Below are positions 1 to 64,000 of a stretch of 64,000 nucleotides of DNA, piece by piece (positions within the stretch are counted from its first letter, which is position 1; the number at the start of each line of letters is the position of its first letter). Both the position numbers and the translations under genes were made by a program. The stretch lies in assembly GCA_038087875.1 (NCBI GenBank), contig CM075994.1:6078001-6142000 (forward strand). The letters run 5' to 3'. The stretch comes from Malacoraja senta. Taxonomy: Eukaryota. The notes beneath the pieces were generated by a model. The model saw nothing but the letters and a program-made list of their open reading frames with translations. It made no database searches and was not told the DNA's origin.

Positions 1-71
1 TGTACTGGCTACGTAACCTCTGCAAATAACTACGCGTGAGAGTAACAGAGAAGCACTAATATAAATAATGT

Positions 72-990
72 AGGTAGACAAAAATGCTGGAGAAACTCAG
101 CGGGTGAGGCAGCATCTATGGAGCGAAGGAAATAGGCAACGTTGCGGGTCGAGACCCTTCTTCAGACTGATGTGAGGGTGGGGGCGGGAAGAAGAAAGGA
201 AGGGGTTGAGACAGTGGGCCTGAGAGCTGAGAAGGGGAGGAGAAAGTGAGGGCTACCTGAAATTAGAGAAGTCAATGATCATACCGCTGGGTTGCAAACT
301 GCCCAAGCGAAATATGAGGTGCTGCTCCTCCAATTTACGGTGGTCCTCACACTGGCCATGGAGGAGGCCCAGGACAGAAAGGTCGGATTCGGAATGGGAG
401 GGGGGACTTGAAGAGCTGAGCCACCGGGAGATCAGGGTGGTTATTGCGATCCGAGCGGAGGTGCTAGGCGAAGCGATCGCCAAGCCTACGATTGGTCTCA
501 CCGATGTACTGCTCTACATTGGTGAGACCAAGCGTCGGCTTGGCGATCGCTCCGCCCAGCACCTCCGCTCGGTTCGCAATAACTAACCTGATCTCCCGGT
601 GGCTCAGCACTTCAACTCCCCCTTCCATTCCGAATCCGAGCTTTCTGTCCTGGGCCTCCTCCATGGCCAGAGTGAGGACCACCGTAAATTGGAGGAGCAG
701 CACCTCATATTTCGCTTGGGCAGTTTACACCCCAGCGGTCTGAACATTGACTTCTCTAATTTCAGGGAGTCCTCACTTTCTCCTCCCCTTCTCAGCTCTC
801 CCTCAGCCCACTGTCTCCACCCCTTCCTTTCTCCTTCCCGCCCTCCACCCTCACATCAGTCTGAAGAAGGGACTCGACCCGAAACGTTGCCTATTTCCTT
901 CGCTCCATAGATGCTGCCTCACCCGCTGAGTTTCTCCAGCATTTTTGTCTACCTTCGATTTTACAGCATCTGCAGTTCCTTCTTAAACAT
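72..990. mobile_element. Penelope-like element (GIY-YIG tail plus pseudo-LTR) in foldback configuration
   Basis: Arms ~72-508 and 515-953 are reverse complements around the loop CTGCTC. They encode LYIGETKRRLGDR..QHL...HFNSP.HSESELSV...KLEEQHLIFRLGSLHPSGLNIDF, typical of the PLE GIY-YIG C-terminus. Confidence 0.88.
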
Positions 991-1460
991 CTTAAACATA
1001 AATAATGATGCACTTCAGAATGTTACGCTGTCGCGATAGAATCAAAAGCTTGTGATTTTTATTTTCAACTGTCTATGTGGAGACATGTATACAATCCTAC
1101 GAAGCTTCAGCCATTATTTCTGACCAGAGATGCTGCTTGTCCCGCTGAGTTACTCCAGCATTTTGTGCTTTTATCTCATGGTAGCTTGGCTGAAAATTAA
1201 AAAAGTCTCAGTGCGTTGTCTGGGAAACGATTCTTGTCCACGACCAGAGTAACTCTTTTATGTTTCTTTTCCTGCTCTTTCTCTCTACAATACAGGTGAC
1301 ACTAACAGAATGTAACTTTTATAACTGATCAATTCTGCTCTCCTCTCTGATGTTCTTGCTGTCTAAGCCGAAAGGTGTGACGCTTGAGCTAGTTTCTCTG
1401 CTGCAACGCTGCTTTAACTCTTCCTCTACGATGGGCACAGATAATTCACTGGTGATTCGG

Positions 1461-1790
1461 ACGGATCTGCAGATGCTGGTTTACACGGGAAATATACACA
1501 CAATGCTGGATTAACTCAGCGGGGCAGGCAGCATCTCTGTAGAAAAGGAATGGGTGGCGTTTCAGATCGAGATCCTTCTTCAGAGTGAAGAAGGGTCTCG
1601 ACCCTGAAACGTCACAATAGACAATAGACAATAAACAATAGACAATAGGTGCAGGAGTAGGCCATTCGGCCCTTGAGCCAGCACCGTCATTCAATCTGAT
1701 CATGGCTGATCATCCCCAATCAGTACCCTATTCCTTCATTCCAGAGATGCTGTCCGGTATGCTGAGTCATCCCAGCATTTAGTGTCCATC
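1461..1790. mobile_element. Palindromic PLE-derived mini-element interrupted by a CR1 3' tail (~1614-1730)
   Basis: Back-to-back cttcttcag / gaagaagggtctcgacc motifs with inverted arms. The insert starts with (acaatag)n followed by the CR1 3' UTR. Confidence 0.7.
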
Positions 1791-2679
1791 ACAGATAGTT
1801 CAATTCTGCCCTTATGAAGTTTGTCTGAACGAAGACCCGACTTTGGGCAGTTCTGTACCCTTTAGCAGACGTGCTTTCTTCGAGGTGTGGAATGTGAGGG
1901 CTAATGTTGCGATTGGGGATGATCAACAAATCCTTTGGAGGGAAGAGTCAGGAGTTTCAAAAAACATGGTGTAAATGTCAATTCACTAGAGTTGGTACGC
2001 ATGTTGCCCTGTGCTGACTCGGGTGCAGAGAGTAATCCCACTGTTTTCCATTGAATAACATAACTCTGCCATGCTTAGCTTATTTCTGAGGATAGGAGGT
2101 GCAAAGCCCTGAGAACCATTACCTCCAGGTTCAAGGACAGCTGCTTCTCATCAACCATCAGGTTTTGAACCACCTTGCATGACCCTACCTCAGCACTCAA
2201 CTTTGCACGACTATGGTTCTTCTACATTGGTTTTAACTAAAGATAGACACAAAAAGCTGGAGTAACTCAGCGGGTCAGACGGCATCTCTGGAGAAAAGGG
2301 ATAGGTGTCATTTCGGATCGAGACCATTTTTCAGACATTTTTCCGACAGGTATTTACTAATTTGCTCAAATATACAATAAATTATCAGTTGTTTTATTTG
2401 TGGTGTTGTTGCATCTAATGTGCTTGTAAAGCTGCAGCAAGTAAGAATGTTGTTGTTCTGGTTCATATGACAAATAAACACTCTTGAGAAATAATGATTA
2501 TCCGTCTGTTCAATACCCAATGTGCAAATTTGATCGTAATGACAGATAACTGGATATTTTTCCCCTGGTGGTCTACGGATGGACCTGGATGACAATACCA
2601 ATGGGTGGGGCTGTGAAGGTGAATGCTTGAGGATATGGTGAACCATGGCAGGGATGCCCATTGTAGGCTTTTCACAACT

Positions 2680-3022
2680 TCACAAGTTATAGAAGTACAA
2701 TTAGGCTATTCAGCCCATCGCGTACACTCCGACATTCAATCATGGCTGACCTCTGCCTTATAATCCCATTTCCCTGCTTTGTCCCCACAGCCCTTGACAC
2801 ACGTTCTAATCAAGAATGTGTCCATCTCTGCCTTAAAAACATCTACTGACTTGGCCTCCACAGCCCTCTGTGGCAATGAGTTCCACAGATTAACTACCCT
2901 CTGACTAAAGAAGTTCCTCCTCATGTCCTTTCTAAAAAAGCGCCCTTTAATTCTGAGGCTATGGCCTCTGGTCGTAGATTCTCCCACCAGTGGAAACATC
3001 CTTTCCACGTCCGCTCTATCTA
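2680..3022 (-). mobile_element. CR1 LINE 3' fragment
   Basis: DVERMFPLVGESTTRGHSLRIKG..F....RRNFFSQRVVNLWNSLP, the CR1 ORF2 C-terminal motif. Confidence 0.85.
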
Positions 3023-3129
3023 TGCATTTTTGAAAAGAAGGCGTGCCTGGTGGAAGAATTGAGCACATGTGTGAATGGAGAAAATATTTAGTAAAAAGCA
3101 AAATGAGCATTGTTCCAATAGTAATTCCA

Positions 3130-3785
3130 GATAGCCTACACTTCTTCCTACCCTGCTTCCTGTAAGGACTCTATCCCCCACTCGCAATTCCTCCATCTGC
3201 GCCGCATCTACACACAGGATGAGGTGTTCCAAACCAGGGCATCGGAGATGTCCACATTCTTTAGGCAACGGGGGTTCCCCTCTTCGACTATAGATGAGGC
3301 TCTCACCAGGGTCTCTTCTATATCCCGTAGCTCCACTCTCATTCCCCATCCCCACACTCGTATCAAGAGCAGAGTCCCCCATGTCCTCATCTTCCACCGT
3401 ACCAGCCTTCATATACAACAGATAATCCTCCGACATTTTCGCCACCTCCAACGGGATCCCACCACTTGCCACATCTTCCCATCTCCTTCCCTTTCGGCTT
3501 TCCGCAGAGACCGCTCCCTCCGTAACTCCCTGGTCAATTCGTCCCTCCCCAGGTACTTTCGCTTGCAACCGCAGGAAATGCTACACTTGTCGCTTTACCT
3601 CTCCCCTTGACTCCACCCAAGGACCTAAGCAGTCTTTCCAGGTGATGCAGAGGTTCACCTGCACCTCCTCCAACCTCTCTATTGCATCCGCTGCTCTATG
3701 TGTTAACTGCCCTACATCGATGAGACCATGCGCATGCTTGGCGATCGCTTCGCCCAACACCTCCACACAGGAGGTGTTGGGCGAT
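3130..3785 (+). mobile_element. Penelope-like element fragment (RT C-terminus to GIY-YIG)
   Basis: SEMSTFFRQRGFPSSTIDEAL...LRHFRHLQRDP...AFRRDRSLRNSLV then RFTCTSSNL. Ends in a 15-bp foldback at 3750-3784. Confidence 0.85.
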
Positions 3786-3979
3786 GCGATCGTCAAGCCT
3801 GCGCATTTAACAAACTTACCGAAGACAGATTGCCAGGGTAATCTGTATATTCACACTGTGGGCGGCTTGACAGTAATCGTGTATAGTCCTTCCGCTGATT
3901 GATAGCAGGCAACAAAAAACGTTTCGCTCTATAGGTACACGTGACAATAAACTAGATTAATGGACTAACTAGAAACCAA

Positions 3980-4500
3980 AGGCTCATCTATTGCATCCGC
4001 TGCTCTAGGTGGTAACTGCCCTACATCGGTGAGACCATGCGCAGGCTTGGCGGTAGCTTCGCCCAACACCTCTGCAGAGTTCGCATTAATCAAGATATCA
4101 ACCTGATGTCCCAGTGGCTCAGTACTTTAACTTCCCCTCCAATTCCGAATCCGACCTTTCTGTCCTCGGTCAGAGTGAGTCCCACCGCAAATTGGAGGGG
4201 CAGCACCTCATATTTCGCTTGGGTAGTTTACACCCCAGCGGTATGAACATTAACTTCTCCAATTTCAGGAAGTCCTTGCTTTCTGCCGCCTTCCCCTCCC
4301 CTTCCCAGCTCTCCCACAGCCCGCTGTCTCCGCCTCTTCCTTACTTCTTCCCCCCTCCAGACCCACATCAGTCTGAAGAAGGGTCTCGACCCGAAACGTC
4401 ACCTATTTCCTTCACTCCATAGATGCTGCCACACCCGCTGCGTTTCTCCAGCATTCTTGTCAACCTTCGATTTTACTAGCATCTGCAGTTCTTTCTTAAA
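3980..4500 (+). mobile_element. Penelope-like element 3' end with hammerhead-like motif
   Basis: GIY-YIG tail (KLEGQHLIFRLGSLHPSGMNINF), then CTGAAGAAGGGTCTCGACCCGAAACGTC at 4373-4400. Confidence 0.85.
4373..4400 (+). ncRNA. Minimal hammerhead-ribozyme-like core (best-preserved copy)
   Basis: CUGAnGA + A + stem II GGGU(CUCG)ACCC + GAAA + C-GUC. Helix I is weak (only about 2 bp evident), so activity is unproven. Confidence 0.6.
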
Positions 4501-7500
4501 CGAGTAATTTAATGTCACTTCAAATGGTCTAAATTTGGCTCAATGGATGTGCAATTAGTTTCCAAAGTGAAATTGCAATTGGTTTCTCAACGCACTTGTT
4601 CGCGGAGTTACGGAGATCCCTGCCCGTGTTTCTCGAAGTATTCAGGGAAGGAATATGTATCTGAATGAAAATGCGATAAAAAGCAATTTGTGAAATATAT
4701 CTTCGATGGTTCCATTCTTTATAGATTTTCCAAAAGTAAATATGCAACATAAATGTTATAGTTGGCTGTGATAGGTCCTCCACGGTCGGATATACTGTGA
4801 TTCGTATGGAGCTTTTGCGATTGGTAAGTTCTGAACACATTCAACGGATGAACGCAAATATTTGTGTTTTAAGTTTTGCTCTGCTGTGCAAACACCATAG
4901 TTCATTGAAATCAGAATTGTTTTAGGTCATTGTACCGGTCATCCTAAGGTAAAAAAAAATATTTTACCATCATTTCTATTCAATTAATATCAAGGATCAT
5001 TTCACTAATGAAATGGAAAAATAATCTTTGGGCAATTGAGATATATTCTGAGGTCATTATGTGTTAACCTTCTAGTAACGATCAAACTCCAGAATTGTGC
5101 GGGAGCTTCGATCGCCCCGACTGTAGACGGTTCGACTGCCCCGACCGCGGGAGAATAAAGAGGGAAGAAGATTAGACTTTATTGCTTTCCATCACAGTGA
5201 GAAATGTGGGAATGCGCTGTGGTGGATGTTTATTTTAACTGTTATGTTGTTGCATGTCTTGTTGCTTTTTTGAGAATGGCTGCATGTTAATTTGAGTTTC
5301 ACTGTACCTTTACTGGTACATGTGACAATAAACTAATCTTTGAATCCCAGATTTGTGTGTGACTCCAATATCTCGCATAGCTGTGAAGAGATCAAAACAT
5401 CCTTAACAAAACAAGCTTAATAATTGCCCAATACGCGTCACCGTAGCCAAGACCTGACAAGCTCAACTTATTTTGCAGGAAGTAATGCTTTCATTGGTGT
5501 CAAATATCCAGCAAAAGACGTGCAAATGTTGAATGCATGAAACATTGTTAGTAATCAAATTGAGCCCTTACCAAATGTTATGCGAAGAACCTCCAACTCC
5601 GTAGTAGAACAGAACAAGCATTATTGCTTATTTTATTTGCGAAAGGATAAATATAATATTAAAAATTGTAGGTGACCTCTTAATGCAGTAGGTTAAATAA
5701 AAGTGAAAATATCACCCAGATCTGGTTTCCAATTATATATTTATAGAGATAAGAGGGTAGATATAGAATTTAACTTGTGTTAATAAAATCTGATAATTAA
5801 ATATAGGCAGAGATTTTGTTCTACAATGTAAAAAGAATCGGGAAATATAAGTATGATTCATGCACTTTTGTGATTACAATTTGCAGCTGTTCAATTCACT
5901 TATCTGAATGGACGTGCATCACTGGAATAGTCTTTACCTGCTGGATGTGAAGCAGATCAGCAACAATGGATGGAAGAAAAACTAAGAAAGAAGTTAAGGG
6001 GGAGGCAAGATGAAGCAAAAAGCAAAAAAGTGGAAATATGGATTGGGCAAAAGAAAGAGGAAAATGAATGAGAAAATGATGAATGTCAAAACAGGGTCGT
6101 GAAAATGGTAACAGATTGAAACATCTGATGCATCTCCTGAATGACAGATTGCCAGGGTATTACCCTTTACCCTGTATATTTACACTGTGGGCTGCTTGAC
6201 AGTAAACGTGTATTGTCGTTCCGCTGATTGATAGCACGCAACAAAAAACGTTTCACGCTACATCGGTACACGTGACAATAAAGTAAATTAACGGACTAAC
6301 TAGAAACCAACGGCTCATCCATTGCATCCGCTGCTTTATATCGGGTGAGACCATGAGCAGGCTTGGTGAACGCTTCGCCCAACACCTCCGCACTTCACAT
6401 TAACCAACATACCAACCTGATGTCCCGGTGGCTCAGTGCATCAACTCCCCTCCAATTCCGAATCCGACCTTTCTGTCCAGGGCCTCCTCCATGGCCAGAG
6501 TGAGTCCCACCGCTAATTGAAGGAGCAGCACCTCATATTTCGCTAGGGTAGTTTACACCCCAGCGGTATGAACATTCAAATGGTCTACATTTGACTCAAT
6601 TGATGTGCAATTAGGTGCTAAAGTGAAATTGCAATTAGTTTCTCAACGCACTTGCTCACGGAGTTACGGAGATCCCTGCCTGTGTTTCTCGAAGTATTCA
6701 GGGAAGGAATATAAATATACAAGCCGATGGCTTGGTCAAAACACGGGTAAGCCAACAATCCGGCTGTATCGATGTATGGGAATATGTATGTGAATGAATA
6801 GGCGATAAAATGCAATTTATGAAATATATCTTCGATGGTTCACTTCTTTGCAGATTTTCCAAAAGTAAATATGCAACATAAATGTTATAGTTCGCTGTAA
6901 TAGGTCCTCCACGATCCGATATACAGTGATTCGTATGGAGGTTTTGCGATTGGTAAGGTCTGAACACATCAGCATTCAATGGATTAACGCAAATCTTTGT
7001 TCTGCTGTGCAAACACCATAGCTCCATGAAATCAGAATTGTTTTAGGTCATTGTACCGGTCATCCTAAGGTAAAATGCTTTATTTTACCATCATTTCTAT
7101 TCAATTAATATCAAGGATCATTTCACTAATGAAATGGAAACATAATCTTTGGGCAATTGAGATATATTCTGAGATTAACGATCAAACCCCAGATTTGTGC
7201 GGGAGCTTCGATCGCGGGTGGTCCGACTGCACCGAACGCGGGAGAATAAAGAGAGAAGAAGATTAGACTTTATTGCCTTCCATCACTGTGAGAAATGTCG
7301 GGAATCCGCTGTGGTGGATGTTTATATTAACTTTTATGTAGTTGTGTGTCCTGTTGTTTTTTATTAGTATGGTTGCATGGTAATTTGAGTTTCACTGTAC
7401 CTTAATTGGTACATGTGACAATAAACTAACCTTTGAAACATTGAACCCCAGATTTGCGTGTGACTCCAATATCTCGCATAGCACTGAAGAGATCAAAACA

Positions 7501-8544
7501 TTCTTAACACAAAGCTTAATAATTGCCCAATACGCATCACCGTAGCCAAGACCTGACAAGCTCAACGTATTCTGCAGGAAGTAATGCTTTTATTGGTGTC
7601 AAATATCCAGCAAAAGACGTGCAAATGTTGAATGCATTAAACATTGTTAGTAAACAAATTGAGACCTTACCAGATATTATGCGAAGAACCCCCAACTCCG
7701 TAGTAGAACAGAGCAGGCAATATTGCTTATTTTATTTGCGAAAAGATTAATAAAATATTGTTAATTGTTTGTGACCTCCTAATGCAGTAGGTAACATAAA
7801 AGTGAAAATATCACCCAGATCTGGTTTCCAATTAAATATTTATAGAGAGAAGATGGTAGAAATAGAATTTAACTTGTGTAAATAAAATCTGATAATTAAA
7901 TATAGGCAGAGATTTTGTTCTACAATATAAAAAGAATTGGGAAATATAAGTATGATTCATACACTTTTGTGATTACAATTTGCAGCTATTCAAGTCACTT
8001 ATCTGACTGGACGTGCATCACTGCAATAGTCTTTAGTGATGCAGATCAGCAACAACAGATGGAAGAACAACCAAGAAAGAAGTTAAGGGGGGAGGCAAGA
8101 TGAAGCAAGAAGCAAAAAAGTGGAAACATAGATTGGGCAAAAGAAAGAGGAAAATGGATGGGAAAATTATGAATGTCAAAAGAGGGTCGTAAAAATGGTA
8201 ACAGATGGAAACATCTGATGCACCTCCTGAATGACAGAGCCAGCATATTACCCTTTACCCTGTATATTTGCACTGTGGGCTGCTTGACAGTAATCGTGTA
8301 TACTCGTTCCTCTGATTGATAGCACGCAACAAAAAACTTTTCATTCTACATCGGTACACGTGACAATAAACTAAACTATCGGACTAACTAGAAACCAACC
8401 CTCCAAATAACGTCTTAAGGTGAGTAATGTAAATTATAGTATTTTGCTGTAATGAGAAATACATGAAAATTCCGGAACTCGACATCCACGTCCTGATAGA
8501 TAAATAAGTATCTCTTCCTGGTGAATTCGGGCCGCGGGAGTTGA

Positions 8545-9250
8545 GTTAAATTAAGTTTGGTTTATTGCCACGTGTACCGAGGTACAGTGAAAAGCGTTTG
8601 TTGTGTGCTAACCAGTCATCGGAAAGACAATATATGATTACAATCGAGCCATTTACAGTGTGCAGATACATGATCACGGGAATGACGTGAATAACGGTTG
8701 GCACAAGATAAAGTCCAGTAAATTCCGATCAAAGATAGACACAAAATGCTGGTGTAACTCCAGAGATGCTGGCTGTCCCGCTGAGTTATTCCAGCATTTG
8801 TGTCTATCTCCGATCAAAGATAGCCAGAGAGTCTCCAATGAGGTAGACAGTAGCTCAGGGCTGCTCTCTACTTATTGGTCGGATGATTCAGTTGCCTGAT
8901 AAGGACAGGGAAGAAACTGTCCCAGAATCTGGAGGTGTGCATTTTCACACTTCTATTGCTTTTGCCCGATGGGAGAGCGAGTGCCACGGGTGAGAATCGT
9001 CCTTGATTATGCTGGTGGCCTTACCGAGGCAGCTTGAGGTGTAAATGTAGTCAATGGAAGGGAGGTTGTTGCGTGTGATGGTCTGGGCTGCGTCTATAAT
9101 TCTCTGCAATTTCTTGCGGTCTTAGGTGGAGCTGTTCCAAAACCATTTTATGATACTTTTAACTGGTTTCTACGGCGCATCTGTAGAAGTTGGTGAGAGT
9201 CGTTGGGAACACGCCAAACTTCCTGAACCTTCTAAGGGAGTAGAGGCATT
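8545..9250 (-). mobile_element. Rex1/Babar LINE 3' fragment
   Basis: The reverse strand encodes CLGKATSIIKD and PSG...FFP..IRQLN, matching the C-terminus of the 16966-18168 ORF. The gtggcaataaa tail is present. Confidence 0.75.
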
Positions 9251-9984
9251 AGTTATACATCATGTGGGTTACATCATTATCAGACTGTGAAATTGCATCA
9301 AAGATCATCATGAACCTTCCTTCATAATACTTGTTTTGTTCTTTTAATTTTATTTCTCAAAGCCATAAAACAAAATCATATTAGGACCAACATCATAATA
9401 CATGATCATTGTATATAATTTGGAAATTAATCAGGTGAAATCATCTGCAGTTTCGTGTTTCTACATCGTGAAATAATCCTTTGGCATGTCTAAGTAGCTA
9501 TATTGGGTCAGTTTCAGTAACTGTACAACTCTCTCGTAACTGAAAGCTGTTTTAAAGTGCATTCATAATTTAGATATCCTTAATTACAATGGTTAGCAGA
9601 ATTGTCTTGATACCTCAGATCAAAACAATTTAATCGTGATTTATGATTTAAATTCATGTTTCCTTCCATGGTAATTGAATCTGAAGAGTAATTAGTATAT
9701 TGCAACATTCTGTGGGGGTGGTAGAAAGCAATCTTCCAATACAATGTAATTTTATAATATGTCATCTGCGATGTTGCATTGCATTCCAATCAGGCGGCGG
9801 ATTGGGTTACAATTGAGCAGGACATCTCAACAGACCTTAACAATCCACTATTACTGTTTCTTTGCTCACCGTTTTCTCATTGAGCTCTGAACCCGGAACT
9901 CAGTGCTGACAATAGAAATTGTCCCGAGATTAACACATCGGTGCGATGGTAGTGTAGAGTTTCAGGGTCCCAATTCTTCGTGAC

Positions 9985-10482
9985 ACGCGACGTCAGCCCA
10001 CGACAACACACACGACAGCATACAACGATATAAACGACACCCTACGACAACAGACATCAACCTTCGTCAGCCCGCGATATGCTATGACAAGCTACGACCC
10101 TGAAGGCGTCAACTGAAGGCAGGTGGAGCAGTGCACTTTTTTTTCAAATGACGCAAGGAGACTTCTTGTGTCATTTGCGTAGCATGACATAGGCTGCCGC
10201 CACTTGAATTCACCGAAGTCAGCAACCGGCGACAGCCAAAGTCAGATGGTGTCAACCTGGCGACGAACAGGTTACGACAAACTACGACAGCACCTACGCC
10301 AGGAGAAGTCACGCAACGTCAAGCTAACTGTAGCCGAGAGGTTTTGAACATTTCTACAAGAAAAAGGCCACGGCACTTGAGGCAATAGGTCAGGACAATG
10401 CAGGCGTCACCCCGCGACCATGTGGAAACAGCCTATTTTCCGGCTGTCTCCGAAAAAGTCGCCTAAGTGGGAGAGGCCCTTT
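9985..10482. mobile_element. Probable non-autonomous DNA transposon fragment (one terminus)
   Basis: acgacaa-rich interior ending in aagtcgcctaagtgggagaggcccttta, a TIR-like end next to TTA. No partner end found. Confidence 0.35.
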
Positions 10483-11040
10483 ACTTTCAATTACCCTGAA
10501 TAACGGCAATCAAATCGTGTACATTGTAATAACAATTCTTTGAACATTGCGAAGGCACACAAACATGAACCAGGGCCAGCTATTTTCCAGTACTAATTCC
10601 GCCATATTTATATCAATTTCTTCCGTTTCAGCTCGAACGATTATGTCGATAGGATAGCGCAGCTTTCATCGCCTGTTGAAGACTGGCGCCGTGTCACAAC
10701 ATTGTTCCAGTGCACTTATCCCGAAATATCAGAAACATAGAAAATAGGTGCAGGAGTAGGCCATTTGGCCCTTCGAGCCAGAACTGCCTGTTTATTTTGG
10801 ACTTTCCTCTCCTCCTGACTGTTCGGGCTCTGTCCTGTAAACCTACCCCTCTCCTAGAAAATTTAAACATTGAGAATCACCTTTTTAATTGTTCCCATTT
10901 CTGCTCCAAGTTCATAAGTAGATTAATATGTCGGCAGATCCATACCCATATCAATACTCATCGCCTTTTTATACAGAGATAACTATACTCACTGGACTAT
11001 CTACAAACGGTGCAGGGCAATTATTACTTTCTCTGGGCAT

Positions 11041-11071
<31 letters not shown>

Positions 11072-11599
11072 CATTAACCCTACGACAGTGGTGGCAATTG
11101 TGCGCGTTAGCTGGAGAATGAATTGATTATGTGTTTTGACCTTACACTTTTCCTTGGCTTTTAACTGTGCTCCTGAGATTGAAATCCAGAGCTATTTCTG
11201 CGCGCATTGCCCGGTTCACATAGTCATTCTGTGCAGAGATTGTATACCTTTAATGTGACTATGTGGATACCCCCTGACGCTCTGGTTTCCTCCACATCCT
11301 GCAGGCAAGCGCGTTGACTACTGAAAGCAAACCCTGCCGGGGTGGGGGGGGGGGGTGCGAGGGGCATGCTGGCACAGCAGTAGAATTGCTGCCTTGCAGC
11401 GCCAGTGACCCGGTTTCGATACTGACCACGGGTTCTGTTTGTAGATAATCTGTACCTTCACCTTATGACCACGAGGCTTTCTACCCACAGATCCTATGAC
11501 AGCATGAAAGCATTCACTTGGCATCTATCTTGCCCAAGCCCATCTGATTACCTTGCATTTCAGTTAGATTACATATCATTTTTCTGAACTACAATACTA

Positions 11600-12357
11600 A
11601 ACATGGAAACATTGAAAATAGGTGCAGGAGTAGGCCATTCGGCCCTCGAGCAAGCACCGCCATTCAATATGATCAAGGCTGATCATCCAAAATCAGTACC
11701 CGTTCCTGCTTTCTCCCCATACCCCTTAATTCAGTTTCGCCCTAAGAGCTATATCTAACTCTTGCTTGAATACATCCAGTGAATTAGCATCCACTGCCTT
11801 CTGTGGCTGAGAATTCCGCAGATTCACAACTCTCTGGATGAAAACGTTTTTCCTCATCTCAGTCCTAAATGGACTTCCCCTTATCCTAAAACTGTGACCT
11901 CTGGTTCTGGACTCCACCAACATCGGGAACATTGTTCCTGCATCTCGCCTGTCCAATCCCTTAAGAATTGTATATGTTTCTATAAGATCCCCTCTCATCC
12001 TAAATTTCAATGATTATAAACCCAGTCGATCCATTCTTTCATCACATGTCCGTCCCGCCATTCTGGGAATTAACTTGGTGAACCTACGTTGCACTCCCTC
12101 AATAGCAAGAATGTCCTTCTTCAAATTAGGGGACCAAAACTGCACAAAACTCGCCAGGTATGGTCTCGTCAGGGCCCTGTACAACTGCAGTAGGACCTCC
12201 TTGATCCGAAACTCAAATCTTCTCGCTATGAAGGGTAACCTGTCATTGCTTTCTACACTGTCTGTTTTACCTGCATGCTTACTTTCAGTGGATGATGTAT
12301 AAGCACAAACAGTTCTCATTGCCCCTCCCCCTTTCCTAATCTGACACCATTCAGATA
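11600..12357 (-). mobile_element. CR1 LINE 3' portion
   Basis: VLLQLYRALTRPYL...QFWSPNLKKDILAIEGVQRRFTKLIP and RMRGDLIETY.ILKGLD...SRTRGHS. The CR1 sequence resumes at ~14443. Confidence 0.9.
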
Positions 12358-12455
12358 GTCTCAAGGCTGAAGAAGGGTCTCGACACGAAACGTCACCCAT
12401 TCCTTCTCTCCAGAAATGCTGCATGTCCCGCTGAGTTACTCCAGCATTTTGTATA

Positions 12456-14442
12456 TACCAATCCTAAAGGACTGCTGGCATCATTACCAGAACACTGTTA
12501 AGGAGGCCAAAAGAGAATGCTTGTCAAACATTATTGTGTCTAATCGTCATAACCTACGTGTGTTATTTAAAACCATTGACTCTGTTCTTAATGCCCCACA
12601 GCCTGTCTGTTTGGAAGCATCCTCCGAAATGTGCAATGACTTCCTGCACTTTTTCATTGATAAGGTTGTTACCATAAGGGCTCTCATTTCAGCTCCTGCC
12701 TCTGACCCCTCTCATTCTGACCCATGCTTGGTGGTATTTGATAAGTTTGTGCCTGTGACATTGTCCCTTTTAGAGGATGTGGTTAGCCATATTAAGCCAT
12801 CAGGTTCCCTTGTGATGCTGTCCCTCCTCCTCAGCAGTATAGGGCAGTCGGTTCTTGCCATTATTAACATCAGTTTGTGTTCTGGAGTTGTCCCCGTAAG
12901 TTTTAAACATGCAGTAGTGCAACCCCTGCTTAAGAAACCTGGCCTAGATCAAACTGTATTGGCCAATTTTAGGCCCATCTCCAAGTTGCCTTTTATTTCT
13001 AAAATCTTGGAGAAAGTTGTTTACGCTCAGTTAAAACTTTTGTTGGACGAGCATAATATTCGGGAGGTTTTCCAGTCTGGGTTTAAAACTGTGCATAGCA
13101 CAGAGTCAGCATTGCTAAGGGTCTTTAATGACATCCTCCTAGCTAATGATTCTGGTGATTATGTGATTCTTGTCCTGCTGGACCTATCTGCTGCCTTTGA
13201 TACAGTGGATCATGCTATTTTACTAACTCGGTTAAGGCACCTAGTGGGCATTTGTGGTAGTGCCCTGGAATGGTTCAGATCTTATCTGGCAGACAGAACT
13301 ATGTGTGTAAGCCTTGCTGGTTTTGAATCCTCCTCCGCTCCTCTGTCATATGGGGTTCCACAGGGCTCAATTTTAGGGCCCCTGCTTTTCTCATTGTACT
13401 TACATCCTCTGGGTTCCATTCTTAGAAAGCATGGCATGTCTTTTCATTGTTATGCTGATGATAGTCAGATCTATGTTCCGCTGAAGAATAAAGATGCTTT
13501 CTCAGTCAAACCACTCCTGTTATGTCTTGATGACATTAAATCCTGGATGGCCCTAAACTTTCTAAATTTTAATGAAAAGAAAACAGAAGTGATAGTGTTT
13601 GGTCACAATGGCCCCGGTGAACTTCCCCCTGTTGACCTCGGTCCCTTGGCACTGTATGTGAAGCCAACAGTTTTGAATTTGGGTTTTAAGATGGACAGTG
13701 ATTTTAAATTAGATCGTCAAATAGGCGCGGTAGTTAGGTCCAGTTTCTTTCATTTAAGGCAGCTGGCAAAGGTGAAGCCCTTTCTTGAACGACAGCATTT
13801 TGAAACAGTAATCCATGCCTTTATCACGTCTCGGCTGGATTACTGTAACGCACTTTATTTTGGAGTTAGCCAATCATCCCTTGCACGTCTCCAGTTTGTT
13901 CAGAATGCTGTTGCTCGCCTTTTAACTGGAACACGTAAGAGGGAGCACATAACGCCTCTTCTGGCCTCCCTCCACTAGCTGCCTGTGTACTTTAGAGTTC
14001 GTTTTAAGTTTCTTTTATTTGTTTTTAAATCATTAAATGGTCTCCCCCCGCCTTACCTCTCTGGGCTGCTTCATCCCTACGCTCCTGCTCGGTGCCTCAG
14101 GTCAGCTGATCAGCTGCTCCTGGAGGTACCGAGGTCTAAGCGGAAGCTCAGAGGGGATAGAGTCTTCTCTGTTGTTGCTCCGACATTATGGAACGCTCTA
14201 CCTTTGAACATTAGACAGGCCACTTCAGTGTCCATTTTCAAAACGAGCCTTAAAACCCTTTTCTATTCCTTGGCTTTTGACCCTGCATGAGACTTTGCTC
14301 CTGTTTTAGTGTTTTTTATTGTTTTTACTGTCTTTTAATGTTTTGTTGTTTTGTTTTATGTATGTGATTGGTCATGTACAGCACTTTGTTGCAACGGTGG
14401 TTGTTTTTAAAGTGCTCTATAAATAAAGTTATTATTATTATT
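12456..14442 (+). mobile_element. L2-clade LINE, 5'-truncated, with long open RT region
   Basis: NFRPISKLPFISKILEKVV, FQSGF...HSTESALL, LLDLSAAFDTVDH, GVPQGSILGPLLF, YADDSQIY, AFITSRLDYCNAL. 3' end is tataaataaag(tta)n. Confidence 0.93.
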
Positions 14443-15369
14443 ATTCAGATAATAATCTGCCTTGTTCTCAATGATGTAGGGAAATAAAGAACAATGAATG
14501 AAAGATGCGAAATAGTCATGATTATAAATGAAACAGCCCATTGTTGGGTGATATGAATTTTGATTTCTCTAACGGAGTAACCCCGCCATTCCCTCTCTCT
14601 TTATCCCTCCTCCACCTAAGTCGCACCAGCTTCTCATTTTCACCCAACAAACAGCAAACAATGGTTTGTTTCCTTTATCATCGAGACATTATTGCATAAC
14701 TTTCATTCATTGTTCTTTATCTCACCACATCATCGTCCATAGCTCTTGTTTCTCTTTTCCCTAACTAGTCTGAAGGACTGTCGCGACCTGAAACATCACC
14801 CATTCCTTCTCTCCAGAGATGCTTGCTGTTCCGCTGAGTTAACCCAGCTTTTTGTGACTATCTTGCCTCTACAACCATGGCTTGTAAGAAGCGAGGATTT
14901 CAAGGGATCTTGTTGAAATGTTCAGCTTGCCTCCTCTTCAGTGATCATGTTGATTTTAGGCTCCACTGTCACTTTAGCCCAGATAAAGCAATGTCTTCGT
15001 CACAGTCTTATTTCTCATTCCACATAGCAGCTCCAAATATAGGTTTTGCAAACCCTGTCTCCAACAGTGATGCAATAATCCTATGATTGCAGTTTGCCAA
15101 CGTGGTCCACCAAAGTGAAACACCAGATCCATAGTTTTGTGTTTATAATTTCGTCTCCAAAAGTGTTGCATCCTGCAGATTGATGTTTGCAAACTGTGTC
15201 CAGAGTGATGTACCAGCGCACAGAGTTATATGGGTCCCTGTCTCCGCATCAATTTGAGAAAATAAAATGACAACACAAAGTAAAATTGCTTTTGGATTAA
15301 ACTATACAAAAGATAGTTTAACTTGTTGCTGTTGCAAGAATTGTTATAACCCATACTGATCTCTCCCTT

Positions 15370-16630
15370 TAGATAAACACAAAATGCTGCAGTAACTCAG
15401 CACGACAGGCAGCATCACTGGATATAATGAATGGGTGACGTTTCAGTACAAGGCCGTTATTCAGACTGAGAGTCGGAGAGAGGGAAACACAGCGATAAGG
15501 ATGTGTAAGGTGTGAAAATGAGACAGCAAAGATATCAGATAAAGGAAAATGTAGAATAGATCATTGTTAGCTAGAAAGTGACAACGAAGCATTCGGAGGT
15601 AAAATGTAATCAGGGGGACTAGTCGGAGAACTAGGAAGGGGAGGAATGGAGAGAGAGGGAAAGCAAGGGCTATTTGAAGTTAGTGGTCAATATTTAAACC
15701 GCTGGGGTGTAAGTTGCCCAGCGGAAATATGAGGTGCTCCAATTTGCACTGGGCCTCACTCTGACAGTGGAGGAGGCCCAGGACAGAAAGGTCAGTGTGG
15801 TAATGGGAGGGGGAGTTAAAGTGTTTATCAATCGGAGGGTCAGGTAGGTTTAAGCGGACTGAGCGGAGGGGTTTGGTGAAATGAGCGCCGAGCCTGCGCT
15901 TGGTCTCGCCAATATATAAGAGTCCACACCAGGAACAGCGGGTACAGTAGATCAGGTTGGAGCAGGTGCAAGTGATCCTTTGCCTCACCTGAAAAGTCTG
16001 TCGGGGTCCTTGGACAGAGTTGAGGAAGAAGGCATAAGGACTCTCCCCTGCGGTTTCAGGCAGAAGTATATGGGCAGGGAGTGGTTTGGGTGGGAAAGGA
16101 CGTTAACCAGGTAGTTGCAGAGGGAATGAACTCTGCGGAAAGGGGAAAGATTCTATTTAGAGATGCTGCCCGTCCCGCTGAGCTACACCAGCATGTTGTG
16201 TCTATTTTTGGTGTAAAGCAGCATCTGCAGTTCCTTCCTAAACATACTGATCTTCCCCCAATAATAGACAGAAAAATATGGGCAGGTTACACACCAGCGG
16301 TATGAATATTGACCTCTAACTTTAAGTAACCCATGGTTTCCCTCTCTCCATCCTTCCTAATCCTAGTTCTCCGACCAGTCTGACTGTCCCTCTAATTAAA
16401 TTTTATCTATGTTTGCTTTGTTGCAACCTTCTGCTATCTAACAATGATCTATTCTACATTTTCCTTGACCCAGCAGCTCTTTTGATGTCTCGTTTTCACA
16501 CCTTACTCTTCCTCGCCTCTGCGTCTCCAGGTCCCCTGACTCTCAGTCTAAACTGAAACGTCGCACATTCCTTCTCTCCGGAGATGCTGCCTGTCCCGCT
16601 GAACTACTCCAGCATTTTGTGTCTATCTTC
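15370..16630. mobile_element. Penelope-like element with inverted terminal segment
   Basis: Minus-strand GIY-YIG (NLIYCTRCSWCGLLYIGETKRRLGAHF, 15680-15988). Segment ~16290-16630 is an inverted copy of ~15370-15710. Confidence 0.82.
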
Positions 16631-16711
16631 AGGGGTACACTTGCATATCGACGGGAAAATTGAACTCTGCATGCAATGTCATCCTCTATGTCTACAACAT
16701 TCATCAGTCAG

Positions 16712-18520
16712 AGGCACGGTGGAGCAGCGGTAGAGCTGCTGTCTTTCAGCGAATGCAGCACCGGAGACCCGGGTTCGATCCTGACTACGGGTGTTGTCTG
16801 TACAGAGTTTGTACTTTCTCCCCGTGACCTGCATGGATTTTCTCCGAGAACTTCAGTTTCCTCACCTGTGCGGACCAACTGGCTGGAGTTTTTGCGGACA
16901 TTTTCAACTTCTCACTTCTGAGGTCTGAGGTTCCCACCTGCTTTAAAAGGGCATCAATTATACCGGTGCCCAAGAAGAGCAAGGTGACGAGCATCGCCGA
17001 CTATCGATCAGTGGCACTAACGTTGGTGTTGATGAAGTGCTTTGAGAGGCTGATCATGGCGCAAATCAACTCCTACCTCGACAAAAACCTGGACCCTCTG
17101 CAGTTTGCCTACCGCCACAACAGATCAATGGTGGGTGCGATCTCGCTGGCTCTCCACTCTGCTCTGGACCACTTGGACAACAAAAACTCATATGTCAGGC
17201 TGTTATTCATTGATTACAGCTCGGCAATTAATACAATCGTCCCCCCCGAGCTGGTTACCAAGCTCTCAGATCTGGGTCTCTGCGCATCCCTCTGCAATTG
17301 GATCCTCGACTTCCTCATAGAAAGACCACAGACTGTTCGTATTGGTGGAAATGTGTCAGCCTCGATAACAATCTGCACGGGAGCACTTCAAGGCTGCGTG
17401 CTCAGCCCCCTGCTGTACTCACTTTATACTCATGACTGCGTAGCCGGTTATAGTGCGAACTCCATCATCAAGTTCGCTGACGACACCACTGTTGTGGGAC
17501 GTATCACTGATGGGGACGAGTCAGAGTATAGAAGTGAGATCGACCGACTGACCAAATGGTGCCAGCACAATAACCTGGCCCTCAACACCAGCAAAACCAA
17601 GGAACTGATTGTGGACTTTGGAAGGGGTAGGATGGGGACCCACAGTCCCATTTATATCAACAGGTCGATGGTGGAGAGGGACAAGAGCTTCAAATTCCTG
17701 GGCGTGCATATTTCTGAAGATCTTTCCTGGTCCGAGAACACTGATGCAATTATTAAGAAAGCACATCAGCGACTCTACTTCCTGAGAAGATTACGGAGAG
17801 TCAGTATGTCAAGGAGAACTCTCTCTAACTTCTACCCGTGCACAGTAGAGAGCATGCTGACTGATTGCAACGTGGCTTGGTTCGCCAACTTGAGCGCCCA
17901 GGAGCGGAAAAGACTACAAAAAGTAGTAAACACTGCCCAGTCCATCATCGGCTCTGACCTCCCTACCATCGAGGAGATCTATCGCAGTCGCTGCCTCAAA
18001 AAGGCTGGCATCATCATCAAGGACCCACACAATCCTGGCCACACACTCATCTACCCACTACCTTCAGGTAGAAGGTACAGGGGCTTGAAGACTGCAACTT
18101 CCGGATTCAGAAATAGCTACTTCCCCACAGCCATCAGGCTATTAAACTCAACTGAAACAAATCTCTGAACACTAATAGACCATTATCTGTTTATTTGCAC
18201 TTTCTCTGCTTATGTATTGATGTGTGTATATATTTATATAATGGTGTAGGTACACACTGATATGATAAGTTCTGTATTCTTGCCTTCTATATTCCGTTGT
18301 TCTGATGCAAAGCAAGAATTTCATTGTCCTATCTGGGACATATGACAATAAACTCTCTTGACTTGACTTGACTCCAAAGACATACAGGTTTCTAGGTTAA
18401 TTTGGTAAATGTAAACATTGTCCCTAGTGGATGTAGGATAGCGTTTAAGTACGGGGATTGCTGGTCGGCGCGGACGTGGTGGGCCGAGGGGCCAGTTTCT
18501 GAGCAGTATCTCTAAACTAA
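16712..18520 (+). mobile_element. tRNA-derived V-SINE (HE1-like) split by a Rex1 insertion
   Basis: A box tggagcagcgg, B box gggttcgatcc (16771), V-domain-like gagtttgtactttctccccgtgacctgc. Interrupted at ~16865 and resumes at ~18371, ending in ctctaaactaa. Confidence 0.8.
16866..18370 (+). mobile_element. Rex1/Babar LINE, 5'-truncated, open RT ORF 16966-18168
   Basis: [69 protein letters not shown]. Tail is gacaataaactct(cttga)n. Confidence 0.92.
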
Positions 18521-19039
18521 GTATGGAGTATAGAAGTTGGGAGGTTATGTTACAGTTATGTTAAAATGTTGGTAAGGCCACATTCAAAGTCTGTCCCGCT
18601 GAGGCATTCTGTGTCTATCTTTGGTGTAAACTAGCATCTCAACCAATTCCTTCTACCAAAGATGCTGCCTATCTGCTGAGGTTACGCCAGCATTTTCACA
18701 AGTTATAGCAGTAGAATTAGGCCATTCAGTGCATCGATCCCACTCTGCCATTCAATCATGGCTGATCCCTGCCTCCTAATCCCATTTTCTTCCCTTCTCC
18801 CCATAACCATTGACACCCGTACTAACCATGAATTTGTCTATCTCTGCCTTAAAATTATCCACTGACTTGACTGCCACAGCCCTCTCATTTTGTGGGTAGA
18901 CACAAAATGCTGGAGCTGTTGGGCAGATGACGTTTCCAATCCGAGTGGCGGACAGGTCGGTGGTTCAAATCCTAGCGATGAGACTCGACTCGTGAGACCG
19001 ACATCAGGCTGAGCCATAGTGGTGTGTGACTCCATTGTC

Positions 19040-20540
19040 CAAGCTTTGGACAGGAGATTCTGTGGTGGCAGGCGAGACTCAAGGATGGTCTGTTGCCCCC
19101 GGTGCCAAGTTTCAAGATGTCACGAACCGACGTCAGAACATCCTCGAGAGGGAAGGTGAACAGCTGGAAGTAGTTGTGCACGTGGGCACAAACAACGTCG
19201 GGAAGAAGAGTTGAGGATGAAGATTGAGAAGCAGGACTTCAGGGGTGGTTAAGTCTGGATTGCTGCCTGTACCTCATGCTGCTGAGGACAGGAACAGGGT
19301 GATAGTGGATCTGAACGTGTGGCTGGGGAGCTGGTACAGGGAGCAGGGATTTAGATATATAGACTACTGGGATCTCTTCTGGAGTAGTGGTGACCTGTAC
19401 AAAAGGGATGGTTACACCTTAACTAGAGTATTCACTTAGTATGGCAACTCAAATTTAATTGTAGCTTACTTGACTAAGTGACAATAAATGCAAACTTGAA
19501 CTTGAACTTGAACCAACGTTCGGGCAGGCAGATTTGCTAGTGTTACACGTGTGGGTTTAAACTAAATAGCGGGGGGGAGGGGTTGACAAATTGGGAGTAT
19601 AAATATGGAGTTAAACGGGAAGTGAGTACAGGAAAAGTTACAAAAGACTCCCGAATTAATGGGAAGAAAAGTTCGAGAAGGGATAAGAGAGTAAGGTCAG
19701 GGCAATAGTGACTGGTGTGAGAGGGGAGGTGACTACCAAAGTTAAAGTGTTGTATATGAATGCGAAAAGTATAAGAAATAAAGTGGATGAACTTGCGGCT
19801 CAGTTAGAAATTGGCAAGTATGATGTTGTGGGAATTACAGAGACATGGCACCAAGAGGACCAGGGCTGGGAACTGAATATTCAGGGGTATACATCCTATC
19901 TGGAAAACAGACAGGTAGGCAGAGGGGGTGGGGTATTGCGAGAGGTGACAGGAGATGTAGTCAGTCTGGACAAAACTGAGGAATTGTAAGGGTAAAAATA
20001 CCCTAATGGGAGTTACCTGCAGGCCCCCAAACAGCAGCCTGGCTCTGTGGTGCAAGGTGATACAAGAGTTAAAATTGGCATGTCGCAAAGGTAATGCTAC
20101 GGTCATTATGGGAGATTTCAACATGCAGGTAGATTGGCAAAATCAGGTTTGTAATGGACCCCAAGAAAGGGAGTTTGTAGAGTGCTTCCGAGATGGACTC
20201 TTAGAGCAGCTTGTACTAGAATCTACCAGGGAGAAGGCAAATCTGGATTTAGTGTTGTGTAATGAACCAGATTTGATAAAGGGAACTCAAGGTAATGCAG
20301 CCATGACGAGGTAGTAACCATAATATGATAAGTTTTAATCTACAATTTGAGCGGGAGAGGGGAAAATCTGAGGTGTTAGTATTACAGTTGAGCAAAGGGG
20401 ACTAGGGAGGCATGAGGGAGGAACTGGACAAAGTTGACTGGAAAGATACCTTAGCAGGGATGACAGTGTAACAACAATGGCAGGTATTTCTGGAAATAAT
20501 ACAGAAGGTGCAGGATCAGTTCATTCCTAAGAGGAAGACA
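19040..20540 (+). mobile_element. CR1 LINE 5' portion: ORF1 SGNH-esterase-like region plus ORF2 AP endonuclease, decayed
   Basis: VVVHVGTNNVG, LLPVP, LYKRDG (ORF1). VLYMNAKSIRNKVDEL..YDVVGITETW, RPPN, IMGDFN, LDLVLCN (APE). Confidence 0.88.
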
Positions 20541-20542
20541 GA

Positions 20543-21490
20543 TGTAAAGAGAACAACATACACGCGAATGGGGGAAGAAGGACCCAGAACTGAATACATA
20601 TAAACCTCATGACAACCCCTTCCTGCCATTTCCCAGTCACAGGACCCTACCCCCGACTGCCGAGGGTTTGCATAGTAAGTGGCCTAACCACCGGGTGGTG
20701 CCACAGAACCCCCCCCAAAACCGGAGGCACGAAAACCGAAAGGGTAGACGAACGAGGCGTTGCCTCTACACATCCACCAACAGGGATTGGACTCAGAGGA
20801 AATCTGTGCCCTGCAACGGCTGGGAAACCTAAAGGTCCAGGCAAAATGGCAGGGGCCAAAGATGAGCAGGATCGTTCAAACTCCATACATCCGTATGGAG
20901 CTGCCATTGACTGCAGTCAGAGAAGTCCCCTGCTTGCCAGGATGAGTGTTAACCCCAACGGGGGTAAAACGCTCACCTCTGCACCCGTATCAACCAGGAA
21001 CCGTCGTCCTGAGTGTCGATCCCACGCGTAGAGGCAATGTTTCAGACCGACCACCGCAGCCGAAATTTCCTTGATACGAGCAGGGCAGGCAGCACTGATG
21101 GGCTGCGGGATCCCAGCGCTGATGATAGTAACACCACTTCCCCTTACCTGGGTCGTTAGGATCAGGAGGCGCAGCTGAACTCCCGGTGGATGCAGGGCCT
21201 GGTTTCTGGGCCCTCCAAGACACTGCCAATACTCGAGTGATTGAGCTTCCGCCCTGCTGCTTGGCCTGCCACAGCTCGTCCGTACGCTCTGCTACCAGCT
21301 AGGGGTCTGCAAAATCCTCACCTGCGTGCAGCAGGCGGACATCGCCCGGCATCTGCTGCAAGAAGGCGTGTTCGACAAGTAGGCAGGGCCGATGCCCATC
21401 CATGAGGGTGAGCATCCCGCTCATGAGCTCCAATGGCTTGCGATCGCCAAGGCTGCCCAAGTGCACTGCGCGGTCCCGACGGCTGAGGCA
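20543..21490 (-). mobile_element. Ty3/Gypsy gag-protease fragment
   Basis: Gag knuckle WCYYHQRWDPAAHQCCLPC followed by protease RFLVDTGAEVSVLP (reverse complement of ~20962-21003). Confidence 0.8.
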
Positions 21491-22020
21491 AAAGGAATAT
21501 TACAAAATGTAGAGATTTTTAAAATCAAGCCTGTAATTTATCCCATCAGATAAAGCATAAAAACAACTTTAATTTGATACCTTTCATATCTTCAGTATTA
21601 AAAAAAGTTATGGTCATTTTCATACTCGGAAATTAGCATCCTTTTCCATTGACTTAATACAAAAGCTGTGATCGAGGACAGTCAAAAGCCCACAACTATC
21701 TTAAAAATTAAGAGAACTGAATGAAATTGTCAGTTATTTTAGATTGAAGCATTCTTAAACAAATATGAAACATCTTACTTGGATGACCTGAAATTAAAGC
21801 ATATAATTAGTTAGTTACCTAATTGTAGCTAATTACAAAATTGACCATTGTGACGGAAATAGTAATAAACACGCAGATTGCATAGAAAATTCAAAAATGT
21901 GATATTCTCAAAATCAGAACTTTAATATTATTGTATTATATGCTGTAGGTCCGCAACAGATAGGTAATGAAATTACAATTTCGAGCAAAAGAACAAGTCT
22001 TTATGGAGAAGATCAGTTGC

Positions 22021-22152
22021 TTAGTCCCATGTTCCCCTCCCCTTTGCATCTCTGTCTTACTGCTCTATTTTGTTTTGTTTATTCTTGACTCTCAATGTAA
22101 AGCGACTTTGAGTCCTGAAAAACGCTATATAAATAAAATCTATTATTATTAG
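22021..22152 (+). mobile_element. L2 3'-UTR remnant (same family as 55246-56576)
   Basis: tgtaaagcgactttgagtcctgaaaaacgctatataaataaaatc(tat)n matches the reverse complement of ~55246-55370. Confidence 0.75.
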
Positions 22153-24011
22153 TATTAGTTGCTAGCTGGTACATTGGCATATTATAATCAGTAGCATCAT
22201 CAAACTCCTCAGATTGTAACCAATAAGCAACTCTGTACACCATGTTTTTTTCTCAACCTTTCAATTTTGGCATTGTAAACTACAAGTTTTTGCTCTTCAA
22301 ACCACGCATGGCATGTCTTTCTGCCCACTACTTTTCCATTAAGAATGTCCTGTAGATCATCACATTTGGAGTAGACAATTTTGGATAATCTCTGTCTAAA
22401 TCAGCCTCTTTTGCTGGGCATTTGCTGGGCATTTGGATTGACAATTTTGCATTTCTTCTTCGGAGATATCTGTTTAAAATGTAAAGAAAAATAACACTGA
22501 ACAGCATTAACAGAAACAAGTTATTAATTGTAGTTTTAGAAAAAAAAAGTAGAAATGATGAAGTTAAACGCTAAAACAAATAGTAAATACCCAACAAAAA
22601 ATTCATATTCATCAGTTTCATCAAATCAATTAAATTCATCTAATCAATTAAATTCATCTAAATTCAATTACTAGATATAAACGTCTATCCATTTCTTAAG
22701 AAAAGGCTAACATTTTTAAATAGCCTAAGTATCAAAAAAACAAATAACAAACTGATCCCATTCACACAAGAATTCACAATATAACATGATTTTTAAATCT
22801 CACTTTGTCATGAATTTATAAGCCAAATGGAAGGAATTTAATGTTTAATTCCCATAAATTAATCCAGCAACATCCACTCTCCAGATAATCAAAATCATTA
22901 TTTTTTGCACAATACATCTGACTAAAACTGTACTGTGGATATTTAATGAAAATATTGATCACGGATAGACAATAACACAAATATAGATGATTTAGAAGTT
23001 CTTATGACATGATTGTGCAAAAAAAAAAGATTTTGATTATCTTGAGAGTGGAGGCGTTTGGAATGTGATCGATTGGAATGTTGCCGTCACCATAAATTTA
23101 AGCCCATATCGGCAGGCAAGACATGGCCGATTCGTGTGTGGGCCTAAATAACATTTTTGAATCATAAGATTAAAATGAACCCACACCAAATAGCAAATTA
23201 ATATGTTAAATAAACAACATACCTTTTGTTTTGTCCTGATATTGCGATCCATGTTGTTGAAGGTGTTGAAGGCATTATTAGTTGCATTTAATTTTAATCC
23301 AGCATCGCAATCATCCAGCAAAATGTTTCTTAAAAAACCCGCGAACCCACCATGACAAACACTGACGCCATCCCCTCCCACGGCCCAGCCAGGCCCGGCG
23401 GCGGCAGTGGGCAGGTAGGTGGGTGGGCAGGGCGGGTATGGGCCGAGCAGCAGCGGGCGGACAGGGACGGGCCGTGCGGCAGCAGTGGGCGGTCGGGCAG
23501 GACGGGGACAGGCCGAGAGGTGGCTGAACAGGAGTGGGCAGTGGGAAAGTTGGGTGGCAGGGTGGCCGAGCAGTTTGCCCAGAGTTTGAGTAGCTCACAC
23601 ACACACAATGCAATCTGGTCCAATCGTCAATAGAGACAATAGATACTAGGTGCAGGAGTAGGCCAATTGGCCCTTTGAGCCAGCACTGCCATTCAATGTG
23701 ATCATGGCTGATCATCCACAATCAGTACCCCGTTCCTGTCTTCTCCCCATAACCCCTGACTCCGCTCTCTTTAAGAGTCCTATCTAGCTCTCTCTTGAAA
23801 GTATCCAGAGAACCGGCCTCCACCGCCCTCTGAGGCAGAGAATTCCACAGACTCACAAATCTCTGTGAGAAAAAGTGTTTTCTCATCTCTGTTCTAAATG
23901 GCTTACCCCTTATTCTTAAACTGTGGCCCCTGGTTCTGGACTCCCCCAACATCGGGAACATGTTTCCTGCCTCTAGTGTGTCCAAACCCTTAACAATCAT
24001 ATATGTTTCAA

Positions 24012-24064
<53 letters not shown>

Positions 24065-24378
24065 GAGTGAGTGAGTGAGTGAGTGAGTGAGTGAGTGAGT
24101 GAGTGAGTGAGTGAGTGAGTGAGTGAGTGAGTGAGTGAGTGAGTGAGTGAGTGAGTGAGTGAGTGAGTGAGTGAGTGAGTGAGTGAGTGAGTGAGTGAGT
24201 GAGTGAGTGGGTGGGTGGGTGGGTGGGTGGGTGGGTGGGTGGGTGGGTGGGTAGGTAGGTAGGTAGGTAGGTAGGTAGGTAGGTAGGTAGGTAGGTAGGT
24301 AGGTAGGTAGGTAGGTAGGTAGGTAGGTAGGTAGGTAGGTAAGTAAGTAAGTAGGTAAGTAAGTAGGTAAGTAAGTAG

Positions 24379-24421
<43 letters not shown>

Positions 24422-24423
24422 GG
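24012..24423. repeat. Compound tetranucleotide microsatellite
   Basis: (AAGT)n(GAGT)n(GGGT)n(AGGT)n(AAGT)n. Confidence 0.98.
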
Positions 24424-25140
24424 TTTATTGGCCAAGTATTCACATACAAGGAATTTGCCTTGGTGCTCCGCCCACAAGTAACAACATGGCATACAGTGAC
24501 AGTTACGAATGACTCAGAAAACACTAAACATTAATAATAATGAAACATTAATGACAAAACACCATTGATCAACCATGTGAACCAACAAAATACCAGATCA
24601 AAGGGAGGCTACAGATTTGTGGCTGTTGAGTAGAGCAACTACCCATGGATAAAAACTGTTTTTATGTCTGGCTGTGGCAGCTTTGATCCCTCTCATTACC
24701 TCTCATCCTTCTAAAGATGCCCTCTCATCCTTCTAAACTCCAGAGTGTACAAGCCCAGCCGCTCCATTCTCTCAGCATATGACAGTCACGCCATCCGGGA
24801 ATTAACCTTGTAAACCTACGCTGCACTCCCTCAATAGCAAGAATGTCCTTCCTCAAATTAGGGGACCAAAACTGCACACAATACTCCAGGTGTGGTCTCA
24901 CTGGGGCCCTATACAACTGCAGGACCTCTTTGCTCCTATACTCGACTCCTCTTGTTATAAAGGCGAACATGCCATTCGCTTTCTACACTGCCTGCTGTAC
25001 CTGCATGCTTACTTCCATAGACTGATGAACAAGGACCCTCAGATCCCATTGTACTTCCCCTTTTCCCAACTTGACGCCAGTTAGATAGTAATCTGCCTTC
25101 CTGTTTTTGATACCAAAGTGGATAACCTCACATTTCTCCA

Positions 25141-25860
25141 GATCAGAATCAGAATCAGATTTTATTCGCCAAGTATGTTTTGCAACATACGAGGAATTTC
25201 ACTAGCCAGGTCAGTCATACAATTGAAAGCATCAGACTCAAAAACACATTTTAACATGAACATCCACCACAGTAACTCCTACACATTCCTCACTGTAAAG
25301 GAAAGCAAAAATAAAGTTCAAATCTCTTCCTTTGTTCTTCCTCGGTCGGGGGCCTCGAGCCCTCCATTGACGGGACGGTCTTGACTCCCGTAGCCAGCGG
25401 CGTTCGGGCCCTCTGCGTCGAGACGTTCAGCTCCTGCATCGGGGGATGTCAGCTCCCCCGCGCCGGGCGATCGAAGCTCGCGTCGGGGCTGGTCGAACCT
25501 TCTGCGGCGTTGGAGCTCCCAAATAGCCTTGCCAGAGACTTCGAGCCCTTGATGGTAAGTCCGCAGGCTGCGGTGGGAGCGATCCCAGGCAAGGGATCCG
25601 CTCGGATGTTAAGTCCGCGCCCCACGGTGGGGCTCACGACAGTCCGAGGCGGCCTACCAGCTCCAGCAATGGTCGCAGAGCCCGGAGAATGTTATCCGAA
25701 AAATAATCACATCTCTGGGAAGGTAACAACTTGAAAAAAAACTTTCCCCCGATCTCCCCCCTCCCCCCACATAAAACAAACCGAAGAACATAAAAACAAA
25801 CTTTAAACAGATGCTAAAAATAACAAAAAGGTGAAAAAACGACTGCCGGCAGGGCTGGCC
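25141..25860 (-). mobile_element. Non-autonomous retroposon, GC-rich body, (ctgatt)n tail
   Basis: Shares a catccaccacag...ttcctcactgt..ggaa core with 5100-5345, 7200-7445, 27504-28383, 52745-53120 and 53200-53860. Inserted into the CR1. Confidence 0.65.
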
Positions 25861-26288
25861 ATCTCCCTGGTGGTCTCCACATTAAACTCCATCTGCCATA
25901 CATTTGCCCACTCCCCCAACCTGTCCAATTCACCCTGCATTCTCATAGCATCCTTCTCACAGTTCACACTGCCACCCAGCTTTGTGTCATCTGCAAATTT
26001 GCTAATGTTACTTTGAATCCCTTCATCCAAATCATTGATGTATATTGTAAATAGCTGCGGTCCCAGCACCGAGCCTTGCTGTACCCCACTAGTCACTGCC
26101 TGCCGTTCTGAAATGGACATGTTAATCCCTACTCTTTGTTCCCTGTCTGCCAACCAATTTTCTATCCATGTCAGCACTCTACCCCCAATACCATGTGCCC
26201 TAATTTTGCCCACTAATCTCCTACGTGGGACCTTATCAAATGCTTTCTGAAAGTCCAGGTGCACTAAATCCACTGGCTCTCCCTTGTC

Positions 26289-26488
26289 NNNNNNNNNNNN
26301 NNNNNNNNNNNNNNNNNNNNNNNNNNNNNNNNNNNNNNNNNNNNNNNNNNNNNNNNNNNNNNNNNNNNNNNNNNNNNNNNNNNNNNNNNNNNNNNNNNNN
26401 NNNNNNNNNNNNNNNNNNNNNNNNNNNNNNNNNNNNNNNNNNNNNNNNNNNNNNNNNNNNNNNNNNNNNNNNNNNNNNNNNNNNNNNN
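26289..26488. other. Assembly gap (200 N)
   Basis: Run of exactly 200 n. Confidence 1.
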
Positions 26489-27503
26489 AATCAAAACGTT
26501 GGAGTTGCAGCATCATACGTTGTAGTCTGGCAGGGGCAACATGTATGGGTTTGTTAAGAATGGTCACCAGTGGCTGGTGGTCGGTCTCGACTGTGAATCT
26601 ACAGCCAAAGAGAAAGTCTTTGAATTTGGAACAAGCGAACACCACAGCCAGGAGCTCCTTCTCGATCTGAGCATATCGTTGCTCCGTGTCGGTCATGGTC
26701 CGAGAGGCATACGAGACCGGTAGCAGGGAGCCGTCGCCATAGAGCTGCAGGCAAGCAGCACCCAGTCCGAAACGAGAGGCATCACAGGTCACAACAATGG
26801 GACGGCGCAGGTCGAAGAATGTAAGTGTTGGGGTGCTGATCAGCTTAGACTTCAGACATTCGAAAGCCTGCTGGTGTTGTGGAAACCAGGACCAGGCGAT
26901 GCCTTTCTTAGTTAGTTGTCTCAGGGATGAGCTCAGCTCACTGAGATTCGGTATAAACTTCCCGAGGTAGTTGACCATGCCCAGAAATCGTTGTAGACCA
27001 AGCACGTCAGTTGGGGCTGGCATCTCGGATATTGCAATAGTCTTTTGCGGGTCGGGTTTCAGTCCATTGGAAGTGAAGATGTGCCCGACGTACGGCACCT
27101 CTGAGACACGGAACCGGCATTTATTCTTGTTGAGTTTTAAGTTGATCTGCCGGGCACGGTCCAGGACTCTGCGGAGGTTCTTATCATGTTCGGCGGCATT
27201 CTCCCCGTAAACTAGGATGTCGTCAACGATGATGGCGCATGGCATGCCAGCGAACAGCTGTTCCATGGATCGCTGAAACACTTCACTGACAGACTTGATA
27301 CCGAATGGCATCCTTAGAAACTTAAATCTGCCATAAGGAGTGGAAAAAGTTGTCAGGTCGGAGGAGCGCTTATCGAGTGGTATTTGCCAGAAAGAACTTT
27401 TTGCATCAAGGACAGAAAACACCGTAGCCTGGCCGACCTGGGCTGCGACGTCCTCTACGGTTCTCATGGGGTAGTGTGGCCGCCTGATCGCGAGGTTCAG
27501 GTC

Positions 27504-28383
27504 AATTCAATTCCAATTCAATTCAATTCAATTCAATTTATTTGTCTTTTGAGGGACAAATTTGTCATTTGGACCCCTTGAGGTCCAAACGAAATGTCGT
27601 TTCTGCAGCCATACAATACAAAACAAAGAAGACCCGAGACACAACACAATTTACACATACATCCATCACAACGCTGTGATGGAAGGCAAAAATAACGTAT
27701 CTCTCCACTGCACTCCCCCCCCCCCCCCCCGATGTCAGAGTCAAAGTCAAAGCCCCCGGCGGGCGATGGTGATTGTCCCGCAGCCATTAAAGCCACGCCG
27801 GGTGATGCAAGGTCGCGCACCGGGTCTTGGTGTTAGAGCCCCGGCGCTCGCCCGCAAAGTCCGGCAGCCATTCCAAGCCGCGCGGGGGGATAAAGCCCCG
27901 CTCCAGGTGCTCCTCAACCCCGCAACTCGGGCGGGAGAAGTCGCCGCTGCGGAAGCCCCGAAAAGCAGTCTCCCACCAGGGGACCCGCGGGCTTCCAGTG
28001 TTGCCGTCCGCCAGACCCGCGGTTGTAGCCTCCGAATCTCCGGCGGTCGGGTAGCTGCAGCGCTCCACCACAGCTCCACCCGCTCCGGACTCGGCCAGCC
28101 CCGTGACGGTGAGTAGTCCGCAGCTCCACGGGAGCCCCAGGTCGTTCCTGCTGGAGGCCGCTCCACGTTGCCCAGCCCCAACGACAACCGAGACCCGACA
28201 AAGAAAAGGTCGGGTCTCCCGTGCAGCGGAAAGATTTTAAAGTTTCCCCCCCCCCACCCCCACCCCCCCACACACATACCCCGACAAAAAAAAATAATAA
28301 AAACTACATAAAAACGAGACAAAAATAATAAAAAGACAGACGGACTGCAGACGGACCGCTGCAACGAAAAGTCGCGCCGCCCA
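27504..28383 (-). mobile_element. Non-autonomous retroposon inserted in the Gypsy A RT
   Basis: (gaatt)n tail and a core shared with 25141-25860. Splits the RT peptide INPKD|LNLAIRRPHYP. Confidence 0.7.
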
Positions 28384-28396
28384 GTCTTTGGGGTTA

Positions 28397-28746
28397 ATAA
28401 TAATAATAATGAAGATGGGATTTATATAGCGCCTTTCTAATACTCAAGGCGCTTTACATCGCATTATTCATTCACTCCTCAGTTACACTCGGTGGTGGTG
28501 AGCTACTTCTGTAGCCACAGCTGCCCTGGGGCAGACTGACGGAAGCGTGGCTGCTAATCTGCGCCTACGGCCCCTCCGACCACCACCAATCACTCACACA
28601 CATTCACACACATTCACACGCAGGCAAAGGTGTGTGAAGTGTCTTGCCCAAGGACACAACGACAGTATGCACTCCAAGCGGGATTCGAACCGGCTACCTT
28701 CCGGTTGCCAGCCGAACACTTAGCCCATTGCGCCATCTGTCGTCCC
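28397..28746 (-). mobile_element. tRNA-derived SINE with L2-type tail, inserted in the Gypsy A RT
   Basis: Minus strand shows A box tggcgcaatgg, B box ggttcgaatccc, tgtgtccttgggcaagacactt, and tail gcgctatataaat...(tta)n. Splits EIRVCI|NPKD. Confidence 0.8.
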
Positions 28747-30598
28747 TAATACACACCCGTATCTCGTTTTTGTCCTTTTTCAGGGTAGCAACCATGGTGG
28801 AGGCCCACTCAGTGGGCTCGCTCACTGCTTCCAGCACCCCCATTGTAACCATGCTCTTCAGCATCGCTTCCACTTTATCCTTTAAAGCAATGGATACTCT
28901 GTGTGGTGCACGGACCACTGGCACCACTTTGGGGTCGGTGACAATCTTGTAGACAAGAGGCAGTTTGCCCAGCTCATTATCAAACAGGTCCGGGTACTCG
29001 GATAACGGATCCATCGGCAACTGTATTTCGTGGACAGTACGGTCGAAGGACACTAGTTCCAGGTCTTGGCACGCCTGGTTGCCCAGCAGAGTCACACAAT
29101 CAGAATCCAGAACATAAAACATGAGGGGCCGCAATAACTTTTGCAGCACACAATTAAAAGTTGCCTTTCCCACAGGTTTCAGCACGTAAAGTCGAACGGT
29201 CTGAAGTCAGTGGCTCATTATGTCTAATCTTCCTGAACAGGTTTGTTGACATAACATTGACTTTTGCCCCCGTGTCGAGCTTGGCTGTGAACGGACAGTT
29301 GTTGACGGTAATGAGGACCGATGGATCGGGGAGGCGAGCAGGTGCGTGTAGGAGTGTAAACACACTAGCATCTCCTTGAGAACTAATTGCCTCAGAGTCG
29401 TGGGCAGTGTCGAGAGAGGACTGGGAACCAAAATCGCTAACAACTTGTGCGAGGTTGTTTAATACTTGGCTAGGAACTGGTGGTAAGTTCCCACAGGAAC
29501 GGCAAACCGCCGAGAAGTGATTCAATCTCTCACAGAAATTGCATGATTTACCATAAGCCGGACACTGCGATTGCATTGAATGTAGATAATTGCAATTAGG
29601 GCACTTTCTAACCACCCGTCCTCCGGGGATATAACCTGCCCGCGGCGCGGGTCTAGCGTTGTCTATTTTGGGACGTGGTCTGTTGAGACCAGTTAAATTG
29701 ACCGATCGACCAACAGTGCCCCTTTGTCCGAACAACGGGTCAACGACTGCAGCCAACCTGCATGCATGCATTGCGTCGGTCAGAGTAAGATCCGGCCTCC
29801 TTAGTAGCTCGGAACGCAGTTTCTGATCCAGCATACCTGTCACTAAAATGTCCCTTGTAAGCTAGTCAGTCATGTTTTCAAATCGGCACCTCTGTGCGAG
29901 ATAGCGCAGATCCGCAATAAAGTATTCAACAGGTTCGTCGGGCTGTTGCTTTCTCGTGAAAAACTTAGCTCGCTCTAAAATACGGTTCGAGGGCAAGTCG
30001 CAAATTTCGGCAAATTTTCGCAATAGACATACTGGGTCGTTTGCAGACTCCACTGGTACCTGAATTAGGTCATTTGCATCCCGGACCTCGGGATCATAGG
30101 CAAAGGCTCGTGCTCTCCTCATGGCATCTGGACCCACAAGGTTCAGTAGGAGAGAAGCTTTAACAATATCAGGATCGTTGCGATGAACGATATTGATGTA
30201 ATGATTGAAGTCAATTTCAAAAGTCGCCCAGCGTTCAGCTATGTCAGCATCAAAGACCAGGGGCGAGGGTTTGCGGCACGAGGATGCCATGGCCAAAAGT
30301 CACAAAACTCCGATAAAGCAACACTTTCAAAGAAAAAAAAACACGATAAACAGGAGGCGCGCGTTTAAACTTGCTAACACCATGTAAAGAAGCTGAGTCT
30401 GACTCACTTGTGGCTTTACTTAACGTTTAATGATAAGACAGGTTAAACACTTTCCAGCACTGACTGCACCCAGTCTGTCATCATGCTGGAACCAAGGGCG
30501 GAGAACACGGGAGATAGAGTTCTTATACTTGATAACTAAGGCGTGGTTAGTGGTACTATGGTAGCTATATTATTGGTTGCATGCATAAACCATCTACA

Positions 30599-31822
30599 CT
30601 GACCAGCGGCTGGTGGTTAGTTTCAACAGTGACAGGGTCGCCGAAAATAATGTCATTGAATTTCCTGTGGGAAAAGACCACAGCTAGCAGTTCCTTCTCA
30701 ATCTGTGCGTAGCGCTGTTCTGTGTCAGTCGTGGTGCGGGAGCCATATGCAATGGGTTCTTTGGCCGCTAACATCGTTCTGGAGACTGGCTGCTCCCAGT
30801 CTGTATTGGGAGGCGTCGCAAATTAAAGTGACAGATAGCTTGGCATCGAAGCAAACGAGTGTTGGAGCGCAGGACATCTGTTGCTTAAGAGTGTCAAACG
30901 CTCTCTGCTGGTGGTCGTGCCAGGACCGGTCTGTGTCTTTGTGAGTCAGTTGCCTTAGTGGGGCTGAGAGTTCGTTGAAGTTCGGGATGAGCTTTCCCAA
31001 GTAGTTTACCATGCCAAAAAAACGTTGTAATGCAGTCACGTCCATGGGCACTGGCAGCTTGGTGCTCAAGTCATTCTGCTTCTGCAGGTGCGGGATCATC
31101 CTCTAGGGCCTCGTGGGAGAGTGTGGGTTGAATGACATGGAGAAATTGTTTTGTATCGACTTTGGTCCCACGAGAGCGGCTGCCTGTCCCTCTGAGGTGA
31201 TCCAGTACTTTTTGTCTATCTTGGGTGTAAACCAGCAAAAAATAAGTGTGTTTAATTTTACAATAATGGCAAATTTTCCCAAAAGCAGGGGACATTTCAC
31301 GGGCCCCTGTATGTGAGCCATCACAATTGGTGCAGTTATTAACATTTTGGTGGTGGCTTTACTTGGCGCAGCCGGTGGCTGGCATGGAAACCTGCAGAAC
31401 GCATTGACACTATGCGGAGTGGGGTCCAGGTCCTAGAGTCTTGGTGTGGGTGTCGGTTAGCTCAGCAACCCGACAGGTACGCTCGGCTTTAACTAGAGTG
31501 AGCTCCTCGACCCGGAGTAACTCGTTTCTCACCTTGTCATTCAGGATGCCGAACACAAGTCTGCCACGGATGAAGTTGTCGCATAGATCACCGAAATGAC
31601 ATCTTCCAGCAATGTTCTTCAGGGCACTGATGTAGGATTCGACTGATTCGCCTTCCTTCTGGTTGCGTGAAAATAATCTGTGGTGCTCCATGACCAAGTT
31701 TGTTCGCAGCTGTCGGAACTCTCTAAGGTAGCACATTGGGTCTTGAGTAGAATCCGCAGGGTTCACAAGAACCTGTGACGGTCTCAAACCAGACTCCTCG
31801 AAAACCACTTCTGACACCATGT
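30599..31822 (-). mobile_element. Ty3/Gypsy element B (internally deleted), disrupted by Gypsy A
   Basis: PBS TGGTGTCAGAAGTGG (31805-31819, tRNA-Leu type). Gag LFSRNQKEGESVESYISALK...C.FG. RT/RH LQRFFGMVNYLGK, ICDASQYRLGA, EKELLAVVF, VETNHQPLVS, cut at 30599. Confidence 0.88.
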
Positions 31823-32402
31823 TTAAGAAGGAACTACAGATGCTGGAAAATCGAAGGTAGACAAAAATGCTGGAGAAACTCAGCAGGTGAGGCAGCATCA
31901 ATGGAGCGAAGGAAAAAACCATCGTTTCGGGTCGAGACCCTTCTTCAGACCAAAGATCCTATAGCAAGCAAGATAGATCACTCGACGAAAAAGACGTAGT
32001 ACGGTCATGGGCAGATTAATGGGTAATTTTCGGCCCTATTTCCGTAACCGGCTTCCGTCTCCGCACCAAAGATCCCATAGCGGAGCAAAGATACCAGTGC
32101 GGAGATAGGAGCCGGTTACGGAAATAAAAGTTCTTTGGTAAAAAAAAAGGCCCACGTTCCTCTCCATTGCGTACTACACGTCAGCCCATTGCATTTAGGA
32201 GTGGTCTATCTTGCTCCGCTATAGCATCATTGCTTCAGACTGATGTGAGGATGGGGGGCGGGAAGAAGAAAGGAAGAGCCGGAGACAGTGGGCTGGGGGA
32301 GAGCTGTGAAGGGGAGGAGAAAGCAGGGACTACCTGAAATTGGAGAAGTCAATGTTCATACCGCTGGGATGTAAACAGCCTATTGCACTTTATCTGTTTA
32401 TT

Positions 32403-32449
<47 letters not shown>

Positions 32450-32625
32450 TATGGTATATGGACACACTGATCTCTTCTGTATTTATGCGTACAATATTCT
32501 GTTGTGCTGCAGCAAGCAAGAATTTCATTGTCCTATCAGGGACACATGACAATAGACATCCCAGCGGTATGAACATTGACCTCCAATTTCAGGTAGTCAC
32601 TGCTTTCTCCACCCCTTCACAGCTT
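31823..32625 (-). mobile_element. PLE terminal segment with nested MITE and a short inverted end
   Basis: Same sequence as 72-300. Inverted piece at 32558-32620, plus an inserted Rex-type tail with (TA)n at ~32375-32555. Confidence 0.75.
31951..32232. mobile_element. hAT-type MITE, 282 bp
   Basis: TIRs CAAAGATCCTATAGC..AGCAAGATAG / CTATCTTGCTCCGCTATAGCATCATTG. Perfect 8-bp TSD CTTCAGAC (31943-31950 and 32233-32240). Confidence 0.9.
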
Positions 32626-32736
32626 AAGGAACATTAACGAACATTCCAAGATTCCAAGATCAGAGTAATCACTCCATTTCCAAGTATTGGGTGAACCACA
32701 AGGCTTTTATTAAAAGCTATGCAGAGAGAATAATAC

Positions 32737-35700
32737 CATGGCCGTCCGAAGGGGCGGTGCATTGGGTGCGACCGCACCCCCCTTTTTTTCCACACAGTAA
32801 GAAAAAATCCAGAGAATTTTTTTTTGTTTAATCGGAGTGCAATCAACGTTTCCACTTTGTCGGAAATCGCCCAAAATTCTGGTTCCAACCGCTGGGTGAT
32901 TTGGGAGAAAAAAATGCGACCATCCGCGCCTGCGTAGTTGTGGAAGCGACGCAAAATGACGCCGTCTCTCCGCGCGTGTGCAATGGGCCCGGGCGGGATC
33001 AGACTGCCATTTGTACCCCACACATTGAGCTGGATGCCTCGTGTCTACTCCAGGTAAGAATATTGCCTTACAGGCATCGACGTCGGAGCCTCGCCAACGG
33101 CCAAGCAGCCGACCAGGAGACCGTTCTCCGGGCGGGAGTGGCTGAATCTGAACCACAACACCAGACGCCGCTGCGGCGGGGCCCGCTCCCCTCGCCTCCC
33201 CCCGCTGCCGGGGCCCAAGCCATCTTCCGCCCACGCTACCCCCGCTGACCCCCGCTGGGTTCACGCCACCCCCGCTGACCCCCGCTGGGTCCACGCCACC
33301 CCCGCTGGGCCCACACCACCCCCGCTGGACCTCCGCTAGGCTAACACCATCCCCGCTGGGCCCACGCCACCTCCGCTGGGCCAAAGCCACCCTCGCTGAA
33401 CCCCGCTGGGCCCACGCCACCCCGCTGACCCCTGCTGGGTCCACGCCACCCCAGCTGAGCCCACGGCACACCTCGCTGACCCCCGTTGCATCCACGCCAC
33501 CCCCACTGGGCCCACGCCACCCCCACTAACCCCCGCTGGGCCCACGCCACCCCCGCTGACCCCTGCTGGGCCCACGCCACCCCTGCTGGGCCCACGCCAT
33601 CCCCGTTGGGCCCACGCCACCGCCGCTGACCCCCGCTGCATCCACGCCACCCCTGCTGGGCCCACGCCACCCCCGCTGGGCCCACGCCACCTTCATCTTC
33701 GCCCCCCCCCCCCCCCGCCGTCTTTTTTCTGCCATTAGAATCCCCTGTCTGGGCTCTTTCTGTAGGATGGTTTCTGTTAGGAATTGGAGGAAATTCAGCC
33801 TTTGTCCCTCATGGTCTTGTGAGTTCGACAACTAAGTGCCCCTTTAATGGCTCGATATCTCACCATCACTTCCATCTAAGGTCACACGCATGGGGTCAGG
33901 GCTTGTACGTGTCCCCAGGCCTCAAAGCGAGCACTGAACAAAAACCTGATTCAAATAAGCAACAAGGAATCAAGGAGGTCAGAAATATATTAAGTCTAGC
34001 TTTATTTTAAAATCTTTACACCTTAAAGTGTAAAATCCTCCCCTTGTTTTGCTTTATCTTCCATACATTTGCACCTTTTGAGCCATAAGGTTGTGGGAAC
34101 AATGTCTTTCTGGGACCCAACACACAAAATCCATCTGACAGTTTACAGGAATAGTGGGAAGTGCTGCTCTATTGGAAGTGGCATATTTTGGATGCTAAAC
34201 AGTTGTGTAGAATAATTCAATGATGCTGTCCAAAACAGAATGGGAAGAGTTCTGAATGATATGCTTCTTATAAAGAGACAAAGACAATGCGCAGAACTCC
34301 ATGGGTATGCTCGCCAATGAAGTACAGACTTATTGTAAGCCTTCCCTACTTTTATACTCCATCTCTTGCATTAAAGGTGGTATCAGAAAATGTGGATTGT
34401 AACCAAGAACTTTAACAGATCGAATGTCCTTATTTGATACTCCCTTTGTAGAATGAATTAATCTTCCATGTTGCATTGAGATACTTACAATGTGGTTGCT
34501 ATGACTCATAGGTTACACATTTGAATGTGTGTTGCATTGTCTAGGTGTTAGTGTTATTTGTGGGTGCTTGCTGTGTGCACTGTGGCTGTTGTGCTTCCGG
34601 TGATTACCATAATTCCAATAAATAATTAATGGCTTGGTGAGAGCTTTGGACCATCCCAGACATTATATGGATGCAACGAAGAAGTGAAATTGTGACTTAA
34701 TTTTATTTGACTTCAAGCACGTTGGGATCTGATTTCGAATTCCATATTTACACAAAGGGCTTTATTTAGTTTGGAAAGGCTCAGATTTTTTCTACACAAT
34801 CCTGACAAGAATTTCACAGATGATAATTGCCCTGTGTCTCATGAAGTCTGGGACAGTGGGAGCATCAGCTCCTTAAGTCAAATTTAGTTTTATATCCCTA
34901 CCAGCTCATGGCTGATCGGGTAGACGCACAGAGTCTCTTAACAAGACTTGGGAAATCGAGAACCAGATGACCTAGGTTTAAGGTGAGGGGGGGGAAAGAT
35001 GTAATCGGAACCTGAGTGGTAACGTTTTCACAGAAAGGGTGGTGGTGTATGGAACGAGCTGCCGAAGGAGGTAGTTGAGGTAGGTACTATCGCAAACCCA
35101 GGGCCGGATTTACGTATAAGCTTCACAAACTTAAGCTTAGAGCCTTGAGATCTAGGTGGGCCTCGCCAGGGCCAGATTTACCTATAGGCGTCATAGGTTG
35201 AAGCCTAGGGCCTCAAAATCAAGGGGGCCTCCGGCCAAGGTGTTTTTTTCCCAGAGTAAAAAAAATCCAGAGAAAAATAAAATTGGAGCGCTATCAGCGT
35301 TTCCACTTTGACGGTAATTATCCGAAATTCTGGTTCTGGCTGCTGGAAGTTTTGGGGGACAAAATTGCGACCATCCGCACCTGCGCATTTGGGGGAAGCC
35401 GGTGACACAGTAGCGACGCAGAATGACGCTGTCTCTCCGCGCGGGCTCAGTGGGCCCAGGCGGGTTCAGATCTCCATTTGCACTCCACAAATCACCTTGA
35501 TGCCTCGTGTCTACTCCAGGTCAGTAATGGAATATTACGTTGCGGGAGTGCCCATTTCTCCGGGCCGAGGGGGGGGGGCTGCGGTGTCTGTGGCGCGGAG
35601 TCGGAGGCTCGCTGCGTGAGAGGGAGAGGGGGAGGGAGGGAGAGAGAGGGGGGATGTGAGAGGGGGAAAGGGGGGATTGAGACAGAGGGGGGAGGGAGAG

Positions 35701-36473
35701 AGAGAGACAGAGAGAGGGGGAGGGAGGGGGAGAGATGGGGAGGAAGGGAGAGGTGGAGGGAGAGGGAGGGGGAAGGAGGAAGGGGGAGAGGGAAAGGGGG
35801 ATTATCTTTAGTGAGATTGCAAAATTAAGGTAGGTTTTAGAGCAATTATATTTTCTCCTCCATATGAATAATATCAAACAATTGGAACTGCTTTCTTTTC
35901 CTTGATAACAATACTGAAAAATATGAATTCCATAGTTTGCGACTTTCATTTTGCATCATATTTTTAATGTGCACACACTGACACAGTCGAAAAGTAACAG
36001 GCAATCAAATCAACACACAAAACATTTTCTAAAAAAAGTTTTATTTACTGCAAAAAATTACAGTATTTTATTTGCAGTGTTTGAATGCTCCTTTAAAACA
36101 TTTTACATAACATTTTACAGGACAATTTGATTATTAAAAGAAGGACAGCTTCAATTCTTGATTATTAAAAATGTATACAACAATGACCCCAATCATCGCA
36201 TTCCAACCTCTCATTGCTCTTGACTCAACCAAAATTGTTTCTGAAATATTGGTCATAAATTTGGTGCAAAAATGCTCCAACATAAGGCTCAGAATGCACC
36301 AGAGAGCATCTAAAACCCCAGAGCTTCCAGCGCCCTTAAGTGGGCCCTGGACCCCGGCCGCAAGGGTCTTTCAACTTCGCGCTTGTGATATGCGCTGCGT
36401 GCACTTATTTCGCATAAATTTTTTGTAATCCTGCCTTGCCACCCCCCTTTTTGAAAAGCTTCGTACGGGCCTG
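32737..36473. mobile_element. Composite non-autonomous DNA transposon with 5-bp TSD
   Basis: Termini CATGGCCGTCCGAAG and the reverse complement of the right end, CAGGCCCGTACGAAG (12/15). TSD AATAC at 32732-32736 and 36474-36478. Confidence 0.6.
33225..33690. repeat. GC-rich minisatellite, unit ~ccccgctgggcccacgccac
   Basis: Roughly 20 degenerate 20-30 nt units. Confidence 0.9.
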
Positions 36474-36879
36474 AATACATAGTACTGCATTGGTATCAAT
36501 TTACAGGCTGACGAGCTAGGGACAAGCAGGGCTGATATCGGTAACTGCATTCCTTACTCAAGTCCCGAACTGGATTACATAGCATGGTGGAATGTGTATC
36601 ATGCATAGTATATGGGTGATGAAGATTATATTGGCAGAGATTAATAAGGTTAATCTGCAGTAACTCAGCGGGACGGGCAGCATCTCTGGAGAGAAGGAAT
36701 GCCCTGTCATTTTGTGTCTATCTTAGGTGTAAACTAGCATCTGAAAGGGTCTCGACACGTCGCCCATTATTGCTCCAGAGAGGCTGCCTGTCCCTCTGAG
36801 CTGACCCAGCACGTTTTGTCCATGTTGGGTGTGAACCAGCAACTGCGGTTCCTTGCGACACAGTCTGATCTCCCATCCC

Positions 36880-37254
36880 CTTTCGCTGGTTCCTGCTGAT
36901 TGGCTCCTGCGCGAAACGGGGCGGGATCAATACGGTGATAGACAGAGCGCGGTCCAATCCACGCGTGGATCCCCTAAGCGGCACCCAATCAGCGCACATG
37001 GGCGCTATGAATGACACGGTCCTCGTCCAATGGGAGGCGCGGGTGCGAGGAGAGGGCGGAACCTAAGTAGGGAGCGGGGGAGACGATCGCCGCCATTTTC
37101 TTCGTCCCCTCCGTTGTCGAAGTCGAGCGGGAGTTGGTCGCAGGGCGCCGGCATTTGTTGTTTCATACTCGCGTTGTCTCTCAATAGTTCGTATTTTCAC
37201 ATTCCTGCTTTATCCATTATCCATCCCCAAGCAACAAAAACAAGAACAAGGAAG
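36880..37254 (+). promoter_or_regulatory. CpG-island promoter and 5' UTR of rbm4
   Basis: CpG-rich. Four CCAAT/ATTGG boxes (~36899, ~36954, ~36986, ~37027), GC boxes GGGCGG (~36918, ~37054), a YY1-type GCCGCCATTTT at 37089-37099, and no obvious TATA box. Lies immediately upstream of the ATG. Confidence 0.8.
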
Positions 37255-37359
37255 ATGGTGAAGATTTTCGTGGGCAACTTGTCGCGGCCTACTTCCGTCG
37301 AGGAGATCCGCTCCCTGTTCGAGAAGTACGGACCGGTCAGCGAGTGCGACCTGATCAAG
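37255..37359 (+). CDS. rbm4: RBM4/Lark-family RNA-binding protein, coding exon 1 (N-terminal part of RRM1)
   Basis: ATG in context GAAGATGG encodes [35 protein letters not shown], closely matching the RBM4 N-terminus (MVKLFIGNL...EIRSLFEQYGKVLECDIIK). Ends at phase-0 donor AAG|GTGGGG (GT 37360-37361). Confidence 0.93.
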
Positions 37360-37899
37360 GTGGGGACGGGGACGGGGGAAGGGGACGGGGATTCGGGCCG
37401 GTGTCGCCCCGGGGGCAGTGGGACCCCGAGTTCATAAGGGCATAAGTGATATGTGCAAAATTAGGCCATTCGGCCCATCGAAAGACTACTCCGCCATTTA
37501 ATCACGGCTGATCTGTCTCCCTCCTAACCCGATTCTCCTGCTTCTCCCCATCACCCCTGATACCCGCACTAAACAAGAATGTGGAGGCCAAGTCGGGCTA
37601 TCTCTGCCTTAAATACATCTTCTTGGTTTCTTGGTCCTCCAAAATATTCCAAATGGAATTTAAACTGGAGGTGGTGGAGGGAGGACTTAAGCCAGAAAGG
37701 GTTTTTGGGAAGAAAGAGCTACCTTAAATTTAGTTGCATCTGGTTGGGTAACTATAGTAGGGTGGAGATTATTCCATACTTTAATTGTGCGGGGGGAAGA
37801 ATGAATTGCTGTACACATCTGTCTTGGTAGCTGGAATCACAAATTGGATCGAATGCCCTCGTCTGCTCCTAATTGGTTTGGGTTTGGGGTAGGTCTTGT

Positions 37900-38880
37900 A
37901 ATACTGACTTGGCCTCCACAGCCTTTTGTGGCAATGAATTCCACAGATTCACCACCCTCTGGCAAAATAAACTCCTCCTCATCTCCTTCCTGAAATAACG
38001 TTCTTTAATTCTGAGGCTATGACCTCTGGTCCTAGACTCTCCCACTAGTGGAAACATCCTCTCCACATCCACTCTATGCAGGCCTTTCATTATTCTGTAC
38101 GTTTCAATGAGCCCCCCCTCCCCTCATTCTTCTGAGCGTTGTAATTAAATTTTACTGTTTGTATGTCACCTTCCCCTCAGCCAACAATGAACCATTCTAC
38201 GTTTCCTTCATCATTGTCTACTTTGATCTGTCGTTTTCGCTCTTTGCCATTACGTATTTCTAGTTTCTCTCTCCTCGACTCTCAGCCTGAAGAAGGGTCT
38301 CGACCCAAAATATCACCCATTCCTTCTCTCCAGAGATACTTCTTATCCCTTGTATGCTCTAGAATTTAGAAGGAATAAATCTTATTGAAACCTATGTTTA
38401 AGAAGGAACTGCATATGCTGGAAAATCGAAGGTAGACAAAAATGCTGGAGAAACTCAGCGGGTGAGGCAGCATCTATGGAGCGAAGGAAATAGGCAACGT
38501 TTCAGGTCGAGACCCTTCTGCAGACATATAAGATTATTAAGGGTTTGGACACGCCAGAGGCAGGAAACATGTTCCCGATGTTGGGGGAGTCCAGAACCAG
38601 GGCCCGCAGTTTAAGAATAAGGGGCCTGAATAAGGGGTAGGCCCGGAATCCTACAAGAAGAAGAAGAAGGGGTAGGCCATTTAGAGCGGAGATGAGGAAA
38701 CACTTTTTCACACAGACTGTGAGTCTGTGGAATTCGCTGCCTCAGAGGGCCGGTTATCTGGATGCTTTCAAGAGAGAGCTAGATAGGGCTCAAAGATAGC
38801 GGAGTCAGGGGATATATCACAATGAATGGTGGTGCTGGCTCAAAGGGCCGAATGGCATACTCCTGCACCTATTGTCTATC
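37900..38880. mobile_element. Cluster of CR1 3' fragments (both strands) and PLE mini-elements
   Basis: SRTRGHSLRI..RVVNLWNSLP on the minus strand (37900-38130). CR1 on the plus strand at 38525-38880. Hammerhead-like motifs at 38287 (+) and ~38496 (-). Confidence 0.75.
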
Positions 38881-39975
38881 CTGCTGAGTTATTTGTGTCT
38901 ATCTTTAATGTAAACCAGCATCTGTAGTTCCTTCCTACATGTAAATTAATCTGCTTTCATTTTTGCCTGGCAGTTTAATCCACAACCTAAGCACTTAAAA
39001 AATATATCCTTGAGTCACTTTAGTTTAGTTTATTGTCATGTGTACTGAGGTATAGTGAAAAACCTTTTGTGTTTTCCTTTGCCGTTCACCTTCATTCTTT
39101 TATAGAGTGAAAGTGTTAAGCAGTACAGAAGCAGACCCTCTGTCCCTGCCTATGGACAATCATGCCTATCTATACCACCCTCTTGCTAGCAGGAATTTCA
39201 CATCTATCTGTGTCCCTGAGCAAACAACAAAATGCTGTGGAACTCAGCGGGTCAGGCAGCATCTTTTGAGGGAAAGGACAGATAAGGTTTCTGTTCCCTT
39301 ACCAGATGCTGTCCGACCCAATTAGTTCCTCCAGGACTTTGTGTTTTCCTCAAGTTTCCAGCATCTGAAGTCTCATGTCTTTTTGTGTCCTGTTCATTCA
39401 AGTAAATGTTGGCATAGTTCCTTCCTCTGCTACCATCCATGTCATACCACTTTCCCATCCGCTCTTTGCACGTTATGGGCAATGTTAGAGGCCAATTAAC
39501 CATCATTTGGACATGGGAGGTAAACGGAGGACCTGAAGGAAACCCACAAGGTCACAGGGGGAACATGCAAACTCCACACAGACAAGCTCCCATGGTCAGG
39601 ATCAAACCCGCATCTGGCACTGAGAGGCAGCAGCTCTACCGTCTGTGCCACCGTGCTGCCCCTTTGAACATACAAACCCGTTCAAAAGATGTACAGGTTT
39701 GTAGGTTAATTGGCTTCGGTAAAATTGTAAAATGTTGCGTGTGTTTAGGATTGTGTAAGTTTACGGGGTGATCGCTGATTGGCATGGACTTGGTGGGCCG
39801 AAGGGCCTGTTTCTACACTGTACCTCAATTCTAGTTTGCCAACTTAGGAACATGACTTCAATATTCTTATCAGAATCACTAATACGAATGACAAACAGCA
39901 AATGACCTGGCACCAATCCCACTGCTCACAAGCCTCTAAGCTTAAAAGCACCCCTCCACTATTGTAATGTGGAAC

Positions 39976-42900
39976 TGTTAAGGTTCATGGATGAAAGGGC
40001 CTTTTACTTGTAGGTAAAGACGTCCACAGTTTAACCAATTTTTCCAATCCAGAGGTCATATTAATCAATTTCCGTGATAGACAGGCTGTCCCATAAAGTG
40101 GGAAGCAATCATCCAGAATTGCTCTGACTCTGATATACTTTGCTTAGCCCTCATCGGGAATATATAACAGTTAGATGTTACACAGCTCACATGTGAGGGA
40201 CAACAAAGGCCAAATAACAGCATCTCCTTCAGTTGTAGGTTAGCCTGATCAACCTTTCCCAGTTCTTCTCATCCCCAGGTGCATGCCCATAATCCACATA
40301 AAAATACGTCCCATTTATTGGACTCAGCGGCCACTAACACTAACCTTGGAGCAGTATACTATACTTAAGACGGAGTATACTTAAGGCTGTTCCTTAAGTA
40401 TATTCCGTCGCTTCGTTTGTCACAATAACGGGTTAACTGGGCTCTGGGGCAATTCACTAATTTAAGTCGTGGTATTTCCCAAATCCTGGTCTCTTACCTT
40501 CCATTCTAGCTTAAAAGAGGCCGTATACCATCCTTTAAATATGGGTCCCTGAGCTTGCCGTTGTGAAGGCACCCATTAGTTGCTGTTTTATTGCGAAAAT
40601 AGTGTACGGCCTGAACCTCAGTAAGGTTAAGGGGTATTGTCAAGAGGGAAGTGCATACACAACCAGTATACACTTATTATCACAAAGGGCAAATTCAAAA
40701 CTCATAATAAACAAATTATTTCACGAAGTTCAGTCCATTTCGGCCAACCCCAGAATAAAAAAGAAGGGTCATTAACCCCATTGTCCTTTTTTGTTCTCTG
40801 ATCTGTTTATAGTCAATCAGATGTATCCTCTTCATGGCAGTTGATGTTATTGGTAGCACCTGCTACAGTCCCTTTCAACACTGTCCCAATTTCTTCTGAT
40901 CCCAGTACCATATCAGTTCGTAGTCTGATAGTATGGACTCCTCCCTGTGTTCAACGGATAGTGGCTTCTTTGACTCTCATACCTGGGAATAACCCAGCTG
41001 GGGTTGTTCTAAAGCACCAAAATAGCTGAATACATGAACCCATTCTTGTCCAGTCTCAGTCAAGGCTTTACTTAAAAACTTTTTAGTGTCCTATTCATTC
41101 CCTCCACTAATCCAAAACTCTGCAATTAGTGGGAGATATGAAATCAATCTTTAACTACTGACTAGGCAGAGCCTCCTTCATCACCTTCCCTGTGAAACGT
41201 TTACCTGGTCAATCTGAAGAGGGACCCCCCCACTTAAATATTATCTCTTTGACTCCTTATCACAATTCTAGCTGTTCTATCTTAGTATGGGAATACCGTT
41301 ACCCAGTAAAGCAATCAATCAGTACTAAATAGTACCCTGTATTTTGTGACTAGAACAAGGGTCCTGTGAAATCTATCTATCTATCTATGTTGATCTGCAG
41401 GCTATACTCATTTTCCATTTGGCATGCCAATTATCTCATACTGCCCTTAACATCCCTGCTTCTAAGTTCACACTATACTATGGGGAGAGTATAAACTATA
41501 ATCCCCCTCAGTGTGTTGAGCTCTAAGATTTCCACTGCCCATGTTACTTATTCACGTACTTAAGCACATCAGTACAGCCAAGCTAACACTGGACTTTGCC
41601 TAGGGAACAACAAACAACTGTTCTCATTCTGTCTTTATAGTCTGTTACTACCACTTTTTGTATCCTTCATTATCACAGCACAATGGTAGTTTAGTCATAT
41701 ATAAGAATCCCAGTGCTGGGAAGGAGGTCAGGGATAGTTGATATTTTTGTCTGCAATAATCCAAATATGTTTCTCCTCCCCAATCTACTCTATCTCTCAA
41801 CATTTACTTCCCATAGTGATTTCTCTCAAACTACGGTCTGATGTAATCAACTAGCACAAAACACATGTTACAAGCTTCCTTCCACACATTTTAAGACAGG
41901 AAAGCTGGCTACTCTTGCATTCTAAAACACAAACACTGTCCTTACATCAACTCCATTGAACTTCAACAAGACAAAAATATCTTTATTTTCACCACATTAG
42001 AAAGAACATAATTTTAGATGTTCTTAATAATGTACTTTGTACATTTATGTACTTTTGTACTTTTCATTCTTTATGGGCACTTTGCCCCTGGCTATCTTCA
42101 GCTAAATAATCCACTTGTCTAAAAAAAGTTTTGAAAGTCGGCGCTTTATATACCCGCGTCACGCACGACAACCTCTTTTCGGCCATTGCCCAAGTGGGTC
42201 AGGCCCTTCAATCTATGCTTTATTTACATCACTTCTCATCCTTCTAAACTCCACAGAGCATGTCCAACTTGCTCATCCTTTCTTTTTAACATGGAATTAA
42301 CTTAACCCGAAATGTTCTCCTGAAATCCGCTTTTTTAAAACAAGCAACTTCATTTTTTCAACTACAAGGACACCCAGATCCCCTTGCACAGCTGTATTCT
42401 AAAGTTTAAATATTCTTATTTTCTATTCTTCCTCCCTAAATGAAAATATATATATATTTTCCTACATTATGATCCAACTGCCAAATTCTGTCTCAGTCAA
42501 CCTACACTTAACAATTTTATGGCATCATCACTTACTAACAAATTTGACTATAAAATAGTCTTGCTCTTTTCTTAAATCCAAATTAATAACATGGATGATC
42601 AATAACTGAGGTAGACAAAAATGCTGGAGAAATTCAGCGGGTGAGGCAGCATCTATGGAGCGAAGGAAATGGGCAACGTTTCAGGTCGAAAGCCTTTTTC
42701 AGACATCAGTTATTGATCATGCTATCATGATCCATAACTGATATGCTAGCATTCGCTCTTGTAGCACAAGTGGTATTCTGGAAACTTGAAAACAGTCTCT
42801 TTAAGAATAAGGGGTAGGCCATTTAGGACTGAGATATTAGCTCATCCAATCTCATCTAACACATGGCCAGTGTGGCATCCAAGTCTCCTTTTGAACTCAA

Positions 42901-45801
42901 TCCAAAAGATAAGAAATAGGAAGAAAAACTTAAAATACCAATAAGACAAAACAAACAACGTACATTTTTTCATCTCTCTGTTAAAAGTTAAGAGAAAATA
43001 AAGAATAAATTAATTTTCATAGATTACTAACGCACTTGCAAAGAACAAAGAAAATGAAAATAACCTTGTGTGACTCCACCTCCACACAACTACTGACTTC
43101 TTAAAGAGACACACACTACCTCTTAAAACACATTAGTCTACAAGGATTTCTTACATAAAAGAGCAAAAGCTCATTCAATTACATCCTATTTCATCTGAAA
43201 TATGGGATTTAATTCAACATTCATCAGAACCCATTCCTTAAAAATGTAACAATCTTTAAACTTACTTATTTTATACCTTTTTTTTCTCTCTGACATTCAC
43301 AAGTTGCCACACCTCATACAATATGCTAAATCTCACAGATATTCACACACTTTAAAACAATAAAATTATCACTCAAATGTAAAACAGTTATACACACCTC
43401 AAGGAAATCATTCTAACTCTTAAAACTTTGATACACCCTAATACGTTCATAAGATTGCCCACCATTTTACACATTTACTGAATTAACATGGAATTTTCAC
43501 AAGGAAAATGGACATCTTAATTAGGTTTTTAAGTTGTACGGTGTATCTCTATTGTTTTCCCTTATCAGCATGCGTAAGGGGGTGTGTATATAATAACAGG
43601 CAGAAAAATATCAATTACACAAATTTGTCCAAGAGGGGTGTGAGCCAGAGTCCGGTGGTGGAATCAATGGCACAGCCCTCTCGTTTCCATAGTCATTGCA
43701 CATAGAGGCGTCCCTCTATAATTCCTAAACCTCCCTCATTTGTCTGACAAGACCATTCTGTCTACTAGAATCTTTGGTTCTATGGGGACCAATGTACAAA
43801 ATTCGCAAGCTAGGACATTCCCCTGGGAGTCTTTGTCGTGGCCACTCATATGGGTATTGCACTTAATAATGGCTAGGTGGACTGGGAAGGCTGAGGCTAG
43901 TGTAGTGGTCAGCGTTGTCTTTAAGTTGTGAAAGTCTTCTTCTTGTTGGAATGAGAGAGTTAAAATGAATAAGAATTAACCAAGCCCACAAAACCCTCAT
44001 CTGCTAGGAATGGGCGGGCTGGTATGATTCACAATGGGTGGTCCAATTCCCTGTCAATCAGGATCCTGGGCACTGTGATTGGACAGTGATCCAGATTGTG
44101 ATTGGTCAGACTCCCTGTCATTCAGGATGTTGCCACACCCCATAACCATTGGGTCACTCACACACTCTCTTCTGTTCTTTCTCCAGCAGAGGCGAGCTCT
44201 GTGCCAAAAGTGGTTCGAAGGCAAGTTTGTTTCAAACTGTACAGGCTGTTGGCTTGTGATTTTAAAGTTCTCTGAGCAGCCTCAATTCTCATGCTTTTTT
44301 TTCTTTTTCCAATCTTTAATTTATCTGCAGTTTTCTCTCTCTGGTCATCTGCGTTGTTTAACTCTCTCACTGCTGATTTCAATTACTGCTCCTTCTCTTC
44401 TGCATCAGCCATTTCCCTTCTTTCTCATCTGCCTTTTCAGTCTCCGAGTCGCTATCAGTATCATTTTCATCTAGGGATACCCTTTTCTGGAGGGGTGCTG
44501 GGAGCCTCGCCCTCCCAGCGGGATCTTTTATGGGGAGGTGGTCTACACTATTCCCAACTTTATTCCTTCATTCCCCCTCTTCTATAAACAGGGTCACCAT
44601 GTCAGACAAGGCGTCTCTAGAGGACTTATCGGTACCGGGTTTGTTCTAAACCATTAATTGCTTGTTTTCTGAACTTTCTTAACAGCGCTTTCTCTCTCTA
44701 TCTTGGCCATTTTCACTTGTTCCTCTGCCCACTGGCATATTACTTTTAGGATTCAAATAACATATGTGTTGCACAGCATTCCCCTGTCACTTTAGTTCAA
44801 ATTGTTACCCATTATTCCAGTGTGTTTAAACATTTACTTAATTGTGAATGACAGGCTTTCTACCTGCGGAGCCAATCACCGACTACTTTCCTAGCAGCAA
44901 ATACGGGTGTTCCCCCGTCACTTTTATCTAGATTATTCCTCATAGCTGCGAGATTCTCCCAGCCCAGCTATTTTGTGAACGACAAACTTTTTTAGTTTGC
45001 GAAGCCAATTGCCAACTACTCTCTTAGTAGCAAAATACCTTACCAACAACTTTCCCAGTAGCAAAACGTCTTACTAACTACTTTCCTAGTAGCAAATTCT
45101 CTTACCAACTACTTTCCTAGTCGCAAAAATCTCAATACAGTTGGTCTTACCTTCGTTGTCTGCATCTAAGAATTTCGGCATGGCACCAGATCAACTACTA
45201 CGAAGGACCTAAGTTTTCCCAGGAGCTTCTTCGGGAGGTCGGTCTCAAGGGGTCCGACTGGTGCACTTTTTTCTCCCATCCGATCCTGCTCAAACTACGG
45301 CCTCTTACTCGGTCGTCTGTTGATGGTCCCAGCGAAATCCTGCCAACTATATGAAATGTTAAGGTTCATTTCTTAAAACAGACAACTCACAAGCTGTTAG
45401 ATAAACCAACACAAGCTTTACTGATCATTTAGCCAGCGAGAGTGCCACAGGATTCAAAGTCAAGTATGCAGCAGATTCTTAACCCCACCCCCCTCCCCCA
45501 GGCCACCACTCTAATGAATTAAGACATCCAAGGTACACAAAAATGCTGGAGAAACTCAGCGGGTGCAGCAGCATCTATGGAGCGAAGGAAATAGGCAGCG
45601 TTTGGGGTCGAAACCCTTCGGGCCGACCACATCCAACATCTTTTTATAGTATTACGGAAACATAGTCACATGTTTATACAGAGTTGGAGCAATGACGTCC
45701 AACACATCAATCAGAAACTTGATCAACATTTACAATTCTGTCTTAACAATGTATTCTTCAGTCAGCTACCAACCAGAAGTTCCTGCTCACAGAAACCTAC
45801 G
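39976..45801 (-). mobile_element. Decayed endogenous retrovirus, antisense within rbm4 intron 1
   Basis: Integrase motifs on the minus strand: IDFTGPL...YYLVLIDCFT (~41300-41380), GVPLQID.Q..RFTGKV (~41180-41230), QSFGLVEGMNRTLK (~41080-41130). 5' LTR ~45357-45801 with CTATAAAAA and AGTAAA. tRNA-Ser-like PBS at 45336-45354. The LTR end TGTTAAGGTTCAT occurs at both 39976 and 45357. Confidence 0.8.
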
Positions 45802-45942
45802 AGACCCTTCTTCAGACTATTCCCCCCATTCTTCTTGAATGGGGGGATCAGTACAGGATGAATGGGGGGGGGGGGGGAGGTCAGGACAGTGTGGATCGGA
45901 GGGTCTGCAGGATGACTGGGGGATCACTACAGGATGAATGAG

Positions 45943-47793
45943 CAGGGCTCGAAATTAGAGGTTGCCCGGGTGCCACTGACCACTCAAAGCACCGCCCGGG
46001 CAACCTAAACACTGAGTCATTTTGCCCGGTTTGGCAACCAGATACTGGTTTGTACCGAAGAGAGACACAAAAAACTGGAGTAACTCCGCGGGTCAGGCAG
46101 CATCTCTGGAGAATAGCAACGTGATGGCGGTGACGGCTGTCGTGCGGGGCAAAGATACTAGGTGCGGGATGAGGAAGGGTCGGAGCAAATGACGGGCCCC
46201 GAACAGCGGCAGCAGCGGCCGCGACCGCGGCTCCATCTCCTCCTCCCGCACCCCGCCCCCCTGATAAGGGCCGCTGCTTGTAAATCCACTAACGGCGATA
46301 ACCGCTTTCAAAACAAACCCTCCCGCACTTCGAGGGAGGGAGGGGAGGCCTCGAAGTTTACAAGCAGCGGCCCTTATCAGGGCTGGCGGGGGGCGGGAGG
46401 AGGAGGCAGTGGAGCCGCTGCTGCCGCTGTTCGACTTTTTTACCGCCCGGCCCCGCACCTTGCTGTTGGCTGGCGGAGGAGGAGGCGGTGGCGAGGAGAT
46501 CCCAACGGCCAAGGCAATGGGGCGATGTTGTCCGAGGAGCGCTGACCTTCCTTCCTCCCCGCCTCGCCCCCTCTCTCTCTCTCTCTTGTACGCCGCCTCC
46601 ACCCCCTTATCCTGGGACCCCTCCACTTCATCCCACACTGATCCCCATTCCCGCCTCTATTCGGTCCTCACTGACATCCCCTGTGCTCCCCTCCCCATCT
46701 ACCCCCCCCCCCATCTATTCATCCTGCGCTGATCACTCTATCCACCTCACATTGATTCTCCACACTGTACTGACCCACCTCCCCCCATTCATCCTGTACT
46801 GATCCTCCCATTCAAGAAGAATGGGGGGAACAGTCTGAAGAAAGGTCTCGACCCGAAACGTTGCCTATTTCCTTCGCTCCATAAATGCTGCCTCACCCGT
46901 TGAGTTTCTCCAGCACTTTTGTCTACCCCCATCCATCCCGTACTGAACCCCCCCCCCCCATTCAACACCACTGACATCCCCGGTGCTCTCCCCTCACAAT
47001 TTTACCTACTCCAACCAACACATACTAATTCACCTGCCTCAATCCATCCATTCTGCACCGACTGCCTTCTAACCCACCCCCCCCCCCCCCCGCCATCTAT
47101 CCACACCTCCCTCCCTGACCCTATTGTGCTGGAAATGTCTTCAGAGCGAACTTTGACTATGTTTGATAACGGAATGCAATCAAATGTGTTTTAATTCCCA
47201 ATGTTATTATTTGTTTTAATACATTAAGATGGATTCATTAAATTGTGAGTGAACACGTGAAACATTAAAACGCGCAGTGTTCGATTGTCACTGCTGCCGT
47301 TGACACGTTATTACAGAATTCATTTTAACAGCAAATCAATGCTCTTAATATGGAGTATCAGTACTGTAGTTATTAATGAGCAACAGTCACAACTATACGT
47401 ACGCATGTATTTTCCATGGTCCAGGATTTAATTGACACAGGTTGATCATATGCTGAATAATCCACCACATTGTTGTTTGGAAGTGGAAAGAACTAATAGA
47501 AATTGCATTAATTGCAACGTGTAAATACTGCCTTATAATTTGCTGCATGTCATTGTGGGATATATCATGTCTTGATTGGTGAATATGTTTAGTTTGTGAC
47601 TTTATTTGAAGCAGAAATAATATGTGAATGCTTCATTGAGTATAATTCCGACCACGCACTTCGTCCGAGCACATTATTGCATGCGTCATGCAAGCCATCT
47701 TAAATGACCACCTAAACTGTCATTTGGCAACCTAAAAAGCTGCCAAGGTTGCCCGGCTGGCAACAGGGGAAAAAAAGTTAAGCGAGAGCCCTG
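45943..47793 (+). mobile_element. Non-autonomous DNA transposon (TIR CAGGGCTC), inserted into an antiparallel copy of itself
   Basis: Ends CAGGGCTCGAAATTA / TTAAGCGAGAGCCCTG with flanks ATGAG / ACGAG. The host copy spans ~45801-45942 plus 47794-48954 (ends AATTTCGAGCCCTG). Confidence 0.82.
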
Positions 47794-48414
47794 ACGAGGG
47801 GATCAGTTTAGGATGAATGGGGGATCAGTACAGGATGCATCATGAGGGGATCAGTACAGGATGCATGAGGGATCAGTACAGGATGCATGAGGGGATCAGT
47901 ACAGGACGAATGGGGGATCAGTAAAAGATGAATGGGAGAATCACTACAGGATGGTTGGGGGGGATTTGTGCAGGGTAAATGGAGGGTGGGTCAGTACGGG
48001 ATGAATGGGAGGCTCAGTGCAGTTTGAATGGGAAGGGGGTCAGTACAGATGAATTGGGGGACCAGTGTAGGATGGATGGGGGGGTGGCAGGAGAATCAAT
48101 GCGAGGTGGGTAGGGTGATGAATAGATTGGGGGGGTATAGATGGGGAGGGGAGCACAGGGGATGTCAGTGAGGACTGAATAGAGAATGGAATGGGGATCA
48201 GTGCGAGATGGAGGGGAGGGGTCCCAGGATAAGAGGGGTGGAGGGGGGCGTACAAGAGAGAGAGAGGGGGGGGAAGGAAGGTCAACGCTTCTCAAACAAC
48301 ATCGCCCCGCTGCCTTGGCCGTCCCTGTCCAACGCCAAAGGGTGTGGCGGTTGGGACTCCCACGCCCCGCCTCCCCTCCTCCGACAGCAAGGTGCGGGGC
48401 CGAGCGGTGCAGCT

Positions 48415-48442
48415 CAAAGATCCTATAGCTATAGGATCTTTG
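48415..48442. mobile_element. 28-bp TIR-only remnant of the 31951 MITE family
   Basis: Perfect palindrome CAAAGATCCTATAG-CTATAGGATCTTTG flanked by GTGCAGCT / TTGCAGCT. Confidence 0.85.
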
Positions 48443-50139
48443 TTGCAGCTGCTTCAGACGGCGGATGGAGGCCTCCGCCTCCCTCTCCCCCTCCTCCGGC
48501 CTCGGCGTGCGAGAGGGGTTGTTTGAAAGCGCCGTTGGCGGATCTGGGCGATAGCGGCCGCTGCTTGCAAATCCACCAACGGCGCTTTCAAAACAACCCC
48601 TCTCGCACGCCGAGGCCGGGAGGAGGGAGGGAGAGAGAGGCTTCCTTCCGCCGGGCGGGATGCAGGAGGAGGAGGCGGTGGAGCCGCTGCTGCGGCTTTT
48701 CGGTGCCCGTCATTCGCTGCGACCCTTCGTCACCACGCACCTAGTATCTTTGCCCCGCACAGCCGCCGCCGACACGAAACGTCATGTTCCTATTCTCCAG
48801 AGATGCTGCCTGCCCGCGGAGTACTCCAGTTTTTGTGCCTATCGGTATAAACCAGTATTGATTGCCAAGCCGGGCAAAATGACTCGGTGTTCAGGTTGCC
48901 CAGCGGCACTTGGGTGGTCAATGGCACCTGGGCAACCGCTAATTTCGAGCCCTGAAGTACATCCTCTCCCACCATTGTAGATGATATTCTACTTGGCACG
49001 TAAAGGAACAGTTTGAATGCTGGCCTCCAATTTCTTGATTCCCACATTTCTACAGCACAGAATTTCAAAGCTTTTATTTACTCAACCCAAAGAAGCGATC
49101 ACGTTTGGTCGCGCTAGGCGCATGCTGGTGGGACAGGCCCTTTAGTCTTGGGACAATTTTGTCTTATAACTATTGTTTTCTAATATTCGGCCTTCTCTTT
49201 CCACAAGCTATTTAATATCACGAATTTAATCTTCATTTTCAGACTTGTTTCTGCTTATCAGCTGCCCTAGGAAGTCAACATTTCCCAATCAACTCTCTTT
49301 GTTTCTTACACAAAAAAGTCGTATCAAGTTAGAAACAGTTTGCTTTAGCCGATCAGCGCTGGTAGTTCCCTAAGCAATCCATACTTGTTCAAGAGATTGC
49401 TAAAATTGATAATTATTTCAAAAACTTTTGCTTTTCATGTGCATAAACTCGCCTTGAATTTTCTTGTTTACTGCAGCAAGTGTGGACAATTCACCAGACA
49501 TGTTGTCCAGCGTTGCAGGGAACTGGTGAAAGAGGCGAACCATTTGGTCATGTGACAAGCATCTCTTCTACCCCTTGTTTCTCCCCAGGTCCCCAATAAT
49601 TTGCTCTTTAAAATCCATCCCTATCAGTCATTTTGTATTAACAAGGAACTGCAGTTGCTGGGTTACACCAAAGCAAGACACAATGCTGAGATAACTCAGC
49701 AGGTAAGGCAGCATCTCTGGAGGAATGCTAATAGGTGATGTTTTGGTCTGGACTGAAGAAGGGTCCCAATCCGAATGTCACCTATCCATGTTCTCAGAAG
49801 ATGCTGCCTGACCCACAGAGTTACTCCAGCATTTTATGTCTTTCCATCAGTCTCTTACTTGCGTACCCTCTTTGACAACTCTTTAGTGTTGATTTTCACC
49901 TGTGCCAAGTGCACCGAAACATTCTGCTTTGTTAAAGGTGTGTTAGAATTGAAGTTATTTGCACGGATAGAAGTTTACTGTAAGGCAATTTGTTTTTGGA
50001 AGTCTGAATCTTGATTTCCTCGCCCCATTTTGTTGCTATTTTCCTAGAATGTAAAATGCAAACACATGTGCAATTGTTTGTGTATAGGAGGAAGAGATTT
50101 CATTTGATTTATAACCTGTACTTCCTTATCCTTCAACAG

Positions 50140-50444
50140 AATTATGGCTTTGTGCACATGAAGGACAGGGAGGCAGCAAAGGAGGCAATTGAGAATCTGC
50201 ATCACTATAAGCTGCATGGCTCTGCATCAATGTCGAGGCCAGCAAGGGTGGGTCCAAGTCGTCCACCAAACTTCACGTGGGTAACTTAAGCAGTGGTTGC
50301 ACCAGCCAGGAACTGCAGGCCAAATTCGAGGAGTATGGGACGGTCCTGAGTGCGATATCGTTAAGGACTACGCCTTTGTGCATTTGGAGAGGAGTGAGGA
50401 TGCCATGGAAGCCATCAGGGGACTTGATGGCACAGAATTCAAAG
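50140..50444 (+). CDS. rbm4: RBM4 coding exon 2 (rest of RRM1 plus RRM2), with two apparent 1-nt deletions
   Basis: Acceptor cttccttatccttcaacag|AAT. Read across three frames it gives [27 protein letters not shown](x)[42 protein letters not shown](E)[31 protein letters not shown]. Phase-1 donor AAAG|GTGAAA. Frame breaks at ~50220 and ~50348. Confidence 0.92.
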
Positions 50445-52109
50445 GTGAAATGCCTAGAAGTGGATTAATCACAATGCTTTATTTATAGAGATGCACCAAT
50501 TGGGTGCATATGCATGCACTGTTGCTTAATTCTGTCTAAGTACTCGGCCATATCTGTGGCATGTTCTTTTGAGCCCTGTAGTGCTTCCTTTAATGACTAC
50601 AGTGATAAGTCTTGACTAATTGCTCTTTGCTGCCACAATGAACAACAGTCTGATTTTCATTCATGTTTGAGGGCTTTCAATTTCTGCATGACATGCTTAT
50701 TCAGTAGGATTTCTTGCAGTTTTAACATTAATTTCGATCAGAACTACAGGCTGTAGGAATATTTTGAAGCTTGTGAGCACCTCCCTCTGTGGACTCTGAT
50801 AGTGTTGCTTTGTTTCAACAGCACCTATCAGAAAGCATCATGGTCAGGATTTCCAGTGGGGAGCATCTCTAGATTGATTGGATGTTAAGATATAGCTCCC
50901 AGGGCTAAACTGAATCAAGGGCTATGGGAGAAAGCGGGAACGGGCACTGATTTGGGATTATCAGCCTTGATCGTATTGAATGGTGCAGGCTCAAAGAGCC
51001 AAATGGCCTACTCCTGCACCTATTTTCTATGTTTCTCTGAAGCAGGCAGAAAATAGTTTGGTTAATTTACGAGTGGCACGGATCCTGAAAGTTCACAACA
51101 ATAGTATCACTGCCCAGCCCACTGCATGGTATCTCTATGCACTTTGCATTAGTTGGCTTAGTTTCCCCCACTACCTTGTTGGGTCATGTCTACTCAGTGA
51201 CTACTGCAAGTGTGATATTTTGTGAATGTAGTGCACACGGATATTGAGAGCAAGTTAGGAGATTATTTATTTTCTGAGTCCATTGGGCATAACTAATAAT
51301 TCTATAGCTAAATTTGCACAGTGTAGGATTATTCCTGAATGGGGAGTATTGTACTGCTCCCACATTAACTCCTAATAGCGTCATTTAAGATTGTTAAAGA
51401 TCTTAAGAAGTTATTTATGTGTTGTAATCAGCAGCTGTCGTGGAAGTGATTGTATCAGTCAGATCTTTGTAGCTAGCCATGATACTCTTAATACCCTCCT
51501 AACTGCCTGGTTGTAAGTATGCCTCTTCGCTGGTTAAATTCTACTGGCAGTTCATTGGCAAGTTAAATACATGCGCTTCTCGACCTGCCTGTGGCCAATG
51601 TGGGTCTCTGCATCAGAGTTTTCAAGTGGTCTCTGCGTTTAATAGCAAATTTACGCGTGTGCAGTAGCACTTTTGTGTTTTCGATTTGTGTAACATCTGA
51701 TTTGCGCAAGTGTTGGTGGGTCATAACCATTGCGTAAGTCGGGGGGCGTATGTATTGAATTATTTTCAGTAATCCTTTCCTGTGATTTTTCTTTCTTCCT
51801 CTTCATGTGTGTGCACCCCTGATTTTGTAACATTTAGACAACAGGTTGTAATTATGTTCCAGTCTTGCCCATAGATGTTTAGGAGAGGTTCTTCCTCCTG
51901 AAGACACCTGTGGCAAATGGAGAAGTTTCACCTTGACTAAATAACTAAGTTCCAGAACAATAGAGGTCTCTTGTGTCACCAAAGTGCAAGAGAGAGCCAT
52001 GTCTGCTTTTACCAGTTTACTGAATTTAAAAATTTCCATTGGGTACCAAAGGGCGAGTAGAATGTGTTTTTTTTGTCAGAATATGAAATGGTGCTGGGGG
52101 GTGGCGTCT

Positions 52110-52470
52110 TCTTGAAATATATAAAATTCTTAAGGGATTGGACAGGCTAGATGCAGGAAAACATTTCCCGATGTTGGGGGAGTCACAGTTTAGGAATAAG
52201 GGGTGGGCCATTTAGGACTGAGATGAGGAAAATCTTTTTCACCCAGAGAGTTGTGAATCTGTGGTATTCTCTGCCACAGCAGGCAGAGGAGGCAAATTCA
52301 TTGGCTGTTTTTAAGAGAGAGTTAGATATAGCTCTTGGGGCTAACAAATCTAGGGATTTGGGGAGAAAGCAGGAACGGGGTACTGATTTTGGATGATCAA
52401 CCATGATCATATTGAATGGTGGTGCTGGTTCGAAGGCCGAATGGTTTACTCCTGCACCTATTTTCTGTTT
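52110..52470 (+). mobile_element. CR1 3' fragment
   Basis: PFRTEMRKIFFTQRVVNLWYSLP..FKRELD plus the CR1 3' UTR. Confidence 0.85.
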
Positions 52471-52744
52471 TTTTTAATGTAATGCTTCGCATTTCAAGTC
52501 CTTATCGCAAAGAGCTCTTATGGGTCAGTTATGTTGCTAATTTGCTTGGGAAAAGCTTGCCTGCCCACCAATCATTTCCATGAATGTGTTTGAACTGGCC
52601 CGGACAACCTTCAGAAAGTTATTTAGGTCCACCGGTCTCGAAATTGACAGGCATTCTCTAGTTGATGCTTAATTTATACTAATTTTAGCTGGCAATTATA
52701 GCACCCATTCACAAATAGTGTTGTTGATTATGGAAGGACTCCCA

Positions 52745-53860
52745 TTCAGTTCAATTCAATTCAATTGCAATGAACTTTATTTTTCTGTTAGGAACTTTGG
52801 TTTCTGCAGCCATTCAACAAAAAGAAACAATTTTGCAAGACACACAACCAACTCAATTCACACAGACATCCATCACAGTAAATTCCTCCTCACTGTGATG
52901 GAAGGCAAAGTCTTGTCTCTCCCCTGCTCTCCATCCTCTCCCGATGTTAAAGCCCCGGCGGCGATGGTAAGTCCCGTGGCCGTTAAGCGCGCCGGCGATG
53001 TAAGGCCCTCTCGGGTTGTTCTCAGTCCCCGCACTCAGGGCGGGAGAAGCTGCCGCCGCGGGAGCTCCGAAAAAGCGGTCTCCCACCAGGGACCCGCGAG
53101 GGGCTCCCGATGTCACCGTTAATGTTTTCGTGACTTCAGCAAATCACAAAATACCCGGCAAGCAAATTGAAGAGTAGCCTGGAAGAGGGAAGCGAGTTTC
53201 CAAAGGTTTCAAATGTCTTTTATTGTCACATGTACCAATTAAGGCACAGTGATATGCAAATTGCCATAAAGCCATACTAAAAAAAAAGGCAACAAGACAC
53301 ACAACTACATAAAAGTTAACATAAACATCCACCACAGTGGATTTCCCACATTTCCTCACTGTGATGGAAGGCAATAAAATCCAAGCTCTTCCTCTTTATT
53401 CTCCTGTGGTCAGGCAGGCAAACCATCCGTCGGGGCGATCGAAGCTCCCGCAGCCAGCGGTCGAAGCTTCTGCGGCTTGGAGCTCCCGAAGCCGGGTCTC
53501 TAACCAGCGACCACGAGCTCCACGATGTTAATGTCCGTAGGATACCGCGGGTTGGAGCTCAGAGGTCAATCCCTGTCAAAGGGATCGCCAGCTCCGCGAC
53601 GGTAAGTCCCACAGGCTCCCGTGGTTGGAGCTTAGGAAGTCAGCCTCTGGCAGAGGCCGGCAACTCCACGATGTTAGGTCGCAATGCGGACGGAGATGCG
53701 ATACGAAAAAAAATTGCATCTCCATCGAGGTAAGAGATTTAAAAAAGTTTCTCCCAACCCCCCACCCCCCCACATAAAACAAGCATAAAGAACACCTAAA
53801 GCATACATTTAATACATACTATAAAAACAACAAAGAAAAAAGGACAGACAGACTGTTGGT
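52745..53860 (-). mobile_element. Two copies of the GC-rich non-autonomous retroposon family
   Basis: cctcactgtgatggaaggc core at ~52888 and ~53354. Similar to 27504-28383 and 25141-25860. Confidence 0.65.
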
Positions 53861-55032
53861 AACTGTTGCTTGAAAATGCAGCAGTAGTGTAGTGTCCATG
53901 TAATTTATTTTCGTGACATTCATTGAGAAACAGCTATTGGCTTGGCTGTGAAAAAGTTATCTAAGCCTGTTCTGTGGCCGTCACTACAACCACGATCCTT
54001 AAGCACGCCGACTCCTCTCCCCATCAAAATACATTGTGGGAGCTGTATGTCAGAGTTGATGCCAAGGTAAACTTTTGGTACTGTGTAATCATGCCATCTC
54101 TAAGTTCTGCCTCTTTCCACATACGCAACATCTACTTTGTTCTGCCTGACATAATCTTTCAGTTTTCTGTATCCTAACTTACACCAAATCACATAAATGT
54201 GGTTGCTGTTGGAGGTATTCTTGGCCTCCCAGTAGTGCAGAGACAGGGCTGGTGACTTACAGCACCAGAGACACCAGTTCGATCTTGACAATGGGTGCTG
54301 TCTGCATGGAGTTTGTACGTTCTCCATGTGACCACGTTGGTTTTCTCCGGGTGCTCCGGTTTCCTCCCACATTCCAAAGACATGCAAGTTAATTGGCTTC
54401 TGTAAATGTCCCTAGTGTGTAGGATAGTACTACTGTATGGGTGATCGCTGGTTTGTAGCAAACTTGGGCCTGTTTCAGCACTACATCTCTAAACTAAAGT
54501 AATCCTGGTCATCCTTTGTCCGTTATATTTTATGGGATTTAATCATTACTAAAGTAGAGAAAGTGACGGCAAACTGCTGGTGACTGAATATTGATTACAC
54601 CCGTGTGTGCATTACGCGTGGTGCTATCTGTGTGTGTGCACGTATAGCTATGCCACTTTACTGAGGAATTGTGGATAGATATGAACACTGCTTTCAAACA
54701 TCGTAATTCTGACATGCTGAAAGATAGATTTTTGAGGCAACTGAAAGTGATTAGAGCTAAGGCACTCCCCTGAGAAACTCTTGGAAAAGTGCTCTGAGGC
54801 TAAGATTTCTATCAGCAACCACGTTTATGTGTAATGTATGACTTCAACCACCAGCCAGTAAACATTTTTTTCCTCCGCTTGGTTTCCTTTGCTTAGGGCT
54901 CCTTGCTACAAAATTTGGTCAAACCCACCCTCTAATCATTGAGGCAGGCTCTCCTGCCTCTGGAATTTACCTTTATATTCATATTATACCAATGCTGAGT
55001 GAATTGCTTTGTCCACATCCCAACAGTGCATT

Positions 55033-56645
55033 TGGTGGTGCAGCGGTAGAGTTGCTGCCTTACAGTGCCAGAGACCTGGGTTCGATTCTGACCTCAGGTG
55101 CTGTCAGTACAGAGTTTGTACGTTCTCCCTGTGACCGCGTGGGTTTTCTCCGGGTGCTCTGATTTCCTCCCACACTCCCAAAGACATGCATGTTTGTGGG
55201 ATAAATGACTTCTAGAAATTGTAATTTGTCCCTCTTGTGTAGGATAATAATAATAATAGATTTTATTTATATAGCGCTTTTCAGGACTCAAAGTCGCTTT
55301 ACAATTGAGAGTCAGGAATAAACAAAACAAAATAGAGCAGTAAGACAGAGGGGGGGGGGGGGACATGGGACTAAGGGTATGCAGAGGTGAAGAGATGGGT
55401 CTTGAGGCGGGACTGGAAGATGGTGAGGGACTCAGAATTTCGGACCGGTTGTGGGAGGGAATTCCAGAGCCTGGGAGCTGCCCTGGAGAAGGCTCTGCCT
55501 CCAAAAGTGCAGAGGTTTGATTTCGGAGTGGAGAGGAGACCAGCTGATGTGGATCTGAGGGACCGTGAGGGTTGGTAGGGGGAGAGGAGGTCAATGAGAT
55601 AAGGGGGGGCCAGGTTGTTGAGGGCTTTGTAGGTGAGGACCAGGATTTTGTAGGTGATCCGGTGGGAAATGGGAAGCCAGTGAAGTTCTTTGAGAACTGG
55701 GGTGATGTGGTGCCAGGATTTGGTGTGGGTAATGAGTCGAGCGGCTGCATTTTGGACCAGTTGGAGTCGTTTGATGCTGCTGGAATTGATTCCGAAAAGA
55801 AGAGAGTTACAGTAGTCCAGTCGGGAGGAGATGAAGGCATGGATGAGTCTTTCAGCAGCGGGGGTGTGAGAGACGATCTGATTTTTGCAATGTTGCGGAG
55901 GTGAAAAAATGATGTTTTGACAACATGGCGGATGTGAGGCTCAAGGGAGAGGGTTGAGTCAAGGATCACGCCAAGGTTGCGTGCCTGAGGAGATGGGGAG
56001 ACAGTGGTGCCGTCGATAGTGAGAGTGGGGTTGTTAATTTTAGTGAGTGTTGATTTGGAGCCAATGAGGAGAAATTCTGTTTTGCTACTGTTTAATTTAA
56101 GGAAGTTGAGTTGCATCCAAGATTTGATGGCTGATAGGCAGGAGTTGATATGGGAGAGAGGGGGGTGGTGGGGGGACTTGGTGCTGAGATAGATCTGGGT
56201 GTCATCAGCATAGCAGTGGAAGTCCAGGTTGAAGTGACGGAGTATATGACCAAGGGGGAGGATGTAGATGGTGAAGAGGAGGGGACCAAGAACGGAGCCT
56301 TGGGGTACGCCTTGAGTGACAGTGGCTGTGGCAGAGGTGTGGTTATGGAGAGAGATGAAGTGGGATCGGTTGGAAAGGTAAGAACGGAACCAGCTGAGTG
56401 CAGAACCTTCAATGCCAAGGTCCCTAAGTCTGTTGAGCAGGATGTTGTGGTTGACGGTATCGAAGGCTGCACTCAGGTCGAGGAGGATGAGGATATTGAG
56501 GGAGCCAGAGTCAGCAGAGGTAAGGAGGTCATTGAGGACTTTGAGGAGAGCAGTTTCTCCTCAAAGTCCTCAATGATAGTGCTAGTGTACAGGGTAATCG
56601 CTGGTCTGCGCGTGCTCAGTGGACTGAAGGGCCGTTTCCCACTGC
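55033..56645 (+). mobile_element. V-SINE split by an L2 insertion
   Basis: ggtggtgcagcggtagag, B box gggttcgattc, V-domain gagtttgtacgttctccctgtgaccgcgtgggttttctccggg. Resumes at ~56575. Other V-SINE copies at ~11365, ~39450 (-), ~54230, ~58400, ~60560. Confidence 0.8.
55246..56576 (-). mobile_element. L2 LINE, 5'-truncated
   Basis: Minus strand gives LLDLSAAFDT, GVPQGSVLGPLLF, CYADDTQIY, NFLKLNSSKTEFLLIG, and an (ata)n tail. Confidence 0.9.
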
Positions 56646-59384
56646 AGGTTAGCACTGTTAAAAACATTGTCAGTTTAAACCGTGTTGCTGAGGTAATTCT
56701 CCAGGAATCTTTTGCTTTCAGGAAGCAGACTGTATCTGCAGTTTGGCATGTTTGCGCCATTGATGCCACTTTTGACATTCATTTGCTGCCTTCCACCATC
56801 ACGGAGGATAGGGATCCTTTTGGAGTTCTTGTTTCCATTGAATGTGGCAGCACTCATTTGGTGTAGGGTAACAATTCTACAAATTGTAATTTATCCCTAG
56901 TGTGGAGGATAGTGCTAGTATATGGGATGATCGTTGGTCGGCCTGTTTCCACGCTGCATCTCTAAATTCTACTAATGTGTAGAAAAGATCAGTCTGAAGA
57001 AGGGCCTCGACCTGGAATGTCACCCATTCCTTCTCTCCAGAGATGCTGCCTGTCCAGCTGAGTTACTCCAGCAGTTTGTGTCTATCTTTGCTGAGGTAAT
57101 TCTCCAGGAATACGTGTGTCAAAGGTTATCAGGAGAATGGAGTTAGGAGGGACAGATAGATCAGCCATGATTGAATGGCGGAATAGACTTGATGAGGCAC
57201 GTGGCCTAATTCTGCTCCGATCACATGATCTAATTCTGCCTGTTTTGGATTGTTTTTATTCTTCAGCAAACATGTAGTTCTGTGTATTTTACCTGAATGG
57301 TACCTCTTGGGTATCCCAGGGGCGATATCGTTATGCCCTTCTACACTCCCAGAATAAGGATTAGTCCCCTGGCTTGATGGCCGATAATAGAGTGAGCTAT
57401 ATGCAGGGATATGAGGTGACGGATTGTGCTAAAACACAATTTTGCTATCAGCAATGGTCCATAAAATTTTGTGCATGGCCCATTTAAAATGCCATTTTAT
57501 AAAATTCTATAAAGTGGACCTATTTCATAAAGCATTGGTAGAGCAATGAGACGCAAAATGCTGGAGTAACTCAGCAGGTCGGGTAGCATCTCTGGAGATC
57601 GTGAATAGGTGATATTTGCGGTCGGGACCCGATCTTTAGTCTGAAGATGGGATCCGACCTGAAATGTCACCTGTCCATGTTCTCCATAGATGGTGCCTGA
57701 CCTGCTGAGTTACCCTGGCACTTTGTCTTTTTTTTAAACCACCATCTGCAGCTCTGTGTCTCCATGTTACAAGATGGCCCTTCATCACCATAAAGAATGC
57801 AGTGGTCTTTCCTTCTAATTAGTGCCGTGGAAAATTGGTGTTCAGCAGGCAAATGGGCAAGAATGCAATGTTAGGCTTATCCATCTTGTAATTAACTCCT
57901 CCCTTATCACAGACCCAGTCTGACAACTGTGTTTATCAGACCTTGGACAGCTATGCCAGTGGTGCTAGTAACAAGCTGTTTTTGGTCATGGCACTGAAGT
58001 CTCCCACCCAAAGTATATACTGTGCCCCTTAATGTTTATCTACTTATTGTTACCAGTGCTGTCACCATTTGTTGCTCGTACCTAATTGCTCAAGAATGCT
58101 GCCTCTTTTAACTACTCCAGTACTTTCACCATGTGGTTGTTAGAAATTCTAGAATTTGTATACAGCAATTGTATTTCCAAGTCAGGATCATATGTAATTT
58201 GGTTCCTTATATTCTCCATGCTGGTAGAGGTCACGAGATAGGAATCAACTACCTAGTTGCGTAACTGCAACGCATATTGTAGATCGTGACACATCAAAGC
58301 TTCTATGTGCTTTCAGTGGAGTGAATAAATATTGAGTGTGAGGCGGACTGGTTTTTGATTGAGCAGGCTGCTCTGTCTCCAATGATGTTTTGTTGCAGTT
58401 TGACCGTGTGAGTTTTCTCTGGATGCTCCAGTTTCCTCTCGTATTCCAAAATCTTGCAGGTTTGTAGGTTAATTGGCTTCTGTGAATTGTCCCTAGTGTG
58501 TAGGGTAGAACTAGTATACTGGTGATTGCTAGTCGGTGTGTACTCAGTGGGCCAAAGTGCCTGTTTTCACACCATATTTCATCCAGGTAAATCACATTCT
58601 ATTCTTGTGGATTATGGATTGTGGGAAGGTTGATGGTTTCAAGAGAAGAGTAGCTTGCCTCGGAATGCTTGTGCTTGCACATGCTTTATCTCCCACTTCC
58701 CTATTGGAGCATTTCCCTCCTTTATGTCCAGTTTGACCAGGTCTCTGTCACCCGCTGCTTTGATGTGCATCAGTCTTATTTCTCACCCCCTCAGGAAATA
58801 GGCTCTTTTCCCTGTAAGTTGTGATGAGACGGAAGTAAGCTGTCTGACAAAACCCTAACTGGACATTGGTGAAGCAGATATTCAGTTTGGGGTTTGCTTG
58901 GACCATTTGGCTCACTTAGTAAGGAGGAGTTTTTTAGTCACTTTCCTGATTGATGGTTGGCTGATCAGGAGCTAATTATCTGTTCACATATTTGTTGTGC
59001 TGCTGCAAGTAAGAATTTCATTGTCATGTGCCCCAAAACGGAACAATAAAACACTTGTCACTTATGCGGAAGAAGGGACTGCGGGTGCTGGTTTACATCG
59101 AAGATAGGCACAACATGCTGGAGTAACTTGGTGGGCCAGGCAGCATCTCTGGAGAAAAGGAATAGGTAACATTTTCGGTGAAGACCCTTCATCAGACTGA
59201 AGGGTCTCGACCTGAAATGTTGTCTATTCCTTTTCTCCGGAGATGCTACCTCACACTTCGCTTTTAATTGGACTGGATGTAACCTGGTTTTTGGGGTCAG
59301 GACATTGTCTTACAATGTAGAAAATTGATCAGTAGATGTCAGTGTTGCATCTGTTCTGGGACAATAGGCTGCAATTGTAGTGAA

Positions 59385-59935
59385 GTTTCTTGTCACATGT
59401 ACTGAGCTACAATGAAAAGCTTTTGCTGCATGCTCAGTGGAAAGACAATACATTATTACAATCGAGCTATCCACAGTGTACAGATACAAGATAAAGGGAA
59501 TAATATTTTTGTTTAAGATAAAGTCCAGTAAAGTCACATTATTAATAGTCTGAGGGTCTCCATTGAGCTCAGGACTGCTCTCTGGTTGTTGTTGATAGGA
59601 TGGTTCAGTTGCCTGATAACAGCTGGTAACTCCTGAATCTGGAGGTATACTTTTTCACAGCTCTGTACCTCTTGACTGATGGAAGAGGGGAGAAGAGGGA
59701 GTGACTGGGGTAAGACTCGTCCTTGATTATGCTGGTGGTCTTGCCGAAACAGCAGATGTGTAAATGGAGTTGGAGATTGGTTTGTGTGATGATCTAGGCT
59801 GCGCCCACATTTCTCTGCAATTTATTGTGGTGTTTGGATGGAGCTGTTTCCAAACATCCTGAGGAAATGCTTTCTATGGCACATCTGTACGAGTTGCTGA
59901 AAGTTGTTGGGGACATGATGAACTTCCTAATTCTC
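59385..59935 (-). mobile_element. Rex1/Babar 3' fragment
   Basis: Collinear with 8545-9250 (tccttgattatgctggtgg, ttcagttgcctgataa). Confidence 0.75.
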
Positions 59936-60892
59936 AGGTGTCATGGTGACAAGAGGATCAAAAGCAAAAGTCAAGAACAGATTGTTACAGCGGAGGGGGA
60001 GGAAACATGAAAGGTAAAGTAGTTAGTCCCTGCGCTGAGAGAATGTAACAATGATCCAGTTCATCTTTTCCCTCGATCAATAAAACTGATCATTGTAATT
60101 ATGATGGACAGTTAGTTGTTACACTTTAACATGTTGTCAGCTTGTCAGCAGAGAATGGTTGAAAGTGGTAACAGTTTCAATCCCGACTAGATTTATAAAT
60201 TCCATGCAGTACTCATGAATAGATCTAGAAGGGTCCCGATCCGAAACGTCACCTAATCCATGTTCACCAGAGGTGCTGCCCGATCTACTGAATTACTCCA
60301 GCACTTAGTTGTTTTTTGGAAACTGGCATCTGCAATTCCCTGTGTCTAAGGACACTGATCTGTTTGGGTACAAGACTTGAACCTTTGATTTATAGGGCTT
60401 TATATTACCAGAGCTTAGTTACATTGCAACATAATATGGGAGTGTAAAATGTTTTTAGTATATTTTTGACCAGAACATAAAGAACGGGGTGTACGATGTG
60501 CCAGATATTATGAGAATGACTTTAATGGCCTGGTATTCTCACTTTAACCCTGTCAATTGCTTATCTGTACAGAGTTTGTACATTCTCCCCGTGACCTGTG
60601 TGGGTTTTCTCTTAAGATCTTCGGTTTCTTCCCACACTCCAAAGACGTACAGGTTTGTAGGTTAATTGGCTTGGTATAAATGTAGAATTATTATCCCTCG
60701 TTTGTGGGGTAGTGTTAATGTGCGGGAGATTGCTGGTCTCAGTGTGCCGAAGGACCTGGTTTTGCGCTGTATCTCTAAACTAAACAAAGCTTCCACTCTG
60801 CATCCCCCAGTGTTTGAATTCTTCTTAGATGTGTCTCCTTTTTGGAACAACAAAAACTGGAATTGTATCTGCTGTTGTTTTATTATCTAGGG

Positions 60893-61351
60893 CAGGGGTC
60901 GGCAACCTTGTTCTGCATAGGGGCCGGGACGCATGTCTGTGAGCAGATGGCGGGCCACATCTATCACGTGTACACATGGATCCCGCCCCGGATGGCAGGC
61001 ATCAAATCACGTGTTCTCACAAGGTAGACAAAAATGCTGGAGAAACTCAGCGGGTGATGCAGCCTCATGCAATCCTTGTATGTCTCACCTGCTGAGTTTC
61101 TCCAGCATTTTATCTACCTTAGATTTTTCCAGCATCTGCAGTTCTTTCTTAAATGTATTCACAGAAGGTGCGCGGCCGTGCCAGCGGCTTTGCGCAGGAT
61201 GCGGTACAGCCAGAGCACGGCTGCGCTCGGGGGAAAAGCTGGGGGTGCTCGGCGGGCCGGATGATTACGGGGGGAAAAATCCGCCTGCGGGCCGGATGAT
61301 TTCGGGTTACATGCCGCATTCGGCCTGGGGGCCGTAGGTTGCCGACCCCTG
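60893..61351. mobile_element. hAT/Charlie-type MITE containing a PLE hairpin
   Basis: TIR CAGGGGTCGGCAACCT / AGGTTGCCGACCCCTG. Perfect 8-bp TSD ATCTAGGG, resembling the Charlie NTCTAGAN preference. PLE insert at ~61021-61150. Confidence 0.92.
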
Positions 61352-62111
61352 ATCTAGGGGGATAGGGCATGGAAAATTCAAACAGGCATTTGGCATGTTT
61401 TGTGGATGTCGACAATAGGCTCAGAAGTTCACCTGGATATTGTTAGAACTGTTTCTGTGGCTGATTGCATCTCTCTACAACTGTGTTAAGCTGCCAGCAA
61501 TATTTTGTTGGGTTATCTTCCAATCCACAATAATTATGTCAACAACAATGTAATTTAGGCAGCTTGTACTTGGTAATAAATGTGGTCAGTTAGCAAAAAA
61601 CATTGAGCTGCATTAATCCAACTAACACTATAATTTCAATATTGATAATTGATTTCATATTTTGTATCTGTTGTAATAAGTGATGCGTTACATTTTATTT
61701 GTGCTTTACTTTGTTGCAAAAAGTTAAATCAAGACCATTGCTCATTTACAACTCGACATAATTGCATTTGGATCATATATTCTATCGTCGTTTCCTCATA
61801 CGCAAGTAAGTGTATGTTTTCACACTAATTGTGTTTTTGCATTTGCTAGTTCGGAGCTATGACGGCAGCTAGTAATGTCGTGGAAAAGCTGTGGCGAAAG
61901 AAAACTAAGTCATCACTGCTCAAGAAATAAGCTTTGCACATCCTGGCGTGGTTCAGATAAACGATGAATTTGTCCTGTGCTGTTAGTTAAGCTGTAATTT
62001 GTTTTTATTGTTTGACAAGCAAAGCAAAGATCCTCACTGAAGCTGATGTGTCAGCCAGTGCATCCGGTTAATGTTCTTCATACTGATATTGTATTGCATC
62101 TCCTTTTAAAG

Positions 62112-62854
62112 GCAAACGGCTGCAAGTTGAACTGTCCAAGAGTCGGCTGCGGATGCAACCTGGGATGGGCGAAAAAAACGGCTGTTTCCGGTGTGGTAAA
62201 GAAGGCCACTGGTCTAAAGAGTGTCCCAAAGATCAAGGTGGTCTCGAAAGCAGTTTTGATGGCAACTTCTCACGCGATTACCTAGATCCCTTTTCGATGA
62301 CCGCGCGCCCCATAGCTGGGTATGGAGACCGCCCTCTATACGATGAGCGATACGGGGCCGCCGACTACTACGAGAAGTATCGGGCAGGAGCGTACGGAGC
62401 GGTCGGCGATTCTTATGAAAGAACGGCGCAATATACGGCTCTTGGCACTTCCCTGCGAGATCGTATCTCCGGTGCGGGGAGCCTATACGAGCGGCGGCCA
62501 TTGTCGACTCCCACTACCTATTACGGTCGCGACAGGAGCCCTATACGACGGCAAGCGTCCATGTCTGCTGTGGGCAGTGGATATGGTTTCGAGCGCGGTG
62601 GGCTTTCTCCATCTGCGTATGACCATACGAGTACTGCCGCGAGGGATGCGTACTCTGCAGCCCGGTACTCTGCAGCCCAGTATTCTGCAGCCCAGTACCC
62701 TGCAGCCCATTACTCAGCTGCACAGTACTCTGCTGCGCAGTATTCTGCTGCTCAATACTCAGCTGCCCAGTACTCGGCTGCTCAGTACTCTGCCGCGCAG
62801 TCCTCTGCTGCTGCCGCCGCCCAGTACCCTAATGCCCAGTACCCCACATACTAA
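62112..62854 (+). CDS. rbm4: RBM4 coding exon 3 (end of RRM2, CCHC zinc knuckle, low-complexity C-terminus)
   Basis: Acceptor ctccttttaaag|GC completes the Gly codon from exon 2. Reads (G)[38 protein letters not shown] (C-x2-C-x4-H-x4-C), contains the RBM4 motif [11 protein letters not shown], and stops at TAA 62852-62854. The corrected CDS would be 384 aa. Confidence 0.95.
62651..62800 (+). repeat. Coding 15-nt tandem repeat, (Y-S/P-A-A-Q/R/H) x10
   Basis: Ten consecutive 15-nt units such as tactctgcagcccag, tattctgctgctcaa and tactcggctgctcag. Confidence 0.95.
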
Positions 62855-62866
62855 CTTCAGGTGAGG
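62855..62866 (+). other. Splice donor of a 3'-UTR intron, 6 nt after the RBM4 stop codon
   Basis: TAA CTTCAG|GTGAGG (GT at 62861). Candidate acceptors are ttacttcccattgcag at ~63746 and ttcttgtcttgacaag at 64000. Confidence 0.7.
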
Positions 62867-62974
62867 ATCATTTAACTTTGATAATGTCTCTGTACTTTCA
62901 TTAGCTTGTGTTGAAGAGGGTTCAGAGGAGGTTTTCGAGAATGATCCCCGAGGGGGGGGGGGGGGTGTTGTGGG

Positions 62975-63430
62975 GTGGTTGATTGGGTTAATGTACGAGG
63001 AGCATTTGGTTGCTCTGGGCCTGTCCTCGCTGGATTTTAGAGAGATGGGAGTGGGGGATCTCATCGAAACCTGCCGAATAATGAAAGACTCAGATGGAAT
63101 GGATATGGAGAGGATATTTCTACTAGTGGGAGAGTCTAAGACCGGATGGCACTGACTCAGAATAAAAGGACATACCTTTTAGAAAGGAGATGAGGAATTT
63201 ATTTAGCCAGAGGGTGGTGAATCGGTAGAAATCACTGCCAAATGTGATGATGGAGCTCCAGTCTTTAGATATTTGAAAACATAATAACATTAATTAATAA
63301 GAGTGTCAAAGGTTACGGGGAGAAGGCAGGAGAATGGGGTTGAGAAGAAAAGATTGATCAGGTATGATTGAATGGCGGAGTAACCTCAATGGGCCGAATG
63401 GCCTAATTCAGCTCCGATGTCTTATGCACT
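62975..63430 (+). mobile_element. CR1 3' fragment in the rbm4 3'-UTR intron
   Basis: GLMYEEHLVALGLSSLDFR...GDLIETCRIMK...IFLLVGESKT plus the CR1 3' UTR. Confidence 0.82.
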
Positions 63431-64000
63431 TATGAAACGTTAGCCTCCTTTGGTAGTCCATATACATGAGTTATAATGCAATTGGTGCACACAGTCACCA
63501 TACTGCTGTATCACAGACTCTTTGTTTACATATTATGGCACATGCAAAGGCTGCCTCCATTGTGCATGGGCTGTTAAAAAGTCTGTGCGGTTATGGTTTA
63601 GGCTGGCCTGGTGCCTTGGAAGTTTAGAGCCAGTAAGCAAAATGTTGAGAGCTGGTAATTGAGATTCCACATGTCCACAGAAGTGTTGCTGAGCCTTAAT
63701 TTGCTGTAACTGTACGGATTACCACATTATTTACTTCCCATTGCAGGTCTGTGTTTAAAAGCATAGACCTGCTTTGTTATGCGCAGCTCTGGTATTCTCT
63801 CCATGCAGTAATCTTGGCTAATACACTGGGCTGGATTAATCAAACATGGTCACTGCAGCACTGAAGTCTAACAAACTGGATTTGGCTGTTTGGTGCCAAG
63901 TACATTCTGGTGAGAATGTCATCCGTACAGGCATAGTTAGCCCTTTTATTTTGTCCAGTCCCAAATTTGTGCACACATTTTTATTTCTTGTCTTGACAAG

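Follow-up and report, generated by a model that had tools for sequence, protein, structure and literature searches.

Hammerhead-bearing repeats in the skate Malacoraja senta as terminal units of Penelope-like retrotransposons, with short insertions that share a 5′ edge

Repeats in the window

The window analysed here, a 64,000-nucleotide stretch of the Malacoraja senta genome, holds 39 matches to a profile of a 134-nt repeat unit, built without the seeds L014, L018, L021, L036, and L046, which were irregular or duplicate. A first-pass annotation had listed 21 copies of a hammerhead-ribozyme motif in this stretch; all 21 places hold the repeat, within 0–3 nt of the positions given, although the list is an undercount. 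At one end of the window lies a head-to-head pair (61–1007), read as one insertion, with arms at 72–508 (minus strand, short tail) and 509–990 (plus strand, long tail). Both arms are 5′-truncated 3′ ends of Penelope-like elements (PLEs) that retain the GIY-YIG C-terminus, the UTR, and a hammerhead (C3 at 165 minus and 861 plus), and a 10-bp direct repeat, read from the sequence, flanks the pair at 61–70 and 998–1007. A 5′-truncated, interrupted PLE follows at 3131–4498 (plus), in which the C-terminal part of the RT and the GIY-YIG domain (3131–4266) are succeeded by a pyrimidine-rich UTR and a tail extending to 4498. Its hammerhead (4373–4400, plus) is the sole fully intact motif among those listed, in that only 5 of the 21 copies keep the strict core pattern and this one alone combines it with the CG palindrome and four of four stem II pairs. 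In the motif at 4370–4402 (plus), a 2-bp helix I (4371–4372 with 4401–4402) encloses CTGAAGA at 4373–4379, an extra A, stem II (GGGT/ACCC) with a 4-nt loop, GAAA, the CG palindrome, and the TC of the cleavage triplet, which ends at 4400; these features agree with the minimal hammerhead (min-HHR) described in PMC4209133. An older PLE lineage at 15365–16140 (minus) comprises a GIY-YIG end, a different UTR, a degenerate hammerhead (C3 at 15464), and a tail.

Head-to-head pairs of short copies lie at 1464–1615, where the right arm is cut by another repeat, at 49640–49842, with one long and one short arm, and at 57550–57727 and 59074–59255. Degenerate pairs occupy 36652–36853 and 39222–39375, and the pair at 61009–61149 consists of tail halves lacking the hammerhead. 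Solo short copies carry a short tail at 12364–12463 (plus) and 42601–42704 (minus) and a long tail at 31823–31950 (minus) and, within a LINE fragment, at 38398–38526 (minus); others are found at 45519–45619 (minus, flanked by an 8-bp direct repeat), 56988–57095 (plus), and 60227–60334 (plus, with a degenerate 5′ end). Short copies within other repeats are located at 2233–2336 (minus), starting at the hammerhead 5′ edge, and at 46830–46931 (plus), with an upstream flank common to locus L015, whereas a PLE-type UTR precedes the copies at 14767–14880 (plus, degenerate hammerhead) and 38282–38349 (plus, 3′-truncated). An automatic search for duplications around nine window copies returned one clear case and one weak 6-mer, the older copies being too decayed.

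In the 264 kb around the window the profile matches 137 times, against none in a reversed-sequence control, and an exact 27-mer occurs 10,406 + 10,500 times (20,906) in the 1.94-Gb genome (control 0 + 0), which bears out the high copy number originally proposed. By extrapolation, tail copies number about 0.75 million genome-wide. A profile search of the window did not reveal full units arranged in a long tandem array. Outside it, locus L181 carries a 13.1 × 384-bp array whose units each bear a hammerhead; 11 full units are identical, and an 11-bp duplication flanks the array. A dispersed family built of such 384-bp units was considered and rejected: the array junction was seen at L181 only, and the five other loci that matched the pattern are variants of the natural end of the ORF.

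The parent element

On sequence evidence, the repeats are the terminal hammerhead and tail unit of autonomous PLEs bearing RT and GIY-YIG domains, not a separate mini-family. The element 3′ region lies at the expected distance for 25 of 30 RT loci, and the hammerhead is reached in 22 of those. Locus L182 combines a pLTR, a 1,224-aa open frame, and a hammerhead; its single ORF contains an RT and, C-terminally, a GIY-YIG domain, as in EN+ PLEs, with Pfam scores that fall below the curated cut-offs (RVT_1, E 5.9e-4, 20 vs 29.6 bits; GIY-YIG, E 1.4e-3, 19.4 vs 22.6 bits). Relatives at E ≤ 1e-30 number 753 among 8,000 scored, and among the 120 relatives listed PF00078 is present in most and PF01541 in many. 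Full-length elements bear the hammerhead–tail unit at both ends, as in L131 and L132, L131 starting at −4 with an unrelated flank upstream. Other EN+ PLE characters are likewise present: partial tandem pLTRs (L132, L182), 5′ truncation, inverted 5′ copies, and the optional 30–40-nt tail, visible as 3′ ends at about +93 and +130. The linker of L182, C-NRKR-C-NT-C, fits the CX2-5CxxC definition given in passages of PMC8557442 and appears Neptune-type; such a finger is not unique to Neptune, because Nematis also has one.

Thus the Penelope origin first suggested is upheld, and the short ORF-less insertions exist as supposed, but the claim of a distinct non-autonomous SINE or retrozyme family is not sustained, as the unit forms the end of autonomous elements and, across the 63 nt searched, young short copies do not differ from the ORF-bearing element. 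GIY-YIG was detected upstream in only 24 of 216 copies, and older subfamilies are therefore less firmly tied to a parent. The element is of a known kind, with an unusually clear mechanistic footprint.

Structure and conservation of the hammerhead

The minimal type I hammerhead core with its ACGT palindrome is indeed present, comprising CUGANGA, GAAA, UH, an extra base after A9, and G10.1–C11.1, and the palindromic 15.2–16.2 positions (dimeric helix III type) are CG in five of five subfamily consensuses. Helix I, by contrast, falls short of the 4–5 bp expected for a PLE minimal hammerhead: it has 2 bp in the master sequences, with pair frequencies of 0.84, 0.76, 0.07, and 0.05 over 183 copies. 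Because it is already this short in the masters, helix I has not been eroded copy by copy, contrary to the earlier description. Read by eye, a bulged 4-bp helix I could form in the oldest subfamily.

The core, stem II, and the palindrome are invariant across the five subfamily consensuses, where 0 of 22 hammerhead positions vary vs 15 of 54 downstream (p = 0.004). This count leaves out 3 of 8 clusters, which hold 1, 2, and 5 sequences and make up 8 of 168 rows. In stem II, a one-sided U-A to U-G change that keeps the closing pair occurs in 21 of 168 copies; no two-sided change was seen between subfamilies. Most copies are decayed, as anticipated, the core being intact in 73 of 183 and the core, palindrome, and full stem II together in 35 of 183. 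Copy-level selection on the core was rejected, since mismatch there (7.2%) equals that at invariant tail positions (7.4%) within a fraction of a percent; the CpG-borne G12 reaches 26%. Constraint on the hammerhead is thus seen in the master lineages, individual copies decay neutrally, and the template ends are not defined by the motif. The free position 7 is T in 10 of 176 copies; the copy at 59195, singled out as canonical CTGATGA, carries this T as a point variant, has lost 1 nt in the stem II region, and reads TG instead of CG. Copies do occur in both orientations, as reported, because elements inserted either way round and some form head-to-head pairs; it is not that each strand carries a ribozyme.

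The covariance-model check suggested at the outset was negative, neither the window (E ≤ 5) nor 251 nt taken from a young copy (E ≤ 10) yielding a hammerhead match in Rfam. Folding of five copies yielded no stable hammerhead fold (z 0.07 to −2.2, unremarkable). The monomer with a 2-bp helix I scores −3.9 vs a minimum of −5.5 kcal/mol, and the dimer, whose pairs cross and thus do not fit nested notation, gives no usable energy. In one raw RNA run from a related sample, a weak test, read ends did not pile up at the predicted cleavage site (after position 17). Self-cleavage is at best predicted, and we think it doubtful and rather unlikely; any cleavage would need dimer formation and the help of protein.

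Ends of the short insertions

The short copies are true insertions of 95 or 130 bp with 10–16-bp target-site duplications, starting at −6 to 0 relative to the hammerhead C3 and ending at about +93 or +130. Duplications of at least 8 bp flank 12 of 61 unique-flank copies vs 0.7 in shuffles, and those of at least 9 bp flank 49 of 577 vs 2–6. Among these 49, 26 start at −7 to +1, 10 at −10 to −17, where additional bases separate the duplication from the element, and 13 within the unit; of the 49, a single one starts exactly at the predicted cleavage site. Similarly, the first aligned position is 35, the cleavage site, in 4 of 372 matches vs positions 1–6 in 188. The predicted cleavage site does not set copy ends.

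By BLAST, 10 of 30 young copies start at −14 to −1 (exact sharing extends 1–5 nt), and the starts of the remaining 20 are spread from −46 to beyond −1,500. Exact 63-mers number 5,823, and 3,338 of them include the last 8 UTR bases, such that 57% of the youngest copies read through the 5′ edge. An initiator-like TCAGTC is located at this fixed edge, and a pyrimidine tract plus CAG precedes the motif in all lineages seen. An MTE-like sequence matches at 8 of 10 positions from +18 to +27 (0.003 by chance at a single fixed site); both this match and the initiator were noticed post hoc. In the RNA run, reads break off where the insertions do, at −6, −2, +92 to +94, and +128, starts do not pile up at the fixed 5′ edge, and the 5′ half of the ORF is nearly devoid of reads.

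Head-to-head pairs

Head-to-head pairs account for 136 of the 372 matches, with 68 such pairs vs 10 arranged tail-to-tail. Their arms are asymmetric: long + short, short + short, and long + long combinations number 34, 9, and 1, with 21.3, 15.4, and 7.4 expected (p = 7e-5 over 44 classed pairs; 24 of the 68 have no arm-length class, and decayed long arms can score as short). In all five clean young palindromes, a single duplication of 11–16 bp is present and the arms reach about +94 and +131; a sixth, L171, is complex and has none. A head-to-head pair is thus a single insertion, under one duplication where checked. Many of the junctions are centred on a small TCAG-T-CTGA palindrome.

Proposed mechanism and alternatives

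Short copies are target-duplicated insertions of the terminal unit of autonomous PLEs, formed, we think probably, when RT starts in the tail and runs off at the RNA 5′ end. The element's enzyme would start reverse transcription internally at two tail sites, to which the two 3′ ends (~+93 and ~+130) would correspond, and a protein dimer would prime both target strands and so give rise to the asymmetric palindromes; both steps are modelled on the biochemistry of an Anolis PLE (PMC11167929). RT would then likely run off the RNA 5′ end, and the fixed 5′ edge would represent the transcript start, predicted to lie 3–6 nt upstream of the hammerhead core. Identical insertions would result if RT paused strongly at the fixed 5′ edge. 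It is possible, if rather unlikely, that the hammerhead has lost its cutting role and that the sequence now serves as an internal core promoter (initiator at −3, MTE/DPE-like positions over stem II and GAAACGT). A single RNA site at which an enzyme dimer primes twice would then have produced run-off and asymmetric palindromic insertions, several hundred thousand in all. If this promoter reading is true, the insertions would document, across the genome, where PLE transcription starts and where both RT start sites lie.

The same elements could instead have acquired their 5′ edge at an RT pause or joining hotspot, formed by the hammerhead fold, the TCAG-T-CTGA palindrome, or the upstream C-rich tract, and the short copies would therefore be ordinary 5′ truncations. 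We regard this as unlikely. The passage of more than half of the youngest copies beyond the edge, the junctions centred on the small palindrome, and the RNA run without a start pile-up are all consistent with it, but 0 of 30 young copies stop in the C-rich tract (−15 to −45), duplicated solo copies have no partner arm for annealing, and the edge is 5′ of the strongest predicted hairpins, folding itself being unremarkable.

A self-propagating non-autonomous retrozyme or SINE family, in which an active dimeric hammerhead cuts the RNA and perhaps circularises it, would account for the invariance of core, stem II, and palindrome among subfamilies, for the stem II change that keeps its closing pair, for the duplication-flanked L181 array, and for the one copy that starts exactly at the cleavage site. 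It is nonetheless improbable, given that copy ends show no peak at that site, helix I has just 2 bp, the window lacks full units in a long tandem array, the young short copies agree with the autonomous element, the array junction was seen only at L181, and 8 of 9 tested Xenopus dimers were uncleaved (bioRxiv 10.64898/2026.07.22.740005). Least probable is that the edge is a 3′ splice site and the short copies derive from spliced RNA, as the pyrimidine tract plus CAG and the Drosophila Penelope precedent of an intron ending at helix I (PMC4209133, PMC2377424) might suggest, since no upstream exon is common to the young short copies, the target duplication directly abuts the element, several young copies retain 3–6 bases upstream of the putative acceptor, and no such joint is among the best-supported RNA joints listed.

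Relation to known systems

With the min-HHR of metazoan PLEs (Cervera and de la Peña 2014, PMC4209133), the motif shares the core boxes, the extra base between 9 and 10.1, G10.1–C11.1, a palindromic 15.2–16.2 without loop 3, the pLTR position, and a predominance of solo copies and close opposite-strand pairs. It differs in its 2-bp helix I (vs 4–5 bp, though D. virilis is reported with 2 bp), in a copy number far above the 4,000 coelacanth and 9,000 Xenopus descriptor hits, which were obtained by other methods, and in a fixed start at the motif 5′ edge, not described for min-HHR in the passages compared here. Poseidon PAc of Anolis carolinensis (Frangieh et al. 2024, PMC11167929) likewise has two genomic 3′ ends that lie downstream of the hammerhead at a spacing of 30–40 nt, priming of both strands, and no ends at the cleavage site. 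Unlike Poseidon PAc, the present element has a Neptune-type linker and a first ATG that lies ~160 nt beyond C3 and not at stem II; the passages of PMC11167929 compared here contain no analysis of short run-off-like insertions or of arm asymmetry. Neptune-type EN+ PLEs (Craig et al. 2021, PMC8557442) share the RT, the CX4CX2C linker, the C-terminal GIY-YIG, partial tandems, inverted 5′-truncated copies, and a tail on one end only, whereas the 1,224-aa frame with its long Pro-rich region and the clear 10–16-bp duplications in non-microsatellite targets set the present, putatively Neptune-type element apart. Non-LTR retrozymes (Li et al. 2026, bioRxiv 10.64898/2026.07.22.740005), reported in one chondrichthyan, are likewise pLTR-derived and hammerhead-bearing; the L181 array fits their tandem definition, whereas window copies are solo or head-to-head and match autonomous elements. 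The open-access main texts covered by literature searches describe neither the family nor its fixed 5′ edge, although both may be catalogued in Repbase, Dfam, or the supplements of PMC4209133 or the 2026 preprint.

Significance

The role of Penelope hammerheads and the origin of inverted and tailed insertions are open questions (PMC8557442, PMC11167929). At its extrapolated ~0.75 million tail copies, the repeat is a major component of the genome, and it also supplies 100–130-bp hairpins to transcripts. Thousands of near-identical young insertions with clean target duplications locate, to within a few bases, the template 5′ edge and the two proposed RT start sites; their ends are not set by cleavage, and the palindromic insertions follow a rule of one short and one long arm. 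The short insertions thereby form a natural record of how PLEs copy themselves.

Identity and parent element

The window's repeats are the pseudo-LTR (pLTR) and tail unit of an EN+ Penelope-like element (PLE), an assignment that rests on the ORF, pLTR and tail. The C-terminus of a GIY-YIG endonuclease lies upstream of the window copies at 165, 861, 4373 and 15464. A protein search yielded 30 reverse transcriptase (RT) loci, 25 of them followed at the expected spacing by the 3' region of the element, which in 22 of those 25 extends to the hammerhead. At one locus outside the window (L182), an upstream truncated copy acting as pseudo-LTR is followed by an open frame of 1,224 aa and then by another hammerhead (hammerhead-to-hammerhead distance, 3,918 bp). 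The L182 protein has 753 relatives at E<=1e-30; Pfam RVT_1 and GIY-YIG were found, both below cut-offs, and a CX4CX2C linker suggests, at the sequence level, the Neptune type (PMC8557442, excerpt). Because its RT motif reads YIND, this copy is probably inactive. The unit also forms the element's 5' start, continuing into the ORF (L131, L132); the L131 element starts at -4 (positions relative to hammerhead C3) against unrelated flank. An inverted PLE ORF fragment forms a hairpin at window 3726-3809, which Rfam matches, spuriously and below threshold, to a miRNA. Near a contig end (L205:750-1860), a segment of 63-70 bp at the PLE stop codon and the start of the UTR is repeated in tandem ~17 times.

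Abundance and state of copies

The repeat is present at all 21 places named in the first-pass annotation, the strict core being kept in only 5. Searching with a 134-nt unit profile derived from 38 copies gave 39 matches in the window, 137 in the surrounding 264 kb and none in reversed sequence. The proposed high copy number is borne out by an exact 27-mer, of which the 1.94-Gb genome contains 20,906 occurrences (control, 0). Across sixty 10-kb samples drawn from large contigs, 237 unit matches were counted (3.95 +/- 0.45 per 10 kb), which extrapolates, given a representative sample, to roughly 0.75 million copies genome-wide; about half of unit copies (183/372) span the hammerhead. The host is a vertebrate, probably a cartilaginous fish to judge by its repeats. 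Exons of one gene, with an RRM start, CCHC knuckle and YSAAQ repeats, lie at window 37015-37437 and 62087-62854 (+); we take this gene to be RBM4-like, and about half of the window's unit copies, located between its exons, are presumably intronic. LTR-retrotransposon-like pol/gag fragments occupy 25803-30299 (-) around a 200-N gap (26289-26488).

Hammerhead motif

The core is conserved relative to downstream sequence at the level of subfamilies: five consensuses (13-50 copies each, mean divergence 6.5-18.5%) agree at all 22 positions of the core, stem II, bulge and palindrome, against 15 variable positions of 54 downstream. The differences in loop 2 and at position 17 stay within the permitted range. 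The motif shares the marks of PLE minimal hammerheads described in part of PMC4209133 except for helix I, and with this mismatch it counts as a putative ribozyme of doubtful activity. Arguing against cleavage activity are the 2-bp helix I, the lack of a hammerhead match in the Rfam search that had been advised, unremarkable predicted folding, neutral decay of inserted copies, and the positions of copy ends, which do not mark the cleavage site. In Anolis, the PLE hammerhead needs protein to cleave, and insertion in vitro does not require the hammerhead (PMC11167929, excerpt).

The window copies are not retrozymes; one 13-unit array elsewhere in the genome does fit the retrozyme definition of bioRxiv 10.64898/2026.07.22.740005. 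That array (L181:2217-7229; contig G000:C1, ~28.902-28.907 Mb) holds 13.1 copies of a 384-bp unit of UTR, hammerhead, tail and ORF start. Eleven full units are identical, an 11-bp duplication encloses the whole, and the end falls at the short RT start site, a structure compatible with rolling-circle copying of circular RNA, with a recent expansion in place or with misassembly. A separate ~66-bp tail-derived tandem unit, starting GAAACGTC, occurs at three loci (L128:6022-6230, L160:304, L095:6141) and may be a small satellite from the element.

Copy ends and palindromic insertions

Upstream of 216 copies spanning the motif's 5' part lie inverted tail (73), unique sequence (78), unique pyrimidine-rich sequence (12), GIY-YIG end (24) and shared UTR or other shared flank (29). 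In the youngest family, 63 nt are exact in 5,823 copies and the last 8 UTR bases are also present in 3,338; of the first 30 copies with the exact 63 nt, 10 start immediately at the motif, and the starts of the other 20 are scattered between -46 and positions beyond -1,500. Short copies start at -6 to 0 with target duplications of 10-16 bp, in a set that included 13 added loci chosen for lacking UTR. Duplications of at least 8 bp flank 12 of 61 copies in unbiased samples (0.7 expected), and of at least 9 bp 49 of 577 across all loci (2-6 in shuffles). These 49 start at -7 to +1 (26), at -10 to -17 (10) or inside the unit (13, several being tandem artefacts), and one of them at the cleavage site. 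The copy at L126:2992, with a 17-bp duplication and 3 nt of microhomology, has its first base directly 3' of the predicted cleavage position and is possibly a rare product of cleaved RNA. At the 3' side, units end mostly around +93 and +130, and raw RNA reads from a related sample break at -6, -2, +92 to +94 and +128. The inverted G+C-rich repeats at window 45800-48900 contain short PLE copies whose position recurs at other loci (L015); a composite repeat has therefore carried the unit along passively. A literature search, with repeat databases outside its scope, turned up nothing on the family or on the constant position of the 5' edge.

Head-to-head pairs number 68 (136/372 matches) against 10 tail-to-tail, and 44 classifiable ones comprise 34 long+short, 9 short+short and 1 long+long (p=7e-5), short and long arms ending near +93 and +130. 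One 11-16-bp duplication encloses the pair in 5 of 5 clean young pairs, a sixth being complex; a longer pair occupies window 61-1007 on both strands. Inverted copies and a one-end tail are known PLE traits (PMC8557442, excerpt), and hammerhead pairs on opposite strands have been noted before (PMC4209133, excerpt).

Proposed mechanism

Element structure, fixed ends, duplications and arm asymmetry are shown here; for the fixed 5' edge, the main rival to a transcript start is RT pausing at the same point. TCAGTC at this edge fits the initiator TCAKTY, and an MTE-like match (8/10; consensus from part of PMC1475891) spans +18 to +27, counted from A(-3). These matches, noticed after the fact, hint at an internal promoter; Drosophila Penelope has one with initiator and DPE (PMC2377424, excerpt). 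One RNA run gave deep tail reads on both strands (~870 and ~780) and no pile-up of read starts at the predicted start, with the 5' half of the element ORF nearly silent, a pattern compatible with both models of the edge. Under the transcript-start model, the element transcript would begin just before the hammerhead, and the RT, by analogy with the system in part of PMC11167929, would start internally at two sites and require downstream sequence. Priming in the tail's 5' copy on such a transcript would yield run-off cDNAs of 95 or 130 nt, and priming of both target strands would generate the asymmetric palindromes.

Follow-up and report, generated by a model that had tools for sequence, protein, structure and literature searches.

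The window, i.e. the whole stretch of 64,000 nucleotides that was analysed, harbors on its forward strand a gene of the RBM4 family (hereafter paralogue A), whose coding part consists of three exons with GT/AG borders, a further intron starting 6 nt past the stop codon. Exon 1 (coding part 37255..37359, GT donor at 37360) runs from the initial methionine to the first half of RRM1, and 33 of its 35 residues are identical to those of the protein P0002; exon 2 (50140..50444, 305 nt) carries the rest of RRM1 and most of RRM2; exon 3 (62112..62860, up to the GT donor) encodes the end of RRM2, a CCHC zinc knuckle, a predicted disordered C-terminal region, the repeat discussed below and the stop. The knuckle (62183..62224) matches Pfam PF00098 with 30.7 bits at a cut-off of 20.8, and the order RRM-RRM-CCHC, also retrieved by Pfam in the orthologue P0127 (RRM_1 as two stretches and zf-CCHC), agrees with the preliminary description of the product as a CCHC-containing RBM4. 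The R[D/E]RSP motif is present in exon 3 as RDRSP (62528..62542), equal to the SRPK site of vertebrate RBM4 according to the available part of PMC3602429, and it is followed by a GYGFER anchor (62579..62596), which sequence comparison identifies as the counterpart of the YERT(RLSP) segment of RBM4 and RBM14 and downstream of which the repeat lies. Exon 3 is identical at 241 of 246 and 242 of 246 residues to the 384-aa "RBM4B-like" RefSeq proteins of Leucoraja and Amblyraja, respectively, and, judged by this identity, the gene is their orthologue and the DNA comes from a skate. Two A copies occur in these skates (P0124-P0127, P0002-P0003), of 384 aa and of 369-374 aa in both Leucoraja and Amblyraja, the window gene being of the 384-aa type. 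No second member of the RBM4/RBM14 family was found within the 64-kb window, so that RBM14, called a neighbor in the preliminary description, was not seen there; the paralogue appears to be linked to other RBM4 copies.

Exon 2 is 2 nt shorter in the window than in orthologues, its reading frame being broken by single-base gaps near 50221 and 50346, which are probably assembly errors. An assembled contig (record 9 of X18) has 305 letters over 303 window bases of exon 2 and then passes directly into exon 3, and another one (record 16 of X2) has 325 letters over 323 window bases across this exon. Contigs of the run X1 differ from the window by 0-2 substitutions, yet their alignments with it contain numerous gaps (for instance, 11 in 1128 nt and 6 in 475), which indicates that the window carries many indel errors; none of the X1 pieces listed lies over exon 2, and the two extra bases are thus known from contigs of relatives and not from the source species. 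Considering these extra letters and the richness of the window in indels elsewhere, we dropped the pseudogene reading, and the gene is very probably intact. Two more contigs (record 31 of X5 and record 15 of X18) align gaplessly across the repeat and part from the window at 62862, at the donor past the stop; X5 and X18 are taken as RNA runs, a label that is guessed although their contigs skip introns. Since the rate of single-base indel errors against the X1 contigs is high over 50050-63000, frameshift findings from this assembly should be treated with caution.

As to the introns, the one at 37360-50139 splits RRM1 after residue 35; in the Callorhinchus model P0022 the residues immediately preceding this point are missing, which hints at a common intron, and mammalian RBM4 is not known to have it. 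This first intron contains, on the reverse strand, a low-GC stretch (39900-44000) that by eye looks like a decayed LTR element and has no Pfam match, and the second one contains a LINE reverse transcriptase (55094-56560, reverse strand; RVT_1, 92.9 bits). Pieces of a Gypsy-like retroelement are located at 25800-32000 of the reverse strand, with a 200-N gap (26289-26488) and a sub-threshold aspartyl protease match.

The repeat (62651..62800, forward strand) consists of ten 15-nt units, translated into 20 residues followed by six copies of YSAAQ; TRF assigns to it a period of 15, 10.8 copies, 82% matches and no indels. Its downstream part (62801..62854) is Ala-rich and, as translation and comparison of tails reveal, comprises a short poly-Ala, one further pentad, a terminal Q-Y-x-x-Y motif and the TAA stop (62852-62854). 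The architecture is therefore the one given in the preliminary description, and its statement that the units differ mostly at third codon positions also holds, as a dN/dS-type check among them demonstrates. All ten DNA units are distinct and encode three peptides; third positions account for 17 of the 19 departures from the unit consensus; pairwise pN/pS between units equals 0.081, or 0.096 with transitions weighted threefold; and 9 of the 12 distinct changes are synonymous against 24-28% of synonymous sites (binomial p of 3e-4 to 1e-3, indicative only, since the units share ancestry and are non-independent). The YSAAQ repeat is real and is selected as protein. Its alternative reading frames are partly open, but homologues do not encode them, and an Rfam search gave no matches.

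When the part of exon 3 outside the repeat was used as a query and the clusters were looked up, 37 members of paralogue A in seven clusters were obtained. Seven of them are RRM-only isoforms, and the array is present in 29 of the 30 that bear exon 3, the sole exception being a partial model with two units. For comparison of the tails, the window protein was combined with 23 of the 29 database proteins (six isoform or duplicate entries were dropped), representing 19 shark and batoid genera. The 24 tails contain from 6 to 19 in-register pentads each; the distance between successive tyrosines is 5 in 238 of 294 gaps; tyrosine leads 225 of 232 pentads, a figure that is partly circular because the counting rule favors it; and alanine occupies position 3 in 186 and position 4 in 184 of the 232. 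Among the 476 RBM4/RBM14-family proteins compared, three or more such units are found only in A proteins (30 matches), mammalian RBM4 being devoid of the repeat, as had been stated. The split between sharks and batoids is roughly 270-300 million years old, and the repeat, in frame and with its excess of synonymous changes, is kept on both sides of it. The stingray orthologues P0007, P0144, and P0146 (Mobula, Hemitrygon, and Hypanus) have 19 pentads with interleaved YSPGR/CSPGR units, which we take to fit the S-P-x-R consensus of CDK type. Two RefSeq isoforms of Scyliorhinus canicula, P0129 (X3) and P0132 (X2), are shorter within the repeat region, by 20 and 15 residues; alleles, internal splicing or artefacts of read alignment may account for this.

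The terminal motifs tallied over 186 proteins provide grounds to suggest where the array came from. The C-termini of ordinary RBM4 proteins follow the pattern YD..Y-xxx(x)-[R/Q]-Y-(S)-x-[Y/F] (as in carp, YAAMR-YAY, and bat, YEREQ-YADRAR-YSAF), in which it is the next-to-last Tyr segment that the pentad resembles. This points to local amplification: by sequence resemblance, the array likely originated from the tail of RBM4 itself. Vertebrate RBM4/RBM4B and Drosophila Lark share with paralogue A the RRM-RRM-CCHC order, the RLR..PGMG linker, the DYYE.YR block, RDRSP, the [R/Q]-Y-x-x-[Y/F] motif at the end and a low-complexity C-terminus that varies between lineages (PMC3602429, available part). 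Proteins of the RBM4/Lark group are further characterised by control of splicing through CU-rich RNA and by phosphorylation by SRPK. What distinguishes paralogue A is the array of 6-19 YSAAQ units at the extreme C-terminus, as opposed to the poly-Ala (mammalian) or Pro-rich (teleost) tracts of RBM4, and the restriction of the A/B subfamily to cartilaginous fish among the proteins compared. The proteins as such are already known, being present in RefSeq as "RBM4B-like," and so is the turnover of RBM4 C-terminal low-complexity tracts between lineages, described in PMC3602429, whose species list, as far as the available part goes, includes no cartilaginous fish. In the literature searched, mostly outside subscription papers, we found no description of the YSAAQ tail in RBM4 of sharks or other cartilaginous fish.

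We suppose that the YSAAQ array goes back to tandem amplification, in the ancestor shared by sharks and rays, of the short Tyr-x3/4-[R/Q] stretch that stands next to last in the RBM4 C-terminus, and that later the number of units would have drifted (6-19), the tyrosine and the 5-residue period being kept. On this account the RRMs and the knuckle of paralogue A bind RNA, and the array would most likely act as a multivalent tyrosine tail, uncharged and for the most part disordered, whose weak contacts with itself or with other RNA-binding proteins could set the nuclear compartment of paralogue A or its partitioning into condensates. We regard this account as a whole as evenly poised between being right and being wrong. 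The function of the tyrosines as stickers, considered separately, is put forward by analogy and might equally hold or fail: the RBM14 domain forms amyloid-like hydrogels (PMC4539981), Tyr-to-Ser mutation abolishes the droplets of zebrafish Rbm14b (PMC6796953), and human RBM4's C-terminal domain sets its speckle vs. paraspeckle location (PMC4267627), all three sources being taken from their available parts. Such prion-like traits as uncharged composition and even aromatic spacing are present in the A tail, its disorder coming from weak AF2 output: with a 22-row alignment, pLDDT is about 28 for the tail and also below 50 for the real zinc knuckle, which makes the predicted tail disorder weak evidence. 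Several features count against the stickers. With 13 Tyr in 67 aa, against 27 YxxQ over about 360 aa in RBM14, the array is short; the tyrosine fraction over the post-knuckle region is 13.4% vs. 11-12% in plain RBM4s, i.e., the gain is modest; the spacers are conserved, and the tail has no glycine. The account as a whole is further weakened, besides the poor AF2 performance, by the low-confidence helix (residues 28-61, pLDDT about 60) predicted for the tail folded alone, by human RBM4 chimeras, in which splicing outcome is dominated by the N-terminal half (PMC3602429, available part), and by the AU tests discussed below, which do not reject a clade of A and RBM14. The ESM Atlas gave no usable match.

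The main rival to the sticker function, possible though clearly the less probable of the two, is that the array represents a tandem short linear motif or an amphipathic helix docking on one folded partner, such as an import receptor or a splicing cofactor, so that multiplication of the terminal motif would serve avidity and not condensates. The resemblance of the unit to the conserved terminal segment of RBM4 speaks for it, as do the spacers, whose alanines at positions 3 and 4 are conserved beyond generic sticker-spacer needs, the helix obtained with the isolated tail, and the nuclear localisation signal carried by the RBM4 C-terminal domain (PMC3602429, available part). Yet import signals of the types considered are scarce: the PY-NLS pattern occurs in 2 of 24 A tails, and the TNPO3-type motif [YWF]-R-x2,3-[YWF]-x2,3-[YWF] (as defined in the available part of PMC12075686) in none of the 24. 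The RSY-type TNPO3 signal of CIRBP resembles the A tail as a C-terminal tyrosine-periodic motif in an RRM protein but needs Y-R and spacers of 2-3 residues. The threefold variation in unit number and the helix-breaking YSPGR insertions of stingrays also disagree with a docking helix or motif.

It is unlikely that the array arose by slippage and is almost neutral, being tolerated only as long as it extends the protein in frame and without charge, while purifying selection purges stops and frameshifts and homogenisation of units keeps the motif. Copy number does vary, low-complexity tracts of RBM4 do turn over between lineages (PMC3602429, available part), and unit 3 has two amino-acid changes in the window relative to two close skates; however, ten DNA units that all differ and retain the peptide (pN/pS of about 0.09) are the opposite of what DNA homogenisation produces, and the motif and its period are kept in all 19 genera, so that this explanation is already weakened. 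Still less probable is ordered self-assembly into a cross-beta fibre or a pentapeptide beta-solenoid, in spite of the strict period of 5 and of a pattern that we take to resemble the Rfr consensus of pentapeptide repeats, more so in paralogue B of Heptranchias. The amyloid-like hydrogels of the RBM14 domain (PMC4539981, available part) would also fit such assembly, but the Pfam pentapeptide families gave no match, PF25296 ("Decapeptide") remained sub-threshold (26.7 bits vs. a cut-off of 45), and neither of the two AF2 models contains beta structure.

The comparison with RBM14 bears on the ancestry of the array. Like the A tail, the YxxQ domain of tetrapod RBM14/CoAA is made of uncharged Tyr/Ala/Gln/Ser repeats behind two homologous RRMs, and the compositions are similar (19% Tyr, 39% Ala, 16% Ser, 15% Gln, and 1% charged residues in A; 9, 27, 18, 11, and 3% in mole RBM14), except that the A tail, unlike RBM14, lacks glycine. 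The unit and the period are different (YxxxQ and 5 in A; YxxQ and a modal period of 12 in RBM14), as is the length, about 67 aa against 150-380 aa. The position differs as well: the RBM14 array lies before the YERT-type anchor, between RDRSP and YERTRLSP, where we counted 27 motifs in mole, 26 in turtle, 13 in caecilian, and 6 in Xenopus (the available part of PMC6796953 gives 27 in mammals, 8 in Xenopus, and 3 in zebrafish Rbm14b), whereas in the A protein the corresponding interval comprises 12 residues without a single tyrosine, and the array follows the anchor, with no YxxQ downstream. Lungfish and coelacanth RBM14 have no YxxQ between RDRSP and YERTRLSP, and a Tyr/Gln array is likewise missing from the hagfish RBM4-like protein and from paralogues C and E of elasmobranchs; the YxxQ array of RBM14 thus seems to have expanded in tetrapods, and the shark array separately.

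Elasmobranchs have at least five kinds of RBM4-family proteins: besides A, these are B with a Tyr/Ala tail upstream of the anchor, C with a plain tail, the divergent D, and E, a candidate RBM14 orthologue by its RBM14-like start and YERTRLSP, in which a Tyr/Gln array is lacking. Linkage of A, B, and D to each other, and of C with E, is suggested indirectly, by contigs of equal length. The chondrichthyan E proteins (P0441-P0443, P0290) possess a CCHC knuckle and are annotated as RBM4-like; since the knuckle is also found in sturgeon and teleost Rbm14 rows, it cannot alone serve as a marker of RBM4. The linker RLR..PGMG of the A knuckle, on the other hand, is of the RBM4 type and is missing from all seven RBM14 rows checked. 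ML trees join A, B, and Callorhinchus (bootstrap/SH 100/99 and 96/99) and place RBM14 in its own clade apart from A (98/96 and 100/99); the RBM4 clade including A received SH/bootstrap of 97.8/95 in one tree (66 rows, two outgroup rows being half-aligned) and bootstrap/SH of 88/99 in the second, and was unresolved in the third. The AU tests, of low power with 147-177 columns, reject none of the RBM14 groupings (A+RBM14, p 0.166 and 0.086; A+B+RBM14, p 0.13; E+RBM14, p 0.259 and 0.221), so that the trees alone do not settle the relation of A to RBM14; on the sequences compared, the position of the array settles more. The least probable explanation, that a Tyr/Gln domain already present in the RBM4/RBM14 ancestor survives in RBM14 and, as the array, in paralogue A, has for it the similar composition and the non-rejected AU grouping and against it the different position, unit and period, the proteins listed above that have no array, the ML topology and the RBM4-type linker. 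Of the two options left by the preliminary description, ancestral state and convergence, the former is hence unlikely, and the array is probably convergent with, and not homologous to, the YxxQ domain of tetrapod RBM14; the label "RBM14-like sticker-spacer domain" is apt only as to composition, and this is not RBM14's domain.

Paralogue B and the only A/B-group gene found in Callorhinchus (P0022, grouping with B) share with A the sister position in the trees, Tyr-periodic Ala-rich tails and the QYSAY end. In B, however, the expansion is located between RDRSP and the anchor and consists of DYAAA/NYATT units, and in Callorhinchus the tail is made of YxxS tetrads. Paralogue B of Heptranchias (P0017) has eight tyrosine gaps of exactly 5, at a site different from that of the A array; by site and unit, these and the Callorhinchus tetrads are apparently independent Tyr-periodic expansions.

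In general, the history of this repeat can be traced: it appears to have come from a short motif at the protein terminus, after which selection maintained it throughout an entire vertebrate subclass. Should the tail drive condensation, it would offer an unusually regular natural model (a tyrosine every 5 residues, 6-19 copies) and an example of repeated convergence on RBM14-like chemistry within one gene family; otherwise it adds a further instance to the turnover already known for RBM4 tails. The finding opens no new mechanism. A bolder proposal, tentative and rather doubtful, is that a prion-like condensate domain was created independently in sharks and rays, through amplification of the motif that ends an RBM4 duplicate, their probable RBM14 counterpart E being without a Tyr/Gln array. 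Were it true, tyrosine-periodic tails would have arisen at least three or four times in the RBM4/RBM14 family (A, B, Callorhinchus, and tetrapod RBM14), the Ser-Pro-Gly-Arg units of stingrays could make the tail kinase-switchable, and nature would have supplied, in the A proteins, a series of 6-19 stickers at constant spacing, suited to studying the rules of valence and the functional replacement of RBM14.

One more observation concerns a third clade of the RBM4 family, knuckle-less and "lark-like," which is represented in non-mammalian bony vertebrates (P0342, P0359, P0445, P0448, P0449, and P0454) with a support of 99.9/100.
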